Shown here: piece by piece, positions 1 through 64,000 of the stretch
How positions within the stretch are numbered: the first letter of the stretch is position 1
How the letters are laid out: every line of letters begins with the position of its first letter
IMG/VR virus record: IMGVR_UViG_3300025867_000005
DNA length: 64,000 nt
Direction: 5' to 3' (one strand)
DNA from: a virus
Lineage: Duplodnaviria; Caudoviricetes
Notes under the pieces: generated by a model
Databases searched by the model: none
What the model was told of the DNA's origin: nothing
The model's input: only the letters and a program-made list of their open reading frames with translations
Made by a program: the position numbers and the translations under genes

Positions 1-2
1 CA

Positions 3-176
3 GATGCTTCTCCAGAAGATATCATTCAAAAATTGATTTCTAAAGAAAAGCAATGGGATACTTTGACTCAATATGAGAAAGAAGTCGTTATTGACGATTG
101 TATTCGGGATTTACCTTCCGACGCGACTCCGCAGCAAATACTTGAACAGATTGTCATTAAAGCAGGAGGCCTGTAA
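3..176 (+). CDS. 3' end of a hypothetical protein (truncated by window start)
   Basis: Open frame from nt 3 (DASPEDIIQKL...DATPQQILEQIVIKAGGL) to TAA at 174-176, just before the next ATG at 180. Confidence 0.7.
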   Translation, partial: DASPEDIIQKLISKEKQWDTLTQYEKEVVIDDCIRDLPSDATPQQILEQIVIKAGGL

Positions 177-179
177 GGA

Positions 180-917
180 ATGAAAAGAGATGTAAGAAAG
201 ATGATCTTGGCGGCGGTTGTTAGAAAGGCTAAAGATTTGACAGATGAAGAAATCCTTAGTCTGTATCATTCCGTAAAGGAAAAACTTCAGGGACAGAGCA
301 AACCAGGTGAACAAGTTATCCCTGAAACACCTGGACCTGAACCCGCTGAACAAATTGAAGAAGAGAAGATGCCTTCGCAAGAAGAAACGGACACTTCATC
401 TGAAGACAGCATAGATGACCTTTTGAAAGATTTGGGGCTGGACGAAGATGAAGAACCTCAAACAGCGGAATTGGGTGAATCAAATGAAGCACTGAAGCCA
501 GAAGTACAGGAAACGCCGCCCGAACAGAATCCTGAGCCACAAGAAGTCAATGCTTCAGTAGAACCAGAATCTTTAGACGTTCCGGAAATAACAACGGGTC
601 AAGATTCTTTGGTTACTAGGTTTGAAGATGATAAGACAGAGAAAATGATTGAGAAGATTACTGAAAGACTCCTGAAACAGGATGAATTCAGCCCTGACAA
701 GTTTAAAACCGCAAGCAAGGGCCAACAGCTCAATAGAAAAGATAAAGATTTGATGGCTGATGGTGTCACAAAACCGAAATATGGAGAAGGAGAAGGAATC
801 CGTGCGCCAAGGCTTGACGAGAGAGACCCGAATGCAGTAAGATACAAAAAGAATGAAGCTGATAGGGACCCTGAAAACGACAATGACAAGGACGTGAAAA
901 CGTCTTCTGTGGATTGA
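180..917 (+). CDS. Acidic low-complexity hypothetical protein, possibly head-internal
   Basis: 245 aa; E/D/P-rich central region; AGGAGG upstream. Confidence 0.75.
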   Translation: MKRDVRKMILAAVVRKAKDLTDEEILSLYHSVKEKLQGQSKPGEQVIPETPGPEPAEQIEEEKMPSQEETDTSSEDSIDDLLKDLGLDEDEEPQTAELGESNEALKPEVQETPPEQNPEPQEVNASVEPESLDVPEITTGQDSLVTRFEDDKTEKMIEKITERLLKQDEFSPDKFKTASKGQQLNRKDKDLMADGVTKPKYGEGEGIRAPRLDERDPNAVRYKKNEADRDPENDNDKDVKTSSVD

Positions 918-965
918 AACAAATATCTTTCTTATATTCCTGCCAATGGAGGAGAATATTACGGC

Positions 966-1094
966 ATGTATCTTCCGACAGGAATAAAGCCACTAAAAGA
1001 AGGAGACAAACTAGAACTTGGTGGAAAGTCCGTAGTCGTTCAGACGGTTAAAACATCACTTGAAATCGAAAAGGAAGGGGTGGTCCTATCGTAA
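966..1094 (+). CDS. Small hypothetical ORF (42 aa), possibly continuing in the -1 frame to 1171
   Basis: GGAGGA upstream of ATG 966; fills the gap between larger genes. Confidence 0.35.
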   Translation: MYLPTGIKPLKEGDKLELGGKSVVVQTVKTSLEIEKEGVVLS

Positions 1095-1175
1095 ACGAAA
1101 TGAAAGCTAATGGAATGGCTTTTCTGGTAAATTGTTTGCCAGAAGGACATGAATGGCTCAAGAAAGGCTAAAAAA

Positions 1176-2633
1176 ATGAACATTGAAAGAATGGCGAAAC
1201 AAATTATTTCTTCATTTGCAGAGAAGGAAGCTGAACGCTTTTTCAGATCCTATTTGCCAAAGACCTCTTGGAAGAACCACGTTTTTTCAGTTGGTGGTTA
1301 TGTCAGAGATGAAATTTTGGGTTTGGATGCCAAAGACCTAGACGTTGTGATCGACATTAAAGGCGGGCCAGAAAAGCTTACCAAACAACTTCACGCCCTG
1401 TTTTCAAAGGAAACGACATTCCCAGTGAACATGGGCAATTATCCGATATGGCAAATCACCTTTAAGGAAGACATAATTTGGGAAGGAGAAACTTTCAGGA
1501 CGAAAGGTGCCGTAATTGAATTCGCGGAAACCATGAAGGAAAGTTATCCCGATCCCAACAGCAGACAGAGAAGCACGGAATTCGCGGATTTGGATTCTGA
1601 TGTGAAACGTCGTGATTTTACAACAAACATGATGATGAAGGATTTGAGTAACGGCGAATTTATAGACCTCACTGGCGTCAGCAAATCAGACATTCAAAAA
1701 GGTGTTTTGAGAGGTCATCCTGATGTTGATTTCAACATGATTCTTAACCAAGATCCGTTGCGTATGATGAGACTCGTCAGATTCGCATGTAAATACGGAT
1801 GGACTGTGCCTCTTTCTGTTTTGAAAGCCGTTAAGGCTAATGCCGCAAGGATTCAGACGATTTCTGAAGAACGGATTCGGGATGAACTCATTAAGATAAT
1901 GAAACTCGGCAAGCTTCAAAAAGCGATCAAATTCTTTGATGCCACAGGACTTTTGAAATTTATCTTCCCAGAGATCGAAGCATTGAAGGGAGTGAAACAG
2001 AATGAAATCCATCATTCCGAAGGTGATACTTTTAAGCACACAATGATGGTTTTGCAGAATTCCAAGCCTGGTATTGAAAGCCAATTGTCTGCTTTGCTTC
2101 ATGATGCCGGTAAGGCTTCAACGACGGAATTGATTAACGGTGCTATTCATAGTTACGGTCATGAAAAGGTAAGTGGAGAAATAGCAGAAGCTGTGTGCAG
2201 GCGGCTCAAATTCGATACCGGAGTTATCCACAATGTCAGGAAAATCGTAGAGAACCATATGCGTCCACACGCACTTAAGGATGCCGGGACGGCAGGAATA
2301 CGGAAATTCATACGGGAAGTCGGGGATGAGATTGTAGATGCCGTAATTGATTTAGCAAGAGCCGATGAAATCGGAAAGCTGCCTAAAGGTGACAATATTC
2401 CATCTCTTATGAAAAAGGTGGAAGAAGTGAGGAAAATCAAGCCTGTCAAGAAGAATGATTCCATACTTAACGGTATCGAAATCATGAAGATTCTGAATAT
2501 CAAGCCGAGTGCCAAAATCAAAGAGATTATGTCCTTTCTTGAAGGGAAAGAAGACGAATATCTTGAAAAAGGCAAAGTCCTTGATAAAGAAACGGCTGAA
2601 AAACTTATCCTTGAAAAATTCAAAGGAGTGTAA
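1176..2633 (+). CDS. cca: CCA tRNA nucleotidyltransferase / poly(A) polymerase family with HD domain
   Basis: VGGYVRD..LG...KDLD, RRDFTTN, DPLRMMRLVRF, ERIRDELIK, H-EGD..KHT and LLHDAGK (HD). Start at ATG 1176 (AGAAAGG upstream) preferred over 1149. Confidence 0.92.
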   Translation: MNIERMAKQIISSFAEKEAERFFRSYLPKTSWKNHVFSVGGYVRDEILGLDAKDLDVVIDIKGGPEKLTKQLHALFSKETTFPVNMGNYPIWQITFKEDIIWEGETFRTKGAVIEFAETMKESYPDPNSRQRSTEFADLDSDVKRRDFTTNMMMKDLSNGEFIDLTGVSKSDIQKGVLRGHPDVDFNMILNQDPLRMMRLVRFACKYGWTVPLSVLKAVKANAARIQTISEERIRDELIKIMKLGKLQKAIKFFDATGLLKFIFPEIEALKGVKQNEIHHSEGDTFKHTMMVLQNSKPGIESQLSALLHDAGKASTTELINGAIHSYGHEKVSGEIAEAVCRRLKFDTGVIHNVRKIVENHMRPHALKDAGTAGIRKFIREVGDEIVDAVIDLARADEIGKLPKGDNIPSLMKKVEEVRKIKPVKKNDSILNGIEIMKILNIKPSAKIKEIMSFLEGKEDEYLEKGKVLDKETAEKLILEKFKGV

Positions 2634-2634
2634 A

Positions 2635-2856
2635 ATGGAAGACAACATGGAAGCGGTGGAACGGACAGATGAAAATATTGCAAACCTTTGGGGCATCTTT
2701 TCAGAAATGCTGAAAGACGCTTCTGCTTTCAATGCCGTCAATGTGCCGCAGCAGGCGGCGAAAGACAGAATGATTGAAATCCTTACACAGGCCATGTATC
2801 CTTATCTTGAAGAATATGCACAATGTACGCACGTCTTTGAACAAGGTACGGAATAG
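2635..2856 (+). CDS. Hypothetical protein
   Basis: ATG 2635 after AAGGAG; 73 aa. Confidence 0.6.
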   Translation: MEDNMEAVERTDENIANLWGIFSEMLKDASAFNAVNVPQQAAKDRMIEILTQAMYPYLEEYAQCTHVFEQGTE

Positions 2857-2858
2857 TT

Positions 2859-2865
2859 TTTGATA
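2859..2865 (+). promoter_or_regulatory. Putative phage late-promoter element TTTGATA
   Basis: Same heptamer at eight gene boundaries before virion-module genes. Confidence 0.55.
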
Positions 2866-2904
2866 TTCCTACCTGTTTTATAGGTAAACAGAGAGGAAAT
2901 CAGA

Positions 2905-3288
2905 ATGTCAACTGTAATTAAAACGCATGAAATCAGCCACGGGCAGATGACTAATCCCGGACGTGTGTATTGGGAACCTGGGAAAAGGGATGTGGATTCA
3001 GATCCCAGAGAAGGAATAATGTATCGTGACGTGCATGTCCCTTGTCCGAATCCCGTAGTCGAAACCTTATCAAGAAACGGTTTTGGAAATATCCATACCT
3101 GCATTGATAATGGAACTGGAGTCTTGACGGCACAAAGCATCCCTGAACCTGTTGTTACCAAAACATCTGTAATTACCATCGTCGAAGCTGGCGTGGAAGG
3201 TACTCACGTTTTGAAAGAAACGGAACTAACAAATGTCAATGATATCGCCAAAACAGCAGGTGGATGGGGCTTTGAAGAAGAACCGTAA
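2905..3288 (+). CDS. Hypothetical protein
   Basis: 127 aa; GAGAGG RBS. Confidence 0.75.
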   Translation: MSTVIKTHEISHGQMTNPGRVYWEPGKRDVDSDPREGIMYRDVHVPCPNPVVETLSRNGFGNIHTCIDNGTGVLTAQSIPEPVVTKTSVITIVEAGVEGTHVLKETELTNVNDIAKTAGGWGFEEEP

Positions 3289-4147
3289 ACTTGTCTTGGG
3301 TTTCCTTTGCTTTGTATTAGCGGCATTCTTTTGTCAAGCTCAGACAAGGACATTCCCTATTCAAAACGGAAAGCTCAGGAACGATTTAGACGCTGATTTC
3401 AATACCATTACAAACCTAAAGGCAATCTCTTTTGCAGATAACGGTAGTAATGTTTATATCAATGCGTCTAATTTTCTGTATTTCTTTGAAGGCTTGTCAA
3501 AAAAACTTATCAACAAAGACGGAAGTTATGAATTCCTTGTGGTTAGCAATGCCAGACCCTATATGGTGACGACAAACGGAATGCGGGAAGTCACACTTCA
3601 AGGAGATACGTCTTTTATCAGGCAGTATGAACCAGAAGCGTTTATATCAAACCTAACGGTATATGGAACTCTTTGGGTAGAGACGGGAGATTCAGGAATA
3701 GATACGAATGACTATTCATTGATGTTTTCGAGTCTTACAAACGGAAGCATATCTACACTGAAGACAGACAACATGATCCTGAATAATTCCAAACTCGATT
3801 GGAATTCGATGGTTAATTTTTCGTGGTCGAATAATGTCCCTGTCAATATGACGGTTACGAACGATGTCTATACTTCAGCGACGGAATTAACTGTAAATGA
3901 ATGGACATATTGTGTCAGACATGAAGGGAAAGTAAAATCAGGAAAGGTTTACTTCAGCGTAAGGGATACACAGTTTGAAGGATCTAAAATCATAGGTGTG
4001 AATCCTGTCGAAGAAGTATTTTCTGTAGATACTGAGATGCTAGATAGGAATATCGACATTATTACAGACGGGCACAAAGTTCAAATCGTTACTTCCGGTG
4101 CAGGCAATTGGTCATTCTATGGTTTCAGCAGGGGGATTTCCCAATAA
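3233..4147 (+). CDS. Protein with signal-peptide-like N-terminus, TN/SN-rich, possibly a fibre or appendage component
   Basis: KKNRK-LVLGFLCFVLAAFFCQA|Q N-terminus; beta-rich composition; start codon uncertain. Confidence 0.6.
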   Translation: MSMISPKQQVDGALKKNRKLVLGFLCFVLAAFFCQAQTRTFPIQNGKLRNDLDADFNTITNLKAISFADNGSNVYINASNFLYFFEGLSKKLINKDGSYEFLVVSNARPYMVTTNGMREVTLQGDTSFIRQYEPEAFISNLTVYGTLWVETGDSGIDTNDYSLMFSSLTNGSISTLKTDNMILNNSKLDWNSMVNFSWSNNVPVNMTVTNDVYTSATELTVNEWTYCVRHEGKVKSGKVYFSVRDTQFEGSKIIGVNPVEEVFSVDTEMLDRNIDIITDGHKVQIVTSGAGNWSFYGFSRGISQ

Positions 4148-4395
4148 TGAAGACCAAAGTACATCTATCAGAAGCCCAATATCAAGGACTTGTAAACAAA
4201 GATGCCAACACCATTTATGTTACTGAATCCGGGACATATTTCGGAACCAAGAAGGTCATTACCCAAAAACCTACCGACATAACAGAACTCTTTGCGTTAA
4301 AAATAGGGAAATATGTCATTCAAGTAAATCAAGATTCCGGAGTATTGGAAATTCACAATACAGAGACAGATGATTTTTACGAGCTTACGACATGA
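4147..4395 (+). CDS. Small tail-fibre-associated domain protein
   Basis: LSEAQYQGLVNKDANTIYV resembles the LTxAEYxALxxKDxNTxY motif of phage fibre proteins; TAATG coupling to the upstream gene. Confidence 0.55.
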   Translation: MKTKVHLSEAQYQGLVNKDANTIYVTESGTYFGTKKVITQKPTDITELFALKIGKYVIQVNQDSGVLEIHNTETDDFYELTT

Positions 4396-4697
4396 ATACT
4401 AACGGATACATACCTGAACTTTCTTACTATCCTACCCTTGGAACGGTTAAACGCGCTAGTGGTAAGGGTTGCCTGAATTGTATGCGCAAGAAAAACTGTA
4501 CGGAGTTCTATTGGCTTGTCAGATTCCAAGGTTTGGATACCGTTACACAGGATTTCGGGACTAGCTGCACCGCATTTTCTGAAAACCCTTCAGACAAAAG
4601 AGATCCGAAGGGAGAAGGAGAGCTCTATCAGAACTGGAAACTTAACAATGACAATATCGCACAGGAAGCAATACAAAACGGAGAAACAAGAGCGTGA
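4392..4697 (+). CDS. Hypothetical Cys-containing protein
   Basis: CLNC...C...C; ATGA overlap with the upstream gene. Confidence 0.65.
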   Translation: MNTNGYIPELSYYPTLGTVKRASGKGCLNCMRKKNCTEFYWLVRFQGLDTVTQDFGTSCTAFSENPSDKRDPKGEGELYQNWKLNNDNIAQEAIQNGETRA

Positions 4698-5167
4698 GAA
4701 GGTTTAAACATCTTTTGACAGACGGAAGCAGCCCGTGGATAAAGAACGGATTCAATCTCACGTCTCTTGACAACATTGTGATTGTTTCAGAAAACGGTGA
4801 ATCACAGAAGCTTTCCGAATACCTTGTTATGATTTCGGCAATGGCTGGACGTGCGGCGGGTACAGAGGCGGAAGACAGAATCGCGGCACTAGAAGAAATT
4901 TTAGATATCCCGTCAGCTTCTGGTGACGGAGAACTAAGTATAACAACCCCAAACATTCTGACATTAACAGGAGACCTTACGTTTTCTAAACCAGCGAAAG
5001 AAAAATGGGTGGTCAGATTATATCTGGAATTCACTTCTGATTCCAATTTGTTTTGGGAAGGAGAAGAACAGCCTTTCTTAACAGGCACTTCTGGACAGAA
5101 GAAAAGTGCTGAAATCATCAAGTTCGGGGAAGGGAAATTTTCACTATCCATCAAGGAGATTATTTAA
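4694..5167 (+). CDS. Hypothetical protein
   Basis: 157 aa; GTGA overlap with the upstream gene. Confidence 0.7.
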   Translation: MRRFKHLLTDGSSPWIKNGFNLTSLDNIVIVSENGESQKLSEYLVMISAMAGRAAGTEAEDRIAALEEILDIPSASGDGELSITTPNILTLTGDLTFSKPAKEKWVVRLYLEFTSDSNLFWEGEEQPFLTGTSGQKKSAEIIKFGEGKFSLSIKEII

Positions 5168-5170
5168 ACC

Positions 5171-5617
5171 ATGCCTACAGACTATCAAGATAATCTGTTC
5201 CTTCAGGAAATGAGGAAACTCGGTCTTTCTAAAGCCTATTCTACGACAAGGAATAAGCTACCTCTTAAGAACCTTGTACAACAGGCATATAGAAACAAGA
5301 AAATGCCGTTAGCTTTGGAAATCAGACTTACGCTGCGTGATGCCGCCCTTACGAAAAAAGCGGTGGAAATAACCTACAGGAAAACAACGACATCTGAACT
5401 CAAAATATATGTCATAGAGCCATACAGCTACCGCTATCTCAGATTGAAAGTCGGAATACGCAAGATGGTTTTCGGATGGGATATAAAGGAGAACAAGATC
5501 AAGTCTTATGCCTTGTCAAACATCACGAAAATCAGACAGCTTGAAAAACGTTTTTCCCCGAGATTCCCGATAGAAATAGGAAGATTCATTTCACAGACGA
5601 AAACCCTTGTCAGATAA
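5171..5617 (+). CDS. Stand-alone WYL-domain protein
   Basis: A..KKAVEITY...YVIEPYSY...FGWD..ENKIKSYALSNI matches the WYL pattern (ITY, VEP, GxD, RxFxLxRI-like). Confidence 0.75.
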   Translation: MPTDYQDNLFLQEMRKLGLSKAYSTTRNKLPLKNLVQQAYRNKKMPLALEIRLTLRDAALTKKAVEITYRKTTTSELKIYVIEPYSYRYLRLKVGIRKMVFGWDIKENKIKSYALSNITKIRQLEKRFSPRFPIEIGRFISQTKTLVR

Positions 5618-5619
5618 AT

Positions 5620-5626
5620 TTTGATA
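5620..5626 (+). promoter_or_regulatory. Putative phage late-promoter element TTTGATA
   Basis: Intergenic copy of the recurrent motif. Confidence 0.55.
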
Positions 5627-5650
5627 ATCCACTGAAAGGATAGTTGAAAC

Positions 5651-6463
5651 ATGAGGTGCAATATGGTAGAAAGAAGGTCATCAGTAGACAGATTTCTCAA
5701 AAAGTTTTCAGAAACTTTGGGCTTTGGACTTAACGATTTGGTAAGCTATGCCCCGACAGGACATAAGGTAATCGGGATAGTAGTAGATATCGATCCTAAG
5801 ATTAGGAAGATTTATGTTGATTGGGGTGGCTGTGGCAATATCCATCAACACGATCCGGAAGAATTGCAGATTACCATGCTTCAGGAAAAGGCTGTTAAGA
5901 ATAAGATGGCAAGTGTCAAAATCAAGAAAATCACGGCAGCGATGGTCGGAGACATAAGTACTACGGATTTCATCGATCCTGTTACTTCTGATTTATTGAA
6001 CAAGCAGTTCGCCGCAGAGCTTTCAAATTCAGCTTTTTACCGTTGTTGCGCATCTTGGTTTGGGAATAACGGCTATCCTGGCTTTGAAGCCTATTTCCTG
6101 CGTCAAGGAGACGGTGAAGCAGAACATGCGATGAAAGTCTATACCTTCTTGGCAGAAGCCGGTATACGCGTTGTATTCCCTGTTATCAACGATCAACAGA
6201 TTGCCACGGATTTGAAATCCATCATCAAACAGACATTGGTTAAAGAAACGGAAACCACAAAGAATTGGCAGATCATTTCCAAATCGGCAGAAACAGGAAA
6301 CAATGTTGCGGTAACGGAACTTTGCCAGTGGTTCATGAAGGAACAGATGGAAGAAGAATCAAGCATCACAACCCTTTATCAGAAAGTCATGAATCTTCCT
6401 CTTAGTGGCGGTTTGGAAACAATCGACATGCTTTTGAGAGAAAAAGATCCTATCGTAAAATAA
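5651..6463 (+). CDS. Ferritin-domain protein with an N-terminal SH3/KOW-like extension
   Basis: C-terminal ~165 aa: LNKQ..AEL....Y...ASWF...GF..YF..Q...EAEHAMK...E...WF.KEQ.EEE (FtnA-type ferroxidase ligands). True start may be ATG 5663. Confidence 0.85.
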   Translation: MRCNMVERRSSVDRFLKKFSETLGFGLNDLVSYAPTGHKVIGIVVDIDPKIRKIYVDWGGCGNIHQHDPEELQITMLQEKAVKNKMASVKIKKITAAMVGDISTTDFIDPVTSDLLNKQFAAELSNSAFYRCCASWFGNNGYPGFEAYFLRQGDGEAEHAMKVYTFLAEAGIRVVFPVINDQQIATDLKSIIKQTLVKETETTKNWQIISKSAETGNNVAVTELCQWFMKEQMEEESSITTLYQKVMNLPLSGGLETIDMLLREKDPIVK

Positions 6464-6476
6464 CAGGAGATTGAAA

Positions 6477-6743
6477 ATGGATATCCGCAAAGAACTTCTT
6501 TTTGTCGCCAAACTGATCAAAGCAAAGCCTGAGTACGAATACGCTTGGGACCCTGACCATAAGAATAAACCAAAAGGGGAAGGCTGGGAACAGACAGATG
6601 CCGGTTGGTCTAGGAATACGGGCAAAGAAGAAAAACCAGAAAAGTATTGGGAAGGGAAGAATAAAGAAGGCGAATACTATTACGATACCATTGAATCAGA
6701 AGGGGACGAAGGCGAAAAAGAAGAAGTACAGGATGAAGAATAA
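6477..6743 (+). CDS. Small leader-tagged protein (leader + WDP-H-GW module + acidic tail)
   Basis: MDIRKELLFVAKLIKA then YAWDPDHKNKPKGEGWEQTDAGWS; AGGAG RBS. Confidence 0.75.
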   Translation: MDIRKELLFVAKLIKAKPEYEYAWDPDHKNKPKGEGWEQTDAGWSRNTGKEEKPEKYWEGKNKEGEYYYDTIESEGDEGEKEEVQDEE

Positions 6744-6757
6744 GGAGTAATAAATAC

Positions 6758-8422
6758 ATGAATTTCGAAGCGATGATTTCCAAATTGGCGAATGATATTA
6801 TAACAGCAGAAACTAATTATGTCTGGGACCCGGAGCATAAGAAAAATCCAGGCAGCGGTTATCAGAAAACCGATAAGGGCTGGTCTAAATCAGACGGGAA
6901 AGGGGAAATAACGAAGACGCAACAGAAGAAGGTTCCTTCAGCCCCTGTGAAGCCGACTTCGACTCCTGATGTTTCAGGACATCCTGATATTCTAAAGTCT
7001 AAATCAGGAAAGCAAATCCCGAATAACAAAGACATTCTTGATGTCATTTACAACAACTATAACGATTTCAGCGAAGCAGAAAAAAACAACCTTTTGTCTT
7101 TTTATCGCCAAAAAGCGGATGCCTTGAGTGCTGAAGCGAAGAAACACTACAGTCACCCAGAAGTGTTCAAGAACCTTATCGGTCTAAATAATGAAACTCT
7201 TGATATCATAGAACTCCTGAAGAGCAAAGAAGGATATGATCAAAAGGGGAAAGACATAGAATTAACCAACAGGGTAATAGCCGCTAAAAACTCCAAGGAT
7301 TTCAAGATGGCACTTGGCAAGGTATCTAGCGCCTTCCCTGACTATACGACAGAAGAGGCAACAGTCAATTTCTTGTCGAACCCGAAGATGGCGAAGAATC
7401 TTAAAACTGAAGAACGCAAGGCTCTTCAGGAATACTTTGAAGCAAACAAGTCTGCTTTTGAAAATGAACTAAGTAAGGAACACAAGAATCTTCTAAAAGA
7501 CGGAAAAGGTGATAAGAAAACGATTGGATATCTTTCTGATGGAATCAAGGAATTTGATAAAGTCCTTTCACGGTTGTCTCCACTCTATCCTTCGTATCAA
7601 AAGCTTACGGATATGAAGAAATCAGGGCCGTTTCAGAAAGTCTATCAGTTTGTCAAGAATGTAAAGCCTGGTCCTGTTGCTGAACAAGAATTTATTGATG
7701 TCTTGGGAGAACCGACACATCTTAACACACTGACTTCAGAAGAGAAAAAGGCAATCTCCGATTTCTTCCAAATGAAGAAACAACTTTGGGCAGCCGACGC
7801 GAAGAAAAATCCCGATCTTCAAACTCTTGCAGAAGACGGTATCAAGAAGATGGATCAAATTATTTCCCTTGTCAATCCAAATACAAACAAGAAGGCACCT
7901 GACCCGTCTCAAGTTATGTCTCGTCTTTTCAAAGAACCGGAAATGATAAGTGTCGCTGATAAACCGAAGGTTATCCAGACGTATAAAAATTGGCTTGCAG
8001 CAAATAAGGATAAGAAGGACAAAGATACACAGGCTAAGGTTTCGGACGTAAGGCTTGCTGTCAAGATGTTGGAAGGCCCACGCTTCAAAAAAGTAGACCC
8101 GAAGCTTTCAGGAAACCTTATGTATCTTGTCAAAGACAATGACCTCGGGGATGAATTGCAGGAACTCGCTGGCTTTAAGGAAACCATCAAGAATCATCCT
8201 CAAATGTCTAACAAGGAATACAAGCAGAGGATAGATCAAGGAATGAAGCTTCCTAGAAGTCAGGCACAGCTTAAACAGGCTTTCATCATGAATATGAACC
8301 CGATGAACTACCCGGACATGCAGGCTTTCCAAGCCGCGAAACAAAGGGTTCAGAAAATGGATATCAATGATTTCGGTAAGCTTTTGGCAAGCCTTAACGC
8401 GGATGAAGAAGAAACGATTTAA
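6758..8422 (+). CDS. Large leader-tagged helical protein, putative head-internal/ejected protein
   Basis: ISKLANDIITA|E then YVWDPEHKKNPGSGYQKTDKGWS; 554 aa; AAGGAG RBS. Confidence 0.75.
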   Translation: MNFEAMISKLANDIITAETNYVWDPEHKKNPGSGYQKTDKGWSKSDGKGEITKTQQKKVPSAPVKPTSTPDVSGHPDILKSKSGKQIPNNKDILDVIYNNYNDFSEAEKNNLLSFYRQKADALSAEAKKHYSHPEVFKNLIGLNNETLDIIELLKSKEGYDQKGKDIELTNRVIAAKNSKDFKMALGKVSSAFPDYTTEEATVNFLSNPKMAKNLKTEERKALQEYFEANKSAFENELSKEHKNLLKDGKGDKKTIGYLSDGIKEFDKVLSRLSPLYPSYQKLTDMKKSGPFQKVYQFVKNVKPGPVAEQEFIDVLGEPTHLNTLTSEEKKAISDFFQMKKQLWAADAKKNPDLQTLAEDGIKKMDQIISLVNPNTNKKAPDPSQVMSRLFKEPEMISVADKPKVIQTYKNWLAANKDKKDKDTQAKVSDVRLAVKMLEGPRFKKVDPKLSGNLMYLVKDNDLGDELQELAGFKETIKNHPQMSNKEYKQRIDQGMKLPRSQAQLKQAFIMNMNPMNYPDMQAFQAAKQRVQKMDINDFGKLLASLNADEEETI

Positions 8423-8434
8423 AGGAGTACTGAA

Positions 8435-9292
8435 GTGAACTACAAATCAGAAATTTCAAAAATAGCAAAAATCATTATCGCAGATTCTGATTATGTTTAT
8501 GACCCCGAACATAAGAATAATCCTGGTGGTGGTTATCATCGTACAGAAAAGGGTTGGTCTAAACAAGACTGGAATGGGCAGACAGAAGTTTCTCCTGAAT
8601 CCGGTTCTTCTAAAAAAGAACCATTAAAAATAGACAACTGGGACCCAGCCGTATATGGAGGGTTTTGGGGATCATGGAATTCCACGCCAGCAGCAAGACA
8701 TTTTTTAGAATTCGGTGACGAAAGCGTTGTCAAAGATGAAAAATTCTATGATGAACTTTTTAACGGAAAACTTGGAATTAAAGAACTGCTAAAGAGAGTG
8801 GGAGATAGTTTGCAAGGGAAAGGTGAATATACAGAATTTGGATACACAAAGAAAGACATGATCGACTTGGGACAATTCGCCCTTTATGCTGCAAACAAAG
8901 CCCGCAAAGACGGTATCGACATCGACAAAATCGTATACGGCAAATCGGCCAATCCGGAAAAGAAACCAGAGACTTTTTCGGAAGAAAAGAAAATGAAATT
9001 GGTAAGGGAAATGCCGGGATATTGGTCGGGTTTGAACAAGCTTCAAAGGAACCGTTTAAGTTGGGATGACTTCCATACAAGAGTGATGGATAAATCTATT
9101 GACTTGACTTCAGAGGAAGCACTCTCGATGGCGGCGGTATTGAAGATAAAACAAGATTCTGCATTGAAACTCGCTGAATCTTATAAGAAAAGTGATAGTC
9201 CATTTGCAGGACGGGCAAGGATGATGTCAGAAAGAGAAGCAGAAAAACTTGGCGGGTATGCTGAAGACTTCAACAAGATTGCAAATCAATAA
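8435..9292 (+). CDS. Leader-tagged hypothetical protein
   Basis: EISKIAKIIIA|D then YVYDPEHKNNPGGGYHRTEKGWS; GTG start after AAGGAG. Confidence 0.75.
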   Translation: MNYKSEISKIAKIIIADSDYVYDPEHKNNPGGGYHRTEKGWSKQDWNGQTEVSPESGSSKKEPLKIDNWDPAVYGGFWGSWNSTPAARHFLEFGDESVVKDEKFYDELFNGKLGIKELLKRVGDSLQGKGEYTEFGYTKKDMIDLGQFALYAANKARKDGIDIDKIVYGKSANPEKKPETFSEEKKMKLVREMPGYWSGLNKLQRNRLSWDDFHTRVMDKSIDLTSEEALSMAAVLKIKQDSALKLAESYKKSDSPFAGRARMMSEREAEKLGGYAEDFNKIANQ

Positions 9293-9304
9293 GGAATAAC
9301 TGTC

Positions 9305-10171
9305 ATGTATTTCTGTAAAGCACCAAGGATTTATGTTTTAACGCGAAAGGAAAAAGAAACAGGGGTTTATGTCTGCCCCTTTTGCGGGAAAGTTTTGAAG
9401 AAAGGTTCTCTTTCGAAATCTGAAAAGCTTTTTCAATGTCGTACATGCGGGTTCAAGATAACGGGTAGAGACATCTTATCGGAATATCCGAATCAGAAAG
9501 TAAGTATTGACATTGGCATTGAAATTCAGAAGGTCGCAAAGGTCATTGTTTCAGAGACGAAAGAAGAAAAGGACCCATTTGGATTCGCCAAAAGCAAAGC
9601 CCATCAAATTTTTGAAAAAGCCAAAAAAGCAGACAACAACGTTTCTCAATGGGAAATCACGACAGAGAAGCAATCACCAGAATTATACAAGTTCAATGCC
9701 TTCCCACGGAAATCTGGAAATGATGCTGTTATTGCTATCGAAGTGACTAAAAGAAACCAAAATCTTTTAGGTAAAGAGATAGAATCTGTTACCTTTTCCA
9801 TTTTAGTAAAAGGCGGAAAAGAAGTTTTTAGCATACAGACTTCCAATATTTATGCGGTAAAATCACTTTTCGACAAAATTCTGAGGAAAGATTTCACGGA
9901 ATTTTTCTCTACGAAAACTGACAACAAGATGACGGAAGTCAAGAATTTCATCAAATCCAAGTTTCATCTTACCCCAGATGAAGAAGACAGTGATAGCCTT
10001 CATTACGCGACAAGAGATCACGGAGATGTAGAAGAAGAGACTCCGGGTAAAGAAGACATCCAGCTTATCAAGCAGGTCATTTCGGGAGTCAAGGCGAAAT
10101 TCAAAAACTTGGTATTGCGTCCAGAAATCGTAGATGAATGGGTACAGCTTGAAATAAAATTAGAAGGTTGA
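9305..10171 (+). CDS. Zn-ribbon protein with an internal copy of the leader motif
   Basis: CPFC...CRTC; EIQKVAKVIVS|E at aa 73-83. Confidence 0.7.
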   Translation: MYFCKAPRIYVLTRKEKETGVYVCPFCGKVLKKGSLSKSEKLFQCRTCGFKITGRDILSEYPNQKVSIDIGIEIQKVAKVIVSETKEEKDPFGFAKSKAHQIFEKAKKADNNVSQWEITTEKQSPELYKFNAFPRKSGNDAVIAIEVTKRNQNLLGKEIESVTFSILVKGGKEVFSIQTSNIYAVKSLFDKILRKDFTEFFSTKTDNKMTEVKNFIKSKFHLTPDEEDSDSLHYATRDHGDVEEETPGKEDIQLIKQVISGVKAKFKNLVLRPEIVDEWVQLEIKLEG

Positions 10172-10183
10172 TTGCCTATAAAA

Positions 10184-10190
10184 TTTGATA
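10184..10190 (+). promoter_or_regulatory. Putative phage late-promoter element TTTGATA
   Basis: Upstream of the prohead protease. Confidence 0.55.
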
Positions 10191-10219
10191 ACCTTACGTA
10201 TACCTAAACAAGAGGTTAT

Positions 10220-11218
10220 ATGAACACGAACAATTTTCCAAGGCATTTATCTGTAAAGAACAGAGAAACACTCCTTCATCCAGGCAGTGGGATTAAAGTT
10301 CAGAATGTCAAAATTCTAACGAATCCACGATATGAATGGGAAAGAATATGCAGGGGACGTACAAGAATCGCCCACAGCATTGATATCGACTGGAAGCGTT
10401 TCAACCTGAATGACTATATCTTCACACATGACTCCATCGTGTCGAGCGTAGAAACAGAAGCCAACGGATATTATATCAAGCCCATCTGTTCGAAGATCGT
10501 CAATTTAAACGGCAACGCGTGGACAAATCCCGTTCTTCTAGCGACATTCCGTACTTTCGTAGGTGGTTATAATTTCGAAGAACATGTTCAAATCCCAAGC
10601 CAAAGCAAAGGAATGATTCTTGATGCCGTTCTTCGTCCTTTTCAATACAGGGATGAAAAAGGCAATATCGCCAATGTCTATATCTGTGACATCCTCGTTG
10701 CCACATGTAAAAGCAATTGGGAACTGGTACAGGAAATACAAACAGGAAAGATGAGAACCTTGTCGATGGGAACCCAGTGCCGTTCCGTCCAATGTAGCCA
10801 TTGCGGTAAGATATTCAGAGATGATGAAGACAGTTGCGATCATATAAAGTACGAACTCGGACAGATGTTTGTCGATGAAAACGGAATCGAACGCATTACT
10901 GCTGAACTCTGCGGTTGCAGCATTTGGGATGCAATAAAGAAAGAATGGATAGGAGATCCGGAATCCAACACCTTTATTGAAGCCAGTTGGGTTAAACATC
11001 CCGCATATGTAGGAGCCGTTGTAAACCATTTCATCAATCCGAAGAATGTAAATCCTTCACTGTTTAAAGAAGCGTCTATCGAAGAATCCATTCAGGGATT
11101 GTTCAATGTCCGGGTTGCTGACAGATATGGGAGGTTGTCTTTGAATCTTCTCAGACAGAAACAGGAGATTGACAAAAGGGAAGGAATGATAAACAGAATC
11201 ATTTCGTCAAAGCATTAG
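10220..11218 (+). CDS. Prohead (capsid maturation) protease with Zn finger
   Basis: NxNGxAW, F.EH....KG.ILDA, I..G....LSMG (catalytic His/Ser pattern), CSHC...CDH; lies upstream of scaffold and capsid. Confidence 0.8.
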   Translation: MNTNNFPRHLSVKNRETLLHPGSGIKVQNVKILTNPRYEWERICRGRTRIAHSIDIDWKRFNLNDYIFTHDSIVSSVETEANGYYIKPICSKIVNLNGNAWTNPVLLATFRTFVGGYNFEEHVQIPSQSKGMILDAVLRPFQYRDEKGNIANVYICDILVATCKSNWELVQEIQTGKMRTLSMGTQCRSVQCSHCGKIFRDDEDSCDHIKYELGQMFVDENGIERITAELCGCSIWDAIKKEWIGDPESNTFIEASWVKHPAYVGAVVNHFINPKNVNPSLFKEASIEESIQGLFNVRVADRYGRLSLNLLRQKQEIDKREGMINRIISSKH

Positions 11219-11227
11219 GAGACAGAT

Positions 11228-11758
11228 ATGAACAGTAAAGACTTGACAAGGATAGCAAAACTTCTTATCGCGGATTACCGTTATGATCCTCGCCATGAAA
11301 ACAAACCACAGGGTCTAGGCTGGAAACAGACAGAAGGCGGATGGACGAACGTGTTGCACAGGATTAAGAAGACGGAACCGAAGGAAGTTGAACAAGAATC
11401 GGATGTCCCTGAAATAAAGGTCAAGAATTCCCCAGTCCCAGAAGTTTCTGAAAACAAAAAGAGGTTGTCTGTTCTGTTGGGGCAGGCCGGAACAAAAGGA
11501 TTGCTTGACAGAGATACGGAAGGTAAGGCTATAGTAGAACAGAAGGACATCGACAGGATTAATTCAATGCTTTATAAGTCAAGAGGGAATAGAGACAAGG
11601 TAAGAATGTATGTCGAAAATATGTCAAGCGCAATCACTAATCCTAAGAAAGCTGTTCGTAGAGGTCTTGCGGCTTTCCACGGATTGAAAGATGAATTCGG
11701 CAAAGAATTCGCTTGGGAAATGGCTTCAGTTTTCGTCGGCAAAGGATTAAGCCTGTAG
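11228..11758 (+). CDS. Leader-tagged hypothetical protein inside the head operon
   Basis: DLTRIAKLLIA|D then YRYDPRHENKPQGLGWKQTEGGWT. Confidence 0.75.
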   Translation: MNSKDLTRIAKLLIADYRYDPRHENKPQGLGWKQTEGGWTNVLHRIKKTEPKEVEQESDVPEIKVKNSPVPEVSENKKRLSVLLGQAGTKGLLDRDTEGKAIVEQKDIDRINSMLYKSRGNRDKVRMYVENMSSAITNPKKAVRRGLAAFHGLKDEFGKEFAWEMASVFVGKGLSL

Positions 11759-11808
11759 AAATTATCTGCAAAAGATGCCGTTTTTGAAAAACTTACGGTG
11801 ATCTTAAC

Positions 11809-11850
11809 AAGGCGTAATGTGTTTGTAAATCAACATGTTATGCCTTTTTC
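11809..11850 (+). terminator. Probable intrinsic terminator
   Basis: aaggcgtaatgtgtt / aacatgttatgcctt 15-bp stem with G-U pairs, followed by a T-run. Confidence 0.6.
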
Positions 11851-11882
11851 ATTTCTTGTAAGTATGATAAAAATCAACTTTT

Positions 11883-11889
11883 TTTGATA
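11883..11889 (+). promoter_or_regulatory. Putative phage late-promoter element TTTGATA (scaffold/capsid operon)
   Basis: Recurrent motif, ~110 nt upstream of the scaffold ATG. Confidence 0.55.
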
Positions 11890-11999
11890 AATATTCTCTA
11901 GGTTGTAGTGTAATTTGTGTAACAAATTATACCAGCGACAAACCCTGTCGGGGAGTCGCCGACGTAAAGAACGGGCAATCCCCGAAAAGGAGAAAAATA

Positions 12000-13520
12000 A
12001 TGTCACTTAAACGTTTAGCTGAAGCGATGGAAGGAATCGCCGACGAAGCAGAATCAAAGGAACTTGATCAGGTTCTTTCTGACTTCGGTGGTGATGACGG
12101 CGAAGCGGCTCCCGCTGCTGAAGCCGAAGAAACGGAAGAAGATAAAGACGAAGCGATTGTTGCCCGTCTTGCATCTGCTACGGATGATTTTGAAATTTCA
12201 GGAATCAATTCCGGTGATCAGGATGAATTTTCTCAGGTTCAGACTGTCGGACTTGGTAAGGAAGACAAAGCTGATTATGGAACTGTCGCGGAAGCCGCAA
12301 AGAAATATGCTTTCTGCGCACGTAAGCTTGCAAGTCTTGAAGTTGAAGCAAAGAAAGATCCTAATGGCAAGAAATATCTTTCTGCTATCGCATCAATGAC
12401 CCGTATCCTTGAACGTAGGGCCGCTGCACTTAAGGTCGCTGTTGCCGACAAGACTTCGTTTAGCGGAGACCTTGGCCATGACGGAACTCGTGATGAAGCG
12501 GAATACGGTGCCTATGACACCAGCAAACCGGCTATGGACGCTGAAATTCAGAGCACATCGGCTCCTTGGAAAACAGACAAGCATGATGGACTCGGTTTGG
12601 GCATTCCTAAACCAGAAGGCGAAGTAACCCGTGAAGCAAGTTCTAAGATCGCGGCTAACCAGTCAATCCGTTTGGCGGTTTGCTTGCTCGGTTCTAAGGC
12701 TCCTGAAGATATGATTCAGGCACAGGCTGGCGAATTCTTCGCACAGATGAAGCTTGCTAGCATCGAACGCGCTCTTAAACGTATCGCGGAAACCGAAGCT
12801 CTCTATGCGTCTGAAACCACAGCCGTTAATCCAGAAGTCGTTCCTGCTGGTCCTGTCACTACGGTTGAAGAAGCCGCAAAGGAAATCAGCGCATCCGCTG
12901 AAGCTCCCGTTTGTGAAAAGAAAGACGAAGTAAAGGAAGCTGCGGCAGAACTCCCTTCTCCTGAAGAAAAGAAAGAAGATGAGTTTACCGATGATGAAAA
13001 GAAGGAAATTGACGTGATGACCGCTTCAATCGTTGCCCGTCAGGCTAAAATGCGCGAAGCCGCACTTGCCAAAGCGAAGGCATTGATTGCCGCTGAAATT
13101 CCTGTCGTCGAAGAACCTGTCGTCGAAGCTCCTGTTGAAGCCGCACCTGCGGTTGTTACAGAAGAAAAACCGGTAGAAGCCGCTGTTGAAGCAGCTCCGG
13201 TTGTTCAAGACGAGATTGCCGAAGCCGTTGCTCCTGTTGAACCAGAAGTAGCGCCTGCGGAAGAACTTCCTGCTCAGGATGATGAGATTGACTTCTCTAC
13301 TTCTACAAGCGAAGACGCTGAAGGTATCCCGGAATTGGAAGCCTGCATTGATGTCCCGAAACCGGAAGTCAAGCCAGTCGTAGCTTCAAAAACTGCGGAA
13401 GCCAAGCCGAAATTCGCACAGACTCTTGGTGGCACACCTCGCCTTGCTTCAACGAAGAAGGGTGGCGACGTGATTCTCGAAAACCTCTGGGTAAAACCAG
13501 GTGAAGAGTTCTTTGGTTAA
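12000..13520 (+). CDS. Capsid scaffolding / internal core protein
   Basis: 506 aa, A/E/P-rich, lies between protease and capsid genes; many [KR]-x-A-[SA] sites (RLAS, KLAS, REAS, KEAA); strong AAGGAG RBS. Confidence 0.7.
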   Translation: MSLKRLAEAMEGIADEAESKELDQVLSDFGGDDGEAAPAAEAEETEEDKDEAIVARLASATDDFEISGINSGDQDEFSQVQTVGLGKEDKADYGTVAEAAKKYAFCARKLASLEVEAKKDPNGKKYLSAIASMTRILERRAAALKVAVADKTSFSGDLGHDGTRDEAEYGAYDTSKPAMDAEIQSTSAPWKTDKHDGLGLGIPKPEGEVTREASSKIAANQSIRLAVCLLGSKAPEDMIQAQAGEFFAQMKLASIERALKRIAETEALYASETTAVNPEVVPAGPVTTVEEAAKEISASAEAPVCEKKDEVKEAAAELPSPEEKKEDEFTDDEKKEIDVMTASIVARQAKMREAALAKAKALIAAEIPVVEEPVVEAPVEAAPAVVTEEKPVEAAVEAAPVVQDEIAEAVAPVEPEVAPAEELPAQDDEIDFSTSTSEDAEGIPELEACIDVPKPEVKPVVASKTAEAKPKFAQTLGGTPRLASTKKGGDVILENLWVKPGEEFFG

Positions 13521-13671
13521 TTGAACCTTATGGGCGGGTATCCAAAAAATACCCGTCATGATTTAAACAGAAGAAATTCTGTTTGGGATTTACAAGCTGG
13601 TAAAAAGGCTTGTAGTTGCAACGTGGCTAAGTGGCTTCGTTGGTAAGTAAACAAAAACAGGAGATAACGAT

Positions 13672-14160
13672 ATGTTACAGTATCTTATTCGTTCACAGAA
13701 TGATGCTATCAAGGTATTGGCCGCATCCTGCTTCACAAAGCAGAACTATGCCGTCGATTACGTCAATGATACCATCTCAAACCTTACGCCTAACGGTGTA
13801 TTGGGTGGTTCCGTTGCTGCATTGAGCGCGGATTACACAGTTGTTGCCGGTAACGGCGTAAACACTCCTATCGGCTTGTTCGTAAATGACGCGGCCGGTA
13901 TGGCATGGGAAAACAACCAGGCAAAGGCTTCAAACAAACTCACCATCGCTAAAGGCTTGCCTTCAGTCGAAGTTGACGTTTATGAGACTCACGACATGTA
14001 TGGTAGTGAACTTACCTACGTGATCGGTGACAAGCTTTATTGCTCAGCAAACGGTTTCCTCACCAATGAGGAAAGTGCGGAAGGTACGGTTATCGGTATC
14101 CTCACAAAGGTTCCGGTTCTTCCAGGCAGCCCGGCAATGGGCGTCGATTTGCGCATCTAA
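13672..14160 (+). CDS. Head decoration / capsid cement protein
   Basis: 162 aa, G-rich beta protein (PIGLF, GDKLY, GFLT) immediately before the capsid gene. Confidence 0.7.
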   Translation: MLQYLIRSQNDAIKVLAASCFTKQNYAVDYVNDTISNLTPNGVLGGSVAALSADYTVVAGNGVNTPIGLFVNDAAGMAWENNQAKASNKLTIAKGLPSVEVDVYETHDMYGSELTYVIGDKLYCSANGFLTNEESAEGTVIGILTKVPVLPGSPAMGVDLRI

Positions 14161-14186
14161 GGCACTAACCTAAAGGAGTAAAAGAA

Positions 14187-15047
14187 ATGGATATCTCAAC
14201 AGCTTCAAAGTATCAGACCATCGCTAAGTACATCAAGACTGGCGAAGGCCGTTCCCGTATCGCGGCAAGCTTCACGCAGCCCCTGCGTCAGCGTCGTGAC
14301 TATCAGAGCGTCGGTCGTAGAGCCTTCTACGTCGAACAGCTTCTTGACGGTCAGCTCCCGATTTGGGATAAGGATGCCAATGTAACGGCATATGTCATCG
14401 GTGCGGAAGGACAGAACATCCAGTGTGTTCAGAAACCACCGCGTGTTTTCTTCGACTTGTTCGAAATCGCTTCAAATCCTGAAATCTCCATCACAACGAT
14501 CCGTGAAAAGCGCTTCGATGTTTTGGAACGTTCCCTTGACCTCGCCCGTAGCGCGATCATGGCACAGGAAGACCGCTATGTGTTCGCCACAATGGACGCT
14601 TTGGCGGCATCTGCTACCAACCCGAATCCGGTTATCCAGGTCATTGGTAACTTGACTTCTAACGTTTTGATTGACGCGAAAGCGGCTGTCGAACGTAACG
14701 ATATCAGGGTAGCGAATATCTTCATGAACGCAAAGGATTACAACGATCTTTTGAAGTTCGACCGTGACACCCTCAGCCCTGAGTACCAGACTCAGTTGCT
14801 TAAGAACGGCCTCATGGCCAACATCTGGGGAATCAACATCATCGTAAGCCGTATCGTCGCAGAAGGCGATGTCTATGTCTGCGGTGAACCGGAATTCTTC
14901 GGACGTATCCCCGTTCGTCAGGACCTCACCGTCCTTTCAGCGGATGATCCTCGTAACCGCATGGTCGGCTTCTCGGTCTTCGAAATGATCGGTTGCGGCT
15001 TGTGGAATCCGTTGGCAATGAGCAAGATTCAGATTACCCGCGTGTAA
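14187..15047 (+). CDS. Major capsid protein (HK97 fold)
   Basis: PLRQRRDY..VGRR.F.VE.L..G..P.WDKD, FEIASNP, I.AQED, IWG.NI.VS; position after scaffold/decoration; followed by a strong terminator. Confidence 0.85.
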   Translation: MDISTASKYQTIAKYIKTGEGRSRIAASFTQPLRQRRDYQSVGRRAFYVEQLLDGQLPIWDKDANVTAYVIGAEGQNIQCVQKPPRVFFDLFEIASNPEISITTIREKRFDVLERSLDLARSAIMAQEDRYVFATMDALAASATNPNPVIQVIGNLTSNVLIDAKAAVERNDIRVANIFMNAKDYNDLLKFDRDTLSPEYQTQLLKNGLMANIWGINIIVSRIVAEGDVYVCGEPEFFGRIPVRQDLTVLSADDPRNRMVGFSVFEMIGCGLWNPLAMSKIQITRV

Positions 15048-15080
15048 TCCACGTAAGTAGTTTGATTTGAATCACTTGTG

Positions 15081-15120
15081 AAGCCCGTTGGGAATAAAAC
15101 CCCAGCGGGTTTCTTTTTTT
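15081..15120 (+). terminator. Intrinsic terminator of the capsid operon
   Basis: aagcccgttggg / cccagcgggttt stem plus T7. Confidence 0.85.
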
Positions 15121-15262
15121 ATCTTCTGGTATCGGTTTTGTTTTTGTCAAAACGAATTATTCATAGACATCTCTCTTTTATCCCTTCCTATGTTCGGTTG
15201 AATTCCGATATTTTTTGATGTCTGTCCCTATTATTGTAAAAACAAAGGAATCCGTCCGAAGT

Positions 15263-17152
15263 ATGAAAATCGATGTAGAAGAATTGCGTAGGCTTTACGT
15301 TTCAGAAGGTCTTACAGATGCGGAAATCGGTAAATGTTTCAGTGTTTCAGACGTATGTGTAAGCCAATACAGGAAGAAGGCGGGAATCCCCACCATAAGC
15401 CATAGGGACAAAATTTCCAAACATGCAATAGAAAGGGGATTGACGGATATCCAAGAAATTGATAGAACGGAATTTGAGAACTTGTACCTTAAACATGGGG
15501 AAAGAGAATTAGGGAAGATTTTCGGATGTAGTAAGCAATTGATAAAAACAAGGCTTATGGAATTAGGAATCAATCCTTTATCCAAGACCGACAGGATTCT
15601 TAAAACCTGCCCGCTTCAATTTACAGACTTGCAGAAAGACGTTCTTTACGGTTCTCTATTAGGTGACGGAAGCCTTACAACTGTTGGCAATTCAGCAAGG
15701 TTTAGGGAATGTCATTGCATGGCACAGAAAGCCTATCTGGAATACAAACACTCAATCCTTAACCCGTTTTCCAAACCGATAGGAACGGCTGACAAAGAAA
15801 TGCCTAGCGGATATGTAAGTAGGGGCTTCTATTTCAACACCTGTTTCCACCCTCTGTTTCTGGGTTTCTACGACCGGTTTTACAAAGACGGAGAAAAGAT
15901 ATTACCTCTTGACTTTGAGGTTGTTTTCAACCCGAGGATACTTTCAATTTGGTATATGGATGACGGACACCTAGAAGGATTCGAAGGACGTGGAAGGGTT
16001 CAGATAGCTTCCTGTTTTTGGAAAGCGGACATTGCAAGGATTCTCTTCGTTATGAATGAAATGGGATTAGAAGCCGATAGCAGTTTTTATCCCAATTCCA
16101 CGAAAGGGATTAACATCATACGGATCAAGAATGTCGATCTATTCTTCTCCATGACAAAACACCTTATCCATCAGGATTTCCAATACAAGATTCCTGAACG
16201 TTTAGGAGGGAAATGGAAAGAAAAGATTTCAGAAACAGATGTGGAATCATGGTTTTATTTTCTAAGAACTAACGGAATGTCATATCCCGTTCTTTCAACA
16301 GAAGCTTTTCAAAAAGATATGCGGGGATTACAGTCTTCACAAGTACGCAGGGAAGATAATCTATTGGATTGCCCCAGTGTTTCAGGATCTAAAACCTGCC
16401 TGTCGGTTTTCAAGAATATCTATGTCGCCAAGAGAAAAGGTAAGAAATCTGCGACAGATGTTTTTGAAGACGACAAACTCTTAAGGCACTGTCTTAGTGA
16501 CTGTATCAAGTTTTACGGAAGAATTACAGAAACGAATCTAAGACAAGAACTCCGTAGTTTCGGCGGTGTCAACAACTTCAAGCCGGTATTGGCTAAATAC
16601 ATCTACGATACCTATTGCCCGCCAAACGGAAAAGTTCTAGATCCTTGTAGCGGATGGGGAGGACGGCTTTGCGGATTTATGGCTTCAAAAGCCGGACACT
16701 ATACCGGTGTCGATGTCGAATCTGAAAGTATCAAAAATCTCAAACAATTGTTTAAGAAGATGAATCCCGTTTTCCCTGGCAAAGTATTCAGATGTCAAGA
16801 AACCAGTTTCACAGAATTCAAAGACAAAGGATATGATTTGGTTTTTACCAGCCCTCCATATTTTGACGCCGAATACTACGGGGAAAGTAGGAATCAGAGT
16901 CAGGTAAGGTTTCCTACATATGATTTATGGCTGACGGGTTTTCTGAAAGACATGATAGACAGGTCTTGGAATTCGCTCAATCCGGGTGGAAGAATCATTT
17001 TGAATGTACCGGCTAGATGTAAGTTCAATATCTACAAAGATGTGAAAGCTTTTATGCCTGTCGAAAAAGAACTTCGGATTAAGACAAACGGCAGATACGG
17101 AAGTCCATCAGGATTTGAATGGCTCCTGATCTCTTTTACTAAACCCTATTGA
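15263..17152 (+). CDS. HTH - LAGLIDADG endonuclease - amino-DNA methyltransferase fusion
   Basis: Two HTH-like repeats; LYGSLLGDGSL and IWYMDDG; VLDPCSGWGGR (motif I) and FTSPPYF (motif IV). ATG 15263 preferred over TTG 15215. Confidence 0.8.
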   Translation: MKIDVEELRRLYVSEGLTDAEIGKCFSVSDVCVSQYRKKAGIPTISHRDKISKHAIERGLTDIQEIDRTEFENLYLKHGERELGKIFGCSKQLIKTRLMELGINPLSKTDRILKTCPLQFTDLQKDVLYGSLLGDGSLTTVGNSARFRECHCMAQKAYLEYKHSILNPFSKPIGTADKEMPSGYVSRGFYFNTCFHPLFLGFYDRFYKDGEKILPLDFEVVFNPRILSIWYMDDGHLEGFEGRGRVQIASCFWKADIARILFVMNEMGLEADSSFYPNSTKGINIIRIKNVDLFFSMTKHLIHQDFQYKIPERLGGKWKEKISETDVESWFYFLRTNGMSYPVLSTEAFQKDMRGLQSSQVRREDNLLDCPSVSGSKTCLSVFKNIYVAKRKGKKSATDVFEDDKLLRHCLSDCIKFYGRITETNLRQELRSFGGVNNFKPVLAKYIYDTYCPPNGKVLDPCSGWGGRLCGFMASKAGHYTGVDVESESIKNLKQLFKKMNPVFPGKVFRCQETSFTEFKDKGYDLVFTSPPYFDAEYYGESRNQSQVRFPTYDLWLTGFLKDMIDRSWNSLNPGGRIILNVPARCKFNIYKDVKAFMPVEKELRIKTNGRYGSPSGFEWLLISFTKPY

Positions 17153-17177
17153 CAACTAGAGATGATTGTGCTATATT
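17149..17177 (+). promoter_or_regulatory. Sigma70-type promoter with extended -10
   Basis: TTGACA-17 nt-TATATT with TG at the extended position, upstream of the SprT gene. Confidence 0.75.
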
Positions 17178-17204
17178 GACGGCATCAAAAGAAAGGTTGC
17201 CATC

Positions 17205-17747
17205 ATGCAAGAACTTCAAGACACGATCAACGCTATGGTTTCAGCCACTATCATCAAAGCAAATCAGAAACTCCGGGACATCGGAATTTCCAAACAAATC
17301 CCTATCCAAGTCCCCGTCATTTATTCCAATAGGGAATCCCACACTTTTGCCACTGCCATTCAGGAAGTATCCGGAAAGATGAAAATCAAATTCAATCTTT
17401 GCAATGCGCAGTTGAATCCCCATCTTATTCCGGAAGTCGTCAGCCACGAAGTCAGTCATCTTGCATGTTTCCTCGTCGGACACAAAGGACACGATTATTT
17501 CTGGTCACGTTTTGATCGTAGCATCGGTGGGAAAGGAGAAACCTACATCAAGGGTGTTCGGCATGAGAACTGTTATAAATACAGTTGCGGATGTATGACG
17601 CATGAAATCTCCACCCGTAAGCATAATCTGATTCAGAAGCAGGGTGCCGTTTATCTCTGCAAACGTTGTCGCCGAAAACTCGAATTGGTTATGACTCCGG
17701 AAGAATTCAAGAATTTGAATCAATCAAAGGAAGCCATTCATGCTTAA
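17205..17747 (+). CDS. SprT-like zinc metalloprotease
   Basis: HEVSH...GH...W, then YSCGC...YLCKRC Zn ribbon. Confidence 0.85.
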   Translation: MQELQDTINAMVSATIIKANQKLRDIGISKQIPIQVPVIYSNRESHTFATAIQEVSGKMKIKFNLCNAQLNPHLIPEVVSHEVSHLACFLVGHKGHDYFWSRFDRSIGGKGETYIKGVRHENCYKYSCGCMTHEISTRKHNLIQKQGAVYLCKRCRRKLELVMTPEEFKNLNQSKEAIHA

Positions 17748-18063
17748 TGGAATGAAACCCGCACAGGCGAGGAAAGCATGTTTTAACATCATGCATTCAG
17801 GCGCAAGGACTGGCCTGTATTCAGATCCCGGTTGGTTGGGTCCACACCAGGTTATGGATGCAATGTCTGCGGCTGGTTTAGACTTTAACCTTGTTGAAGC
17901 CAAATATTTCAACGAAGACAAAGCTAAAATTTGGCGGTTGAAAGTCAAGTATGTCAATAATAAGGGTGTGGAAAAGTTTTTGTATGCCGACATCACCGCA
18001 TTTTGTGCCGGTACTGTTAAAGATCCTTGGAGCCGATACGATATCACGACAACCGTTTATTGA
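17740..18063 (+). CDS. Hypothetical protein
   Basis: 107 aa; AAGGA RBS; overlaps the SprT stop. Confidence 0.7.
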   Translation: MLNGMKPAQARKACFNIMHSGARTGLYSDPGWLGPHQVMDAMSAAGLDFNLVEAKYFNEDKAKIWRLKVKYVNNKGVEKFLYADITAFCAGTVKDPWSRYDITTTVY

Positions 18064-18156
18064 AAAACGGGATTCCTAATCCTATTAATGGTTTGACACT
18101 TGGTTGCAGGACGGTCTTGTAACTTCAATGTGTCAGGTCTTATTAGGAGAAAAGAA

Positions 18157-18663
18157 ATGAAGAAAATCATAGCGGGTATCGCAGGATTGCTGGCTGTTGC
18201 CACAATCGTCGGTTGTACATTAACACTGGCACAAGAGAAGGCTATCGCCAAACAGTTGGGAGTCGCATCGGCAGTGACTTGGATCGGTCTAGATAATCCG
18301 GATCAGGAAGACATTCAGGTCGCCAAGACGGTTTCAGGATTTATCGCAACGGCAAGTCAGGGGGTCGGAAGCAATTCGACTTATTACGCAGAAATCTATC
18401 CGTTGGCGGAAGCCTATATTGAGAAATCAATCGCAACCAACAAACAGCCCGTCGCCAAGTTGTCGGCAGCCTATCTTCTTACCGGCATCGACACGGCTCT
18501 TGCGATGAATCCGACATGGAAATCCAATCAGGATAAGGTTACGCAGATCGTTTCCAGCTATTGCGAAGGATTCTCCTCAGGTCTTAACATGAGTGGTATC
18601 GATCCTGTCTACAAGGCCGCTACACAGCAGATTCCTGTGCGTTGCGCGTATCGTGGACGATAA
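18157..18663 (+). CDS. Lipoprotein
   Basis: MKK-hydrophobic-IVG|C lipobox; AGGAG RBS; own terminator. Confidence 0.75.
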   Translation: MKKIIAGIAGLLAVATIVGCTLTLAQEKAIAKQLGVASAVTWIGLDNPDQEDIQVAKTVSGFIATASQGVGSNSTYYAEIYPLAEAYIEKSIATNKQPVAKLSAAYLLTGIDTALAMNPTWKSNQDKVTQIVSSYCEGFSSGLNMSGIDPVYKAATQQIPVRCAYRGR

Positions 18664-18685
18664 TCCCAATCTTAGATAGAACATA

Positions 18686-18723
18686 GAAGACCGCATGGGT
18701 ACAACCTGTGCGGTTCTTTTTTT
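18686..18723 (+). terminator. Intrinsic terminator
   Basis: accgcatggg / cctgtgcggt stem plus T-run. Confidence 0.8.
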
Positions 18724-18764
18724 AATAAACAGATGATATTTTAAAAGACACACTGGAGCTAAAA

Positions 18765-20495
18765 ATGTCGGAATCCATTTTTTTGAAAATATCTAAAATC
18801 GCCAAATTTCTTTCAGCCGATGGGAAATGGGTAAAGTTTAATTCAAAGTCTCAGAAGCAGGGTTGGAAAAGGAAGAAAGACGGCGGAGGATTTGAATACC
18901 GCTATCAAGACAACGATCCTAACAAAGAAAATAGTTCTGTTGAAAAAAAAGCAATTGAAGACTTAAAGAAAACTAGTGTATTCCGGGATATTGATAATTT
19001 CGGAGAAATTATTGATTCTAAACCAACAGGTAAAAAAGGTATATATCAAGTCACAATAAAACGGGGTTATAAAGAGAAATATGAAGTTGAAACTTCAGAT
19101 TCGGAACTTGGAGTCATGGGGATTAAGAACAAAATACTTGCCAATAGACTGTATAAAACAGCGAACGTTCTTCTCGGACCCGTCTTTCTTTCAGAATTCC
19201 AAGGGAAGCCAGCGATTTTCACAGAGAAGGAGGATACCAGCCTTGACACTCCTGAACTTAAAGAAAATGCTATCGAAACGTCATTCGGTGAAAACTTCCG
19301 TAAAGGATTTATTATTGACGTTTTGCTTGGTAACAATAACGTTCTTGGAAACAATTTCCAAAACGTAGAGATTGTTGGTGGTGTAGTCAGAAGGGATAAC
19401 AAACACACATTGCTATTCAGGGAAGGGGGTATTGACAGTCTTTCAGATCAAGCCGTAGAACTGTATGATTTCAGGGACAAAAACAAATACCCGCAGTTGG
19501 CAAAATTCTATTCAAAGATCAGAGATGATGAAATCATAAAGCAGATTTCAAAAACGGCGATAGCTCTGAATGATGATGTCTTAGCAGACATTGTTACAGA
19601 AATGTTCCCGTCTCCAGAAGAATCAGAGATAGCCAAAAAGTTAATAGATAAGCTAATCAAAAGAAAAAAATATTTGTTGGACTTTGCGAAAGTCAAGGCT
19701 GTTGAGATGATACAGGAAAAGGTTCTTAAGAGAAAGGAGAAATACATTGTCGGACCCGGTATTGTGGAAGAAAAGACGATGACGACAGCAGAAGCAAAGT
19801 CAATCCGCAACTATTCTGATACTGATTATATGCCTATAAACAAATATCTTCGTGGAGAATTAAATCATAATGAGATAAAGGAAACGCCATTTGAAACAGA
19901 AGTCGGAATCAAGGATGCTTGCAAGACGCTAGTTCAGGCTTTGCAGAAACTACCGGCACATGAAGGAATCGTTTATAGAGGTTCTGAAGTAGATGAAGCC
20001 AGCCTCATTTCCATTATGGGGATGAAGCCAGGTGATTCAATCTATATGAAGTCTTTCACCTCAACAAGTAAATCAGAATCTAACGCATTAGAATTCAGTA
20101 CTGATGTTTTGTTTGAAATCGAAAGTCGTACCGGTAGAGACATTTCACATATGAGTGAATATCCTACAGAAGAAGAAGTCATTATGTCACCTGATACTAG
20201 ATATGAAGTGAAGTCAATGGAGTTCGAACAAGAATATATCCGCCTGAAGCTCAAAGAACTTCTCCCAGAAGAAGGTAAAACAAGGTTGTCCGTCAACCTT
20301 AAGAAGAACAAAAAGATGGACCCGAATGAAGTCAGAAAGTTCCTTTTGAAGAATCCGAAGCTTACACGGAAACAACGTGAACGTATTATGCGGCTTAATC
20401 CGGATCAATTGATTAAAATCATTCTGGCAATATTCTCCAAGAAAGGCAACAAGGTAAAAGAAGAATCTAACAAGTTTACAGAAATCTTCATTTAG
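18765..20495 (+). CDS. ADP-ribosyltransferase (VIP2/Alt-like, R-S-E) with a degenerate kinase-like domain; leader-tagged
   Basis: INKYLRG, VYRG, FTSTS, YPTEEEVIM; N-terminal ISKIAKFLSA|D. Confidence 0.85.
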   Translation: MSESIFLKISKIAKFLSADGKWVKFNSKSQKQGWKRKKDGGGFEYRYQDNDPNKENSSVEKKAIEDLKKTSVFRDIDNFGEIIDSKPTGKKGIYQVTIKRGYKEKYEVETSDSELGVMGIKNKILANRLYKTANVLLGPVFLSEFQGKPAIFTEKEDTSLDTPELKENAIETSFGENFRKGFIIDVLLGNNNVLGNNFQNVEIVGGVVRRDNKHTLLFREGGIDSLSDQAVELYDFRDKNKYPQLAKFYSKIRDDEIIKQISKTAIALNDDVLADIVTEMFPSPEESEIAKKLIDKLIKRKKYLLDFAKVKAVEMIQEKVLKRKEKYIVGPGIVEEKTMTTAEAKSIRNYSDTDYMPINKYLRGELNHNEIKETPFETEVGIKDACKTLVQALQKLPAHEGIVYRGSEVDEASLISIMGMKPGDSIYMKSFTSTSKSESNALEFSTDVLFEIESRTGRDISHMSEYPTEEEVIMSPDTRYEVKSMEFEQEYIRLKLKELLPEEGKTRLSVNLKKNKKMDPNEVRKFLLKNPKLTRKQRERIMRLNPDQLIKIILAIFSKKGNKVKEESNKFTEIFI

Positions 20496-20501
20496 CCTTA
20501 C

Positions 20502-20536
20502 TTGACAAGACCTACTGTTTTGTGATAACCTATAAT
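20502..20536 (+). promoter_or_regulatory. Possible sigma70-type promoter
   Basis: TTGACA at 20502, TG-n-GATAAC at 16-nt spacing, and TATAAT at 20531 (23-nt spacing, non-canonical). Confidence 0.45.
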
Positions 20537-20559
20537 CCACATTAAGAAAGGAATAACTT

Positions 20560-20961
20560 ATGTGGATTTTTAGTAAGTTCGGGTTTTACAGCATCGTTCA
20601 TAAAGACGGCGGATATCAAGTTAGGGCGCGTGAGAAGAAAGACCTCTCAAACATTATCAGCGCTTGTGGTTTTTTTGACAAAGAGATTAAAGAATCGGTA
20701 TTGACTGATTATCAATATCGTATCTGTGTCAGCAAGGAAGAAGTCTTTATCATCATGGAAATCCTTGGAGACAGTATTGATTATTCTAATTTCAAAAGCA
20801 TGATCGATAGCCGTCCAGATCAAAGGAACAAACCCTATCATAAGATTTGGAATGTTTTGGCAACTGCTTTGGGATGTTACGGTGAATTTTTCGACAAGAT
20901 TCAATTTCAGATTCCGAGGAACAAGGGTCGTCGGGAATTCTTCTGGGGAGTCGGAACCTAA
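20560..20961 (+). CDS. Hypothetical protein between the two ART genes
   Basis: 133 aa; MWIF...GFYSIV...VRAR...TDY.YR...IDY.NFK; AAGGA RBS. Confidence 0.75.
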   Translation: MWIFSKFGFYSIVHKDGGYQVRAREKKDLSNIISACGFFDKEIKESVLTDYQYRICVSKEEVFIIMEILGDSIDYSNFKSMIDSRPDQRNKPYHKIWNVLATALGCYGEFFDKIQFQIPRNKGRREFFWGVGT

Positions 20962-20978
20962 AGTCATATCATTGTTTT

Positions 20979-20985
20979 TTTGATA
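20979..20985 (+). promoter_or_regulatory. Putative phage late-promoter element TTTGATA
   Basis: Upstream of the second ART gene. Confidence 0.55.
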
Positions 20986-21017
20986 AAGGCATCTTCCTTT
21001 TAAGAGAGGGTGTCTTT

Positions 21018-22766
21018 ATGTTTTTAACACAATGTCTTATCAAAATCGCCAAAATAATCATTTCAGATGAGAAATGGGTCAAGTTTGAATCCGATTCAGA
21101 AAAACAGGGATGGAAGAGAAAAAAACCTGAAGGAGGGTATGAATACCGATATCAAGAGAAAGACCCTAACTTAGAGACGACTAAAGAAAAAACGGAAGGA
21201 CTGCCCAAAGAAATAGCAGAACTTGAATCTTTAAGAGCGATTCCAAAGTATGTCGGGGATGAATGGTTTCACAATATTAAAAGCGTTGATAAATTAGGTG
21301 GCAGCACCGGCGCTGTGAAGGTTGTGACAGAAAATACCTTCGGAACCGTAAATGAAATGGTCGTGAAAACATATGAAAACAATGGCGGCATTAATCAGAT
21401 CAAGAACGAATATCTTGCCAACAGTCTTTATCGTCAGTTAAATGTCAGTGTTCCAGAGACATATGTCGGATATTACAAAGGCAAACCCGCTCTAATCACG
21501 AAGTTTTTGCATGGTAAAGAAGCGCAAATAGAAAACGATAGAGGCATTCTCAAAGGATTCGTTGCTGACGCCTGGCTTGCCAACTGGGATTCTATAGGGC
21601 TGTCTGGAGATAACGTGTTGTATTCCTTCGGCAACACGTATAGAATCGATAATGGCGGTGCGTTGCTGTTTCGGGCACAAGGAGAACCAAAGGGTAACGC
21701 TTTTGGGGATGAAGTAACAGAACTTGATAGCCTTAGAAGTCCTGAAATTAATGTGATGACAGCAAAAGCTTTTGATCAGATAAAAGATTCTGACATCATG
21801 AAACAAGCAATGGAACTTGAAATAAAGATGACAGATGAAAAAATCAGGTCAGTGGTAGAATCTGTCTATAATTCAGATCAAGAAGCGGACTTTGCTAAGA
21901 AACTTTCTGATAGACTGATCAATCGTAAAAAATACATTATTTCTTACGCTAAAAAGTTGGCGATTAAGCGGATTCAAGACAATGTCTTGAAAAGAGAAGC
22001 CCGTTATGTCGTCGGAGAACCGAGTGGAAAAAAGATAACTGTCACTGATAATAAAACAATAAGAGACTATACATCATTAGGTTTCATGGAAATAAACAAG
22101 TATTTGAGAGGAAAAATAGATGATCCTTCAGATGAACCCAAATTTCGTAAAAAAGCCTCTAATCTTGTTACAAGTTTGAAAAAACTACAACCTTATACCG
22201 GTAAGGTTTATCGCGGATCTCACTTGGATGACGCGACAAAACTCGTTATGGCGACAATGAAGCCAGGTGATTTGATTTACATGAAGGCGTTCACTTCTAC
22301 TAGTAAATCAGCATCAAAAGCGGAGCAATTCACTTCAGATGTAAATTTTGAAATCGAAAGTCTAACGGGAAGAGAAGTAGTTGCTTATAGTAAGTATCCT
22401 ACAGAAGAAGAAGTTATTATGTCGCCTGATACCAGATATGAAATCACAGATATTCAAATAACCCCAGATCCGTATTTGGGAAATGCGTTAATCAGAATCA
22501 AGATGAAGGAATTACTTCCTGCACAGAGAGAGACAAAGCTTCCTGTTAACATGAGGAAGAAAGAACCTTCCGCGAATGATTTAAAGGATTTTCTTTTGAA
22601 GAATCCAAAACTTACGCAGAAACAAAGAGAAAGGATTATGCGCCTTCCTCTTGAAGACTTGAAGAAACTTGTTCTTATGATGTTCGCACACGGGAAGAGA
22701 AACCGTGTCGTCAACGATGATGTTACAGAAGAACAAAGCGGAAAGTTCACAGAAGTTTTTATTTAA
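21018..22766 (+). CDS. HipA/PI3K-like kinase + ADP-ribosyltransferase; leader-tagged
   Basis: GGSTGA, VVK, NEYLAN, DAWLANWD, DN, RIDNGG; VYRG, FTSTS, PTEEEV; N-terminal LIKIAKIIIS|D. Confidence 0.85.
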   Translation: MFLTQCLIKIAKIIISDEKWVKFESDSEKQGWKRKKPEGGYEYRYQEKDPNLETTKEKTEGLPKEIAELESLRAIPKYVGDEWFHNIKSVDKLGGSTGAVKVVTENTFGTVNEMVVKTYENNGGINQIKNEYLANSLYRQLNVSVPETYVGYYKGKPALITKFLHGKEAQIENDRGILKGFVADAWLANWDSIGLSGDNVLYSFGNTYRIDNGGALLFRAQGEPKGNAFGDEVTELDSLRSPEINVMTAKAFDQIKDSDIMKQAMELEIKMTDEKIRSVVESVYNSDQEADFAKKLSDRLINRKKYIISYAKKLAIKRIQDNVLKREARYVVGEPSGKKITVTDNKTIRDYTSLGFMEINKYLRGKIDDPSDEPKFRKKASNLVTSLKKLQPYTGKVYRGSHLDDATKLVMATMKPGDLIYMKAFTSTSKSASKAEQFTSDVNFEIESLTGREVVAYSKYPTEEEVIMSPDTRYEITDIQITPDPYLGNALIRIKMKELLPAQRETKLPVNMRKKEPSANDLKDFLLKNPKLTQKQRERIMRLPLEDLKKLVLMMFAHGKRNRVVNDDVTEEQSGKFTEVFI

Positions 22767-22808
22767 ACTTCCATAAGCTAGGATACCTAATACAATGGGG
22801 GATTTCAT

Positions 22809-24737
22809 ATGGATACCAAAATGAAAGAAGCAATCACTTCACTTATTAAAAACCGCAGGTTTCAAAACTGGTGCTTGATTATATTGGCATCTGTTGTCGC
22901 GTATATCACGGGCAAACGGATTCTCAAATATTACGGTGTTCGTCCTAGCAAAAAGGATAAAAGAGATTTTGGAATTTCTATGGCCGAAAATCCAGCCAGA
23001 TTCCAGAATTCTTTCTGCCTTCCATTGCCGGTATTAAAGAATCAGCAAACGGTTTCAAGTTGTCATGACGATCAAACTGAGGTTATGACGAGATATGGAT
23101 GGAAATTCTTTAAAGAAATATCTTCTAGTGATTTATTAGCAAGTGTAAATCCAGAAGACGGAAACCTAATTTTTGAAAATCCTATCAATATATTGCGTCA
23201 AAGGTATATTGGTAAAATGATATATGGTACACATAGAAGTATTGATTTTATGGTTACACCGAACCATAAAATGATTGTAAAGAAATGGGAAGAAAGTAAA
23301 AGGGTTCTTTCTGAAAAATATTCGGTAGTAGATGCATCCGATCTTGGATTTTGTGTAGGACTTAGAACGGATTTCTATCAAAACAAAAAAAAGCAAGAAG
23401 TTATTATTTTACCAGAAGAAAAGGTGTCTAACGGGAATATCCTTCCGAGGATGGAAATAAAACTTTCTGATTGGGTTAAATTTTTAGGGATATATTTAGC
23501 AGAAGGTACGATGCTTGATCCTTCTCGCCATTATCCCATTCAGATAGCGGCCTTTAAAAACCGAGAGCGTTCATTTGTGGAAAATTTGTTTAACAGGATG
23601 GGAATTCACGGAGTGTCTTCTAAAGATCGTTATGTTGTTTCAAATAAAAGAATATGGTCTTTGTTGTCTGGATATGGTCTTTATAAGGTAAAATCATATG
23701 ATAAGTTTGTCCCTGATTTTATTTTCGATCTTGATTCTGAATTGATTAAAGATTTTCTTTATGGTTTCGCGATGGGAGATGGGTATTTCACCAAAGAAGG
23801 AGAAGTCCGTTATTATACATCTTCGAAGCTTCTGGCAGAACAATTAAGAATGTTGATGGTTATGAGTGGAAGTTCCACCACAATGTATACGAGGGATGTT
23901 CGTGGTAAAAAATGTTTTCTTAAAGACGGAAGGACTATCATTTCTAAACATATTGGATATGTTATAAACCAATGGAAAACGAATAGTTTAGGGCTAAACA
24001 GAAAAAAAAATATAAAAGAAGTTGACTATGATGGATATGTATATTGTGCTGAAGTACCAACATATCATACTCTTATTACAAGAAGAAATGGGAAAGTCCT
24101 ACTTTCCGGCAACTGCTGCGCACACAGCATGTCTTATATCGCGGAATCCATATTGCCGAAATCAGGAGATTATAACCTCGATAGGGTAAGCGTAGGCTGG
24201 ATATACGGCTACCGCCCAGCAGGTTATTATCAGGGAGAAGGAATGTATCCTCGGCAGGCTCTTAATACGATTCAGAAAAAAGGCGTCATCAGGCATAGGG
24301 ATTTCCCCTATAACGAAGAAGTCCCGGCCGTCATTAACCGAGTCAACGGAAGTCTGGATGATTTACTGAAGAAGGCGGAACCCAATAAGATACCGGTATT
24401 CTTCCAGTTGAAGACCGATGATGAAATCAAACAGTGCCTTACAAAATACGGACCTGTTTCTATTATGTATCCAGTTTACGATTCTTTCAATACTCCTGTT
24501 GAAGGGAAAATTGAAACAGCAAGAGGTAAGTTTTACGGATATCATCAAGTTACGCTTTACGGATGGACAGGGGATTGTTGGCTGATGGTAAACAATTGGG
24601 GCAACTGGGATGAAGACGGAATCGCATATATCCATAAATCTTATCCTTGGCAAGAAGCATGGGGACTTTCGGTTGATCCTTCAGCAGCGATAGAACCTCA
24701 AAAAAAAACTTCTTTTCTAAAATCGTTATTTGGATAA
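22809..24737 (+). CDS. Papain-like (C1) cysteine peptidase with an N-terminal membrane anchor, interrupted by an intein
   Basis: NQQTVSS|intein|CCAHS, EGMYPR, GPV, GYHQV..YGW, VNNWG..W...G. Confidence 0.85.
   Translation: MDTKMKEAITSLIKNRRFQNWCLIILASVVAYITGKRILKYYGVRPSKKDKRDFGISMAENPARFQNSFCLPLPVLKNQQTVSSCHDDQTEVMTRYGWKFFKEISSSDLLASVNPEDGNLIFENPINILRQRYIGKMIYGTHRSIDFMVTPNHKMIVKKWEESKRVLSEKYSVVDASDLGFCVGLRTDFYQNKKKQEVIILPEEKVSNGNILPRMEIKLSDWVKFLGIYLAEGTMLDPSRHYPIQIAAFKNRERSFVENLFNRMGIHGVSSKDRYVVSNKRIWSLLSGYGLYKVKSYDKFVPDFIFDLDSELIKDFLYGFAMGDGYFTKEGEVRYYTSSKLLAEQLRMLMVMSGSSTTMYTRDVRGKKCFLKDGRTIISKHIGYVINQWKTNSLGLNRKKNIKEVDYDGYVYCAEVPTYHTLITRRNGKVLLSGNCCAHSMSYIAESILPKSGDYNLDRVSVGWIYGYRPAGYYQGEGMYPRQALNTIQKKGVIRHRDFPYNEEVPAVINRVNGSLDDLLKKAEPNKIPVFFQLKTDDEIKQCLTKYGPVSIMYPVYDSFNTPVEGKIETARGKFYGYHQVTLYGWTGDCWLMVNNWGNWDEDGIAYIHKSYPWQEAWGLSVDPSAAIEPQKKTSFLKSLFG
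23061..24113 (+). mobile_element. Intein with LAGLIDADG endonuclease (351 aa)
   Basis: CHDDQTEV start, VTPNHKM block B, FLGIYLAEG and FLYGFAMGDG, VYCAEV, ends LSGN|C; DNA visibly AT-richer than flanks. Confidence 0.9.
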
Positions 24738-24750
24738 GGAACAGGTTTTA

Positions 24751-25416
24751 ATGACAGACAAAATAAGTGTTTTCCTTACGGCCTATAGTCGTATAGACAA
24801 TGTGGAACGGATACTGGAATCACTGTCTAAGCAAACGTTTTCAGATTTTGATGTTGTTCTCATCAACAATAATATCAAGGAACGTTCAAGAATTTCTTCA
24901 ATGGTGTGGGATAATCCTAACTGCATGAACATTTGGGTATCTGATCAGGGATACAATGCCGGAACCGTTGCAAGATATGTGGAAGCTCGCACAAGGGATT
25001 GCGACTTCTCCATTTTCCTTGATGATGATGTCATTTTAAGAAGAGAAAGCATACAGTCTCTTGTAGACCAACGGGAAAAGGGGAAAGCCAAATCTTGTCT
25101 AGGATATGACTTTACAGACAAGATAGATGACAGTAAAAAGGTCTACAGAGGGAAAGCCAAAGCTATCGGGACGGGGATGATGATCTTTGATACCGACATC
25201 ATACGTGATGATTCTTTCCTCACTAGTTGGAAACCCGAATTTTATGTCTGTGATGATTTGTGGTTTTGCCGCTATGCAGGTCTTAACGGATATCAGATTG
25301 AAGTATCTCCTGAAATCAAGGTTTTCCTTCAGAAGCCGGAACCCGAATCCATGATCCGGACAATTACCGTAAGGAAACGCAAGCAGGAATTCATAGACGT
25401 ACTGGACTGGCACTGA
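24751..25416 (+). CDS. Glycosyltransferase family 2 (GT-A)
   Basis: ISVFLTAY.R...LESL..Q, VVLINN, FLDDD, CDD. Confidence 0.85.
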   Translation: MTDKISVFLTAYSRIDNVERILESLSKQTFSDFDVVLINNNIKERSRISSMVWDNPNCMNIWVSDQGYNAGTVARYVEARTRDCDFSIFLDDDVILRRESIQSLVDQREKGKAKSCLGYDFTDKIDDSKKVYRGKAKAIGTGMMIFDTDIIRDDSFLTSWKPEFYVCDDLWFCRYAGLNGYQIEVSPEIKVFLQKPEPESMIRTITVRKRKQEFIDVLDWH

Positions 25417-25417
25417 A

Positions 25418-25600
25418 ATGTATTGGAAATGGACAGAAGATAGAAATGGTGTCTACGTAGATGATTTCGGAAAGAGATATCAGATAGAGAATATCAGTGA
25501 TGAAGAATATGATAGTCTTCCAGATAAGACTGGCTTCAAAAAACACTGGTCAGAAGAAAGATTCATCGAATTAGCCGGGTTACGTCGTTATGATCCCTAA
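25418..25600 (+). CDS. Small hypothetical protein
   Basis: 60 aa, tightly packed between the two GT genes. Confidence 0.55.
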   Translation: MYWKWTEDRNGVYVDDFGKRYQIENISDEEYDSLPDKTGFKKHWSEERFIELAGLRRYDP

Positions 25601-26216
25601 AAACCTGTTTATGGCATGGTCTGGAAGTATTCCCCCCGAATGGGCCGCAAAGGCGTTCCAGGAGTACCAGGATTGCCTTGGGAGTAGTTGGACGTATGAT
25701 TTCATTACGGAATTTAAGATGCCTTCTGGGCACGTTTTAAGCCGTGAAATCGATAAGCTTCCGAATCTCGTCTACAAGGCTGATATTTACCGTCTGTGGC
25801 TTCTGGAAACATATGGTGGAATTTGGGTTGATACAGACACAAGACCGATACGGGATTTGTGCCCGTTGTTAGAGAATGAAGCCTTCGCCACTTGTCACAG
25901 AACTTCTTCAAGAGATCCTTTAGACAGCTTTCATATCGATAGTTGTATCCTCGGGCAGGAAGCCAACGGTATTCTTACTAAAACCGTTTTACCTCAAGCT
26001 TTGGTTAGCCAAAACAAAACAAGATACAGATTCGGAATCAATGAATACCTTACAGGGAAATGTCCGTCAGAGATTATGATAGGAGCCTTTGATGAGGCCG
26101 CGACAAAGCCGGAACTTTATGATTTTGTGAAATGCCGATTCAAACAGATCATTCCGAAAAGAAATGATTCGTTTATCAGGCATTATCTCACGAATCTTCA
26201 TTTGAATAAAATTTGA
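25590..26216 (+). CDS. DXD glycosyltransferase (GT32/OCH1-like)
   Basis: MIPK....W, KADIYRL..L..YGGIWVDTD. Confidence 0.88.
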   Translation: MIPKNLFMAWSGSIPPEWAAKAFQEYQDCLGSSWTYDFITEFKMPSGHVLSREIDKLPNLVYKADIYRLWLLETYGGIWVDTDTRPIRDLCPLLENEAFATCHRTSSRDPLDSFHIDSCILGQEANGILTKTVLPQALVSQNKTRYRFGINEYLTGKCPSEIMIGAFDEAATKPELYDFVKCRFKQIIPKRNDSFIRHYLTNLHLNKI

Positions 26217-26233
26217 TATGATGCCGTACTAAT

Positions 26234-26806
26234 ATGAACAAAGATGATAGAATTTTTATCCTATGTGGAGATTATGGAATCACAAATTCCTTTAATCGCA
26301 TCTTTGATAGGATTTGGACTAATGCCAACACCGGACATAGTTTTGAGATTGTCAAGAAAGAGAAAAGAGAAGAGTGCGATGGCAAGTCTGTAGGTGGATT
26401 CGACGGGGACGGATGGGATGCAGTAGTTTGGCAGATTCATGGGGAAGCATCTGATTCTGTATTTGAAGCAGGGGACTGGGAAACAGGAGAGTTTGAACTC
26501 GTTTCCAAGAATGGGAATGGTAAAGGGGACAATCTTCTTATTGTCAAAGGAAGCCGTTCAGGGATTGAAAGCCTACAGAAAATTTTCGATAATGCAATGT
26601 CTGAATTGGAGAAAGAAGATTCGGAATATGCATCTATCAAGCTTTTCAGTGATGACAGCGAAAAGATCTATTTGGGAAGTGTGTATAAAGATGAAGGTAG
26701 TGATGGCTTTGGATTTTATGTTGTATTAGACGCAGACAAACGGTTTGATAACCCGATAGAATTGATGCAGAAACTAGGAATGGAAATCAACTTTTACAGG
26801 AGATAA
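26234..26806 (+). CDS. Acidic hypothetical protein
   Basis: 190 aa; preceded by TTTGATA at 26212. Confidence 0.7.
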   Translation: MNKDDRIFILCGDYGITNSFNRIFDRIWTNANTGHSFEIVKKEKREECDGKSVGGFDGDGWDAVVWQIHGEASDSVFEAGDWETGEFELVSKNGNGKGDNLLIVKGSRSGIESLQKIFDNAMSELEKEDSEYASIKLFSDDSEKIYLGSVYKDEGSDGFGFYVVLDADKRFDNPIELMQKLGMEINFYRR

Positions 26807-26807
26807 A

Positions 26808-27164
26808 ATGGACTACAAAACAGAATTGATGAAAATAGCGAAACTGATTAAGGCTGAAGAAACAGGAATTGAATATACCGAGAAGAATAGCAAAGATCAC
26901 AATTTCAAATACAAGGCAGATACGATCAGGGTTTACGACAATCCTAATCAGTTAAAGCGTTTTACCGCCGTTATTACCGGTAGGGAATGGGATGAGCCTG
27001 GAAGTACCGACAAGTCTCTAATTCGGTTTGACATGAATGGTAAGACGGTTTTCGCTACTGGCAAGGAAGATCAGAAGCTTGGTAAACCCGTGGCTTGGAA
27101 AAGCATCCCTGCGGCGGTACAGAAGAAAGTTTTAAATCAGCTATCCGGCAAATGGGAAGAATAA
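26808..27164 (+). CDS. Leader-tagged hypothetical protein
   Basis: MDYKTELMKIAKLIKA|E; AGGAG RBS. Confidence 0.75.
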   Translation: MDYKTELMKIAKLIKAEETGIEYTEKNSKDHNFKYKADTIRVYDNPNQLKRFTAVITGREWDEPGSTDKSLIRFDMNGKTVFATGKEDQKLGKPVAWKSIPAAVQKKVLNQLSGKWEE

Positions 27165-27191
27165 CCTACCGTCTTAAACGGGAGCTTTCAG

Positions 27192-27602
27192 ATGCTGACT
27201 AGTCAAAATCTTAATAGAATCTCTTTTTTTGAAGATAAAGACATCGACAATAATTCACTAGATGCCGATATCAAGCTTCTTGGATATTTCTTTGAGAACT
27301 TCTTAGATTCGTCATATATCAAAAAGGGGATGAAAAGCTTATCTGAAAACGGAAACTATCATTGCATTCTTGTATTGCGGGATGAGAAAACGAGAATCAA
27401 AATAGAAGCAGAATCTAACGGCAAAGACAAATCCGTCAAAGTCTACATCAACGAAACGATGAGAAGTTTTAGTGATAAAGAAAATCTTGTTAAAGCTTGT
27501 AGGAACTTGGAAAGAGACGCTTCAGACAACAACCTTATCCCTTTTTCAAAAGAAGGATTGGCTTATCTGTCTTGCAAGGACCATCTATCAGAATTCAGGT
27601 AG
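27192..27602 (+). CDS. Hypothetical protein
   Basis: 136 aa; GGGAG RBS. Confidence 0.65.
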   Translation: MLTSQNLNRISFFEDKDIDNNSLDADIKLLGYFFENFLDSSYIKKGMKSLSENGNYHCILVLRDEKTRIKIEAESNGKDKSVKVYINETMRSFSDKENLVKACRNLERDASDNNLIPFSKEGLAYLSCKDHLSEFR

Positions 27603-27607
27603 CAAAA

Positions 27608-27868
27608 ATGGACTACAAAACAGAGCTTAAAAGACTGGCAGTTGAGATTCATGGGAAGAATAGGACTGCCGCAACGACACAAGATGTCGCCTTGGCATTC
27701 ACAAAGTATCTGATAGGCGACAGAGAAGTCGCTATTAGAGATCTTCAGAAACTGAAGACTATTCCAAATCAGGTTTTGGGATTTGAATACCATGAAGACA
27801 ACTATAATCAGATTTTTGACAAGCTTTATGCAAGACTTCTTCAGGCGATTAAGTCTGGATTGTCATAA
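27608..27868 (+). CDS. Leader-tagged small protein
   Basis: MDYKTELKRLAVEIHG; start region identical at DNA level to that of 26808. Confidence 0.7.
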   Translation: MDYKTELKRLAVEIHGKNRTAATTQDVALAFTKYLIGDREVAIRDLQKLKTIPNQVLGFEYHEDNYNQIFDKLYARLLQAIKSGLS

Positions 27869-27870
27869 TT

Positions 27871-27877
27871 TTTGATA
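27871..27877 (+). promoter_or_regulatory. Putative phage late-promoter element TTTGATA
   Basis: Recurrent intergenic motif. Confidence 0.55.
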
Positions 27878-27991
27878 TTGGTTTCAGATTTAGAGCCTTT
27901 CCACAAGAGGCTGAATCAGAAAGATGGTCTTTCTGATTTGCGGTTTAGGAACTAATGCCGTGAAGTGGGGAAAAAGTTCAAAGGTGAGAAT

Positions 27992-28462
27992 ATGTCAGGA
28001 CAGATTATCATACCTGAAGTCGAAGGTAAATTGACAGGTGGAGTCCGTGGTGTTGCCAATTGCAATTGGTGGCAGTATGCCCGTGATGTGCGGAACATCT
28101 CCCGTAACAGCCGCGTAACCCTTCCTAAAGGCGCTCAGTTGGCAGCGATCAAGGCGTTCATCGATACTATTTGCAAGTGGGATGATGTCACAGACAAATA
28201 TATCGGAACAAGGACTTGGTTGGGATACAAGCTCAATCTCAAGGCCATTTCAAAATTGACATACTACGTCGGTGATACTGCGGTTGAACCGGCACCGGTA
28301 CTTGTCAAAGTTCTTGAACATATAAGCCGTGATTTGAAGAAGATCCCGGTTAATGATGCTGAGAAAACGGCGGTCGATACATTGATTGCCGCTACGGATA
28401 ACCGTAGACTCGGTACCGAACCTTACTTCGGTGGTGTTATTGGCGAAAAGAAAACCATCTAA
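27992..28462 (+). CDS. Hypothetical protein, probably virion-associated
   Basis: AAGGTGA RBS before ATG 27992; flanked by structured intergenic regions. Confidence 0.7.
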   Translation: MSGQIIIPEVEGKLTGGVRGVANCNWWQYARDVRNISRNSRVTLPKGAQLAAIKAFIDTICKWDDVTDKYIGTRTWLGYKLNLKAISKLTYYVGDTAVEPAPVLVKVLEHISRDLKKIPVNDAEKTAVDTLIAATDNRRLGTEPYFGGVIGEKKTI

Positions 28463-28585
28463 AAGGCTGACGGGGGATATCCCCCGTATGAATTTCACCG
28501 CTGAATGGCGGTGATTATTTAGAAACAAACATTGTTTCTGTAAACACACACAACCTGGAAACGGTTGTGAAAAAATGAGGTAAAA

Positions 28586-29200
28586 ATGAGTATTGAAAAG
28601 TATGTCGTTACGACAACGTGGAATATCTCCCGTTTTGGAATAAGCTTCACACGCGGGCAGATACTGAACTTCGACACGGAAAAAGGAAGTCTTGAATTAA
28701 ACGGGAAAGTATTTGAAGATGCGGCTCGCGAAATCTGTGCAGGCAAAAAGATTATCGCTTCGGCAACAAAACTCCCGATCCTTGTACCCTATACTGATAA
28801 GATCGCCAAGAAGGTACTTTCAGATATTGAGCACCGGATGAAAGAAACAGATTCCAAAGTCACCGCTCCTAAAATGGTCGTTATCAATTCGGATGCTGAT
28901 TTGCTGGATGTCATTAACTTGAACATCAAGAATGTCGAACTTCCTGCCAGGGCAAAACTTCCTGAACTTGATCAGAAACTGGAAGTCGTTGAGGAAGGAA
29001 ATGTCGTTAAATCCCTTGTCGGAATAGACGAGCTTCAGAACGAAGTAGAAAAGTTGCAATCTCCTCTCAAGATGAAGGTTGTAAGTGCGGATGAACAAGG
29101 GGCTGGAAATGTTGCCAACAAACCGTTGGTAAACGTAGGACTTAAGATCAGGTCTGTTACTTCCAAGAATCCTGTAATTTCAAAGAAGGGGAAGAAATAA
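28586..29200 (+). CDS. Hypothetical protein
   Basis: 204 aa; GAGGT RBS. Confidence 0.7.
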   Translation: MSIEKYVVTTTWNISRFGISFTRGQILNFDTEKGSLELNGKVFEDAAREICAGKKIIASATKLPILVPYTDKIAKKVLSDIEHRMKETDSKVTAPKMVVINSDADLLDVINLNIKNVELPARAKLPELDQKLEVVEEGNVVKSLVGIDELQNEVEKLQSPLKMKVVSADEQGAGNVANKPLVNVGLKIRSVTSKNPVISKKGKK

Positions 29201-29448
29201 TGTTCTACAGTTATGAGTGTGAAAGTTGTCACAACGTAACGACGATCAACTGCATGATGAAGGACATGAAGAGAAACATCGTCTGTCCTGAATGTGGCGG
29301 AAAGGCCGTTAAATTGATCGAGGCTCCCACTCTTGTCGGGGTATCTTCTTCCAAAGACAGGATAAACAAAGAACAGGTCAGGAAGAACGTAGAAGCAGGA
29401 AAGGTTCAACACGGAAGTCATCTTTCCGCAAGAACGGGGATGAAATAA
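29200..29448 (+). CDS. FmdB-like zinc-ribbon protein
   Basis: YSYECESC...CPECGG....LI. Confidence 0.75.
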   Translation: MFYSYECESCHNVTTINCMMKDMKRNIVCPECGGKAVKLIEAPTLVGVSSSKDRINKEQVRKNVEAGKVQHGSHLSARTGMK

Positions 29449-29451
29449 ACA

Positions 29452-29709
29452 ATGAATACCGAAAGCCACAAAGGAACATCAAAGACATATCGGACCTCTG
29501 ATTTATATCTGAGTGCGTTCCTTTGTGCTTCGGATGTCTTCCTTCAGGGAACTGAAAAGAAACTTGATGGGAAGATCATCTTCTTATTCCTGATTGATGA
29601 AGATAATCTTGAAAGACAGAAGGAGTTGTTCTATAACGGTCGCGGCATGGTTAGTGCCGCCAAGTTCGTAGATTGTATACGAAGGCTGAAAGGTATTTGC
29701 CATAACTGA
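29452..29709 (+). CDS. Small phage protein (DUF5659-like)
   Basis: TSDLYLSAFL...F.F...FYNG...V.A..F...R.LK. Confidence 0.6.
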   Translation: MNTESHKGTSKTYRTSDLYLSAFLCASDVFLQGTEKKLDGKIIFLFLIDEDNLERQKELFYNGRGMVSAAKFVDCIRRLKGICHN

Positions 29710-29714
29710 TAAGT

Positions 29715-29721
29715 TTTGATA
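29715..29721 (+). promoter_or_regulatory. Putative phage late-promoter element TTTGATA (neck/tail operon)
   Basis: Recurrent motif directly before the neck-tail gene block. Confidence 0.55.
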
Positions 29722-29757
29722 ATGAAAACCCTGTATATGGAACAGAGGTTTTAGTCT

Positions 29758-30591
29758 ATGGCAAATTACCCTTCGACATATATCCCGACAGGCACGCTCG
29801 CGTCAGACAGGGCAAACGCGATTATCGATGATTTTCTTACCCCGAAACTTCTTCGTTTCAGGCAGATAGAAGTCAGTGATGAACCTTTACGGCTTGACAG
29901 TGACAGGAAGACGTGGCTTTTAGCTTTCGGAAACATTCTTGAAACCGCACCGATTAAGATCGTCCGTGCCGGTGAAAAGATGATGCCTTCTTCTTTTGAG
30001 CTTGATGCCGAAATGGGAAAGCTTACATTCCTAGATGTCAATACGAGTTTCCAGATAGTTTCAGGGACAGACCTTATCGACACGGTAGATGCGATAGGGA
30101 ATCCGTTAATCGACGTTACGGCAAGTTATAGCTTTGACTATTTCCCTTCGGAAGTGCTTTACGGATTCATCGTGTCTTCAGTCAATGTTATCAATTCCGC
30201 CGGGCAAGACAGTTCTCCTACTTACTACACAGTTGAAAACTGTCCAGATTATTGGGCAGGTGTCATAACTGATTTGGCTTTCGCCCAATGCATGGAACGT
30301 CTGTTATTGGATTACGATTTGTGGAAAGGGAGATTGATTTTCGCGATAGGCGCAGACATGCTTCTTGAAGGACAGGGTGGTGATATCGTATCTCAGCTTA
30401 CGACATTGAAACAGAACGCAGAAGATCGTGCTTACAAGACAATAGACAATCCTGTCTTCAAGGCTGGAGGACGTTTATTGGCTTATCCGACAAACTATTA
30501 TTGGAGAGCGGTTTCTGGTGTCGGGACATCAGGGACAATGAATGTCGGAGGAAGGTTAAGAGGATGGCGGGTCAACAGACTCGGGAGATAA
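29758..30591 (+). CDS. Putative neck / head-tail adaptor protein
   Basis: First gene of the neck-tail block; inserted beta domain and basic C-terminus; call is positional. Confidence 0.5.
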   Translation: MANYPSTYIPTGTLASDRANAIIDDFLTPKLLRFRQIEVSDEPLRLDSDRKTWLLAFGNILETAPIKIVRAGEKMMPSSFELDAEMGKLTFLDVNTSFQIVSGTDLIDTVDAIGNPLIDVTASYSFDYFPSEVLYGFIVSSVNVINSAGQDSSPTYYTVENCPDYWAGVITDLAFAQCMERLLLDYDLWKGRLIFAIGADMLLEGQGGDIVSQLTTLKQNAEDRAYKTIDNPVFKAGGRLLAYPTNYYWRAVSGVGTSGTMNVGGRLRGWRVNRLGR

Positions 30592-30592
30592 A

Positions 30593-30853
30593 ATGAATTT
30601 CAAACAAGAACTTTGCGGAATAGGGAAAATAATCAAAGAAGCAGGTTTCTTTGAAAGGATCAGAGAAGCGGCGATTAGTGTAAGTTCACACGTTACCGTT
30701 TCTAAGAATGATATCTGTAGGGAAAATGTACAGTATATCATCAAATGCGCTGCGGTTTCAGATTGTGAGAACATCAGGAAACGATTATCATCAATAGACG
30801 ACTTCAAGGTTGAAAAGCTTTCACAGGACATTCTTGGAGTCAGCAAAAAATAA
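30593..30853 (+). CDS. Leader-tagged small protein
   Basis: MNFKQELCGIGKIIKEA|G. Confidence 0.65.
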   Translation: MNFKQELCGIGKIIKEAGFFERIREAAISVSSHVTVSKNDICRENVQYIIKCAAVSDCENIRKRLSSIDDFKVEKLSQDILGVSKK

Positions 30854-30859
30854 CTCAAG

Positions 30860-31348
30860 GTGCTGAAAATGGAAATTTCAACTGTTACAGGCCAAGCATT
30901 TTATTCCGGTTCTTGGGTAAACATAAAACAAGTCCTCAAGACTCTCAAAGTCGGAGAGGGCAAATGGGACACTTTGAAAAAAGAAGAAGTCAACGAATTT
31001 CAAGAACGGGTAGACAGAGAAATTGACGGAATGCTTAATGACCTCTATCATACGCCTTTCAGGATAAAAAAAGTTAAAGGTAGTGACGGTAAATTCCAAG
31101 ATTTTTTCCCAGGCGAATTACGGCAGGCAGCCATATATTGGACAGCGGCCTTGCTTGCGGCTTCCGAATTCCAGCAGGTTTCGACAAACACAAACGATCA
31201 AGTAAACCTAACTGTAGAAAAGGCAAAGGGAATGGTGTATGATTTGAGAAGGAACACGCATTGGATACCAGCATCAGAAAGGAAATCCCAGATATCAAGA
31301 ACAATGCCAACGACATGGCAACCGGCATGGACGCTTCAACAGACATAA
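30860..31348 (+). CDS. Putative head-tail connector
   Basis: REIDGML...Y..PF...P..LRQ.A...TA pattern of head-completion proteins. Confidence 0.55.
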   Translation: MLKMEISTVTGQAFYSGSWVNIKQVLKTLKVGEGKWDTLKKEEVNEFQERVDREIDGMLNDLYHTPFRIKKVKGSDGKFQDFFPGELRQAAIYWTAALLAASEFQQVSTNTNDQVNLTVEKAKGMVYDLRRNTHWIPASERKSQISRTMPTTWQPAWTLQQT

Positions 31349-31363
31349 CGGGCTTAAACGCGA

Positions 31364-31930
31364 ATGGAAATAGACCCTAACATAGTCATAGACAGATATA
31401 TCGTCGTGATGAAAGCGAATTCAGTTTTGCTTAATTCTGTGATTTCTGAATTTGAATCCAGGGAATTATCTGTTTTGAAAGGAATCCGCGTAACTCTTCC
31501 GTCTTCTGCCTTCCCTAGTCTTGAAATAGAAAGCATGAATTCTGATTCGTCATGGTATGCGACACGGGTACAGAGGCACACCATGAATTTCAGATGCGTT
31601 TTGACGGTATTGGCACCGAGTGTAGAAGACAGGGAAATTTATCAAAACCGTTTGACTTCAGCGGTTACTTCCATCTTTAAAAACCCGCAGAATCTGCAAT
31701 TCCCGATTCCGTGCGTGGAAGGGTTTTATAGATATGACGCTTTTGTTTATGATTCCTTTATATCGTCTGTACAATATTCCAGCACGAGAGACGGACTTTA
31801 CGGCGTATCAGAATGGGAATGGACAGTCAATATTCATGAAAGGATTCCTGATATTCTTTTCCATTGTGTCCCGAGTCAAGTACCCAACATCATGAAGCCG
31901 ATTGTAAAGGAGATAGGAAATGCTCAGTAA
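31364..31930 (+). CDS. Putative tail terminator/completion protein
   Basis: P..AFPSLEIE motif; size and position before the tube genes. Confidence 0.55.
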   Translation: MEIDPNIVIDRYIVVMKANSVLLNSVISEFESRELSVLKGIRVTLPSSAFPSLEIESMNSDSSWYATRVQRHTMNFRCVLTVLAPSVEDREIYQNRLTSAVTSIFKNPQNLQFPIPCVEGFYRYDAFVYDSFISSVQYSSTRDGLYGVSEWEWTVNIHERIPDILFHCVPSQVPNIMKPIVKEIGNAQ

Positions 31931-32423
31931 TTTGGTCAAACTTTTGAAAACATCAAGATTCCCTGAATATTCAAGGCTATTCCTGTTTGCCAACAAATCT
32001 GCCTATGTCGCTTTGCGTGTTTACCAATCCTATGCAAATGAGGGTGATGGTTATGATAGCTTCAGGAAATCAGCGATTAACAACTGTGTAGACTATCTTG
32101 ATAAGAGCATAAGGACCCTAGAGGCCATAAAGAAGGAAGCCGCCGGGATTCTTCCTAAAGTCTATACGGCGGCTGAAATCGATCCTGCCTATGAACGGAA
32201 TGAGATACTTAAATCAGCGCAGTATTTCGTCAGGATTGAAAAAGCTTGGGATAGCCTAAATGAATTGGTAGGGATGATTCAGAGAGATATCAACAATATG
32301 GAAGAATCGGGCAAAGAAAAGACGGCGAAAGAAGATGCTGTCGCCGCCCTTAAATCAATAATCGGGAACGCAGATGCCGGGATTCGGGTGTTGTCGGTCA
32401 TCAAGTCAAAGATAGCGAGATAA
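31920..32423 (+). CDS. Helical hypothetical protein
   Basis: 167 aa; AAGGAG RBS. Confidence 0.65.
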   Translation: MLSNLVKLLKTSRFPEYSRLFLFANKSAYVALRVYQSYANEGDGYDSFRKSAINNCVDYLDKSIRTLEAIKKEAAGILPKVYTAAEIDPAYERNEILKSAQYFVRIEKAWDSLNELVGMIQRDINNMEESGKEKTAKEDAVAALKSIIGNADAGIRVLSVIKSKIAR

Positions 32424-32425
32424 TC

Positions 32426-33190
32426 ATGATAGCCACTGGAATCATACAACAAATCGCGGATAAGATAGCAGGACAATATGTTTTGCTTACAGCTCCTGTT
32501 TTAGAAATCCAAACATCGGCAAGTCCAGAATACTTCCCGATAGTGACGGAAAGTGACGATTACGGGTTTGAATCCATCATGAACCCTTTCTTGAAGAATG
32601 ATGTTTGGACGACAGCCCCAATTGTTAAAGCTTCTCCACTTAGCAGCGTTGTTTGGGGTCTGATGACCTATTTCAATTCCAATCCTAACTATTGGTCAAT
32701 AGAATACCCAGGAAGCCTGGATCAATACCTTTACATCAACGGGATGACGGTTAAAAAACCTTTTGCGGATGCCGTGTATGATGTTACGGGTTTCAAAATG
32801 TCAGGCGCGGTTGTTGAAAACACGGATGTTATGACTTTTGTAAGATTCGGAAAGACGGCAAGCGATGTACCTTATTTTACTTCAGTCACAAGTTACCAGA
32901 CGGAAGCTTTAAACCTTCCTTATGGCACCTATGATTCATATGTATACTTCGCCCCTACTGACAAAGTTGAAGCATATATTGAAAACGGGTCAATAAATTT
33001 TGATATTCGATTGATATGCAAAGACAAAAACGGCGAGACTTTCATACACGAACAGAATCTAACAGGAAGTACGGGAAGCAAAATCGGATTGCAACTGTCT
33101 GAGAAGATTGTCGGTTTTTCGGGGATGACAACGCTTTATAATGGAGCTGCGAACGATTTGATAAGAATCCAAACAGCACCGGAGGATTAA
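32426..33190 (+). CDS. Hypothetical structural protein
   Basis: 254 aa within the tail block. Confidence 0.65.
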   Translation: MIATGIIQQIADKIAGQYVLLTAPVLEIQTSASPEYFPIVTESDDYGFESIMNPFLKNDVWTTAPIVKASPLSSVVWGLMTYFNSNPNYWSIEYPGSLDQYLYINGMTVKKPFADAVYDVTGFKMSGAVVENTDVMTFVRFGKTASDVPYFTSVTSYQTEALNLPYGTYDSYVYFAPTDKVEAYIENGSINFDIRLICKDKNGETFIHEQNLTGSTGSKIGLQLSEKIVGFSGMTTLYNGAANDLIRIQTAPED

Positions 33191-33194
33191 TACT

Positions 33195-34169
33195 ATGGGA
33201 ATGGGATATGCAGGATATGCGGTTTTAGGTTCAGATGCAGCGGCAGAACCTATTCTTTTGACGAGTTGCAACATCAATCCGGAACTGAACCCGATCATTT
33301 CTCAGTCGGCAGTCGGTTACGGCTGGAAGAACGCGGCAGACCAAAGCCATTATGCCAACGGTGTCATGGATTACCGTGGAAGCATAGGTTTTGACCTTCC
33401 GACTTCTTTGTGGACTCTTCTCAACGAATGGGCTATCACAAAAAGGATATATGCGAAGGATTTTGAACATAGCCCAGACGGAACCTGTAAGTATCAGTAT
33501 TCAGGGGCTGCGGAAACAGAAGCGAATCTTAACGGGGCTTGGTGTGACAGCCTTGGAATCTCCACAAGCGCAGATTCTACCCTTCAGGCGACAATCAATA
33601 TCTTGGCTCTGACACGTACAGTAACGGCAGGTCTAGGATATTCCGCAAATGAAACCGGTATCTTGGCGGCTTCTTGCGACACCTTCCCTGTAGATCCTTT
33701 GAATCCCCTGAATGCCAATAATTCACCTATTCCTTTCTGGAGGACAAGTGCAAGAATTTTGATAGCCGACGCCGATCCAGACGCGGATGTAAGCACTCTT
33801 TCTTGGGGAATAGATTTGGCGAACAACGCTCAAATAATCAAAGCTTGCAATGCCGGAACCGGAACCTACGGAACCGCTTCGGCGGTTGTGATGGGGGCGA
33901 TGTCAGTAACAGGAAACATCGAATTGTATAAGCACAGCGGCGTTTGGGACCCGGTTCTGGACAACCCGATAATCGCTTCTACGGCTTCTTTGGTGGTGAC
34001 GATTGAAAACGGGACAACAGACAAGACAATCACGTTACCGGCAATCCGCTTGGAAAGCGATGATTACAGCCTGAATCTCAATGGACCTGTTGCAAGGCGT
34101 TTCAATCTGAAAGCAATGGGTGGCAAGTGTGCCACTAATGTTATTCAAGCCCCGATCATTATGGCATAA
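33195..34169 (+). CDS. Major tail tube protein (putative)
   Basis: 324 aa, A/T/G-rich beta protein; GGAGG RBS; followed by a terminator; upstream of chaperones and tape measure. Confidence 0.7.
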   Translation: MGMGYAGYAVLGSDAAAEPILLTSCNINPELNPIISQSAVGYGWKNAADQSHYANGVMDYRGSIGFDLPTSLWTLLNEWAITKRIYAKDFEHSPDGTCKYQYSGAAETEANLNGAWCDSLGISTSADSTLQATINILALTRTVTAGLGYSANETGILAASCDTFPVDPLNPLNANNSPIPFWRTSARILIADADPDADVSTLSWGIDLANNAQIIKACNAGTGTYGTASAVVMGAMSVTGNIELYKHSGVWDPVLDNPIIASTASLVVTIENGTTDKTITLPAIRLESDDYSLNLNGPVARRFNLKAMGGKCATNVIQAPIIMA

Positions 34170-34200
34170 GCATTGGAATAAGAAAGATACATTTCATAAC

Positions 34201-34238
34201 AGAAGGGGGATGTTTAACAGACATCCCTTTCTTTGTTT
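34201..34238 (+). terminator. Intrinsic terminator after the tail tube gene
   Basis: gggatgtt / gacatccc stem plus T-rich tail. Confidence 0.75.
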
Positions 34239-34255
34239 AAAGAGGAATAAAAGAG

Positions 34256-35101
34256 ATGTTCGGATATGAATCTTGGGTATTGTTAAACGGGATATTCATG
34301 CCCGCTACGGCGGCAGACACACGCCTTGACCGTGCCCGTATCGACAGTTCCGGAATTTATGGAGGAACGATAACAGGAACGAATATACCTATAGGCCAAG
34401 TGCATTTATATGACTGGCCTAATGTTTCCGCTTCTTTCACAAGTGAAGCCACGCCGACGCTTATGGCGATAGTCAAGGAAATGATTCTTAAAAGACAAAG
34501 CCCTGTTTCTCTTGTTCTTAATTCAGGGCAATCGGGGTCACAGGAAATTCAGCAGGCTTGGTGGAACCAGATTACCGTATCTACAGGAGAAGATTCTTTA
34601 GTGACTGTCAGCATAGATTTCACAGCTCTTGAAAGAACAAAGTTTGACGTTGATGCCTTTGCCGCGTATTGGGCAAACGATATCGGAGGTTTCGCTAAAA
34701 CTTGCTTTCCGGAATATGCTCCGATTCCTTTCTGGAAAACCAAAATCCTTGAATTTGAATATGTCAAAAACTGGAATTTTACCATTTCTCAAGAAGTCGC
34801 AAAATTTTTCGGCTGTATGAATTATCCTTCCAACGTCCCTGCGAATCCATATGTCTTGGGATGTGGTGTTCTTTCAGGCACTCTGGCTTTTGCCACGCAT
34901 GAAGAAAATTCTTATGTGATAACCGCTATGCCTTCCGTGTTCTCTGGGACAGAGCTGAATACAAGAGATGTTCTGACTATTAATATAGATGGGATTTGGA
35001 TTACGTGCCAAGGAGAATTGAATACGGTTGACAATCCACTCTCCGGCACGTTGAACCTGAATGAAGTCGGATATAACTTCCAGATATACGGAGTATCTTA
35101 A
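34256..35101 (+). CDS. Tail tube paralog 2
   Basis: Shares the N-terminal GY and PIPFW motifs with 33195. Confidence 0.6.
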   Translation: MFGYESWVLLNGIFMPATAADTRLDRARIDSSGIYGGTITGTNIPIGQVHLYDWPNVSASFTSEATPTLMAIVKEMILKRQSPVSLVLNSGQSGSQEIQQAWWNQITVSTGEDSLVTVSIDFTALERTKFDVDAFAAYWANDIGGFAKTCFPEYAPIPFWKTKILEFEYVKNWNFTISQEVAKFFGCMNYPSNVPANPYVLGCGVLSGTLAFATHEENSYVITAMPSVFSGTELNTRDVLTINIDGIWITCQGELNTVDNPLSGTLNLNEVGYNFQIYGVS

Positions 35102-35113
35102 AAAAGGACAAAG

Positions 35114-35584
35114 ATGAAAATAGAACCGAGAAACAGCAAAGCACAGCCACAGTCTGTTGAATTAAGTCTTCAGAAACCGGGAAAGTACGAATCCAATCCG
35201 GAACAGACATTCGATATCATCATCAATGTTCTGAACAGACAAGGACGATGGATTGTCATTCAGTCACCGATAAAAGGTAGTGAAGAACACAGGGTTACAT
35301 TCAGGCTTTGGACTTTTGAAGAAATGATTGAAATCAAAAGGAAAGCAACAACCGTAGATCCGATGTCAAGAAAGACGAACATTGACTTCGACTTGATGAA
35401 CAGGATGAAAGTACAGAAGTTGTTGACAAGTTGGACGTTTTCAAATGACAATCCGAGACTGTCTATCCAGCATGTGAACGGCGTCATGACAGATGAATCT
35501 TGGAAGGCGTTTACGAAACTCGATCCTTCGATTATTCAGAGAATACTTGATGAAATGAACTTTTTCTTGGATTGCGGCGGATGA
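35114..35584 (+). CDS. Putative tail assembly chaperone
   Basis: F..WTFEE..EI.RK, L.SW.F; position between tube and tape measure genes. Confidence 0.55.
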   Translation: MKIEPRNSKAQPQSVELSLQKPGKYESNPEQTFDIIINVLNRQGRWIVIQSPIKGSEEHRVTFRLWTFEEMIEIKRKATTVDPMSRKTNIDFDLMNRMKVQKLLTSWTFSNDNPRLSIQHVNGVMTDESWKAFTKLDPSIIQRILDEMNFFLDCGG

Positions 35585-35585
35585 A

Positions 35586-36209
35586 ATGGAAATAGACGAT
35601 GTAATTGATAATATCTGTCTTCTTGGAAGGAACGTAAAAATAGAAGTTCCTTTTGTCTCCTATTCCGGAATTGAAATTCCGACAAAAGAAAGCCTTACCA
35701 AGAAAATTTTCATCTTTAAGGAATTCACACTCAAAGACAGTTTGGAACTTGACAGGTTGTCTTATTCGATCCGTAATTTCAACAGCTTTTTCGACGCTTC
35801 TTTTACCGACTATAATATCTATCGCTACCTTATGATGCGAAGGACAATCATTTCCGTCGGAGACAAGACTTTCGAAAGGCAAAACGGATGGATGACAAAG
35901 AAAGACTGGGATGTTTTTAAAACATTTCCGGCACCAGTTTTGAACTATGCCCTTAGCTTGTATGAAGACTCCTTTTCGATGTCAGAAGAAGAACATAAGA
36001 AGCTGGAAAGGGAAACGGCTTTGTTGTTCGGCAGCAAGGCAGGAAAGGTTTTAGACCCTAGCCCAGGAATTTCCATGACGTTCACTCTTGAAAGCCTATG
36101 GGACAAGTTCGGCCTGACGAAACAAGATGTGGAAAACATGCCGTTGAAAGAATATTCGAAAATCAAACTCATTCTTACAAAGGAAGCTGAAAAGATGAGG
36201 GACGTATGA
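35586..36209 (+). CDS. Putative tail assembly chaperone
   Basis: Similar F.FKEFT..D..EL pattern; C-terminal GLT..DVENMP..E motif. Confidence 0.5.
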   Translation: MEIDDVIDNICLLGRNVKIEVPFVSYSGIEIPTKESLTKKIFIFKEFTLKDSLELDRLSYSIRNFNSFFDASFTDYNIYRYLMMRRTIISVGDKTFERQNGWMTKKDWDVFKTFPAPVLNYALSLYEDSFSMSEEEHKKLERETALLFGSKAGKVLDPSPGISMTFTLESLWDKFGLTKQDVENMPLKEYSKIKLILTKEAEKMRDV

Positions 36210-37030
36210 CGGATACCATCACATCAATAAGATTGGGTTACGGAGGTCGTGGATTTATCAACGGGACAGAAGTCCTTATGACTTCCGGCAGCCTTGAAAA
36301 TTCCGTGTCTCCAGCCTACACGTCCGGATATCTTATCCCGATGAACGGAACAGACAGAAGCAGGGTCTTGCATGCCGATGGAACTGTTACCCATTCCGGC
36401 AGCATGGGTTTCGATTTGACCCTTAACGGCCTCAGCGTAATTGAAAGCCTGATGGCTAGAAACCAAAAATTTAACGTTGAAATGTATGACGGTAAATATG
36501 GTTTCAAAATCGGTGGTGTCGGTTTAGACGGATGTGTCGTGGATACCATTACCGTAAGTGGCGCTCCTAACGGATTCATCACGGGAAGCCTCAATTTCTC
36601 ATGTAGGAACCCCGCAACCAAACAATTTTCAAGCCTTGCAACGAACAACAGGGATATGAATATAGGAGATGTCATTCCTTATTGGTGGAGCGGTAATTCC
36701 TATGTAAGGGATTGGACGCTTACCTTTTCTCAGGCGGTGACTCCTAAATTTTCAAATTTAAATCGATACCAACTTACAACAGAAGGAATTCTTGCAAGTT
36801 CTCCGGTATACTTGTTCGTGGGTGAAATCACTGTAAGTCTTGAATTCAACACGTTTTGCCCGCTTGTCACGGATACCGTTTACATTGCTACAGATTCCTT
36901 TAAGGTCGTCGGCAGAACAACTTCTACAGGCTATTCGGTCGGCGGTCTGAACGAATTGCCTTCCTATCACTATTCTATCCAAAGTTCGGCGATAGGAAGC
37001 AACGATCATAACATACTAACCATAGGATGA
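36206..37030 (+). CDS. Tail tube paralog 3
   Basis: LGYGG.G.ING, GSMGFDL (compare GSIGFDL in 33195), VIPYW...YVRDW. Confidence 0.6.
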   Translation: MTDTITSIRLGYGGRGFINGTEVLMTSGSLENSVSPAYTSGYLIPMNGTDRSRVLHADGTVTHSGSMGFDLTLNGLSVIESLMARNQKFNVEMYDGKYGFKIGGVGLDGCVVDTITVSGAPNGFITGSLNFSCRNPATKQFSSLATNNRDMNIGDVIPYWWSGNSYVRDWTLTFSQAVTPKFSNLNRYQLTTEGILASSPVYLFVGEITVSLEFNTFCPLVTDTVYIATDSFKVVGRTTSTGYSVGGLNELPSYHYSIQSSAIGSNDHNILTIG

Positions 37031-37034
37031 CAAC

Positions 37035-37688
37035 ATGAATGAAGACAGGGATGAAGGCATGAATGAAGGCATGAATGAAAAGGCACAGGATACGGGAATA
37101 GATAGTAAAAATACTGTTGAAGAGACAGAAGAAGCCGAAGGTGCAACAAGCTTAAGCAAAACAATTTTTTCAGACGAGGAAGGAATGAAGGCGGCGGCTT
37201 TCCGGTCGGTTACGGAATCGGTGAAAGGAATACCGATTGAACCTAAGAAACCGTCATTCTTTATGGAAGATGACCAGACTGTGCGTATCGATGTAGATGT
37301 CTGGAGCGATCCTGAAACAGGGAGACTCTTGTCTGTCACGAAGAAAGGGGATATCGACTCTCAGGCGATGGAAAAACTCATTCTGAAGACTGAACAGTGG
37401 TTTGAATTCAGTATCCCCAATTTTGATGATGTCTGTGTCTACCGTCAAAAGTCAAGCAGATATATCGGGAAGGAACAGGTTGTTGATACCAATCTTTTCC
37501 GTAATTTCATCCTGCTTGGACATATCAAAGCATGGTCTATGCAAGATAAAGACGGGAAACAGATTGAAATCGTAAGGGAAAAAGACGGAAACCTTTCTAT
37601 GGAAACGATCAACTGGATAAACAAGCTTCATACCGTAATCTGGGATATCGTGTTCACCCTTTTCGAAAGGCAGACCCTCATAAGCTAA
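37035..37688 (+). CDS. Putative tail assembly chaperone
   Basis: FSIPNFDD...YRQK, IKAWS..D; immediately before the tape measure gene. Confidence 0.5.
   Translation: MNEDRDEGMNEGMNEKAQDTGIDSKNTVEETEEAEGATSLSKTIFSDEEGMKAAAFRSVTESVKGIPIEPKKPSFFMEDDQTVRIDVDVWSDPETGRLLSVTKKGDIDSQAMEKLILKTEQWFEFSIPNFDDVCVYRQKSSRYIGKEQVVDTNLFRNFILLGHIKAWSMQDKDGKQIEIVREKDGNLSMETINWINKLHTVIWDIVFTLFERQTLIS
37051..37079 (+). repeat. Short 12-nt tandem repeat (ATGAAGGCATGA)
   Basis: atgaaggcatga atgaaggcatga atgaa, encoding EGMNEGMNE. Confidence 0.7.
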
Positions 37689-37701
37689 AACAGGTGCTAA
37701 A

Positions 37702-40700
37702 ATGCCACAAGATATTCTTTCAAACATAAACCTTAAAGGACAGAACCTTGAAGGAGCGTCAAAAATCCTTTCAGATGCCAATCTTCGCGCATTCTGGGGG
37801 AAACTCACCAATTTCGAAAAGAAAGAACTTCTTGAGGGCACAAAACTGACGGTAGCGGAAATCAATAAGCTCGTAAAGGAACTAAATAAAGCCGCTAAAG
37901 CGATGGAAGAATATACGGGCAAAATCGACAAGTACGAATCCACTTTCAAAAAATTAACGAATTCTTACAAAGAAGGAAGGAACCAGGCAAAACTTTATTT
38001 GGACGAAGCTGCAAAATCAGGAGGTAAACTTGCGGTTTTGGGTGCGGCAGTCGCATTGGTGACAAAAGAAGTAAAAAAGAATATCGACGCGATGCAGGAT
38101 TATGTCAATGCCGTAAGAAGGTATGATATCGAACAGGAAAGGTTTTCAAAATCATCACTGATTCAGAAAAAGAGTCTGGACAGTATGCGCTGGTCCCTTT
38201 CTTTGACGAAGAATGAAATGGCTTCTTTCTTCGAAGAACTAAAACGAGGAGAAAGCCTTGGTTTCAATACCAAACAGATGGAACAATCCATCTTGAAACT
38301 TAAATCTGTCTACGGGAATGACGCGATGAAGATGTTCGGAAGTTATCAGGACATCCTCACCAAAATGCCGACTGTCAGCAATCAGATAAAAGCAGGAAAA
38401 GGCTTCCAGGGATTCAACGAAGGAGATGTCTATAACCTGATGGCAAGCGGACAATACGGGACAATGTTGGAACTTCAGGCGGGTGGCATGTTCGGCGGAG
38501 AAGCCGAGAAATCGAAATCAGCGGAAGTCGAAAACGTGCAGAAGATGATGGATAGTTTCACTGAATATGCTAAAGATGAAGCAAGCCGTTATTTCATGCC
38601 GTCTCTTTCATTGGCAAGCAAGACTCTGGACGGAGTTAACACAATCATAGATTATGCCGCCAAAGCTGTTGTTCTTTTGGGAATAATCTCTGCTGTCAAA
38701 GGAACAGGAGTCGTGGGTGATGTTGTAAAGAATTTAGGAGGTGGAAGTCTTATAACAGGAGCGAAAACTTTAGGCAAGGGATTGTTAGGAAAAGGAGGTG
38801 GACTTGCATTAAGAGGACTTTCGTTAAGCGGGTCAGCCTTGTCTCTTGGCGGGGCGATTGCGGCTGGTTTGGGAGGAGGTCAATTGTTGGGTGCCGGTAT
38901 TTCTAAGGCGTTCGATGGCACTACCTATAACCCCAAAGAACTTTATTCTGCCCTTACATCTGGACCCGGCGCTTTGAAGTCTTTCGGGAAAGGTTTGTTT
39001 TCAGGCTACGGCCAGTTTTATTCAGAAGACAAGGGAGAGGGTCTTAAAGAAAGAATCGCCGGTACGGTAAACACTGGAAGATATGTCAAGGATGAAAAAA
39101 CCGGGAAGACGGTAAGGATGGGTAAAGCTGACAGAAAGACTTTGTTGGATTTTGAAAAAGAAATGAAAGCCACATGGGAGAATCTTAATCTGATCAGAGA
39201 TTCTTGGCAGATGCAGTACGAATCTACAAAGAGAATTGCTGATATAGATATGGATATCGCTTCCAAATCAGGGGATATGGTTGAATACAAACAAGTCAGT
39301 GCGGAAAAACAAAACGCCCTTAACAAACAGCATTCAGAACTGATGGGATTATATGAAAAAGAAGAACAGGGAATAATATCCAAGATGAAGGAAATGGAAG
39401 GTATAAAGGGCTTTGAGAAGACGAGAGGGTACAAGGCGGCACAAGCCAATTTAAAGAGTCTTAGGGAAAAGATGGGTGACCTTGACAAGGTTCTTATTGA
39501 TGGCCGTATAGAAGTCATGAATAGTGTCATTCAGGAACAGATTTCCCAAGGTGGCGCAGGAAGTAAAGGGACAAATAAGTTAAGAATGGCGAAAGCCGCT
39601 GCGGAAGCCGCTTTGTCCAAGGCAAGATTCGTCGGAGGAGAATATCAGGCCGCTGGAGCCGCTAGAGGCATCAACATTAAAGAAGCCAAGAACTTCCTTG
39701 AAGGTATCGAAAAGGCTATGGCTATCGCCAGAGAAACAAGGGTAAAAGGCAATACTGCCGCTGAAAGGCTTGCGGCTGAAAAGTCATTGACGGAAATGGA
39801 AATCCAGCGCACGGAAGCGGAAGAAAAACTTAAGAACGCGATGATAGACACAAGAGACCTTGAAATCCTGACAAGGGACATCGAAATCTATCTGAAGGGC
39901 CTCGGTGCGCAGCAGTCCTATGTAGAGGACATCAACGGAAGTTTTCAGGCACTTAAGCCGTTCTGGCAAGCGGAAGTCGAAACAAAGAGGCGTCTGGCGG
40001 AAATCGCCAAACAAGACATGCAAAGGATGGCGGCTTCACACGGAATGGGATCTCAGGCTTACAAAGAAAAAGAAGCGGAATACGCTATCAAGTCTTTGGA
40101 TGCAAAAAAAGCGGAACTGGAACTTGCAAAGAAAGTCAGGGACAAGAAGAAAGAAGAAATCACTTTCGCTTCTGATTGGATGCGTGAACAGGCAGACTAC
40201 CTAGAAGAAATGGGCGGCGGTTTCAGTCAGATTCTAAGTCTTCGTTCTCAGGCGATAGAAAAGGAACGGGAAGCTATTTCCGCACAGCAGGACTTTATCG
40301 ATACAGGAATCAAGACCGGAACACTTGAAGGTTTTGAACTTATTAAAGCACAGACGGATTTGGAACGCATGAAGATGAAAATGACGAGAGACACCATAGG
40401 CGTTCAAAAATCAGCTTACGAAAAATTCGTCGGTATGGCATTCGGTCAACTTTCAGATATCGGAATCAAGAGGGGAAGGATGGATGATGCCGTTTTGATG
40501 GGAACTGCCGCAACACGCGTAAAAGGAAGAGACGGCATGTATGTCAAGGGGACTCCGAACATGACAAGGGACCAGGTGATGGCGGTGATGGCTACAGGCG
40601 GCAGCATCGACGGAATTACCGCGAATAAAGATACGAAGAAGGCAGACTATTTCACGGGTTCAAGAGTCGAAAGCGGGAAACCCAAAGAAGAACTTCAAGT

Positions 40701-40860
40701 TAACGGGAAGGTGCAGTTAGCCCTTGATCAGGGTTTGATTCTGAAGATGGAAGACTGGTCTTTCAATCTTTCGAAGAACAAGGAATTCGGTGCCGCGATT
40801 GTACAGGCGAATAGAATCGTAACGGAAAACAACACAAAGGCTTCTGGAGCGTCTAAATAA
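37702..40860 (+). CDS. Tape measure protein
   Basis: 1052 aa coiled-coil with a central Gly/Leu-rich hydrophobic segment; position after chaperones. Confidence 0.8.
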   Translation: MPQDILSNINLKGQNLEGASKILSDANLRAFWGKLTNFEKKELLEGTKLTVAEINKLVKELNKAAKAMEEYTGKIDKYESTFKKLTNSYKEGRNQAKLYLDEAAKSGGKLAVLGAAVALVTKEVKKNIDAMQDYVNAVRRYDIEQERFSKSSLIQKKSLDSMRWSLSLTKNEMASFFEELKRGESLGFNTKQMEQSILKLKSVYGNDAMKMFGSYQDILTKMPTVSNQIKAGKGFQGFNEGDVYNLMASGQYGTMLELQAGGMFGGEAEKSKSAEVENVQKMMDSFTEYAKDEASRYFMPSLSLASKTLDGVNTIIDYAAKAVVLLGIISAVKGTGVVGDVVKNLGGGSLITGAKTLGKGLLGKGGGLALRGLSLSGSALSLGGAIAAGLGGGQLLGAGISKAFDGTTYNPKELYSALTSGPGALKSFGKGLFSGYGQFYSEDKGEGLKERIAGTVNTGRYVKDEKTGKTVRMGKADRKTLLDFEKEMKATWENLNLIRDSWQMQYESTKRIADIDMDIASKSGDMVEYKQVSAEKQNALNKQHSELMGLYEKEEQGIISKMKEMEGIKGFEKTRGYKAAQANLKSLREKMGDLDKVLIDGRIEVMNSVIQEQISQGGAGSKGTNKLRMAKAAAEAALSKARFVGGEYQAAGAARGINIKEAKNFLEGIEKAMAIARETRVKGNTAAERLAAEKSLTEMEIQRTEAEEKLKNAMIDTRDLEILTRDIEIYLKGLGAQQSYVEDINGSFQALKPFWQAEVETKRRLAEIAKQDMQRMAASHGMGSQAYKEKEAEYAIKSLDAKKAELELAKKVRDKKKEEITFASDWMREQADYLEEMGGGFSQILSLRSQAIEKEREAISAQQDFIDTGIKTGTLEGFELIKAQTDLERMKMKMTRDTIGVQKSAYEKFVGMAFGQLSDIGIKRGRMDDAVLMGTAATRVKGRDGMYVKGTPNMTRDQVMAVMATGGSIDGITANKDTKKADYFTGSRVESGKPKEELQVNGKVQLALDQGLILKMEDWSFNLSKNKEFGAAIVQANRIVTENNTKASGASK

Positions 40861-43418
40861 TGGCTGATACATATACAAATCTCACTACCAAGCAGGTATC
40901 TTTCCCTTCTCCGTCTAATCCGGAAGTCATCATTACAAATAATCTTTCGATACCGAGTTTGGGAAGTTTTAAAAGGAATATCTTTACTCGGATTCAATAC
41001 GCCGGGGAACCGTTCTTTATTCTTGCGCCTTATGCCAGCGATGTTTTTCTTACGGGCCAGAACGGATTTTTCTTGCACCCTCTCGGCAATGACTTTCCTT
41101 CTGCTTCTCAAATGCCGTCCTTTATGACAAAGGAAAGCTATGAGAACAATTTCAAGAAGACGCCGAGTGCTTTCCTTACGGCACAAAAAAGCCTGATGCC
41201 TAAGCTTTTCGTTCCTTCTCAGAGCATCGTTGACAACGGAATATCTGGAAGCATTTCTACCGGAGTATTCGCTTGGCAATTTGCAACAAATGATGACAGA
41301 AACAGATGTAACGTGACGACAGACGATCAGCAGTCTGCGGTTGTTTTAAAGAAGGGATACGGCAATTCTAAAATTGAAGTCAGACTTTCTAAAAACACTA
41401 CGTATGTTCCTCAATCGATTACAGACATCGATACAACGAATATCATAGGCGGAGGTGCTTTTCAGATGGTGATATCTATCTTCGACCCGGATATCCCTTC
41501 CAAAGCCCTTAGAGGCGAAGGTACGGATCTGCCTACAGATAAAGAAGGGAAAGACTTGGACAAAGTTTCGGACGAAAAGATACAGCCTAGAGTATTGATA
41601 CAAATGGGAGACCTGATGCTGTCTGTTGATATGGATGGGAAATGCGTAGGCTCTTGGTTAGGGGGAGAAAAGAATTCGGAAACCGTCAACCTTGTCAGTG
41701 GACCAGGAGAAGAATGTATCCCTCAAGGGAAATCAGCGTCTACAGATAAAAACAAGTCATTCGTGCTTACCGTTTATCCTCTTTGGGACGGTGTTGTTGT
41801 TCAAAGCGGTGTTCAGACAGGTAAGAATATTATTTCTTCAAGCGCCGCATATATCCCTGTTATCAAGAAAGCGTCTATTTTTGATTATGCCATTCAGAAG
41901 ACAAGATCTGACGGAACACAGGTCCCTTTCGACCCTGAAAATCCAGATGAAGTTTTCGTCACCACGGTTAAAGGCGGCAATTCGACAGTTCCGAATCTTG
42001 GAACAGCGGCAACAGAATTAATCGTTACGGCTTCTAATTGCAGTTGCTGCATCGCTTATGCTCCCATCTATTTCACAAAAAAGATGTCTTATATTCATAC
42101 GATCTGCGGTAACACTTCAGTTAATGGATATTCTTATAAATATAAAGGTTTCCCTATCTGGACAAGTAACGAAACTTATTACAGAATGGACGATGAAATT
42201 GCCTTCTCTACTACTTCGATACCGGGACCGGCAGAATATACGAAGGTTTTTAAGTCAAATAACATCGTCCTTTCCACCAATGCCGCGCAATATCAACGCC
42301 GCGCCGGGGAGGTTTTCGGAGAAATCATTCAGATGATCGAAACTGTTCCGGCATCAAGCACAAGTTCAGCCCCAAGTTATGACAATGGAATAACGGGATG
42401 GGAAGACTACATAACGAGCGTTACCCTTAATTCCACATTGGATTCGAATTCGGGAAGCTTTACGTTTGACAAATACGGGGCGACGAACGGAAACCAGTCA
42501 ACGCAGATTCAGCAAAGCGTGGGGAAAATAAACATCAATGTCAAGGGGTGTTACAATACCAATAAATCCACGTCCAAAGACGATACGACTTATTGCCTGT
42601 TTAAGGGATATTCCTACGAAAGCAGTGATTCTGCAAACAATTCTGGATGTGATGTTACTGTAAATCTGGTAGGAGTGGAAAAACGGCTTGAAGATGTCAA
42701 CCTTATCAATCCTCCGATTTTTGACGGATGGAAATTTGTGGATGTGGCCGCCTATATCTGTAAGTTCGCGGGTGTCGCATACAATCTTTCCAGTGCCGAT
42801 CAGGGTGTAAGACTTCAGATGTCAACAGACCCTATCGAAACCGTATGCTTCAACTGGACGACGGGGCTCATATGCAGACAGGCATTGGATGAAATCTGTA
42901 AAGACACGGCGCACGGATACGTTACGATTGACGGAGTGATCAAGTTCTTTCAGAGGGAAAGTGACGGAAGGCCGAACTATACAGGGACTACCTGGACGGG
43001 TTTTGACGGCACCAATATTCAGAATATCGAGATGAACCCTAATTTCGAAAACCTTAGAAACCAGATTGTTTTGATAGGTATGCGTAAAATTACAGAAGAC
43101 GCACAGAAGGACTTCCCTGATAAATTCCCGGTATTCCCAATGACATCTCTTAGAAACAATTCTACAACCCCGCATATTCCTTGGCCAAAACGACTTTGCT
43201 ATACCGTTCCTGGATTTCCGACTCAGAATGAACTTGACAAGATTGCGGACAAGATAGCAAAGGGTAGCAATTACTATGAAATCATGGGCAGCACGACAAT
43301 ACCTGGAGCTGATATCAAGATTTTGGACAAATTCCTTGGATATATTGTGATAGGAGTAACACATAATATAGACCTTGTTGGGAAAACTTGGACAACAAGT
43401 TTACAGTTGCAAAAGTAA
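40860..43418 (+). CDS. Baseplate hub / tail tip protein
   Basis: 852 aa; C-terminal hub-like region (ALDEIC....G....DG.IKF, RNQI...G, V.HNI.....WTT.L.L). Confidence 0.65.
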   Translation: MADTYTNLTTKQVSFPSPSNPEVIITNNLSIPSLGSFKRNIFTRIQYAGEPFFILAPYASDVFLTGQNGFFLHPLGNDFPSASQMPSFMTKESYENNFKKTPSAFLTAQKSLMPKLFVPSQSIVDNGISGSISTGVFAWQFATNDDRNRCNVTTDDQQSAVVLKKGYGNSKIEVRLSKNTTYVPQSITDIDTTNIIGGGAFQMVISIFDPDIPSKALRGEGTDLPTDKEGKDLDKVSDEKIQPRVLIQMGDLMLSVDMDGKCVGSWLGGEKNSETVNLVSGPGEECIPQGKSASTDKNKSFVLTVYPLWDGVVVQSGVQTGKNIISSSAAYIPVIKKASIFDYAIQKTRSDGTQVPFDPENPDEVFVTTVKGGNSTVPNLGTAATELIVTASNCSCCIAYAPIYFTKKMSYIHTICGNTSVNGYSYKYKGFPIWTSNETYYRMDDEIAFSTTSIPGPAEYTKVFKSNNIVLSTNAAQYQRRAGEVFGEIIQMIETVPASSTSSAPSYDNGITGWEDYITSVTLNSTLDSNSGSFTFDKYGATNGNQSTQIQQSVGKININVKGCYNTNKSTSKDDTTYCLFKGYSYESSDSANNSGCDVTVNLVGVEKRLEDVNLINPPIFDGWKFVDVAAYICKFAGVAYNLSSADQGVRLQMSTDPIETVCFNWTTGLICRQALDEICKDTAHGYVTIDGVIKFFQRESDGRPNYTGTTWTGFDGTNIQNIEMNPNFENLRNQIVLIGMRKITEDAQKDFPDKFPVFPMTSLRNNSTTPHIPWPKRLCYTVPGFPTQNELDKIADKIAKGSNYYEIMGSTTIPGADIKILDKFLGYIVIGVTHNIDLVGKTWTTSLQLQK

Positions 43419-43437
43419 AAGGAATAAGGCACAAGAT

Positions 43438-43665
43438 ATGAGTAACTGGTTGGGAAGTCAGCTTAAAGGATATGTGGAATCACAGATACCGGCTTGGGGT
43501 AATCTGCCCAATAATCCCATGTCGAAATCCGGTCAGGTCGTTATTACTCAGGTCGAGATTCCGGAACTATCTACAAACTATATCTATGTTGGTGAAGGAT
43601 GTTTCGTTCAACCGGCCGATGAACTTTATCCTTTTACCGTCAAGACGAAATACGTGGAGATTTAA
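43438..43665 (+). CDS. Small tail-associated protein
   Basis: 75 aa from ATG 43438. Confidence 0.55.
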   Translation: MSNWLGSQLKGYVESQIPAWGNLPNNPMSKSGQVVITQVEIPELSTNYIYVGEGCFVQPADELYPFTVKTKYVEI

Positions 43666-43668
43666 AAG

Positions 43669-44439
43669 ATGTCAGAGAACAATTATTTGAACAAGACAGT
43701 TTTCCAGAAATTCCAGACTCTCGGATATGGAGACAGGATATGGCCAGATGTGGAATCAGAAAATTGGCAAAAGGTGGAAAATGCCATGCTTGCCATGTCT
43801 ACAGAAAACCATATCAAACAGGTTGGGGGTTTCTCCACAGCACAAATAGACACAACTCAATCTACGGTTACTCTATCTATGGCAGGAATAACTCCTGCGT
43901 TTGAAGGTGTCATAAATTCAAGCTATTTCAAAGTCGAAGATCCTTTGGTCTGGAATGTAGATACTACCAATAACAACACCGCATACCTTTATCTGACTGA
44001 AATCAGCGGCCAGTATGACCCGACTTCAATAGATAGCCTCGACACAGAGGTTTCTATGGTGGAATACCGGACTCCCGCAGAACTAGAAAAAAGGCTATTG
44101 GTGGCTATCGCAACAGTAACGGGAGGCGTAGGCATAGCAAGTTTGAATATAGACCCTGAAGGTACTGAACTCTTGGAAGAAACAGTTTACGACGCAAGTC
44201 TGACTGTAGGCACAGATTTGGTTCTTGACTTAAGGACAATCTTGGGTACGCCTACATATGTCCCGGAACTGAAATTCGTAAACATCTGCGTTACTTCTTT
44301 TTCGGAACCGCCTGTCAATCCGTATTTTGTTTGGGTAGAGTACAATGTCGGAGGATATCCCTATGCCTTCACGATTAAAAGTGCGGGAAGCACCGCCTAT
44401 ATACTAGGTGTAAAACTTTTGCTAAGGTATAGTTTCTAA
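43669..44439 (+). CDS. Tail/baseplate protein
   Basis: 256 aa; ENWQKVE motif like fibre attachment segments. Confidence 0.6.
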   Translation: MSENNYLNKTVFQKFQTLGYGDRIWPDVESENWQKVENAMLAMSTENHIKQVGGFSTAQIDTTQSTVTLSMAGITPAFEGVINSSYFKVEDPLVWNVDTTNNNTAYLYLTEISGQYDPTSIDSLDTEVSMVEYRTPAELEKRLLVAIATVTGGVGIASLNIDPEGTELLEETVYDASLTVGTDLVLDLRTILGTPTYVPELKFVNICVTSFSEPPVNPYFVWVEYNVGGYPYAFTIKSAGSTAYILGVKLLLRYSF

Positions 44440-45545
44440 TGGAAAATCTAGATAAATTTGACGACAACCTGAGTTTTTCCAATTACAGCTATTGTTCTCG
44501 AAGAATACAGCCTGTAGAATTGCCGAACGGAGACACCTATATTTTCTTTGTCGATATGTGTCCTGATGCCGGAGAAATGGACTTCGACATAAGCAAGATC
44601 GTAGGAGGAGAATCAAAGAAGGTCACAACAAAGAAACTTTCTGATTCCAGCTTAAAGAAAGGCATGCGGACTCTTGTCGGATGCAGAACCAGTTTACATG
44701 GAATGGCCAGTTCCGGACTAAAATGGGTAGGCTGGAAATCTGCGGCGACAGAAGACCAAAACTTGCCTTGGAAATACTACCCTTTCTACGAAGTCTATGA
44801 CTTTTCGATTTCCTACAACAAAGCCCAGAACATCCTTTCTCTTTTCTTCTGGACAAACATCTTTGATACGATCTCTATAGAAGTTCCAGAAGGTTATGAT
44901 TATGACAAAATCGCTTTCCAATACGCCCCTAACGAATTTAAAACCGCTGCCTCTTTTAGTTCGATAAACCTTTCAACGGTGCGTAAGGTTCTTTGTTGTG
45001 CCAAAGGAAGATTTATACAAGGTAGTGTAAGCGCCACAGTCGAATCGCCTTCGAATGAAAATTTCCCGTATATCAAATGTGTGGAATACATCCCGATATT
45101 TGAAAGACCGGTAATTTTGCATGAGTACCAGAACATGGACGCGATAATCACAGATTTCGGAAATGACGGAGGAAGTTTTAGCGAAAACCCTTGGCAAATC
45201 AGTTTCGAACAGGATGTCTCTGGAGACAGCGTAGTAAATTATGCTGTTTTTAAACATCTGTATACAAGAAGGGGTGGAATCCTTGTCGTGCATGAATCAG
45301 AGGGCACGGACATAAGGGTTACGCTTCCCACCGGCTACCAAGCAGGAGATAAATTATATGTCGGCTTAAGAATAGATACGACAAGTGGAGAATATGAAAT
45401 CCGTTTCGAACGGTATCTTTTATCTATTTCCGGATATGAAGATCTTCGAGTAAACATTCCCCTCTATATCTTGATTTATACAGGAAGAACGTTCAAAGTT
45501 CTGGTCGATTTGAGAAAAACAATAACACAGGACATCTACGAATAA
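44439..45545 (+). CDS. Tail-associated hypothetical protein
   Basis: 368 aa; TAATG coupling at both ends. Confidence 0.65.
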   Translation: MENLDKFDDNLSFSNYSYCSRRIQPVELPNGDTYIFFVDMCPDAGEMDFDISKIVGGESKKVTTKKLSDSSLKKGMRTLVGCRTSLHGMASSGLKWVGWKSAATEDQNLPWKYYPFYEVYDFSISYNKAQNILSLFFWTNIFDTISIEVPEGYDYDKIAFQYAPNEFKTAASFSSINLSTVRKVLCCAKGRFIQGSVSATVESPSNENFPYIKCVEYIPIFERPVILHEYQNMDAIITDFGNDGGSFSENPWQISFEQDVSGDSVVNYAVFKHLYTRRGGILVVHESEGTDIRVTLPTGYQAGDKLYVGLRIDTTSGEYEIRFERYLLSISGYEDLRVNIPLYILIYTGRTFKVLVDLRKTITQDIYE

Positions 45546-48136
45546 TGCCTACAATTACAAAAGACAACAAACCGGTTCCGGTAAGAACATTCCCCAGACG
45601 TTATGGATTGATTTTTATAACGTCTGCCTTCATGATTTTAGGATATCCTTGGTGGGCGAGAAATGACAGGCACATTATGGGAGAAGACTTCGCCGATGCC
45701 GCAGCCGCCCTTCAGGAACGGACAAAGATTCCTTATTTTTATAATAAAGAGACTGTCATGGAGGTCATAGACGGGAGTAAGACAACATATGTAAATGTAG
45801 TGACTTCCGATGGCGTTACCTTCGGTCTTAACTCAAGTTCAAACGTAATCGCAACCACAAACTACTTCGTGAATCTAAGTCTGAAACTTGAAAGTGACCA
45901 CCTTTTCGCCACTTTTGTAAACGGAACCAACATCATGCGGTGGGACAAGGTTGAAAGTCGCGGTGGATTTGCAGACATCAGAATATTCAACAGGAGAAAT
46001 TTCCCAACAAACGAAAGTGCTTCAGCAGATCTCGTTATTTCCGGGTCGGGTCTGGAAGACGTTACGATTCCGATAACGGTAAAGGCATACGGAAGCGCGG
46101 AAGATTCTGTTCTAGAAGATGACCCTCCGTCTTGGGGAATCGTAAGGCAACATAAAAAAATAAACATGGCCTACTATAACAAAATCTTCACGGAAAGGAT
46201 TTCTTTTAGTGGAGGGACATGGGATCATCCTGAAACGCATTGGGAACAACTTTCAAATACCGTCACTTCTGTTACTAATTACAGTTGGACAGCGAAAGAT
46301 ACAGAATATTATGATTCTGCCCATATAGAAAGAGAAAGAATGATCGACTTATTCAATGGTTTCAGAGAATTGACGGCTACATATGACTGGGTAGACCCTT
46401 CAGAATTTATCCAGTCTGCGGTGCCTGTTTTCGGATGGCAGGATCATATATGGTCGTCTACAAATGAATTTGTTTCTACGGAATGCCCTCTCCCGTTTGA
46501 TTCCACGACCAATGGAATTGTGTTTACTCTTAACATGGACAATACGGGAACGATAGCACATGTGACATTTGTTACATCCAAGTCCATGATTAGGAATTCA
46601 ATAACGGGAAGATATCCTCTCTATCCTAATATCTGGTGGAATCAAGACAGGAATCCAGGCTTTGGAGAACTTTTCCCAGATGATCCTTATTTTGATTCAA
46701 GTCAAATAGAAGAATGGCTTGCTTATTGGAACACGAACGACTTATGTGTGATGTCTTGTTTTACCCTTCCCAATATTTACCCTTTCAGTAAAAAGATTGA
46801 AGATGTCGATGTCGGGAAGGTTTTCGACGGCAAGGGATATTGGTGGTCGATTCTTCCAAATAGGTTGGGGATGGAAACCAACTGTTATGTTTATCCGAGT
46901 TTGGAAACGATGACAAACACTATGGATTTCTTTATTTCATTTACAAATGAAGCTCCTTATTTCGTAACTAACTGGTATACAAAATATGATGTCGCATATA
47001 ATGCCCACATAAATGTGACGAATACCTTTCAGGAATTGATGGAAGTTGCCAAGAAACTAAATGCGACATTGCATCAAGCCAGTCAGGTTTGTGATGACAA
47101 AACGATCACGCATTCATATTATTCAAGCATTAGCGATGGCGGAAACGGACCTTATGAAACATATTCAGATTGGTATAACGATGCACTGTTTGAAGAGTCT
47201 GACAATGTTTCGTCAAATAACGGTATCGGAACGTTCTTCTATGAAAGCTGTAATTTTGACGAATACGTGATAGCCACATCTTCAGAAACAACAAAAGAAT
47301 TTCCTGATGGTACGAAAGAAGTGACTTCGTATAACAATTCATATGGTGGATTCTCCGGAAACGCAGAAGGGAGTGCGGAGAAAGTTACGGGTCTGATGCT
47401 TAACTATCCTAGCCTTTACGCTCTGACGAACGGATATGTCAGCGAAGTTTGGATATATGCGGTTGTTGAAACGGATGTAATTGTTCCAATGGCCACATGT
47501 GCGCCGCAACAATCAAGTTCTTCCGCATTGCTTGACAATCCTGAAGGCGCTCCGATTGAAAAATATACCACATATGAAAGATATTCTGTCACCCCTACGG
47601 CAGATTCTACACAGTTGCAAACGTTCAATCTCGCCGGGTATGATTGTTGTGAATATGATCTCCCGGCAGGTTTTAAAAGAACGCCTACGCAAAAAGATGA
47701 AATCTTTTCCGATATCCCCATAAAGAAAGAAAAATTGAATCTTGTCAAGCATGTGGCAAATCCTGTGGATTTGATAAGGTTCGATTTCGGGATAGAGGGG
47801 GCGACGATTCCGGCAGGCAATTATCAGGTGGTTTCAGCTAAAGAAGAAACTTGGTCTGGCCATGAAGACCTTCAATATCTCTGGCATGACGATGATCCGA
47901 GCAACTGGGTAACGGAAGCAAGTGATTCTTACGTCTCGTACGATGTTTCTTATTCAAAAATAGAAGGACATTCAGCGAACGTAAGTTTCTGGGTGATGGT
48001 AAAGTGGAATTGGAAACACATGAACGAAGACAATATCTATAAGCCAGACGAATACAAGCCGATTTGGTATACTAATTCCTATGAGAAGATCAGGCATCCG
48101 GCATATACGAATGAACCGCAAACCAGTAAACCGTGA
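45545..48136 (+). CDS. Large distal tail / receptor-binding candidate, TN-rich
   Basis: 863 aa, aromatic/T/N-rich, hydrophobic stretch near the N-terminus; last + strand gene of the tail block. Confidence 0.55.
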   Translation: MPTITKDNKPVPVRTFPRRYGLIFITSAFMILGYPWWARNDRHIMGEDFADAAAALQERTKIPYFYNKETVMEVIDGSKTTYVNVVTSDGVTFGLNSSSNVIATTNYFVNLSLKLESDHLFATFVNGTNIMRWDKVESRGGFADIRIFNRRNFPTNESASADLVISGSGLEDVTIPITVKAYGSAEDSVLEDDPPSWGIVRQHKKINMAYYNKIFTERISFSGGTWDHPETHWEQLSNTVTSVTNYSWTAKDTEYYDSAHIERERMIDLFNGFRELTATYDWVDPSEFIQSAVPVFGWQDHIWSSTNEFVSTECPLPFDSTTNGIVFTLNMDNTGTIAHVTFVTSKSMIRNSITGRYPLYPNIWWNQDRNPGFGELFPDDPYFDSSQIEEWLAYWNTNDLCVMSCFTLPNIYPFSKKIEDVDVGKVFDGKGYWWSILPNRLGMETNCYVYPSLETMTNTMDFFISFTNEAPYFVTNWYTKYDVAYNAHINVTNTFQELMEVAKKLNATLHQASQVCDDKTITHSYYSSISDGGNGPYETYSDWYNDALFEESDNVSSNNGIGTFFYESCNFDEYVIATSSETTKEFPDGTKEVTSYNNSYGGFSGNAEGSAEKVTGLMLNYPSLYALTNGYVSEVWIYAVVETDVIVPMATCAPQQSSSSALLDNPEGAPIEKYTTYERYSVTPTADSTQLQTFNLAGYDCCEYDLPAGFKRTPTQKDEIFSDIPIKKEKLNLVKHVANPVDLIRFDFGIEGATIPAGNYQVVSAKEETWSGHEDLQYLWHDDDPSNWVTEASDSYVSYDVSYSKIEGHSANVSFWVMVKWNWKHMNEDNIYKPDEYKPIWYTNSYEKIRHPAYTNEPQTSKP

Positions 48137-48148
48137 AAACAGGAATAA

Positions 48149-48871
48149 TCAAGGTTCTTCCGCAGGTTCTGAAAGTGTAGAAACGAAGTAAGACAGCTTC
48201 CACCCTGCTTCCTGAATGCTGGCCGTAAAGAAGATGTCTATGGCCCCAGAACCGGAATACACAAGATTTGAAATACAGATGTTTTCTGAAGCCTGTGCAG
48301 GGGCTATGAGTGTAGGGAAAATGATGTCTTGCGGCTGCAATGAAAGATGCAGTCTATCGGAGCCAGAAGGGATATCAACGACATTCAGGGATTCGATACT
48401 CGGTTCAATGATTACTGAATATTCAAGATTGGTATACAGATTGAAATAGCCGCTGCATGCCGTATACCTTTTGCCGTTGGACAGGATAAGGACGGTTTGA
48501 AAATAGTATTGTGTCGGTTCCAGGTCTTTTGTATCAGCCGCAGTCAGGAAGAAAATGACTTCACCTCTTTCAGGAGTCCTTACGACGCCCTCAGAATAGA
48601 CACTTGTGGATTTTCGTATGATATACGTACTGCTTTTAGATGATTCCGATACATAAAACCGGGCTTCCGCTCCATTCAAGTCAATGATGTCAAGATTTTC
48701 ATCTTTCATAAAGACACGGATCATTCTGTCGTCGCCCTTGCTCATTTCGAAATTGTTATTCGGCATCTTGTAAAGTCTCCTTGGCTTCCCCGGAAAGCCG
48801 TACATCGTCGTGGTTCTGTTTATGATACCAGTCATTTGGAACGGATAGCTGTATATGATTTGATAGGCCAT
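48149..48871 (-). CDS. BppU-like (baseplate upper N-terminal Ig-like) domain protein
   Basis: KGDD...V...D.....IDLNGA.A.F...G.V.F.LT.ADT..L....YY......G..YT...G.F; start ATG 48871. Confidence 0.7.
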   Translation of the reverse strand: MAYQIIYSYPFQMTGIINRTTTMYGFPGKPRRLYKMPNNNFEMSKGDDRMIRVFMKDENLDIIDLNGAEARFYVSESSKSSTYIIRKSTSVYSEGVVRTPERGEVIFFLTAADTKDLEPTQYYFQTVLILSNGKRYTACSGYFNLYTNLEYSVIIEPSIESLNVVDIPSGSDRLHLSLQPQDIIFPTLIAPAQASENICISNLVYSGSGAIDIFFTASIQEAGWKLSYFVSTLSEPAEEP

Positions 48872-48939
48872 ATTATTAGTATGGCAAAACAAAAAACATT
48901 CTGCCTAAACCTATCTTCATTAATCAAACAAAGGAAAAA

Positions 48940-51792
48940 ATGTCAAGAATCACAATAGACCCTTCTGACCGCATGCTTGCAGTTTACGATAGTTATGAAG
49001 ATAAAGAAAGATGCCAGACCGCCGGATGCTTCTGGGACGGACTATCTAAAACATGGAAAATGTCTTTTACAATCTCCACTTTCGAAAGGCTGATTGAAAA
49101 TCTTCCGCATGCCGATATCGACCCCTGCGTTCCTTTGGCCTTGGAAGAACAGGCAGAAAAGGAAAAGAAGCTCAAGGAAATCCGCGAGTTGGCAAAAAAC
49201 AACCAAAATGTCAATTTCAGGGTTCCAGGACTCAAAGTCACTCCGTTCCCGTTTCAGAAACTAGGTATTCTCTATGCTGTTACCAACCAACAGGGAATGC
49301 TTATCGGGGATTCTATGGGACTCGGAAAGGGCTTAACCGTTGATAGTCAAGTACTTAGCCTAGCTGGTAAAGTTAGAATCGGAGACCTGAAAGTAGGTGA
49401 TAAGGTAGTCGGTAGAGACGGAGAAGAACATAATGTCACCGGGGTATATCCTAAACCGATGCAAGATGTTTATCGTGTTACTTTCAATGATGGATTCTCA
49501 CTTGATGTTGATTACGACCATTTATGGTATGTTGAATCAGCAAGTCAAAAGAAAACGAAATCGGGAAACGGTATCGTTTTGTCTATGTCTCAGCTTTTAG
49601 ACAAGAATGGCGTCGCTACCAGACAGGGAGTGGGACACAACAGCGACAAGGTTTATGAATTCAACACCTACTATAAAAAAGACAACGGGAATAATTCCTG
49701 GAGTATTCCTATCGTTTCTCCTGTTAACTTCCCTTGGAAAACTATTCAAATTGATCCTTATCTTCTAGGGGTTTTTTTGGGAGATGGATATATTTCAAAA
49801 GAAGGGGATGTTAGAATAGAGAAATTGTTTCCGGATTTAGTAGAAATGATCCCGTATAAAGAAATTAAACACGTACATGGAAGGCCGAAAGTCGGAGGAT
49901 GCTCTTTCTACAATTACAAGAAGGAACTGATTGAACTCGGTCTTAACGGGAAACGGTCTTGGGAGAAGTTTATACCAAGATGTTACAAATACAATAGCGT
50001 TGATGTAAGGCTGGGGTTGCTGCAAGGCCTTATGGATACCGATGGATGTGCAGGAGACTGTTCTACAGAGTACTGTACGGTTTCTAAGACCCTCTGTGAT
50101 GACGTTGTGGAAATCGTACAGACATTGGGAGGGATAGCAAGAATCAGTACCAAAACGCCGACATACACTTACAAGGGGGTAAAGAAGACTGGAAGGACGG
50201 CTTATCGGGTAAACATCAAACTTCCTCCTGAGATGGAACTCTTCCGTTTGAAGAGGAAAAAGGAAGTATATGACAAGTATGATAAATATTTACCAGCGCG
50301 TTACATTTCAAATATTGAGAAACTGCCCGAGAAGCAAGAGACCGTTTGTATCGCTGTAGACGCTCCTGATCATCTGTATGTCACAGAACACTGTATCGTC
50401 ACCCATAACACGATTCAGGGAATAGCGACGGCGATAGCCTTGAAGAATCAGGGCAAGATAAAGAATTGCCTTGTCATTACACCGGCAAGCTTGAAATTCA
50501 ACTGGCCTCTGGAAATAGAAAAATTCAGCAATGAAAAGTGCGTTGTCATTAACGGGAAGAAACCAGAGGACAGAATCAGCCAATGGTTTGATGACAGCGC
50601 TTTCTTCAAAATCGCGAATTATGAACTGGTAGTGGAAGATCTTGGGGCTGGGCGCGAAATCAAGATCAAGAAGTCCATGACGGCAGAGGAACAAGAAAAG
50701 GCAATGCTTCGCAAACTCCACAAACTCGTCAAACAGAAACGTTTGGAAAGCATTAAAGACAGGGTTTGGGATCTTGTTATTATGGACGAGGTGCACAGTT
50801 TGAAGCACAACGGCAGTAAGAGATATCAGGCTTTGAAGAACCTCAAAGCAAGGATTAAAATAGGTCTTTCGGGGACCCCGATGGACGGCAGGCTTGAAGA
50901 ATTGTTCAACGTCTTGAATGTCATATGTCCAGGAGTCTTAGGATCGAGAGAAATTTTCTTTAAAGACCATATGGTTACGGACATCTTCGGGACCGTAAAA
51001 GGGTATAAGAAACTTCAGGAAGTACAGGAAAAAATCGCCCCGTTCTTTATCCGTAGGTTGAAAAAAGACGTGCTGAAGGATTTGCCGGAAAAGCTGTATG
51101 AGAACAAGGTCATTTCTTTGTCTGATGAAGAAATGAAAATCTACAAGATGATTAAGGCGGGTAAACATCCTTGTGTCATCGACAAGGATGGACAACCGTG
51201 TTCTGCTATGGTAAGGGCGATCCGTTGTATGCAATTCGTCAACTTCCCGCAAATGCTTGAACCGAATTGCAAGAAGACGACGAAGCTGGATGTTTTCAGA
51301 GAAATCATAGAAGAGATTATTAAAGATAACGGACAGAAGATCATCATTTTTACTCAATTCAAGAAACTCTTGGATATTGTTGATAAAATCATGAAAGAAA
51401 TGAATTTGAAATTCCTCAGGATTGACGGAGACACAGACAAGAAGATACGCGCTGATTACCAGAAGATATTCAACGAAGACATGAGTGTTGATGCCATAAT
51501 CGGAACCGATGCTATGTCAACAGGACTTAACCTCATAGGTGGAGATACGGTTTTAAATCTGACACAGTGCTGGCAACCTGCTATTATGTCTCAAAGAGAA
51601 GACCGGAGTTATAGAATCGGAAGAAAGGGAAATGTCACGGTATTGAATTTCCTTTGCAAAGATACTATAGAAGAAAAGATCAGAAGCGCATTGTATTCAA
51701 AAGACAAAATCACTTCTGATACCTTGGGTGACGGAACCGATGAAGCGGTTCTTCTGAAGATGAGTCCGGAAGAAATCGAAAAGCTCATGTAG
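48940..51792 (+). CDS. SNF2-family helicase/ATPase with intein
   Basis: PFQ..G, GDSMGLGK|T, PASLK.NW, DEVH, LSGTP, RR.KKDV..DLP, GLNL, QREDR.YRIG. Confidence 0.92.
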   Translation: MSRITIDPSDRMLAVYDSYEDKERCQTAGCFWDGLSKTWKMSFTISTFERLIENLPHADIDPCVPLALEEQAEKEKKLKEIRELAKNNQNVNFRVPGLKVTPFPFQKLGILYAVTNQQGMLIGDSMGLGKGLTVDSQVLSLAGKVRIGDLKVGDKVVGRDGEEHNVTGVYPKPMQDVYRVTFNDGFSLDVDYDHLWYVESASQKKTKSGNGIVLSMSQLLDKNGVATRQGVGHNSDKVYEFNTYYKKDNGNNSWSIPIVSPVNFPWKTIQIDPYLLGVFLGDGYISKEGDVRIEKLFPDLVEMIPYKEIKHVHGRPKVGGCSFYNYKKELIELGLNGKRSWEKFIPRCYKYNSVDVRLGLLQGLMDTDGCAGDCSTEYCTVSKTLCDDVVEIVQTLGGIARISTKTPTYTYKGVKKTGRTAYRVNIKLPPEMELFRLKRKKEVYDKYDKYLPARYISNIEKLPEKQETVCIAVDAPDHLYVTEHCIVTHNTIQGIATAIALKNQGKIKNCLVITPASLKFNWPLEIEKFSNEKCVVINGKKPEDRISQWFDDSAFFKIANYELVVEDLGAGREIKIKKSMTAEEQEKAMLRKLHKLVKQKRLESIKDRVWDLVIMDEVHSLKHNGSKRYQALKNLKARIKIGLSGTPMDGRLEELFNVLNVICPGVLGSREIFFKDHMVTDIFGTVKGYKKLQEVQEKIAPFFIRRLKKDVLKDLPEKLYENKVISLSDEEMKIYKMIKAGKHPCVIDKDGQPCSAMVRAIRCMQFVNFPQMLEPNCKKTTKLDVFREIIEEIIKDNGQKIIIFTQFKKLLDIVDKIMKEMNLKFLRIDGDTDKKIRADYQKIFNEDMSVDAIIGTDAMSTGLNLIGGDTVLNLTQCWQPAIMSQREDRSYRIGRKGNVTVLNFLCKDTIEEKIRSALYSKDKITSDTLGDGTDEAVLLKMSPEEIEKLM
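49330..50409 (+). mobile_element. Class-3-type intein with LAGLIDADG endonuclease (360 aa, Gly1)
   Basis: Starts GLTVDS; DHLW, TVCIAV, IVTHN|T (W-C-T triplet); LLGVFLGDG and LLQGLMDTDG. Confidence 0.88.
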
Positions 51793-51800
51793 GAAGGTTT

Positions 51801-52001
51801 ATGAAAAAGAGTATTCTTAAAATCAATGAATTGATACAAGGCTTAGAAGCAAAGAAAGCAATAATTCAGGAACGGTGCAAACACGTCAATGTTAGGATCG
51901 AACATTGCGGAGATACTGGGAATTACGATCCATCGGAAGACAGATATTGGAGAACAATGTCTTGTCCTGATTGTGGAAAATATTGGGAAGAAGATGAATA
52001 G
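51801..52001 (+). CDS. Small Zn-finger-like protein
   Basis: C.H...CPDCGK. Confidence 0.65.
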   Translation: MKKSILKINELIQGLEAKKAIIQERCKHVNVRIEHCGDTGNYDPSEDRYWRTMSCPDCGKYWEEDE

Positions 52002-52023
52002 CCTATTAACAAAGGAATCATGA

Positions 52024-52284
52024 ATGTTTAAAAATGACATGGTAGAAGAGAAAAGTTGGGAAGAATTCAGAAAGTCAAAAATGCTTTGGTTCACGAATCG
52101 CTTGATTCACGTTTTCGGATGGGCGATTGTCATTGAAGATTTGGAAGCAGGCGGTTCAAGGGCGTTTCCTGCCAGAGTAAAATTCAGGGGGTTTTCTGAA
52201 AAGGTAGAAGATGAAGGTTTCATCGGAATTTCACAATACATGAAAGACAACGCGGAAGAACTTTTAAAGGAGTCAAAGGAATGA
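52024..52284 (+). CDS. Hypothetical phage protein
   Basis: 86 aa; AAGGA RBS. Confidence 0.7.
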   Translation: MFKNDMVEEKSWEEFRKSKMLWFTNRLIHVFGWAIVIEDLEAGGSRAFPARVKFRGFSEKVEDEGFIGISQYMKDNAEELLKESKE

Positions 52285-52805
52285 GAGTGATAACAGCAGT
52301 AGAACAATACGAAAAGAAACCGGGAGACATTTCGATTTTTCTTGCCGGAGGCATTCAGAACACAAAGGAATGGCAGAAAGAAGTCATTGCAAGCCTTCAG
52401 AAAAAGTTTGACAGCATAGACCAGGTTGTTGTTTTCAATCCTCGGCGTGAAAATTTTCCTATTCATGATCCGAATGCCGCACAGGAACAAATCACTTGGG
52501 AATATAGAATGCTGGAAACGGCAGATATCTTTTCCATGTATTTTGCCGGAGGCACAAGTGATCAACCTATTTGCATGTACGAACTTGGCAAACACCTTGA
52601 AAGGCGTTCAAGGAACAATGATTTAGACAGGGTTATTGTCTCTTCTGAACCGGATTACAAAAGGGTTCAGGATGTTAAAATTCAGACGCGCCTAGTCTAT
52701 CCTAAGATGGTCATCGGAGATTCTCTTGAAGATCATATCGAAAGCATAATTTCTGTGATCCGTTGGCAATTGATATTGCAAAACAAAAAGGATGGTAATC
52801 AATAA
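52281..52805 (+). CDS. Nucleoside 2-deoxyribosyltransferase-like protein
   Basis: IFLAGGI...WQ, FNPRR, QI.WE..L..AD, YELG. Confidence 0.8.
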   Translation: MRVITAVEQYEKKPGDISIFLAGGIQNTKEWQKEVIASLQKKFDSIDQVVVFNPRRENFPIHDPNAAQEQITWEYRMLETADIFSMYFAGGTSDQPICMYELGKHLERRSRNNDLDRVIVSSEPDYKRVQDVKIQTRLVYPKMVIGDSLEDHIESIISVIRWQLILQNKKDGNQ

Positions 52806-54334
52806 TGGGTGTATTCGACAGTGGAGTAGAACTTGAACGGACGGTATTGAAAAGTCTTTTGACAGACGAATCTTGTTGTCAGATCAACACGACAAAGCTG
52901 AAGGAAGATTATTTCAGCTCAGAAGCCAGACGGTTCATTTTCAATGAAATCAATCGTGAATTGCTCCAGAACAATTGTGCGTTATCAGAGCAGGTGCTGG
53001 AAAACATCATCACTTTGCAACACAGTGATGAATATGTCACATTCATGGGTGAAAAGAATTTGGTCATCAATTCCAAGCCGACCAAAAACATCAATTCGGT
53101 TATCCGGTTGCTTCATGAAATGTGGGTGGGTAGAGAGACAAATGCTTGTTTGGAATCCGTAGCAGAACTTATAGGAAGCGGCCATTTTGTGGATGCCGCG
53201 AAATTGTTCCGTCAAAAGGCTTTCACAATCCAGATTGAACAGAACATCAAAAAGACCAAGGAATTTTTCTCTTCAATCAAAGAACGTATTTCAAGAGTGA
53301 GAGACAAGAGAGATAACCCTGAAAAATACAGGGGTCTAAAAACAGGCTTTGCCACATTCGACTTACAGACCGGAGGCTTGTTTCCTGGTGAAATGACCTT
53401 GCTTGCTGGTGTAACTGGTTTGGGTAAATCAACAATTCTGAAACAGATGGAATACGGTTTGCTGATTAACAATCCAGGTAAGAACGTTCTGCATATCGCA
53501 AACGAAGAGTATGAAGAACAGGTAGATTCAAAATTCGACTCCGTGTTTACAGGGATTGATTACCATAGTTTCAAATTCGCAAGGAAAGAAGATGTTCCAG
53601 AAGAAGTACTTAAAAGCTGGGAGATACACATCGAAAAGATTGCAAAACAGTGCAAAGGCAAGCTTTATACAAAGGAAGTCCCTGCGTTTTCAGATGTCAG
53701 CATTATCAGAAGGGCAGTCCATGAACTAAAGGCACAGGGAATAGAAATCCATGCCATTTTCATTGACCATCTTCCCAACATGAAACCGGTACAACCGGCA
53801 TACGGTGAGAACAATGAGAGAGAGAAGTGCGCGGCAGAATGTAAGGAATTGGCAAGGGAATTGCAGGTTCCTGTTGTCGTCCCTACTCAGGCGGCGACAG
53901 TCGTTGAAGAAAAACAGAACAAAGGCAAGAGGGCAAGCAAATTGGACGTTTACGGTTCAAAAGCACAGATTCACCATGCCAATACGTTTTTCATTATTAC
54001 ATTCCTTGGAAAGGATGCGAAGACAATAAGAAGTGATGGAAGTCCTGAAACTCTTGATTATCTTCGGGATGTGTTTATCCTATGTGACGTTAAGAAGAAC
54101 CGTGACGGAGCTTGTTTCACCTTTAAGCTCAGGCACCACGTAAGAAACGGAAGGATGGAAGAAATAGAAATCAGCCCTGAAATCAAGAAACGCTTTGAAG
54201 AAGAAATGGCGGCAGCACTTAAATCAGGAGATTTCTCTACTTCTGTCGTTGATGAAGAAGCGCCGAAAAAGGATTCCGCAAAGGGAATTACGGTGTTGGA
54301 ACAAGATGAATCAGAGCATGGTGAAGGATTCTAA
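52805..54334 (+). CDS. dnaB: Replicative DNA helicase
   Basis: GLKTGF..FD..TGG..PGE, GVTGLGKS, IFIDH, KELAREL.VPVV..Q, KNRDG. Confidence 0.9.
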   Translation: MGVFDSGVELERTVLKSLLTDESCCQINTTKLKEDYFSSEARRFIFNEINRELLQNNCALSEQVLENIITLQHSDEYVTFMGEKNLVINSKPTKNINSVIRLLHEMWVGRETNACLESVAELIGSGHFVDAAKLFRQKAFTIQIEQNIKKTKEFFSSIKERISRVRDKRDNPEKYRGLKTGFATFDLQTGGLFPGEMTLLAGVTGLGKSTILKQMEYGLLINNPGKNVLHIANEEYEEQVDSKFDSVFTGIDYHSFKFARKEDVPEEVLKSWEIHIEKIAKQCKGKLYTKEVPAFSDVSIIRRAVHELKAQGIEIHAIFIDHLPNMKPVQPAYGENNEREKCAAECKELARELQVPVVVPTQAATVVEEKQNKGKRASKLDVYGSKAQIHHANTFFIITFLGKDAKTIRSDGSPETLDYLRDVFILCDVKKNRDGACFTFKLRHHVRNGRMEEIEISPEIKKRFEEEMAAALKSGDFSTSVVDEEAPKKDSAKGITVLEQDESEHGEGF

Positions 54335-54383
54335 ACAAGAATCTATTAATGACTGATGAACGGAAAAACAGAAAGGGAATAAA

Positions 54384-55328
54384 ATGTCAGAACACAAGCT
54401 ATTGACTCAACAGGAAACCGGAACGAAATTTGAAGGAACGTACTTTGTTTCTGCGGTTTCAATCAAGAAGACTGTCACTAAGAAAGACTATACAGAAATT
54501 ACTCTTCGTGACAAGAGTGGTGCAGTTTTCGCCAAACAGTGGGAAAACAACCAGAATGTCAAAAAGGGTGACTTTGTAGAAGCGGCAATTAGCGTTGAAG
54601 ATTACAAGGGGGCACCTTCGTATATCATTAACGAAATAAAGACCACGAATCCGCCTTTGGATATGACTGATTACTTGCCTTGTGTGGAAAACATTGAAGA
54701 AGAATTTTCGACATTCAAATCATACCTTTCGATTGTGAAGTCGATGGCTGAAGATTTGGAATCTGGAATTGAAGACGTGCTTTCCGGTGTCTTTTCAGAG
54801 GCTATTCTTCGTGCATTGAAGCGTTCCCCGTCTAGTCTCGGTGTGTTCTACGGCAAGTCTGGAAGCGCGATACAGAATTCAAACAGGCTTTACAAGATCG
54901 CGAGTTCTTTGGTAGAGACTTACGGACTGAAAGATGATGAGAAGCTAGTTCTTCTTTCAAGTTGTCTATTGTCAAGAGTCCCATGTGTGGATTGTTATGT
55001 CATGCAGGATTGCGCCCCAGAAGAGACGAAGACAGCGCGGCTTATCAATTTCAGGACCTTGATGCAGATGCGTATGTTCGAGGCGTGGAAGGGTCTTAAA
55101 TCTTCTCCGAACCGCGAATGGCTATTCCGTATCATGCACGTTCTCGGATGCAGTGAAAACGATCTAAAGCCCTGTACAAGGGAAGCGATTGTGTTCTCGA
55201 AGATTCTTGAAATCGACAACGCGATTAGTGAAAGCTTTGATTACATCGAACGTGAAGAATGTTGGGAAAACGGGTTCACTACTTATGACGTGAAAAATGG
55301 ACGCCGTTACTATGTTTCAGAAAAGTGA
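54384..55328 (+). CDS. YhaM-like OB-fold + degenerate HD protein
   Basis: L.DKSG...AK.W...Y.G OB fold and DYLP linker; HD signature replaced (LLSRV in place of LLHD). Confidence 0.7.
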   Translation: MSEHKLLTQQETGTKFEGTYFVSAVSIKKTVTKKDYTEITLRDKSGAVFAKQWENNQNVKKGDFVEAAISVEDYKGAPSYIINEIKTTNPPLDMTDYLPCVENIEEEFSTFKSYLSIVKSMAEDLESGIEDVLSGVFSEAILRALKRSPSSLGVFYGKSGSAIQNSNRLYKIASSLVETYGLKDDEKLVLLSSCLLSRVPCVDCYVMQDCAPEETKTARLINFRTLMQMRMFEAWKGLKSSPNREWLFRIMHVLGCSENDLKPCTREAIVFSKILEIDNAISESFDYIEREECWENGFTTYDVKNGRRYYVSEK

Positions 55329-56430
55329 AGAAAAGTCACAGGCATGGGAAAGATATCGGGATATCAAGTGGTTGATGGAAATCATAGATCTACCGACTTG
55401 TCTTGACCGCCTTAATATAGAAATGACGAAAACCTCTGGCTTGGAATGGGAAGGGTTTTGCCCTGATCATTTCTTGTTTAAGGGGTGTGCCCCTTCTGAT
55501 CCTAAATGGTATATCAATACCATTACCGGTGAAACATGTTGTCAGACAGAAGGAAGAGGCAGCAACATCCTATTCGTTTCAGCAAGGCTTTTGAAGTCCC
55601 CCAACAATTCTAAAATTTCTGAAGCCGATTGCGAACGTGCCGTTTCTTTCCTTGCCGGACGTGATATCAGCGAAAATGATATTTCTTTCCTAAAGACACA
55701 AAGCCTGTTGAAAAGAATAAACGGGCAAGGCAAGAAGGCAATAAGCAAAGAACAGACTTATGTTGAAGAAGTCGAAAGATATATGAAGTCCGGTTATCTT
55801 TCAAACCGCGCGATAAACTATTTCCTTTCCCCAGTAGGTAAGCCGAAAACAGATATCAGAAGGGAAACGCTTAAACACTATAACGTTTTTGAACGGACAA
55901 CAGGGAAGTATGTTAATCGGGCCACCGTACCTATTATCATGCGTGGGAAAGTAGAAGGGTTCGTGGCGATTGATATCTTGGGAAAAGAAGAATGGATGAA
56001 ACAGCATCCGACACTTGAAGAACGGGAATACAGAAAGACGATTTATCCAGGCCAAAAAGCCGGGTTTTCAAAGAAGGATGTTTTGTTCGGATATGATGAT
56101 TGCAAGAAGAATGCTGATTACATAATTCTGACAGAAGGTGCCAGAGAGGTCATGAAGCTTTGGCAAGAGGGATATTCTGATAGTCTTGCGATTCTCGGTG
56201 CGTACATGAATGATGAACAGATACTTCTGCTAACAGAACTTGCACCTTCAAAAGTCATCCTTATGTTCGACGGAGATATCGCTGGAAGGAAAATCGCGAA
56301 GACGGTAAAAGAAAAACTTGAAAAACTGTTTCCTGTTTCTATCGTATGTCTTCCAGACGGCGTAGACCCGAAACAATTAGACCACAATCAGATCAAAGGA
56401 TATTTAGAATGTGCGGAAACCCAGATATAG
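55297..56430 (+). CDS. dnaG: DNA primase (Zn-binding + TOPRIM)
   Basis: CPDH...CC, R.TVPI, LFGYD, ILTEG, LMFDGD.AG, LP.GVDP. Confidence 0.88.
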   Translation: MDAVTMFQKSEEKSQAWERYRDIKWLMEIIDLPTCLDRLNIEMTKTSGLEWEGFCPDHFLFKGCAPSDPKWYINTITGETCCQTEGRGSNILFVSARLLKSPNNSKISEADCERAVSFLAGRDISENDISFLKTQSLLKRINGQGKKAISKEQTYVEEVERYMKSGYLSNRAINYFLSPVGKPKTDIRRETLKHYNVFERTTGKYVNRATVPIIMRGKVEGFVAIDILGKEEWMKQHPTLEEREYRKTIYPGQKAGFSKKDVLFGYDDCKKNADYIILTEGAREVMKLWQEGYSDSLAILGAYMNDEQILLLTELAPSKVILMFDGDIAGRKIAKTVKEKLEKLFPVSIVCLPDGVDPKQLDHNQIKGYLECAETQI

Positions 56431-56651
56431 ATGAAATCAAGGAATTGTTAGAGCTTATTGAACAGCATCGGGTTCACGCCTTGCTGATGCCAGAAGACGG
56501 AATAAGGATAACATATTGTTACCCGAAAGGAACTGTCAGCTTCACAAACGACATGAATGAAATCCGTATCAAGACGGGAGATTACGTTTCTGTGTTCAGT
56601 AATCCATTGTCTATTCAACAAATCAAGAAGATGATAGAAAGCCTAAAATGA
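56409..56651 (+). CDS. Hypothetical protein
   Basis: 80 aa from ATG 56409 after AAGGA. Confidence 0.55.
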   Translation: MCGNPDIDEIKELLELIEQHRVHALLMPEDGIRITYCYPKGTVSFTNDMNEIRIKTGDYVSVFSNPLSIQQIKKMIESLK

Positions 56652-57517
56652 AGACTTCTGATTTTCCTTATCTTCAATTCCCGTTCTATGAATTTAATCC
56701 GGTCCAATCCAAAGTGATACCTTTGATCGAAAAGGATGGCAACCTCATTGTCTCTTTTAAGCCAGGAACCGGTAAGACAGTAATTGCTGAAGCGTGTTTT
56801 GCCTACCATCTGAATACAAGTGATAAGAAAGTAGCCTATATATGTCCTTTTAGAGCCTTGGCGAATCAGAAATTCGAATCATGGAAAGAAAAATTCCACG
56901 GATACGGGATTAAAGTAATTTCCGGAGATTCAGATACTTCGATAAGAGACGTTGGAGAAAAAGACAGGATTCTCATTTTCACCACAGAAAGCTTCGACAT
57001 GCAGGTTAAAGATTGTCATGAATATTCTTGCATCTGCTTTGATGAAGGTCATCTTGTGGGAGATCCTGAAAGAGGTAAGAGCTATGAGAGCGCAGTGATC
57101 AAAGCCGCTGAAGCATCAAGGATCATTTTGCTTTCAGGAACATTGTCAAACGCTAAAGATTTGGCGAAATGGATTAAAACAGTTTCCGGCAAGCCTACTT
57201 ATTGTTGTGAAAGCAAATGGACTCCTAACAAATTTGATGTCAGATACCACTATGTTGAAAGATATAAGGAAATTGAAACAGCCGTTAAGCTTGTTAGGGA
57301 ATACAAAAACACTAAGACGATCATTTTTGTACATTCAAAACTAGTCGGTAAATCAGTTATGGATGAATTGAAAAAGAGTAAAATCAGGGCTGTTTTCCAT
57401 AATTCCACACTCCCAGAAGGCAAACGGAAGCGGTATGAAGATTTATTCGAAAATATCTATAGCGGGATAGACGTGATCGTTGCGACATCTACACTTGCGG
57501 CGGGCGTCAATTTGTGA
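56648..57517 (+). CDS. Ski2/Hel308-like SF2 helicase, N-terminal part (Q motif to motif V)
   Basis: FNPVQ, GTGKT, P.RALA, TTE, DEGH, LSGT, FVHS, FH, ATSTLAAGVNL-stop. Confidence 0.88.
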   Translation: MKTSDFPYLQFPFYEFNPVQSKVIPLIEKDGNLIVSFKPGTGKTVIAEACFAYHLNTSDKKVAYICPFRALANQKFESWKEKFHGYGIKVISGDSDTSIRDVGEKDRILIFTTESFDMQVKDCHEYSCICFDEGHLVGDPERGKSYESAVIKAAEASRIILLSGTLSNAKDLAKWIKTVSGKPTYCCESKWTPNKFDVRYHYVERYKEIETAVKLVREYKNTKTIIFVHSKLVGKSVMDELKKSKIRAVFHNSTLPEGKRKRYEDLFENIYSGIDVIVATSTLAAGVNL

Positions 57518-57588
57518 ATTGATTTTATCCGGGAAATGGTTTCTCGGGTTTCAGAAACGTGTATAACACTAGCGAAAGGAAGAAAGAA

Positions 57589-57816
57589 ATGTTTACGAAA
57601 TATGAGTTGGTCGGGTTCAATGAACAAGGTAAGGAAAATTTCCCGGACATCGCGGATTCGGTTTTCTTGTTTGTCGCCAATATCCCCAACAATGAAAGCT
57701 ACTGTATTGTAAAGGGATTCAGGGGAAAGTATACGCTTGGAAATGAATTCGTTGAACTTTCTTCAGATTTGAGAAAGCTGACTACGGAAGAGATCGAAAA
57801 TTGGTTTTCTGAATAA
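57589..57816 (+). CDS. Hypothetical protein
   Basis: 75 aa; AAGGA RBS. Confidence 0.6.
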   Translation: MFTKYELVGFNEQGKENFPDIADSVFLFVANIPNNESYCIVKGFRGKYTLGNEFVELSSDLRKLTTEEIENWFSE

Positions 57817-57863
57817 CTGGGAGGGCTTAACAGCCCTTCATGAATTTTAACAAGGTATAAGAT

Positions 57864-58208
57864 ATGAGAACAATTATCGCTGGAAGCAGAGACTGCAAGG
57901 ATTACAGCAAAGTGATTCAGGCTATCAAGGAATGTGGATGGAAACCTACTGTTGTTATATCCGGAACAGCTTCTGGAGGAGATAGACTAGGAGAACTTTG
58001 GGCAAGGAATAACGGAATCAAGATTGAACAGCATCCTGCGGATTGGGACAAATACGGAAGAAAGAGAGCCGGATATATCAGGAATGTAGAAATGGCTGAG
58101 GTCGCGGAAGCACTTATCGCACTATGGAACGGTCAAAGCGCAGGAACGAAAGATATGATTGAAATAGCCAAAAAAAAGGGTCTAAAAATCTTTGTATTGA
58201 TGGTGTAA
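57864..58208 (+). CDS. SLOG-family (YspA/DUF2493-like) protein
   Basis: IIAGSR, VISG.A.G.D.LG..WA, ADW.KYG..AG.IRN.EM, GT..MI. Confidence 0.85.
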   Translation: MRTIIAGSRDCKDYSKVIQAIKECGWKPTVVISGTASGGDRLGELWARNNGIKIEQHPADWDKYGRKRAGYIRNVEMAEVAEALIALWNGQSAGTKDMIEIAKKKGLKIFVLMV

Positions 58209-58211
58209 TGA

Positions 58212-58796
58212 ATGACAATCGAAGAATTAAAAGCAGAATGTGAAAGTTGTAGGTCTTGCGAAATAGGAGGCCAGACTCTAAACGAGCATACTTGTACTGT
58301 TTTGTCTAATCTCAATTCCGCTGCAAAGATCATGGTAGTAGGGCAGAATCCTGGATTTGAAGAAGTCCTCAGGGCAACACCTTTTGTCGGCATTTCCGGA
58401 AAGATATTCGACAAGGCACTTTCAGAGAATACAAGTCTTACAAGGGATGATTTGTATATCTGTAATGCCGTTTGCTGCTTTACTCCAGGGAACAGGAAAC
58501 CGACAGGGGCTGAATTTAAGAATTGTTCCGTTTGGCTTAGAAGACAGATTAAGGAGATAAACCCGATTGTCATAGTAACGCTAGGAGGTGTCGCCTTAAA
58601 GGCGCTGACAGGACGCACAAAGATATCGGAAGCACACGGGAAGCTTATTAGAAGTGAAATTTACGATGTTGATGTCTATCCTATCCTTCATCCTTCCCCT
58701 TTGAACACAAATAGACCTGACAAAAAGAAAGAATTTGTTTCTGATATGATCGGTCTACAGAAAGTCTTGGAAAGTAAAAAATGGCAGAACACGTAA
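58212..58796 (+). CDS. Uracil-DNA glycosylase, family 4-like (Fe-S)
   Basis: C..C, VGQNPG..E....PFVG..G, YI.N, NR.P, C, LG..A, HPS. Confidence 0.9.
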   Translation: MTIEELKAECESCRSCEIGGQTLNEHTCTVLSNLNSAAKIMVVGQNPGFEEVLRATPFVGISGKIFDKALSENTSLTRDDLYICNAVCCFTPGNRKPTGAEFKNCSVWLRRQIKEINPIVIVTLGGVALKALTGRTKISEAHGKLIRSEIYDVDVYPILHPSPLNTNRPDKKKEFVSDMIGLQKVLESKKWQNT

Positions 58797-59731
58797 TCAT
58801 CACAGGAGTAAGAAGAGCAAGGGAACTTGTCGGTATCTCTGAACTTAAGCAGATGTGTGGACGTGGAGGCCGCACACAGGACGGTAGAACCTATTGCGCA
58901 GACATCATCCTGACATATGATGATATGGTGATAGAAGATTCCTTACAGAAGGAAGAATCTATGCCTGTTATATCTACTCTTTCAGACATGAAGAACTTTT
59001 GTTTTTATCTTCTTCCAAGACTCTCTCAAATAGGAAGATTTACAGAATCTGATATTCAAAATCTGTATTCTAAGACACTGGCATTTTGTCAAGGTAGGGA
59101 AATGGATATTTCGAAGGTGATTTCTTATCTTGAAGAAAACGAGGCGATTGCCGAAGTGACGGGACCGGACGAAACCAGACGTTGGATTGTTGATGTTCTA
59201 GGGGCTATCGCCAGCCACCTTTTTATACCCGTGAAAGACGTAAAACTGCTTCATGACAATTTTTTGTATTTGAAGAAGAATGGAAATCTTGATCAAGATG
59301 CTTGTTTGGCTTGGGCATTGGGTAATCTCGACAGCATACGGATAAACGGGGATTATGGAGAACAGCATCGGGAAGAAATATCCAACTTCAAAGGAGATCT
59401 TCCTATTGATTATTCTTGTGAAGACGGGACAGTCCTGACGGCTTCCCTTTGGTGGTGCATTCTCGGTAATGGAATTCCAGGGAAGAATATGGCTACGAAT
59501 GTAAGACAGTTGAAAAAGACTTGGCATCGGCTGAAACTTGCATTATCTTGGTTTCCGGAGTTTGAAGAATATATCAAGGTTTGGGATATCCGCGTCACAA
59601 AGAGCATCAAAAAAGAATTGGTTCCATTCTTCGACGGTTGTTTCCAAATGTCCAAAAACAGGGCGATGTCTCTGTATGAGCTCGGGTACAAGTCTTGGGA
59701 AGGCACTGAATCTGTTGAAATAGATGATTGA
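58781..59731 (+). CDS. Ski2/Hel308-like helicase, C-terminal part (post-motif V, motif VI, winged-helix/ratchet region)
   Basis: AEHVII, QMCGRGGR, V.S.L, KTLA, LG.IASHLFI. Confidence 0.8.
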   Translation: MAEHVIITGVRRARELVGISELKQMCGRGGRTQDGRTYCADIILTYDDMVIEDSLQKEESMPVISTLSDMKNFCFYLLPRLSQIGRFTESDIQNLYSKTLAFCQGREMDISKVISYLEENEAIAEVTGPDETRRWIVDVLGAIASHLFIPVKDVKLLHDNFLYLKKNGNLDQDACLAWALGNLDSIRINGDYGEQHREEISNFKGDLPIDYSCEDGTVLTASLWWCILGNGIPGKNMATNVRQLKKTWHRLKLALSWFPEFEEYIKVWDIRVTKSIKKELVPFFDGCFQMSKNRAMSLYELGYKSWEGTESVEIDD

Positions 59732-59780
59732 AAAAATCATGTTGCTAAACTATTCTGACATGACAAGAAAGTGAAAACGT

Positions 59781-60539
59781 ATGTCTGCTTTAGAAATAGA
59801 TCCGAACACACCTGAAATCGTGTTTATGTCGAGCCTTAGAACGATGCTTAAAAGCGTTGGCATCACTCAGAATCAAGAGGCGATGGATTACTTCAAACTG
59901 ATGGAAGAAGCTGTTATACGTGATGTATTCCACCGTCAAAACCCCGACAATACGGAACGCTACAAAGAACACAGAAGCCGCCAGATTTTCATTAAGATTT
60001 TTCAGAGCCGATACAAGCTGACTTATGACATTGATTATGAAATTCCAGTAGGCGATAAAAGCGCGAAGATGATAGGGAATCTCCTGACCAAATTGGAAAA
60101 AGATGAAATCCCTATTGACTATTATCTAGAATGGTTTTTTGAGACCTATATCCAGGAAAAGAAATTCACGGTTGAAAGCATTATGAATCCCTGCCAAGCT
60201 TGGGTTTTGCAATCCTTCAAACTCCAAAACCGTGATTCGATGGAAGAAATTAAAGAGAAGAAAAAAGAAGAACTTGAAATCGTTTCATTACTTGATAAGG
60301 CAAGGGAACTTGTAAGAACAGCAAGGGTGTTGAACGAAAACACTTTGGAAGAAGAAATTGTACAGACATCTAAATCTTTCAAGGCGAAAGGAATCAATCT
60401 GGAAACCTATAGGGAGATGGTAAAATCATTCTCACGAAGAATGAAGACCATTAAAGAACAGAAGATGCTAGGACGACAGGAAAAACAGACGGAAGGAGAA
60501 AAAGAAAATGGATGTGGAATTGTTTCAGAATCTGAATGA
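59781..60539 (+). CDS. Hypothetical protein
   Basis: 252 aa helical. Confidence 0.7.
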   Translation: MSALEIDPNTPEIVFMSSLRTMLKSVGITQNQEAMDYFKLMEEAVIRDVFHRQNPDNTERYKEHRSRQIFIKIFQSRYKLTYDIDYEIPVGDKSAKMIGNLLTKLEKDEIPIDYYLEWFFETYIQEKKFTVESIMNPCQAWVLQSFKLQNRDSMEEIKEKKKEELEIVSLLDKARELVRTARVLNENTLEEEIVQTSKSFKAKGINLETYREMVKSFSRRMKTIKEQKMLGRQEKQTEGEKENGCGIVSESE

Positions 60540-61101
60540 TGGCATTGACAAACTAAAGTCGTTTGATATCTCTGGGGTTAGGCTTGAATGCCCTGAACCT
60601 GGAGTTTTGGTAATGGACCAAGATGACTTTGAAACACACGTATTGATTCAAGCACCTGCTATTACGTTTTACGGTTGGCATCTTGGACGTGCTGAAGCTC
60701 ACGTTAAACAGCTTAAAGAAGACTATGACAAATGGATGAAAATCAAAAAGGCAGAAGCACAGGCTCAAATCATGGGGAAAGATCCTGATGCCTACAAACC
60801 GAGTGAAGCTGCCAAAGAAGCAAGGGTTTTTATCAATTCAAGGGAATCCGCTAAAAATTCTGAAAACGGAATAGATGAAGATGAAGAATGGAAAAACAAG
60901 ATCCGTCTTGCTGAAGAATATCGAGACACTATCAAAGCATGGTATGACGGGTTTGTCGCCAAGAACTGGCTACTTAAAGTATTTGCCAATATTCAGGAAA
61001 ATGACGGTCGTGGAGTCCGGAAAATTGACGAGAAAGATTCGGTTTACGGTAAGACTTCTATCAAGTCGAGAGTGAAAGAAAGCTTTAAGAAAATTCAATA
61101 A
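60508..61101 (+). CDS. Coiled-coil protein, possibly a recombination mediator
   Basis: 197 aa; adjacent to SSB and RecA; function is a positional guess. Confidence 0.5.
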   Translation: MDVELFQNLNDGIDKLKSFDISGVRLECPEPGVLVMDQDDFETHVLIQAPAITFYGWHLGRAEAHVKQLKEDYDKWMKIKKAEAQAQIMGKDPDAYKPSEAAKEARVFINSRESAKNSENGIDEDEEWKNKIRLAEEYRDTIKAWYDGFVAKNWLLKVFANIQENDGRGVRKIDEKDSVYGKTSIKSRVKESFKKIQ

Positions 61102-61189
61102 AACAATCTATTATGGGATGTGCAAAGATGGTTGTCTTTGTCACCTGTAAAAGTGAAAAAAGGCCGGTTTACGGCAAAGTGAGGTAAAA

Positions 61190-62179
61190 ATGAATAACGC
61201 AGATAAGTTAAACAAACGTGAGAACAAGTCTTCCGATAAAGGAAGCAAAAATGGTACTGGAGAGAAGAAGGGTTACGTGAAGATGGGTACGGTTCATGCG
61301 AAGTGGGAGCCGGGCACCACGACAGTAAGAGCTGTCGGTGATTTCTTTGAAACACACATGCATGGACTTTCTCCAAATGATTTCGGAAGCGTAGGCGTTA
61401 TGCCCAAATCTGCTTTCGGAGGCAAAGGTAAAGACTTTATCCCGTGGGAAGTGTGTTGCTTGGATTGGGATATGATCAATGATGAATACCGCAAGGAAAG
61501 ATCTTGTCCTTTCTGCAAGTTGAATTTCCGTGCTTCTTGCATGTTGAAGAAAGAAGACTTGTCAAAAGAAGATATCGCCAAGTATACAAGGATTAAGAAC
61601 GCTTGTCATGCTGGTTCTAAAATCCGTTGGAATATCATCGATAGAGAAAATCCGACATACACGATCGTCAATCCGGACGGAACAGAATCTGATGTCAAAG
61701 GATACAAGATCGGTGGTTTCGGTATGTCCGTCTTTAAGACAGGAATCAAGGGTCTGTTTGAGATGGCAGGTGGAGATATCGCAGATGTAGATAGCGGCAT
61801 TGACTTCAACCTTAAGCGTAGCAAAGACGAAAAAGGAAAGACTGTCTATGAAGCCGTTGCCGTTATGGAAAAAGGTGCGATGAAGTTTACTCCCCTTACT
61901 GATGAACAGAAATCTTGGACGCTTTGGAATATCCCTGAAATTTTCGGGAAGGACTGGAGCTTTGAAAAGATTTACCCGCTTATGCATGAAGAGTTCCGCG
62001 AATTGCTGGACATGACGGATGAAGAGTTCCGTGAATTCAGCGGCTATACCGGAAAGAAGGCTGAAGAGCCTACAGAAGAAAAAGAAGACAAGAAAGATGT
62101 AAAAAAAAACAAGAAGGTAAAGTCAGCTCCTGTGCAGGAACAACAGGAACCGCAGGACGAAGAGATTCTTCCATTCTAA
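61190..62179 (+). CDS. gp32-like single-stranded DNA-binding protein
   Basis: H...C...CPFC, NIIDR, DI.D...G.DF...R...T.Y; acidic tail ending DEEILPF; upstream of RecA. Confidence 0.75.
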   Translation: MNNADKLNKRENKSSDKGSKNGTGEKKGYVKMGTVHAKWEPGTTTVRAVGDFFETHMHGLSPNDFGSVGVMPKSAFGGKGKDFIPWEVCCLDWDMINDEYRKERSCPFCKLNFRASCMLKKEDLSKEDIAKYTRIKNACHAGSKIRWNIIDRENPTYTIVNPDGTESDVKGYKIGGFGMSVFKTGIKGLFEMAGGDIADVDSGIDFNLKRSKDEKGKTVYEAVAVMEKGAMKFTPLTDEQKSWTLWNIPEIFGKDWSFEKIYPLMHEEFRELLDMTDEEFREFSGYTGKKAEEPTEEKEDKKDVKKNKKVKSAPVQEQQEPQDEEILPF

Positions 62180-62331
62180 AGGAAGATCCTGTAGAAACAT
62201 CGAATGAAGCATCTGATTCTTTGGGCTTGTCTGTCGCCAAGAGTTTTCCTTGTTGGGGATATTATGATCCCAATGAATCAGAATGCAAATCTTGTAAGTT
62301 CAAATCCGAATGTGTAAAGAACACGAAGTAA
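62101..62331 (+). other. -1 frame extension of SSB encoding a Cys4 domain, reachable via an A9 run
   Basis: Frame open from 62065 to TAA 62329-62331 with no ATG; encodes CWGYYDPNESECKSCKFKSEC. Confidence 0.6.
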
Positions 62332-62344
62332 AGGTATAAAAACA

Positions 62345-64000
62345 ATGGCTAAAGAAGCAAAAGCAAAGCCTACTCGCTTTGAAAACATGCAGAAATTGGC
62401 TGACCTTATCAATAAGAGTCAGTGGGGTGGTGAAAACCACGATATCGCGGGTGTCCTTGGTGGAACCGTAGTCTCAAACGTGGAACGTATCTCAACGACA
62501 TGTAGAGACATCGATTGGGCGTGGGGTGGTGGTTTGCCAATAGGTAAAATCGTAGAACTCTTCGGCGGAGAATCTTGTCTTGATAAGGACACTTTTGTCC
62601 ATTATCAGACATGGAAGAATGGCAAGCAGATTAACGATAAGGGCGGAACGATAGAACGTCTTTATGAACGTTTCACGGGTGACACCGCGACAGGTAAGAA
62701 ACAAGGAAGACATCTTCAGGAAAAAGATTGCGATTTCTTTGTAATTTCTTGTGACAATGAAATGAAAATGGTACGCAATAGGGTTATCGGAGTTGTTAAA
62801 ACAGGAAAGAAGACTTGTTTCGAGGTTACGACAGAAGATGGACAGAAGATTACATCAACTCTTGAACACAAATTCATGGTGGAATCTGGATTTAAACCTC
62901 TTTCTGATTTGAAAATCGGAGATGTCGTCTATGTCCACAACAATACAAGGATACATGGGCAAAAAGATCGTGAATATTATCCTGAAATTATGGTTAAATA
63001 TCATCCACACGCGAAAACAAAGATTGTGAATGGTTATACCTATTTCCGCGTAAGGAAATCACATGCGGTTCTTGAAGCAGATAGGAATCAAATGTCGTTT
63101 GACGAATATCAACACTTTTTGAATACGGCTTCAAAAGAAGAAATCAACAGAATAAAAACGATTCCAGAAGGCCTACATGTCCATCATATTGATGAAAATG
63201 TGAACAATAACACTATTTCTAATCTTTTAGTGATTAATCCAAAAGATCATGGTGTTTATCATTCGAAAATGAAGCTTAAAAATCTTAGTTTTGTAGCGGC
63301 TCCTGTCAGGATTACTTCAATTGTGAACGTAGGAGAACGCGACACTTATGACATTAAGTGTGATTTCCCTAACAATAACTTCGTAGCCAACGACTTTGTT
63401 GTTCATAATTCCGGCAAATCCACACTTGCTTATCACATCATCGCTAGTTTCCAAGACAAATATCCTGATAAGGGAATCTTGCTTTTGGACACTGAACACA
63501 GCTATGATCCTCTCTATGCAGAAGCTCTTGGCGTTAAGGCACAAGGGATTATCCACACTGAAGCTGAATCGGGAACTGATGCGTTGAATATCGCTAAGCT
63601 TGCTGTAGAATCAGAATGTGGTGTCGGACTGGTTATTATTGACAGCATCGCGGCTCTTACTACAAAGAGCGATGATGAAGGGGATATCGGAGATCAGACG
63701 ATGGCAGAACAGGCTAGAATGGTCAGCCAGGCTATGCGTGTTTTGAACAGCTTGATTACCAAGCACAAGATCACGTTGCTTTGTACCAACCAAGTCCGTG
63801 AAGCCGTTGGACAGTGTTTTGATTATAGCACTCCAATTACGCTTAAAGATGGCACTATCATGGAAATCGGAAAACTTGTTAATCAAAAGATTAACTGCGA
63901 AGTTCTTTCATATGATCCTGTTTCAAACAAAATAGAACCGAAGACGGTTACTAATTGGTTCGACAATGGACCAATGGCAGATGGCGAACATTTCTTACAG
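62345..64000 (+). CDS. recA: RecA recombinase with two inteins (truncated by window end; absent from the ORF track)
   Basis: Manual translation: IST....D.A.GGGLP.GKIVELFGGES|intein|SGKST, DTEH..DP.YA.ALGV, IIDSIAAL, QAR..SQA.R, TNQVRE.VG|intein. Confidence 0.93.
   Translation, partial: MAKEAKAKPTRFENMQKLADLINKSQWGGENHDIAGVLGGTVVSNVERISTTCRDIDWAWGGGLPIGKIVELFGGESCLDKDTFVHYQTWKNGKQINDKGGTIERLYERFTGDTATGKKQGRHLQEKDCDFFVISCDNEMKMVRNRVIGVVKTGKKTCFEVTTEDGQKITSTLEHKFMVESGFKPLSDLKIGDVVYVHNNTRIHGQKDREYYPEIMVKYHPHAKTKIVNGYTYFRVRKSHAVLEADRNQMSFDEYQHFLNTASKEEINRIKTIPEGLHVHHIDENVNNNTISNLLVINPKDHGVYHSKMKLKNLSFVAAPVRITSIVNVGERDTYDIKCDFPNNNFVANDFVVHNSGKSTLAYHIIASFQDKYPDKGILLLDTEHSYDPLYAEALGVKAQGIIHTEAESGTDALNIAKLAVESECGVGLVIIDSIAALTTKSDDEGDIGDQTMAEQARMVSQAMRVLNSLITKHKITLLCTNQVREAVGQCFDYSTPITLKDGTIMEIGKLVNQKINCEVLSYDPVSNKIEPKTVTNWFDNGPMADGEHFLQ
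62576..63409 (+). mobile_element. Intein with HNH endonuclease (278 aa) in RecA Walker A
   Basis: CLDKDT start, STLEHKF block B, VHHIDEN..NN.ISNL......H...H, TYDI, VVHN|S. Confidence 0.9.
63815..64000 (+). mobile_element. Second RecA intein (5' part)
   Basis: CFDYSTPITLKDG....IGKLV.....EVLSYD directly after NQVREAVGQ (loop L2 region). Confidence 0.85.

Follow-up and report, generated by a model that had tools for sequence, protein, structure and literature searches.

At least 12 otherwise different proteins of an uncultured jumbo phage with a 304-kb genome carry a common module at their N-terminus, 7 of them encoded in the window (the whole 64,000-nucleotide stretch analysed here, on whose plus strand all the genes given below with both end coordinates lie) and 5 elsewhere in the genome. 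We propose that this module is, by analogy, a two-part equivalent of the capsid-targeting sequence (CTS) of phage T4, namely a lineage-specific address tag which would direct its bearers into the assembling head (the prohead core) in a clade of uncultured phage-G/T4-like jumbo phages, and we give this reading a probability of about one half.

A two-part module conserved as a peptide

The module consists of an amphipathic helix of about 17 residues, a 25-residue mini-domain rich in Tyr, Trp and Gly, hereafter elem2, and a disordered linker. A first-pass annotation of the window had described the leader as a helix of about 12 residues, a description that has to be corrected, the shared part being about 45-50 residues long and made of two parts, each of which is also found without the other. 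Eleven columns of elem2 are at least 95% conserved and its invariant residues include Tyr, Asp, Pro, His and Trp. In the AF2 model of the protein encoded at 8435, the helix spans residues 3-16, elem2 is predicted at residues 20-42 with a pLDDT of ~95, and residues 49-76 are disordered. Foldseek found no match to this model and the ESM Atlas no usable one, and comparison of the module profile with PDB sequences gave nothing meaningful. The module matches no Pfam and no PHROG family, DNA and protein searches of 50,697 GenBank phage records with the carriers returned no match to it, and it is absent from phage G, Tunturi_5 and LR745208, which have the same capsid type. The tag is not known to have been described.

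Pairwise comparison of the tag codons shows differences in 69% of pairs at third positions and in 40% at second positions, which implies that selection acts on the tag peptide. An RNA or DNA element behind the tag was considered and rejected because third codon positions have changed almost to saturation. In a Sec or Tat signal, a hydrophobic core of at least 10 uncharged residues lies near the N-terminus; the helix consensus is interrupted by Lys, Arg or Glu every 3-4 residues and is, as had been argued before, too charged for Sec. The proposed modular tag is a genuine N-terminal element, conserved at the protein level and present on diverse enzymes.

Statistical support was obtained with a helix-only, non-circular HMM trained on 124 external relatives and run on the complete set of 5,383 six-frame ORFs from the 304-kb genome. 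The best scores belong to the carriers at 8435 (13.1 bits), 6477 (12.0), 26808 (11.8), genome position 213975, outside the window (11.2), and 11228 (11.1), while the helix at 21018 reaches 8.6 bits; all six come immediately after a start codon that has a Shine-Dalgarno-like site. In five shuffles of the whole proteome the highest score ranged from 5.0 to 9.8 bits and never attained 10 bits, so that at 11 bits or more five matches in the genome stand against zero in the shuffles. This comparison, which the first-pass annotation had named as a possible refutation, came out in favour of a real motif. Searching for the helix with a strict regular expression matched only unrelated ORFs, the family consensus being longer than the helices of the window.

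The eleven peptides listed in that annotation as a leader shared by about ten proteins are all present in the sequence where they had been placed. Seven of them are significant (6477, 6758, 8435, 11228, 18765, 21018 and 26808), the helices at 6758 and 18765 being diverged and linked to the set through the second element (or its ART-type variant) and through paralogy. The proteins at 1176, 27608 and 30593 are only plausible as carriers, while the internal site at 9521, with 6.1 bits, does not rise above noise.

Carriers and the head-gene neighbourhood

The gene order is terminase, portal, several further genes, ferritin, 6477, 6758, 8435, 9305, protease, 11228, scaffold, decoration-like protein and capsid, and it is retained in a related locus (L023) at 40-60% identity. 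Four carriers are packed operon-fashion with the genes of the prohead protease and the putative scaffold, the intergenic gaps being 9-14 nt. The clustering of carriers around head genes claimed earlier does not extend to the five further carriers of the genome, at 148, 153, 178, 209 and 214 kb, which lie among genes that are not structural-looking. As had also been noted, no carrier was found among the replication and tail genes of the window (32-64 kb).

The first of the four (6477..6743, 88 aa) consists of helix, elem2 (45 bits with the external HMM) and an acidic tail, and is a positional analogue of the small T4 prohead-core proteins; it starts 13 nt past the ferritin gene. This ferritin gene adjoins the carriers, and ferritin itself has no tag. 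The next (6758..8422, 554 aa) joins a diverged helix and elem2 (42 bits) to a body without Pfam or PHROG match and to a C-terminal module discussed below. The third (8435..9292, 285 aa), missing from an 80%-identical relative, combines helix, elem2 (55 bits), disordered linker and a helical body. The fourth (11228..11758, 176 aa; elem2 48 bits) begins 9 nt downstream of the protease stop codon, between the protease and scaffold genes; its body is conserved in relatives, and homologues fill the same slot in L021 and L023.

Further downstream, two carriers have the helix, a variant second element, an ADP-ribosyltransferase (ART) and the C-terminal module. The protein of 576 aa (18765..20495) matches Pfam ART and ADPrib_exo_Tox with E ~1e-16, its PHROG matches falling on the ART portion of head proteins of the MuF type; the protein of 582 aa (21018..22766) matches Pfam ART with E 2e-13 and the Alt-like phrog_802, and the two are 42% identical. 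Glycosyltransferase-like ORFs lie at 24.7-26.2 kb. The last significant carrier (26808..27164, 118 aa) has the helix and a degenerate second element, the module scoring 55 bits with a window-derived HMM.

Among the merely plausible carriers, the CCA-adding enzyme (1176..2633) has a real, helix-like N-terminal extension of ~30 aa, its Pfam PolyA_pol match beginning at residue 46, and a similar motif and N-terminus are kept in the relative L021; the external helix HMM does not match it, and the leader on which the idea of packaged tRNA repair depends lacks significance. The 86-aa ORF at 27608..27868 contains the first half of the helix only (helix HMM E >=3) and shares an identical 20-nt start with 26808, of which it may be a recent start-cassette copy. 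The other 86-aa ORF (30593..30853) has a degenerate, marginal helix, with E 0.06 for a circular model and no match with the external one; its slot holds a canonical helix-only carrier in L022, to which its body shows no similarity, but not in L011.

The prohead protease (10220..11218; phrog_18299; AF2 mean pLDDT 81) has the fold of T4 gp21 and herpesvirus assemblin. The best VIA-align match of its model is 5jbl_A (Z 9.4, rmsd 2.6 over 133 residues), followed by the VZV protease (Z 8.8); Foldseek also ranks herpesvirus proteases at the top, weakly (E 0.07), and searching PDB sequences with the protease produced no meaningful match. The protein ends in a disordered tail with an Arg-Val-Ala-Asp that is near-invariant in 42 homologues, plus a C-terminal helix. 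The putative scaffold (12000..13520, 506 aa, net charge -51), encoded between the protease and capsid genes and without family match, contains conserved hydrophobic-Ala-Asp/Glu islands. The N-termini of its six aligned homologues score ~0 bits against the helix model, three of the six aligning in register, which is a lead only. The major capsid protein (14187..15047; phrog_2522, E 5e-49) has the HK97 fold of the phage-G type and is 36% identical to gp27 of Bacillus phage G.

A wide and modular family

A profile search of 1.84 billion proteins yielded 243 clusters with the module at E <=1e-3. In the best 150 of these clusters, the module starts at residues 1-15 in 132 and is internal in ~12%. 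A search of IMG/VR returned near-identical fragments only. In 19 related metagenome loci surveyed for context (172,000 six-frame residues scanned), the 20 top helix matches, at 13.7 bits or more, all follow an ATG, 9 of them being helix-only and 11 helix plus elem2, and the helix alone is found on many unrelated small proteins. Tandem arrays of carriers occur in L009, L013 and L015, and 6477 and 6758 are fused in the 80%-identical relative, giving a protein with two elem2 copies.

The bodies of the 150 relatives have Pfam matches to LRV/HEAT repeats (45), ART-PolyVal (3), ART (2) and SAM lyase (2), with single cases of lysozyme, RelA_SpoT and PI3/PI4-kinase, and the SAM lyase of the phage's own genome carries elem2. 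That the bodies are mostly unrelated, as first stated, is confirmed by BLAST for the window, save for the two ART paralogues; the statement also has to accommodate the C-terminal module common to 6758, 18765 and 21018, which recurs in 48 relatives of at least 200 aa, about half of those of that length.

In most members with both parts, the helix ends in [LIV]-[AS]-[DE], the acidic residue being mostly Asp, and the protease tail and the scaffold likewise have a similar, conserved Val/Ile-Ala-Asp. One such site is invariant in the alignment of the six scaffold homologues, which have 4 conserved hydrophobic-Ala-acidic sites versus 0-2 for control motifs; the candidate cut tripeptide is a common one, and its count in the single scaffold sequence (7 versus 4.7 expected, p 0.2) is not significant. 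The capsid protein has no site matching the candidate cut motif. In T4, gp21 removes the CTS propeptides at L/I-X-E, and enzymes of this type cut after Glu, Asp blocking CTS processing (PMC9026906). The end of the tag after the final Ala/Ser, put forward in the first-pass annotation, would be one candidate cut site; the helix-only relatives keep the hydrophobic-x-Ala/Ser end but often lack the acidic residue.

Discussion

Several other explanations of the module have to be weighed. A chance likeness among ordinary amphipathic N-terminal helices could be invoked for the 4 of 11 listed peptides that are not above noise, but it is refuted for the seven core carriers by the shuffled controls, by the 243 clusters and by the position of the 20 top helix matches at gene starts, and its probability is negligible. 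A more serious alternative, though one to which we give only a small share of the probability, is that the module makes up the functional part of a diversified structural family of the prohead core or internal head, for instance a self-assembling or DNA-contacting unit comparable with T4 gp67/gp68 or with the phiKZ inner-body paralogues, the bodies being additions and the module no removable address. Elem2 is indeed conserved far beyond the need of a simple signal and is predicted to be a folded mini-domain, it is duplicated in one relative, the protein at 6477 has little beyond the module and its acidic tail, the C-terminal module recurs in about half of the longer members, and the 45 solenoid bodies are not enzymes. 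The helix, however, stands alone on many unrelated small proteins, and enzymes of known fold (ART, SAM lyase, lysozyme, RelA/SpoT) have the module appended to them through a disordered linker.

Carriers of L011 and L022 lie among homologues of neck and tail-tube genes and one family member is a lysozyme, typically a tail-associated activity, which would fit a docking plug for the portal, neck or tail, with proteins attached to the virion rather than enclosed in the capsid as cargo. This is rather improbable, since the tightest linkage is to the protease and scaffold and not to tail genes, the tail region of the window has no carrier, and ART and SAM lyase act on cytoplasmic targets. The module could also be recognized by a modifying enzyme, a chaperone or an export system unrelated to the virion, either as a RiPP-like leader or as an amphipathic helix that binds membranes: a modification site could be built from the invariant elem2 residues (Tyr, Asp, Pro, His and Trp), and the glycosyltransferase-like ORFs are at hand. 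We hold this to be less likely still, since no enzyme recurs next to the carriers in related loci and the charged helix lacks a Sec or Tat hydrophobic core. A radical-SAM maturase was rejected for lack of linkage, the genome's single radical-SAM gene lying on the opposite strand at 10.7 kb, distant from all carriers.

In the model we favour, that of an address tag into the prohead core, the mildly basic amphipathic helix, on its own or strengthened by the compact elem2, would dock on a core component, the likeliest candidate being the very acidic scaffold, and the cargo would be held by the flexible Lys/Glu-rich linker. The gp21-type prohead protease would probably cut the tag where the helix ends in hydrophobic-Ala-(Asp/Glu), and might trim the common C-terminal module too, thereby freeing the cargo within the capsid, from where the ADP-ribosyltransferases, the SAM lyase and others would enter the host along with the DNA. 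We infer these docking, cleavage, packaging and injection steps; the types of cargo, SAM lyase and ART of the MuF-fused/Alt kind, are those expected for injected early effectors, and the usual inference for ARTs encoded next to head genes is that they are packaged (PMC9503650). More broadly, and with somewhat less than even confidence, this transferable tag of basic helix and Trp/Tyr mini-domain, often accompanied by the C-terminal module, may mark the complete set of effectors that a widespread clade of uncultured jumbo phages injects, and the gp21-type protease of this clade would have shifted to cutting after Asp.

If the tag does load the head, the pre-made proteins that these uncultured phages inject could be listed from sequence alone, here including two ADP-ribosyltransferases and one SAM lyase, an enzyme of which we know no report as virion cargo. 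Packaged counter-defence enzymes and proteins (ART, SAM lyase, RelA/SpoT-like, HEAT-repeat proteins) would become readable in the same way, the T4 targeting principle would be widespread in lineage-specific forms, and a second, structurally different protein-packaging handle would be available. Whatever its function, a conserved module of this size (243 clusters) that is absent from Pfam and PHROGs deserves a family definition.

Among known systems, the jumbo phages phiKZ, 201phi2-1 and SPN3US have a diverged gp21-like protease as here, and many of their head and ejection proteins lose N-terminal regions at a short motif (PMC10052503, PMC7411985); their propeptides, however, are not one common transferable module, the motif is S/A-X-E, and their capsid proteins and lineage differ from those of the present phage. 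The MuF-fused or polyvalent virion effectors (Iyer et al.; PMC9503650) likewise join ART-PolyVal or an Alt/VIP2-type ART to a head-directing N-terminal part, but here there is no MuF or portal domain and the N-terminal part is a small tag instead of a structural head protein: only the ART part (residues ~307-500) is covered by phrog_595 and phrog_21789, and the N-terminal 300 aa have no Pfam match. With the encapsulation peptides of bacterial microcompartments and the cargo-loading peptides of encapsulins, the tag shares a short amphipathic helix and flexible linker sending diverse enzymes into a protein shell, which is an analogy and no homology. Encapsulins have the HK97 fold, and their cargo-loading peptides are C-terminal; the ferritin encoded here is untagged. 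The closest comparison remains the CTS of T4 IPI-III and Alt, removed by gp21 (PMC9026906). From it the tag differs in sequence, only a terminal hydrophobic-Ala-acidic being shared without PHROG or Pfam link, in length (~45-50 aa in two separable parts, the helix and the folded mini-domain with linker, against 10-19 aa), in an acidic residue that is mostly the Asp which blocks T4 processing, and in the number of carriers (at least 12 per genome, 243 clusters in the wider family). In both systems, nevertheless, a short N-terminal element ending hydrophobic-x-acidic is common to otherwise unrelated proteins, one cargo type is an ADP-ribosyltransferase, T4 Alt having a special C-terminus as many carriers do, the genes lie beside or near those of a gp21-fold prohead protease and a scaffold, and the cargo set turns over fast between relatives.

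Results

The eleven leader peptides listed in the first-pass annotation are all present in the sequence. They had been read as sharing a helix of 12 residues; the alignment bears out that seven proteins (starting at window 6477, 6758, 8435, 11228, 18765, 21018 and 26808) are related at their N-termini, but the stretch they share is much longer. The helix is followed by elem2, a 25-residue Tyr/Trp/Gly-rich mini-domain with the rough consensus Y-x-Y-D-P-x-H-K-x-x-P-x-G-x-G-W-x-x-T-x-K-G-W, which is variant in both ADP-ribosyltransferase (ART) proteins (18765 and 21018) and degenerate in 26808. The AlphaFold2 model of the 8435 protein, run with a 150-sequence alignment, predicts that residues 3-16 form a helix (pLDDT ~80), that residues 20-42 fold into a small beta mini-domain (pLDDT ~95) and that residues 49-76 are disordered, with a helical body after them; a structural neighbour search with this model was empty.

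Since circularity was to be avoided, 124 relatives from elsewhere served to build separate HMMs of the helix and of elem2, which were run against all 5,383 six-frame ORFs of the genome. The best helix matches were 8435, 6477, 26808, genome 213975 and 11228 (11-13 bits), compared with less than 10 bits in all five proteome shuffles, and 21018 reached 8.6 bits. The elem2 HMM gave seven matches at 42-55 bits: 8435, 11228, 6477, 6758 and genome 178091, 152735 and 209387. Three further proteins proposed as carriers, the CCA-adding enzyme (1176), 27608 and 30593, were not among the matches, and the internal site at 9521 scored 6.1 bits with the helix HMM, which is in the noise range. The CCA enzyme does have a real extension of ~30 residues ahead of its nucleotidyltransferase domain, and the extension of a relative's enzyme holds a closer helix match than that of the window; the starts of 27608 and 26808 have exactly 20 nt in common; of two related contigs, one has a canonical helix-only carrier in the slot of 30593 and the other does not. 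In an 80%-identical relative, the CCA-enzyme gene (L021/L007 2167-6017 against window 1149-2633) matches in three separated pieces, and is thus seemingly interrupted by two insertions absent here.

When 1.84 billion representative proteins were searched with a profile built from the seven N-termini, 243 clusters matched at E ≤1e-3, 37 of them at E ≤1e-10; members lie on contigs reaching 296 kb. The relatives stem from anaerobic digesters or rumen. The consensus was taken from column statistics, which also showed eleven positions to be nearly invariant. Among the best 150 of the 243 clusters, the module starts at or before residue 15 in 132 and is internal in 12%; the Pfam domains in this subset are LRV/HEAT repeats (45), ART-PolyVal (3), ART (2) and SAM lyase (2), with one case each of phage lysozyme, RelA/SpoT and PI3/PI4-kinase. 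The module matched no Pfam or PHROG family, no PDB entry by sequence search and none of 50,697 GenBank phage records, and the capsid relatives phage G, Tunturi_5 and an uncultured 485-kb phage are without it.

Helix and elem2 are separable. Across 19 metagenome loci, each of the 20 best helix matches follows an ATG on the gene strand; elem2 is missing from nine of these, and the helix-bearing genes form tandem arrays with differing bodies. Conversely, elem2 stands directly at the protein start in several proteins, with no helix ahead, and the SAM lyase (PF23780) at genome 209387-210247 (L029:5387-6247) is an elem2-only carrier whose N-terminal extension of ~80 residues places a different leader before elem2; its homologues P0126 and P0134 are constructed alike. 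Elsewhere in the genome, a helix-only carrier at 213975 bears a DUF5661 domain and a further ART-type variant lies at 148108. The conservation lies in the protein, since 69% of pairs differ at third codon positions and 40% at second positions. The set of carriers turns over quickly, since the 80%-identical relative has no 8435 and fuses 6477 and 6758 into a 386-residue protein, P0002, composed of the helix, elem2, a second elem2 and the C-terminal half of 6758 (L021/L005 9836-11032 against window 6477-9292). In the distant relative L008 (7571-8362 and 11726-12898), an ADP-ribosylglycohydrolase-like ORF stands between two carriers with an RtcB-like ligase nearby, both judged by eye and from N-terminal motifs only.

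Comparison of the C-termini revealed a conserved helical module, often with an acidic tail end, that joins 51 sequences: 48 relatives of at least 200 residues, 6758 (window 8255-8422, + strand) and both ARTs (20330-20495 in 18765 and 22600-22766 in 21018, + strand). As this module is common to 6758, both ARTs and 48 relatives bearing the N-terminal module, the carriers have conserved ends and variable middles.

The window lies on a single phage contig of 304,025 bp (GC 41%), at bases 52,571-116,570; its called genes are on the + strand throughout, and the large terminase and portal genes lie immediately 5' of it. It opens with a 245-residue ORF, the CCA-adding enzyme and small ORFs, followed by a ferritin-domain protein (5651-6463, + strand; Pfam Ferritin, E 6e-20), 6477, 6758, 8435, 9305, the prohead protease (10220), 11228, an acidic putative scaffold of 506 residues (12000, + strand), a 162-residue protein whose position matches that of the phage G decoration protein (+ strand), and the HK97-type capsid protein (14187, + strand). 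This capsid protein shares an identity of 36% with Bacillus phage G gp27, 43% with its counterpart in Tunturiibacter phage Tunturi_5 and 56% with that in the uncultured 485-kb phage. The ferritin-domain protein, whose gene immediately precedes the carriers within the head operon, bears no tag and is kept in relatives (L021, 93%; L023, 69%). Gaps of 9-14 nt separate the starts of 6477, 6758, 8435 and 11228 from the preceding gene; together with the genes for ferritin, protease and scaffold these four make up a single block, and L023 keeps the order of this block at 40-60% identity. Five carriers of the genome lie among genes without a structural look. A protein encoded at 17166-17747, after the capsid gene region and before the ART genes, has a SprT-like metalloprotease domain (Pfam SprT-like, E 3e-5, just below the curated cut-off).

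The model of the protease (mean pLDDT 81) is closest to T4 gp21, the prohead protease (5jbl_A, Z 9.4, rmsd 2.6 over 133 residues), with herpesvirus proteases next. Behind the catalytic core of the protease come a disordered tail, with a near-invariant Arg-Val-Ala-Asp, and then a long helix at the C-terminus. In the scaffold, whose net charge is -51, one Val/Leu-Ala/Ser-Asp-Lys-Thr site is invariant and three more hydrophobic-Ala-Asp/Glu sites are conserved, compared with 0-2 for control motifs. The helix of members having both helix and elem2 ends in the same kind of motif. Protease homologues of relatives are split or lengthened by intein/Hint domains (precomputed Pfam PF14890, PF05203, PF07591; L023 3292-5469, P0235, P0257, P0262, P0266 and P0269).

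Discussion

The best-supported model, to which we give roughly an even chance, treats the module as a two-part counterpart, specific to this clade, of the T4 capsid targeting sequence (CTS). The CTS of T4 attaches internal proteins to the scaffold core, and gp21 removes its 10-19 residues at L/I-X-E (PMC9026906). In both MuF-fused head proteins and Alt, it is the ART part that the window ART domains match, and packaging is generally inferred for ARTs encoded beside head genes (PMC9503650). Several observations count against a CTS counterpart. The candidate cut motif occurs commonly, with no significant enrichment in single sequences, its acidic residue is often absent from helix-only members, Asp predominates over Glu in it while gp21-type enzymes cleave after Glu, and 12% of the modules are internal. 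The five carriers among genes of non-structural look weigh on the same side, although the T4 ip and alt genes are also dispersed.

The main rival explanation is that the module would itself be a structural unit of the core. The module could possibly also be a virion plug outside the head, or a recognition tag for some enzyme; against the latter, no carrier lies near the single radical-SAM gene of the genome.

The two conserved ends of carriers with the C-terminal module recall T4 Alt, which is processed at both ends. In Bacillus phage G (L001, NC_023719 3298-44131), six annotated genes near the portal and capsid genes (gp5, gp9, gp10, gp17, gp20 and gp38) start with [STK]-R-[LI]-[KI]-K within their first ~10 residues; this motif occurs 7 times in 33,317 six-frame residues, always on the gene strand and six times at gene starts, and may be phage G's own N-terminal tag. 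The literature search found no paper on the motif of the present carriers, in agreement with the first-pass annotation. The general principle of the N-terminal tag is known from T4 and seems to recur; new here are this particular two-part module, its size and the list of its cargo.

Follow-up and report, generated by a model that had tools for sequence, protein, structure and literature searches.

Four proteins encoded beside the head genes of a 304-kb phage genome carry, directly behind a common leader helix, an aromatic module of 28 residues (Y-x-[YW]-D-P-x-H-x3-P-(x)-G-x-G-[WY]-x2-T-x2-G-W) that is uncatalogued, and we conclude that it is at the least a new domain family worth a database entry. 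The module sits between a putative loading helix and exchangeable enzymes that resemble host-takeover or counter-defence tools, and the explanation we favour, tentatively, is that it is one half, behind the leader, of a two-part tag, and that the proteins so tagged enter the capsid and are co-delivered to the host. How tailed phages select capsid cargo, and which cargo exits with the DNA, has been worked out closely for no more than a few model phages, which use simple one-part tags. If our reading holds, the module would make it possible to list, from metagenome sequences, the proteins that uncultured giant phages inject, and would offer a compact two-part tag to try out for putting foreign proteins into large capsids.

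Module copies and the head genes around them

In a six-frame regular expression scan of the window (the whole 64,000-nucleotide stretch of DNA that was analysed), we found module-bearing ORFs at 6477, 6758, 8435 and 11228 only, all on the + strand and all positioned around the prohead protease gene, 5' of the scaffold and capsid genes:

6477-6743, + strand: m90, leader (6477-6533), module (6540-6611) and acidic tail, from the ORF list and motif scan
6758-8422, + strand: m554, leader (6758-6811), module (6818-6886), polar linker, helical repeat body and C-terminal tail
8435-9292, + strand: m285, 285 aa, leader (8435-8485), module (8492-8560) and orphan payload
9305-10171, + strand: zinc-ribbon protein with a leader-like helix at residues ~73-85, just 5' of the protease
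10220-11218, + strand: prohead (head maturation) protease (phrog_18299, E 9.9e-13), flanked by module genes
11228-11758, + strand: m176, 176 aa, leader (11228-11275), module (11276-11347) and payload
12000-13520, + strand: scaffold-like protein, acidic and Ala/Glu-rich, called on position and composition
14187-15047, + strand: major capsid protein, HK97-fold, phage G type (PF05065, E 5.3e-06; phrog_2522, E 4.7e-49)

The motif begins 16-21 residues after the protein start, with its first Tyr at residue 22 (6477), 21 (6758), 20 (8435) and 17 (11228). A sequence-only reading of this DNA had described the module in four window proteins, right behind the leader and followed by complete divergence (88-554 aa), and both the scan and our alignments agree: in pairwise comparison the four proteins did not align beyond the module. 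Since the four copies are only ~66% identical in coding DNA, they are old paralogues that are alike at the protein level and not a recent repeat; each gene also has its own Shine-Dalgarno-like AGGAG/GGAG. The genome holds six copies in all, of which the two outside the window sit among non-structural genes, one of them without a leader. All six agree in ten columns: Y, D, P, H, P, G, G, T, G, W.

The 88-aa protein (counted from its ATG; an alternative TTG start lies at 6471) is, as had been noted, little more than leader, module and acidic tail. It is identical to the cluster representative P0006, and in the close relative L005 its orthologue is joined to the next gene, giving two tandem modules. 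The 554-aa protein ends in a conserved tail of ~65 aa that is common to ~25 of 150 module-bearing clusters, and had no match in Pfam, PHROG or NCBIfam. The 285-aa protein has no orthologue in L005. The gene of the 176-aa protein lies directly 3' of the protease gene and has orthologues in L005 (8946-9482) and as P0078; at the equivalent spot in relatives (gene end 2.3-2.7 kb upstream of the capsid gene) there are small acidic proteins with a C-terminal leader-like helix.

The head genes themselves have counterparts elsewhere. In L040, a locus with three module genes and the same arrangement, the capsid protein is 66% identical to that of the window, the protease (1933-2889) 51% and the scaffold-like protein (5074-6504, with gene order alike) 32%; a homologue of the zinc-ribbon protein occupies the equivalent place, and two module genes follow the protease there as well. 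By tblastn, the capsid protein is 55.6% identical to that of LR745208.1, 43.2% to that of Tunturi_5 and 35.6% to that of phage G, three genomes in which the module profile found no match. The window protease matched only phrog_18299, "head maturation protease", with no Pfam protease family at E <= 0.1 and no PDB sequence match. Because it matches no Pfam protease family, the cleavage specificity of the T4 or phiKZ enzymes cannot be transferred to it.

Predicted fold and the wider family

Structure prediction, one of the checks proposed along with the sequence-only reading, returned a small hairpin. AlphaFold2 placed a helix at residues 3-16 and strands at 20-22, 35-36 and 40-42 in residues 1-62 of the 285-aa protein (mean pLDDT 87-88 over residues 21-40), and gave the same hairpin with the leader and without it (pLDDT 87-88 and 72-79), followed by a low-confidence linker. 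The module is thus predicted to fold on its own as an autonomous small beta-hairpin domain. The prediction for a leaderless 332-aa protein had a mean pLDDT of 50.7, which made the payload fold unusable.

That the module might map to a known domain of unrelated function had been raised as one way to refute the reading, and no known domain turned up. The module region had no family match in Pfam, PHROGs, NCBIfam or PADLOC, and its best E-values were 0.27 in a sequence profile search of the PDB and 9.3 with Foldseek against the PDB; VIA-align gave no Z >= 2 against 48,161 chains and the ESM Atlas yielded no usable match. WW and choline-binding hairpins, which the motif superficially recalls, showed no significant profile or sequence match.

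An exhaustive search of 1.84 billion proteins with a 34-position module profile recovered 262 independent protein clusters at E <= 0.001, all metagenomic and from related uncultured giant phages, which excludes a chance resemblance. The usual order in this family is leader helix, module, polar linker and varied payload. Of 150 proteins, 124 have the module start between residues 13 and 45; a leader-profile match ends <=14 residues upstream in 100 of 163 copies, and a leader-like helix also stands before most of the copies that are internal or C-terminal. Behind the module in these 150 proteins we found 21 Pfam families, and the payloads include LRV/HEAT repeats, SAM lyase, ADP-ribosyltransferase, topoisomerase IB, lysozyme, zeta toxin and RelA/SpoT (ART-PolyVal in 2 of the 150); many other members barely exceed leader, module and a short charged tail. 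The highly varied C-terminal parts and the arrays of paralogues bear out the proposal of a swappable payload, as in polymorphic cassettes.

Module-bearing contigs have been binned with very different bacteria, and the module stays in frame in a TAG-recoded phage. Two conserved families are encoded in non-structural neighbourhoods: one lacks the leader and lies among RNA-ligase-like, NUDIX-like and other non-structural genes, and the second has the module with a degenerate leader. In another family the module is joined to a SAM-lyase-like domain. Among 50,697 GenBank phage records, tblastn found no match to a consensus-like member and none to the bare module at E <= 5, and it linked no isolated phage to the module. 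The module is lineage-restricted.

The leader helix, its junction and the context in relatives

The leader is a conserved, charged, amphipathic helix of ~18 residues, common to the four module proteins, two ADP-ribosyltransferases, a 118-aa protein and others, with at least 10 leader-bearing ORFs in the genome:

18765-20495, + strand: ADP-ribosyltransferase (PF01129, 3.7e-16; PF03496, 8.4e-16), leader and an alternative basic aromatic module (18825-18923)
21018-22766, + strand: second ADP-ribosyltransferase (PF01129, 2e-13), leader and alternative module (21072-21170)
26808-27164, + strand: 118-aa protein, leader without module (leader-profile match, 12.7 bits)

The different aromatic module claimed for the two ADP-ribosyltransferases was thereby located on both. 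It is strongly basic, and a third copy lies on an unrelated 248-aa protein. We considered a link between the two module types by circular permutation, which looked plausible by eye, and dropped it.

The leader is commoner than the module and is found alone on many genes, both here and in relatives, where arrays of leader-only genes surround the head genes. A leader profile gave 59 matches in 22 of 82 capsid-gene loci of relatives, with 0 matches in reversed, shuffled or opposite-strand ORFs; ~45 of the matches were N-terminal, and ~9 formed the extreme C-terminal end of scaffold-like proteins that are small and acidic. A leader found alone on many genes, and a module found without it in one conserved family, support the two-part make-up that had been proposed. 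A Sec-type signal peptide was rejected as an identity for the leader, which is charged and amphipathic.

Read by eye, most leaders of the genome end in [A/S]-(x)-[D/E], and the leaderless module family (eight orthologues, 65-92% identity) begins exactly at this point, while the leader-only proteins of relatives have no fixed cleavage motif behind the helix. What is seen is the position of the module behind the leader, and we infer that a cleavage site lies between the two. We also considered an Asp-Pro autoproteolytic site like GDPH within the module and rejected it, as the spacing differs and no evidence supported it.

The genomic context was drawn from 16 metagenome loci, 6 IMG/VR loci and 5 MAG-contig loci. 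Association with head modules, whose absence would have counted against the sequence-only reading, was borne out in three independent lineages (the window, L005/L042 and L040). Still, 2 of the 6 genome copies are in non-structural surroundings, and of 80 head loci from relatives whose capsid proteins are 57-67% identical, 79 lack the module. Other loci carry 2-4 module genes in tandem, and a 183-kb contig with the capsid type of the window has three module ORFs; the module-bearing record G003 (181 kb, only 51% complete) had no protease or capsid match. The module is also absent from five related genomes of 114-619 kb, so that, together with the 79 head loci, it is to be seen as an accessory and not as a fixed half of the address. 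Since several module-free relatives still use the leader, the loading system does not need the module.

Candidate roles of the module

Our favoured, tentative explanation treats the ~50 N-terminal residues as a tag, composed of an amphipathic leader helix, an acidic junction and the 28-residue predicted beta-hairpin mini-domain, with a polar tether of 30-60 residues and the exchangeable payload behind it. The module genes would be expressed together with the head genes, as their position and strand suggest. The leader helix may then dock the protein to the interior of the assembling head, by analogy with the T4 capsid-targeting sequence, the N-terminal signal of P1 DarB and the tails by which scaffolds and proteases bind the capsid at their C-terminus. 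The prohead protease would probably cut the [A/S]-[D/E] junction, and the packaged, cleaved protein would be left with the module as its free N-terminus, an autonomous handle. In what is the least certain step, this handle might bind a conserved partner, inside the filled head or where proteins leave it, and so keep the payload attached through its tether; a protein surface is a more likely partner than DNA. The ADP-ribosyltransferase, zeta toxin, RelA/SpoT, topoisomerase IB, lysozyme and SAM lyase payloads, as judged from sequence, would fit injected effectors. What the sequences show directly is the layout of the tag, its conservation, the separability of its two parts, the range of payloads and a place among head genes in three lineages. 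Counting against the explanation are the many head loci and the five genomes that lack the module, the two families encoded in non-structural neighbourhoods, and the leader-only proteins of relatives with their want of a fixed motif after the helix.

Several known systems have some of these properties. The MuF domain is a catalogued domain of ~300 residues. In the MuF-domain polymorphic toxins of temperate phages, reportedly described by Jamet et al. 2017, a constant head-associated region at the N-terminus precedes toxins or enzymes of many kinds, and the module proteins resemble them in having a constant N-terminal region before very diverse C-terminal domains (the 21 Pfam families); no Phage_Mu_F Pfam match was found in the window proteins, and neither this nor any other Pfam family matched the N-terminal parts of the 150 family members.

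Both T4 and P1 load proteins via N-terminal signals (PMC9024508). In T4, a capsid-targeting sequence is present on the internal proteins IPI-III and Alt (Mullaney and Black 1996, as cited in PMC9024508 and PMC10052503), and the likeness lies in a short N-terminal peptide on unrelated head-region proteins, including an ADP-ribosyltransferase, beside a prohead protease. Like the T4 peptide, the leader here would probably be a loading tag that the protease removes. However, the T4 peptide has ~10 residues and one part, compared to the ~18-residue helix, separate 28-residue module (predicted to be folded) and tether described above, and, unlike in T4, the window protease has no T4-type (gp21) Pfam match. 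In P1, the first 30 residues of DarB send this large anti-restriction enzyme, and also a reporter, into the capsid for delivery (PMC9024508), and the payloads here include a SAM-lyase-like anti-restriction type. In contrast to the tag common to hundreds of clusters here, no consensus has been reported for the P1 Dar N-termini (PMC9024508).

In giant phages, N-terminal propeptides are removed from ejected head proteins, and the ejection proteins of phiKZ and SPN3US form paralogue families that the prohead protease cleaves behind an acidic residue (PMC10052503). Those are head proteins of giant phages that are delivered to the host, as the module proteins may be, but their propeptides range from 20 to 254 residues with no shared portable module, and the capsid lineage differs as well. 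Finally, the polyvalent proteins known from phages and conjugative elements (PMC7824862 and its reference 100) are very large, with many enzymatic domains strung together, whereas the module proteins of the window have 88-554 aa and no enzymatic Pfam domain.

A somewhat unlikely alternative is that the leader alone handles packaging and that the module is a host-directed adaptor, taking the payload to a conserved target in the cell (nucleic acid, envelope or machine). Such a role would suit the leaderless family, conserved as it is among non-structural genes, and the family that fuses the module to a SAM-lyase-like domain; it would also suit a module that folds alone in AlphaFold2, a tether that separates the payload, and a loading system that works in relatives with no module. 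However, 4 of the 6 genome copies and the three in L040 are in a head module, and the many members with hardly more than leader, module and a short charged tail have no payload to deliver. Moreover, because the contigs are binned with very different bacteria, a host target would have to be nearly universal.

We consider it unlikely that leader and module are one uncleaved, position-independent docking unit, in which the module strengthens or specifies docking. The model for this would be the cargo-loading peptide of encapsulins, a short docking peptide that is joined through a flexible linker to one or the other end of diverse cargo proteins and binds the inner face of an HK97-fold shell. Consistent with such a unit, leader plus module is also found internally and at the C-terminus, in relatives the leader alone closes some scaffold-like proteins at their C-terminus, the pair has a long polar tether behind it, and leader-only helices have no strict cleavage motif behind them; a neighbouring ferritin-like gene here also recalls classical encapsulin cargo. 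In contrast, leaderless families retain the module alone, and the regularly acidic junction, just where leaderless proteins start, fits cutting better. Nor is this an encapsulin-type shell (no portal, protease or tail): the 304-kb genome is that of a tailed phage with protease, scaffold-like, portal and phage capsid genes, and the two systems have no sequence likeness.

Returning to the cleaved two-part tag, we think it quite unlikely that the exposed module specifically marks those internal proteins that wait at the exit path and pass through the tail together with the DNA; if true, no portable "eject me" signal for phage capsid cargo would have been defined before this one.

The sequence-only reading had also suggested DNA binding, and a module that binds the packaged DNA would hold the cargo on the genome so that it exits with it. 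The aromatics, several conserved Lys, the Lys-rich tails of many short members and the strongly basic ADP-ribosyltransferase type of module point that way, but we regard this role as improbable: the module's mean net charge is no more than ~+0.7, four or five of its conserved positions are acidic, the 30 residues behind it average +1.5 with mixed Lys/Glu, and no similarity to a solved DNA-binding fold was found with Foldseek, VIA-align or the PDB profile. The last alternative, a functionless similarity due to composition or recent local duplication, has in its favour only that the copies are short and Gly/Lys-rich, and it is ruled out by the 262 clusters, the invariant Y, D, P, H, P, G, T, G and W, the low DNA identity among copies and a reading frame that is kept through TAG recoding.

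Four module genes beside the prohead protease

In a six-frame scan, only four ORFs of the window, all on the plus strand, matched the module motif Y-x-[YW]-D-P-x-H-x3-P-(x)-G-x-G-[WY]-x2-T-x2-G-W:

6477-6743, +, module ORF, 88 aa
6758-8422, +, module ORF, 554 aa
8435-9292, +, module ORF, 285 aa
11228-11758, +, module ORF, 176 aa

In all four, the first Tyr of the module lies 17-22 residues after the start, directly behind the common amphipathic leader, and downstream of the module the proteins no longer align. Both points had been made in the sequence-only reading and are borne out, as is its claim that two ADP-ribosyltransferases (Pfam PF01129, PF03496) carry a different module at the same position: the motif scan found the same leader on both, followed by a distinct basic aromatic/Gly module. 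The coding sequences of the four module copies share only ~66% DNA identity, and a separate ribosome-binding site precedes each gene. The four are therefore old paralogues constrained at the protein level.

Two ORFs elsewhere in this genome also carry the leader. One (L122:609-1355) continues with a third ART-type basic module on an unrelated 248-aa protein; the other (L123:525-722) is a 65-aa ORF with the leader and then a G-W start only.

The source IMG/VR virus record is 304,025 bases long and rated complete, and the window is its bases 52571-116570. The module genes lie on both sides of the protease gene, just upstream of the capsid gene and of genes for an acidic scaffold-like and a decoration-like protein:

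10220-11218, prohead protease (phrog_18299, E 9.9e-13)
14187-15047, HK97-fold capsid gene (PF05065, phrog_2522)

Among GenBank phages, the closest capsid protein is that of an uncultured 485-kb phage (55.6%), with further matches to Tunturiibacter phage Tunturi_5 (43.2%) and Bacillus phage G (35.6%).

An uncatalogued module family with varied payloads

A module profile of 34 positions, built from nine copies and scored against 1.84 billion representative proteins, matched 262 clusters at E <= 0.001, of which 14 reached E <= 1e-10. In the best 150 of the 262, from which all length, position and payload counts are taken, members are 34-1054 residues long (median 275), and the module begins between residues 13 and 45 in 124, at or before residue 12 in 10 and later in 16. 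A leader-profile hit ends no more than 14 residues upstream of 100 of the 163 module copies in these clusters; many of the remaining 63 have a weaker leader visible by eye, and most internal and C-terminal copies also sit behind a leader-like helix.

Aligning 59 short members revealed one continuous conserved unit of ~50 residues. Its opening helix has an almost invariant Ala, with a hydrophobic residue recurring at every third or fourth position, and leads via one or two acidic residues into the module, where Y, P, T, G and W never vary and D, P, H and G seldom do. The 30 residues downstream are 78% polar, a Lys/Glu mixture with a net charge of +1.5. With residues 1-62 of the 285-aa protein and an alignment of 59 sequences as input, AlphaFold2 predicted a helix at 3-16 and a small hairpin-like sheet (strands 20-22, 35-36 and 40-42), with mean pLDDT 87-88 across residues 21-40 and a disordered tail. 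For the leaderless 332-aa protein of this genome, the same strands were predicted at pLDDT 72-79; the linker behind them has low confidence, and the remainder is too poor for use. Since the same strands form with and without the leader in these models, the module looks like an autonomous mini-fold. We found no solved structures resembling it.

Protein P0003 (1054 aa) contains twelve repeats of a Cys-flanked hairpin that matches the second half of the module (P-x-G-x-x-W-x-K-T-x-x-G-W), and a zinc-ribbon-like hairpin may be the ancestor of the module or the form that it mimics.

All ten clusters that we looked up are metagenomic, and the three with source names are called 'HEAT repeat domain-containing', 'PGDYG domain-containing' or 'hypothetical'. 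Neither Pfam, PHROGs, NCBIfam, PADLOC nor PDB sequences cover the module; it was seen in no cultured phage, and a term search of a broad jumbo-phage comparative study (PMC7824862) turned up nothing on such a module. It is undescribed within the libraries and literature searched.

The earlier proposal of a swappable payload is well supported by the variety behind the tag, since the profile search of fused domains that it had suggested returned 21 Pfam families in the 150 proteins scanned.

Pfam families behind the tag (proteins of 150)
LRV repeat: 43
LRV_2 repeat: 32
HEAT repeat: 25
SAM lyase: 3
ART-PolyVal: 2
Topoisomerase IB: 2
PI3/PI4-kinase-like: 2
Phage lysozyme, zeta toxin, RelA/SpoT, others: 1 each

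Many short members consist of leader, module and charged tail, with nothing more. The C-terminal tail of the 554-aa protein (~65-70 residues, 8210-8419) recurs at the extreme C-terminus of ~25 of the 150 module-bearing clusters; phmmer (E <= 0.01) gave no link between this tail and the two ADP-ribosyltransferases.

Leader and module in relatives

The leader is much commoner than the module. Among 80 IMG/VR loci sampled around capsid genes 57-67% identical to this one, the module occurred only in a near-identical record, and it was found nowhere in the sequence available for five related records (114-619 kb). The leader profile gave 59 hits of at least 9 bits in 22 of 82 loci, with zero hits in reversed, shuffled or opposite-strand ORFs, and one relative has ten leader-tagged genes around its capsid gene. 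In this genome the leader profile and a motif scan identified ten or more ORFs with the leader, and some of these lack a module. Leader and module are separable, and the lineage-restricted presence of the module shows that loading itself would not need it.

About 45 leader hits start within six residues of a Met. About nine belong to scaffold-like proteins, small and acidic, and lie no more than two residues from their C-termini. The distance from the end of the genes for these proteins to the capsid gene downstream is 2.3-2.7 kb, which is also where the 176-aa module gene ends:

L070:4017-4376, L063:7234-7578, L051:241-567, L069:4771-5154 and L066:4391-4573, scaffold-like proteins of relatives with a C-terminal leader helix

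A helix at both the cargo N-terminus and the scaffold-like C-terminus is as expected of a capsid-interior docking peptide.

The association of module genes with head modules is drawn from a few dozen loci. In the near-identical relative (L005/L042), one gene combines the orthologues of the 88-aa and 554-aa genes, and the 285-aa gene is missing, a cassette-like pattern in which close relatives differ by gain, loss and fusion:

L005:5830-7023, fused double-module protein, 397 aa, two tandem modules

At L040, where protease and capsid are 51% and 66% identical to those of this phage, the protease is directly followed by two module genes and a third comes after the capsid gene. Module genes also stand in tandem at L032 (four in a row) and at L036, L028 and L026 (two each). 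A 183-kb contig binned as Victivallaceae has the same capsid type and three module ORFs, and contigs from a close relative of this phage, with seven matches, lie in a Paludibacteraceae bin. On a 187-kb metagenome contig, a gene for leader, module and LRV repeats (L030:9983-10540) is open only with TAG read as Gln; one of its four TAGs falls at a Gln of a homologue, and the contig represents a huge phage with a recoded stop codon that belongs to this tag family.

In a 181-kb IMG/VR record (G003), a leader-bearing CCA-adding enzyme adjoins a 440-aa protein with two leader-module units, of which one is internal and the other forms the extreme C-terminus (L022:11627-13162 and 14465-15787).

Possible roles of the module

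A whole-genome scan found two additional module genes, far from the head genes:

L003:8092-9090, leaderless module gene, 332 aa, protein opening with the module itself
L004:8388-9248, SAM-lyase-like module gene, 286 aa (PF23780, 34.7 bits, above cut-off)

The L004 protein consists of an N-terminal extension, a degenerate leader, the module and the SAM-lyase-like domain. The L003 gene has RNA-ligase-like, NUDIX-like and other non-structural neighbours. Its leaderless start is not an annotation slip, because seven further orthologues (65-92% identity) all begin M-x-[D/N]-Y...Y-D-P.

We consider the leader a probable loading address, to which the module adds an accessory second part. The leader-module junction is regularly acidic, and leaders in this genome mostly end in [A/S]-(x)-[D/E], as read by eye, exactly where the leaderless family starts; the acidic junction and this start would fit a protease cut at the leader end. 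After such a cut the mature protein would begin with the module, and a flexible tether would connect this to the payload. DNA binding, which the sequence-only reading had offered for the module, fares poorly in its plain form, since the near-neutral mean net charge (+0.7) and conserved acidic positions count against it. Our best guess is that the module would act as a protein handle by which cargo is retained or ordered inside the filled head. A host-directed adaptor is the main rival reading, and the leaderless enzymes in non-structural regions favour it.

MuF polymorphic toxins join a constant head part to a variable tail part, a logic that leader-module proteins share. The leader-module tag also appears to work like the T4 capsid-targeting sequence and the P1 DarB signal (PMC9024508) and the propeptide-bearing ejection proteins of giant phages (PMC10052503). 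It belongs to none of these systems, because the tag is two-part and longer, the module has its own fold, and the protease of this phage matches no T4-type family.

Two further observations concern head and tag genes. A second, partial capsid-protein-like ORF (~200 aa, 36% identity over 85 residues) lies at L002 (G000:C1:203850-204113), ~5 kb upstream of the SAM-lyase-like module gene, and is conserved in relatives (L006:2904-3509, G008:C194). The ferritin-like protein of the window (5651-6463) has an SH3-like N-terminal domain that recurs in other phages before leader, module and LRV repeats (proteins P0039, P0053 and P0124; L130:5029-5859) and may serve the tag system as a third accessory element.

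Follow-up and report, generated by a model that had tools for sequence, protein, structure and literature searches.

Results

Genes and reading frames at the locus

The stretch of DNA analysed here (64,000 nucleotides; hereafter the window) comes from an uncultured phage whose IMG/VR record spans 304 kb and is rated complete. At 61190..62179 on the + strand, in a region of replication and recombination genes, lies an SSB-like gene whose frame-0 product (P0001, 329 aa) was assigned on the basis of the ORF, its translation and a PHROG family match. Close to the end of this gene, an A9 run at 62101..62109 (+), a candidate site for slippage or a -1 shift, is read as GTA AAA AAA AAC in frame 0 and lies 68 nt upstream of the TAA at 62177-62179 that terminates the protein after ...QDEEILPF. 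An earlier reading of the sequence alone (the sequence-only reading) had described the run, about 70 nt before the stop, as well as the DEEILPF end, and the letters and the translation bear out both. No stop interrupts the -1 frame from 62065 up to the TAA at 62329-62331, and this frame contains neither ATG nor GTG, its only common start codons being TTG 62221 and TTG 62227; the accompanying claims that this frame is open to 62331, is devoid of ATG and fills the gap to recA are likewise correct. In the +1 frame, a TAA at 62118..62120 (+), read from the sequence and the same in the relative L002, closes the frame six codons past the run, and loss of one A or gain of two would consequently lead to a tail-less protein ending in ...VKK(K)TRR.

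Downstream of the SSB gene and on the same strand lies a recA/UvsX-like gene with inteins (62345..64000; Pfam RecA, 2e-40, together with Intein_splicing and HNH_3), the ATG of which, at 62345, is 165 nt after the SSB ORF and 13 nt past the -1-frame stop. The + strand between the SSB gene and recA is without a promoter-like or terminator-like site, and the two genes are probably co-transcribed. The 3' end of the window falls within the second intein of recA; the recA ORF of the relative (L002:5147-8155, 1002 aa) has two intein sites, the same as those of the window recA, and inteins and inserted genes are abundant throughout the phage genome. Outside the window, at G000:C1:192160-210937, the genome carries a cluster of 29 tRNA genes (ARAGORN) that includes tRNA-Lys(UUU), tRNA-Lys(CUU) and two copies of tRNA-Asn(GUU), the decoders of the slippery codons; several tRNAs of the cluster measure 86-99 nt, which may reflect introns or miscalling.

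The frame-0 tail is a conserved end of a probable gp32-like SSB

To place P0001 in a family, we combined a word-index search, which yielded two relatives, with a profile search, which yielded six more at 39-43% identity, giving nine lineages. Seven of the nine family members matched phrog_1192 ('single strand DNA binding protein') with a best E of 4e-11, while the window protein alone reached only E 0.01. The window SSB had no match in Pfam (none to gp32 or SSB) or in NCBIfam, and a PDB sequence search with it matched nothing. Five residues (H56, H58, C90, C106 and C109) are invariant across the nine lineages, a His/Cys set which we take to resemble the His/Cys3 zinc site of T4 gp32. The AlphaFold model of the SSB is poor (pLDDT 40). 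At the level of PHROG annotation, we accept P0001 as a probable gp32-like SSB.

A scan of viral contigs with the SSB alignment returned no true relative, the match to L015 being spurious; GenBank phages gave neither a DNA nor a tblastn match, and among 400 Bacteroidales-order genomes only the already known MAG was matched. The sole relative with DNA is L002 (identical to L003), a contig of 124 kb that is filed under a Paludibacteraceae MAG, the SSB of which is 90% identical to that of the window.

The LPF end recurs in six of the nine lineages, in relatives of ~40-46% identity, where it follows an otherwise variable acidic tail. As judged from this conservation, frame 0 downstream of the run is the real end of the SSB. 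This bears directly on the possibility that the A9 run is a homopolymer sequencing or assembly error and that the true gene is one continuous frame. Homopolymers are indeed error-prone in some sequencing chemistries; however, because the LPF end is kept in distant relatives, the true gene is not a continuous -1 frame hidden by such an error. Moreover, the same run of nine is present in the record, in the independent relative L002 (at 4915-4923) and in two Logan assemblies (activated-sludge runs, depth 24 and 67), which are letter-identical over 61190-62400 and may be the source samples. We conclude that the A9 run is not an assembly slip, and an explanation of the locus by sequencing error is extremely improbable.

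A start-less stretch in the -1 frame has a coding signature

In the overlap between the two frames (62110..62178, +), the translations give the acidic tail in frame 0 and a Gly/Ser/Thr/Ala-rich would-be linker in the -1 frame. We scored codon usage by log-odds, with 241 long ORFs from this genome as the training set; the overlap scored 6.2 in frame 0 and a neutral -0.6 in the -1 frame. Comparison with L002 revealed two indels in the overlap, of 9 nt and 3 nt, and poor conservation of the -1 reading. An open -1 frame over the overlap arose by chance in 11% of synonymous resamplings and is present at 16% of gene ends in the genome, and the openness of the -1 frame over the overlap is, by itself, not significant.

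What does exceed chance is the coding signature of the start-less acidic stretch KEDPVETSNEASDS (62179..62220, +), which runs in the -1 frame from the stop of frame 0 up to TTG 62221 and stands out by codon usage and by substitutions. The codon score of these 42 nt is 6.43 compared with a mean of 3.55 for true in-frame windows of equal length, and shuffled sequences attained this score in 0.3% of cases, or 0.9% when free of stops, and intergenic windows in 1.1% (P ~0.003-0.011). Relative to L002, the stretch has four synonymous and two non-synonymous changes, corresponding to a pN/pS of 0.14, similar to that of the Cys4 ORF and not far from the 0.07 of the SSB core; with 22% synonymous sites, the binomial P for at least four synonymous changes out of six is ~0.02. 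The stretch is free of indels between the two genomes, whereas a genuine spacer with comparable identity, upstream of the SSB gene, shows three, none a multiple of 3 in length. The selection tests on this stretch and on the module downstream of it rest on 6 and 13 substitutions (19 in all) relative to one genome with 90% protein identity. On this basis, 62179-62220 has the behaviour of a coding stretch when read in the -1 frame.

The -1 frame ends in a portable Cys4 module under purifying selection

The start-less stretch leads into an ORF of 36 codons that begins at TTG 62221 and ends with the -1-frame stop (62221..62331, +), and that we define as the Cys4 module based on pN/pS and related modules. 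Its motif, C-W-G-x8-C-x2-C-x5-C, lies at 62251-62313 at the end of the -1 frame, confirming at the level of sequence the previously claimed acidic linker plus Cys4 motif. Over the 36 codons, the window and L002 differ by seven synonymous and six non-synonymous changes, giving a pN/pS of 0.19 in this frame compared with 2.0 and 1.5 in the other two frames. An overlapping ATG ORF (62204..62317, +, frame 0, 37 aa, hydrophobic) is open in both genomes, has a pN/pS of ~2 and is probably non-coding. The substitution pattern indicates that the Cys4 module is a real coding element under purifying selection.

These comparisons weigh on a reading that involves no functional recoding at all, in which the Cys4 ORF is left over, silent or in decay, for instance from a gene disrupted in a genome with many mobile elements, and any fusion to the SSB by slippage on the A9 run would be noise. 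Consistent with a remnant, a search for RNA runs covering this stretch was blank, no in-frame SSB-Cys4 fusion was present among 1.84 billion representative proteins, inteins and inserted genes abound in the genome, and the number of A9 runs fits base composition (see below). Against it, pN/pS is 0.18 over 50 codons, L002 keeps all four Cys residues together with PCWG, and neither genome has acquired an indel or a stop despite change at ~40-57% of synonymous sites. We therefore consider a remnant quite unlikely.

The module is not confined to this locus. A HMMER search with the 50-residue tail against the same 1.84 billion representative proteins gave two true matches: P0006, with two motif copies and a SAP domain (E 3e-6), and P0008, with two motif copies of which the last is C-terminal (E 6e-4). 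Two further proteins, P0005 (WG repeats) and P0007, were false matches of the tail profile. A DNA pattern scan of IMG/VR added a C-terminal motif in an ORF of L018, where it may form a stand-alone module as a 47-codon ATG ORF, and an N-terminal motif in a 252-aa protein of L019 and L020. In all of these (P0006, P0008, L018 and L019/L020), the spacing C-[WF]-G-x8-C-x2-C-x5-C is invariable, and the genome analysed here has a single copy of the motif. The 252-aa protein is encoded directly after a sigma-70 region-2-like gene in both contigs (L019:2362-3919 and L020; IMG/VR, 181 kb and 73 kb) and consists of the N-terminal Cys4, a Pro/Ala/Val-rich linker and a C-terminal domain of no known type.

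Searches of the tail in Pfam, NCBIfam and PDB sequences gave no match, and phrog_13400 (function unknown) gave a faint shared match; a scan of viral contigs with the tail alignment returned false matches only (L004-L014, sharing a common GYYDPKE), and the ESM Atlas provided no usable lead. AlphaFold predicted a hairpin and a short helix for the 50-residue tail in a weak model (pLDDT 56). Its occurrences mark Cys4 as an unnamed portable mini-domain that is usually joined by a linker to another part, at either the N- or the C-terminus. The module presumably binds metal (Zn or an Fe-S cluster).

Entry into the module is most likely from the SSB gene

Two routes could bring ribosomes to the Cys4 module. 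Either they arrive in the -1 frame from the SSB gene or the module is a separate 36-aa protein that starts at TTG 62221 or TTG 62227, by weak independent initiation or by re-initiation after the SSB stop 42 nt upstream, with the A9 run being an ordinary Lys-Lys-Asn run. Genes of this phage have a G-rich, AAGGA-like signal at -12..-8; an SD sequence is present before the SSB gene (GAGG) and before recA (AAGG), and none precedes TTG 62221 in the window or in L002. A separate protein is favoured by the presence of both TTG codons in L002, by the very different contexts in which the module occurs (possibly including the small ATG ORF of L018), by the rarity of a clear signal in this phage (AAGG or AGGA precedes only ~1/3 of its genes), by the existence of A9 runs without recoding in other genes, and by the lack of significance of the open -1 frame over the overlap. 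However, TTG is a rare start codon and here lacks an SD sequence, and the 42 nt before it resemble same-frame coding sequence both in composition and in evolution. No counterpart of 27-88 aa was recorded among 5.8 billion proteins, a result that reflects only that gene callers have missed such ORFs. Because the start-less stretch is coding-like and the TTG lacks an SD sequence, entry is most likely from the SSB gene.

The relative narrows down where this entry would occur. The -1 frame of L002 becomes open no more than 12 nt ahead of the A9 run, placing entry between the region of the run and the SSB stop, and within this interval the A9 run is the sole slippery site; in the window, likewise, no other X_XXY_YYZ pattern occurs from the last stop of the -1 frame to the stop of frame 0. 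Thus, codon usage, substitutions, indels, start signals and the point of entry together favour a trans-frame product over an independent 36-aa peptide, and we regard the separate protein as somewhat unlikely. The sequence-only reading had named independent translation from TTG 62221 as one observation that would refute it; such a start is argued against by the coding-like 42 nt upstream and the absent SD sequence. Behind the run, the alternative frame codes for a product under selection and offers no ATG or GTG at which that product could start, the selection being judged from a small total of 19 substitutions. What the data establish is the anatomy of the locus, that both tails are coding sequence under selection, and that the start-less stretch behaves as coding.

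The A9 run as a candidate slippage site

The A9 run offers two heptamers in the frame required for a -1 shift, A_AAA_AAA (62101-62107) and A_AAA_AAC (62104-62110). As a measure of how unusual such a run is, we counted A9/T9 runs in the 304 kb and found five, compared with ~6 expected from base composition; all three A9 runs on the + strand of the window lie within ORFs. One of these served as a control. It is located at 24700-24708 (CAA AAA AAA ACT), in a peptidase-like ORF (22809..24737, +) whose stop follows 27 nt later; the -1 frame there stops after six codons, with no sign of recoding, and yet the run is equally conserved, being retained by the relative L016, where local identity is 76-79%. 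Because the control run is also kept, conservation of the SSB run at the distance of L002 says nothing about its function. The sequence-only reading had proposed conservation of the run and of both tails as a check; the run and the -1 frame are kept in L002 and LPF in six of nine lineages, and the control run is kept as well. The 642-aa product of the control ORF is roughly double the length of the L016 counterpart (reverse strand, 315 aa); the extra part, which is probably an intein or inserted element without equivalent in L016, contains another A9 run, at 24002 (read RKKN).

A ribosomal -1 frameshift and transcriptional slippage make different demands on such a site. A heptamer in the zero frame is present at the SSB run, and a stimulator, whether a conserved structure beginning 5-9 nt past the heptamer or an SD-like element, is not: downstream of the run, no RNA structure is common to the window and L002, the folds being different with z-scores of -1.95 and -0.54, and the sequence upstream is without an SD-like or GGAG-like element. 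In addition, the 9-nt deletion in the overlap falls in the predicted hairpin and removes it. With no shared fold and the hairpin deleted, a classic stimulated ribosomal -1 frameshift is not supported. Transcriptional slippage calls for a homopolymer of at least nine A or T in a coding region, and the run provides exactly this. Runs of nine A or T give rise to efficient RNA-polymerase slippage in bacteria, as used in Thermus dnaX, and in E. coli A_AAA_AAC and A_AAA_AAA are far less shift-prone than A_AAA_AAG (PMC5009743). Because polymerase slippage needs no structure and is efficient on nine A or T, it is the likelier route.

A lysine-rich motif marks the position of the run throughout the family

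We compared the relatives of ~40% identity at the protein level. At the position of the A9 run, the motif [S/V/T]-K-K-[N/K] is present in nine of nine lineages, and in the clade formed by P0009-P0014, KKN or KKK is the sole basic patch in a strongly acidic tail. Within this clade, the called proteins P0011 (from three separate contigs), P0013 and P0014 end at the motif or at most five codons past it, while their sisters P0009 and P0010 continue to LPF. Early stops next to sisters with LPF are the pattern expected if the length of the A-run varies between lineages and the tail lies in another frame. This raises the tentative and on balance doubtful idea that, within a clade of large uncultured phages, the A-run at KKN acts family-wide as a switch for the SSB C-terminus. 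Which of the LPF-tipped and tail-less forms frame 0 encodes might then vary with the length of the run and with the lineage, and slippage might supply the other. On the same speculative idea, the phage studied here would have a third outcome, in which Cys4 replaces the partner-recruiting tip and might confer different partners or sensing of DNA or redox state.

Discussion

Our best explanation of the locus, in which we have moderate confidence, is that the SSB is a two-product gene and that a functional trans-frame SSB-Cys4 product is made from it. The sequence-only reading had arrived at one gene with two SSB isoforms; what stands in favour of this proposal is that both tails are selected coding sequence, while the shift joining core and Cys4 tail is a step for which we see about even grounds for belief and doubt. 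We infer the occurrence, rate and mechanism of this shift, together with metal binding by the tail and its function, from the arrangement of the locus, and envisage them as follows. Most messages and ribosomes would remain in frame 0 and yield the 329-aa SSB with its acidic tail and LPF, the kind of tip by which SSBs recruit partner proteins. A fraction would shift by -1 at the A9 run, through the addition of one A by RNA polymerase (A10) or through slipping of the ribosome on A_AAA_AAA or A_AAA_AAC. The shifted product, of ~380 aa, would have the same DNA-binding core followed by a Gly/Ser/Thr-rich and acidic linker and Cys4, and would lack the LPF tip. In terms of run length, the LPF-tipped SSB would come from messages with A9 or A12, the Cys4-tailed SSB from those with A10 (or from a ribosomal slip by -1), and the tail-less SSB ending in ...VKK(K)TRR, perhaps as a third form, from those with A8 or A11. 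The role of the Cys4-tailed isoform could be an altered choice of partners, contact with DNA as in the SAP-linked homologue, or redox sensing.

If correct, this explanation has implications for how the phage replisome is controlled. SSB tails are a hub that recruits replication, recombination and repair proteins to single-stranded DNA. By shifting frame within a single gene, the phage would set the ratio between tip-bearing, tip-less and alternative-tip SSB, adding a new layer of replisome control. The module itself is an unnamed portable domain present in several phage proteins, one of them with a SAP DNA-binding domain.

Bacterial SSBs end in an acidic tip, ...DDDIPF, and T7 gp2.5 ends in a terminal Phe. 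Among phage proteins, P0001 is most reminiscent of T4 gp32-type SSBs as we know them, with which it appears to share a basic N-terminus, a His/Cys set and a long acidic tail with an aromatic end, as well as a gene position beside recA/UvsX and other replication genes. It differs in that its family assignment comes from PHROG 1192 only, with no Pfam match to gp32 or SSB. No gp32-type SSB that comes with a second, alternative tail is known to us, and our literature search found neither such a protein nor recoding in any SSB gene. As for the Cys4 tail, C-x2-C-x5-C is the [4Fe-4S] spacing in the endonuclease III/MutY loop, AddB/Cas4 and WhiB-like proteins. The module shares with [4Fe-4S] DNA enzymes this spacing of its last three Cys residues and the setting in DNA metabolism; it differs from them in that its first Cys lies 11 residues upstream and in the absence of a sequence match in Pfam, NCBIfam or PDB, and its metal may equally be zinc.

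With respect to recoding, the locus has affinities to two groups of known systems. Like -1 frameshifting in E. coli dnaX and in IS1/IS3 elements, it has the heptamers A_AAA_AAA and A_AAA_AAC in the right frame, and the trans-frame product of the IS elements likewise joins two functional modules. Unlike the E. coli dnaX/IS type, the SSB site has no shared stem-loop or pseudoknot and no SD-like stimulator upstream. The closer parallel is dnaX of Thermus thermophilus (tau/gamma), in which, as here, a replication gene carries a run of nine A in the coding strand; in both cases, on our reading of the SSB, no RNA structure is needed and the products share an N-terminal body and differ in the C-terminal part that binds partners (PMC5009743). 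The outcomes are not the same. In Thermus dnaX, a stop follows immediately in the shifted frames and the protein is shortened, whereas in the SSB gene only the +1 frame truncates and the -1 frame would add a 76-residue Cys4 tail. Provided that it is real, which in our judgement is evenly balanced, recoding of the SSB would be a new variation on the dnaX type, parallel to tau/gamma and acting on the SSB hub.
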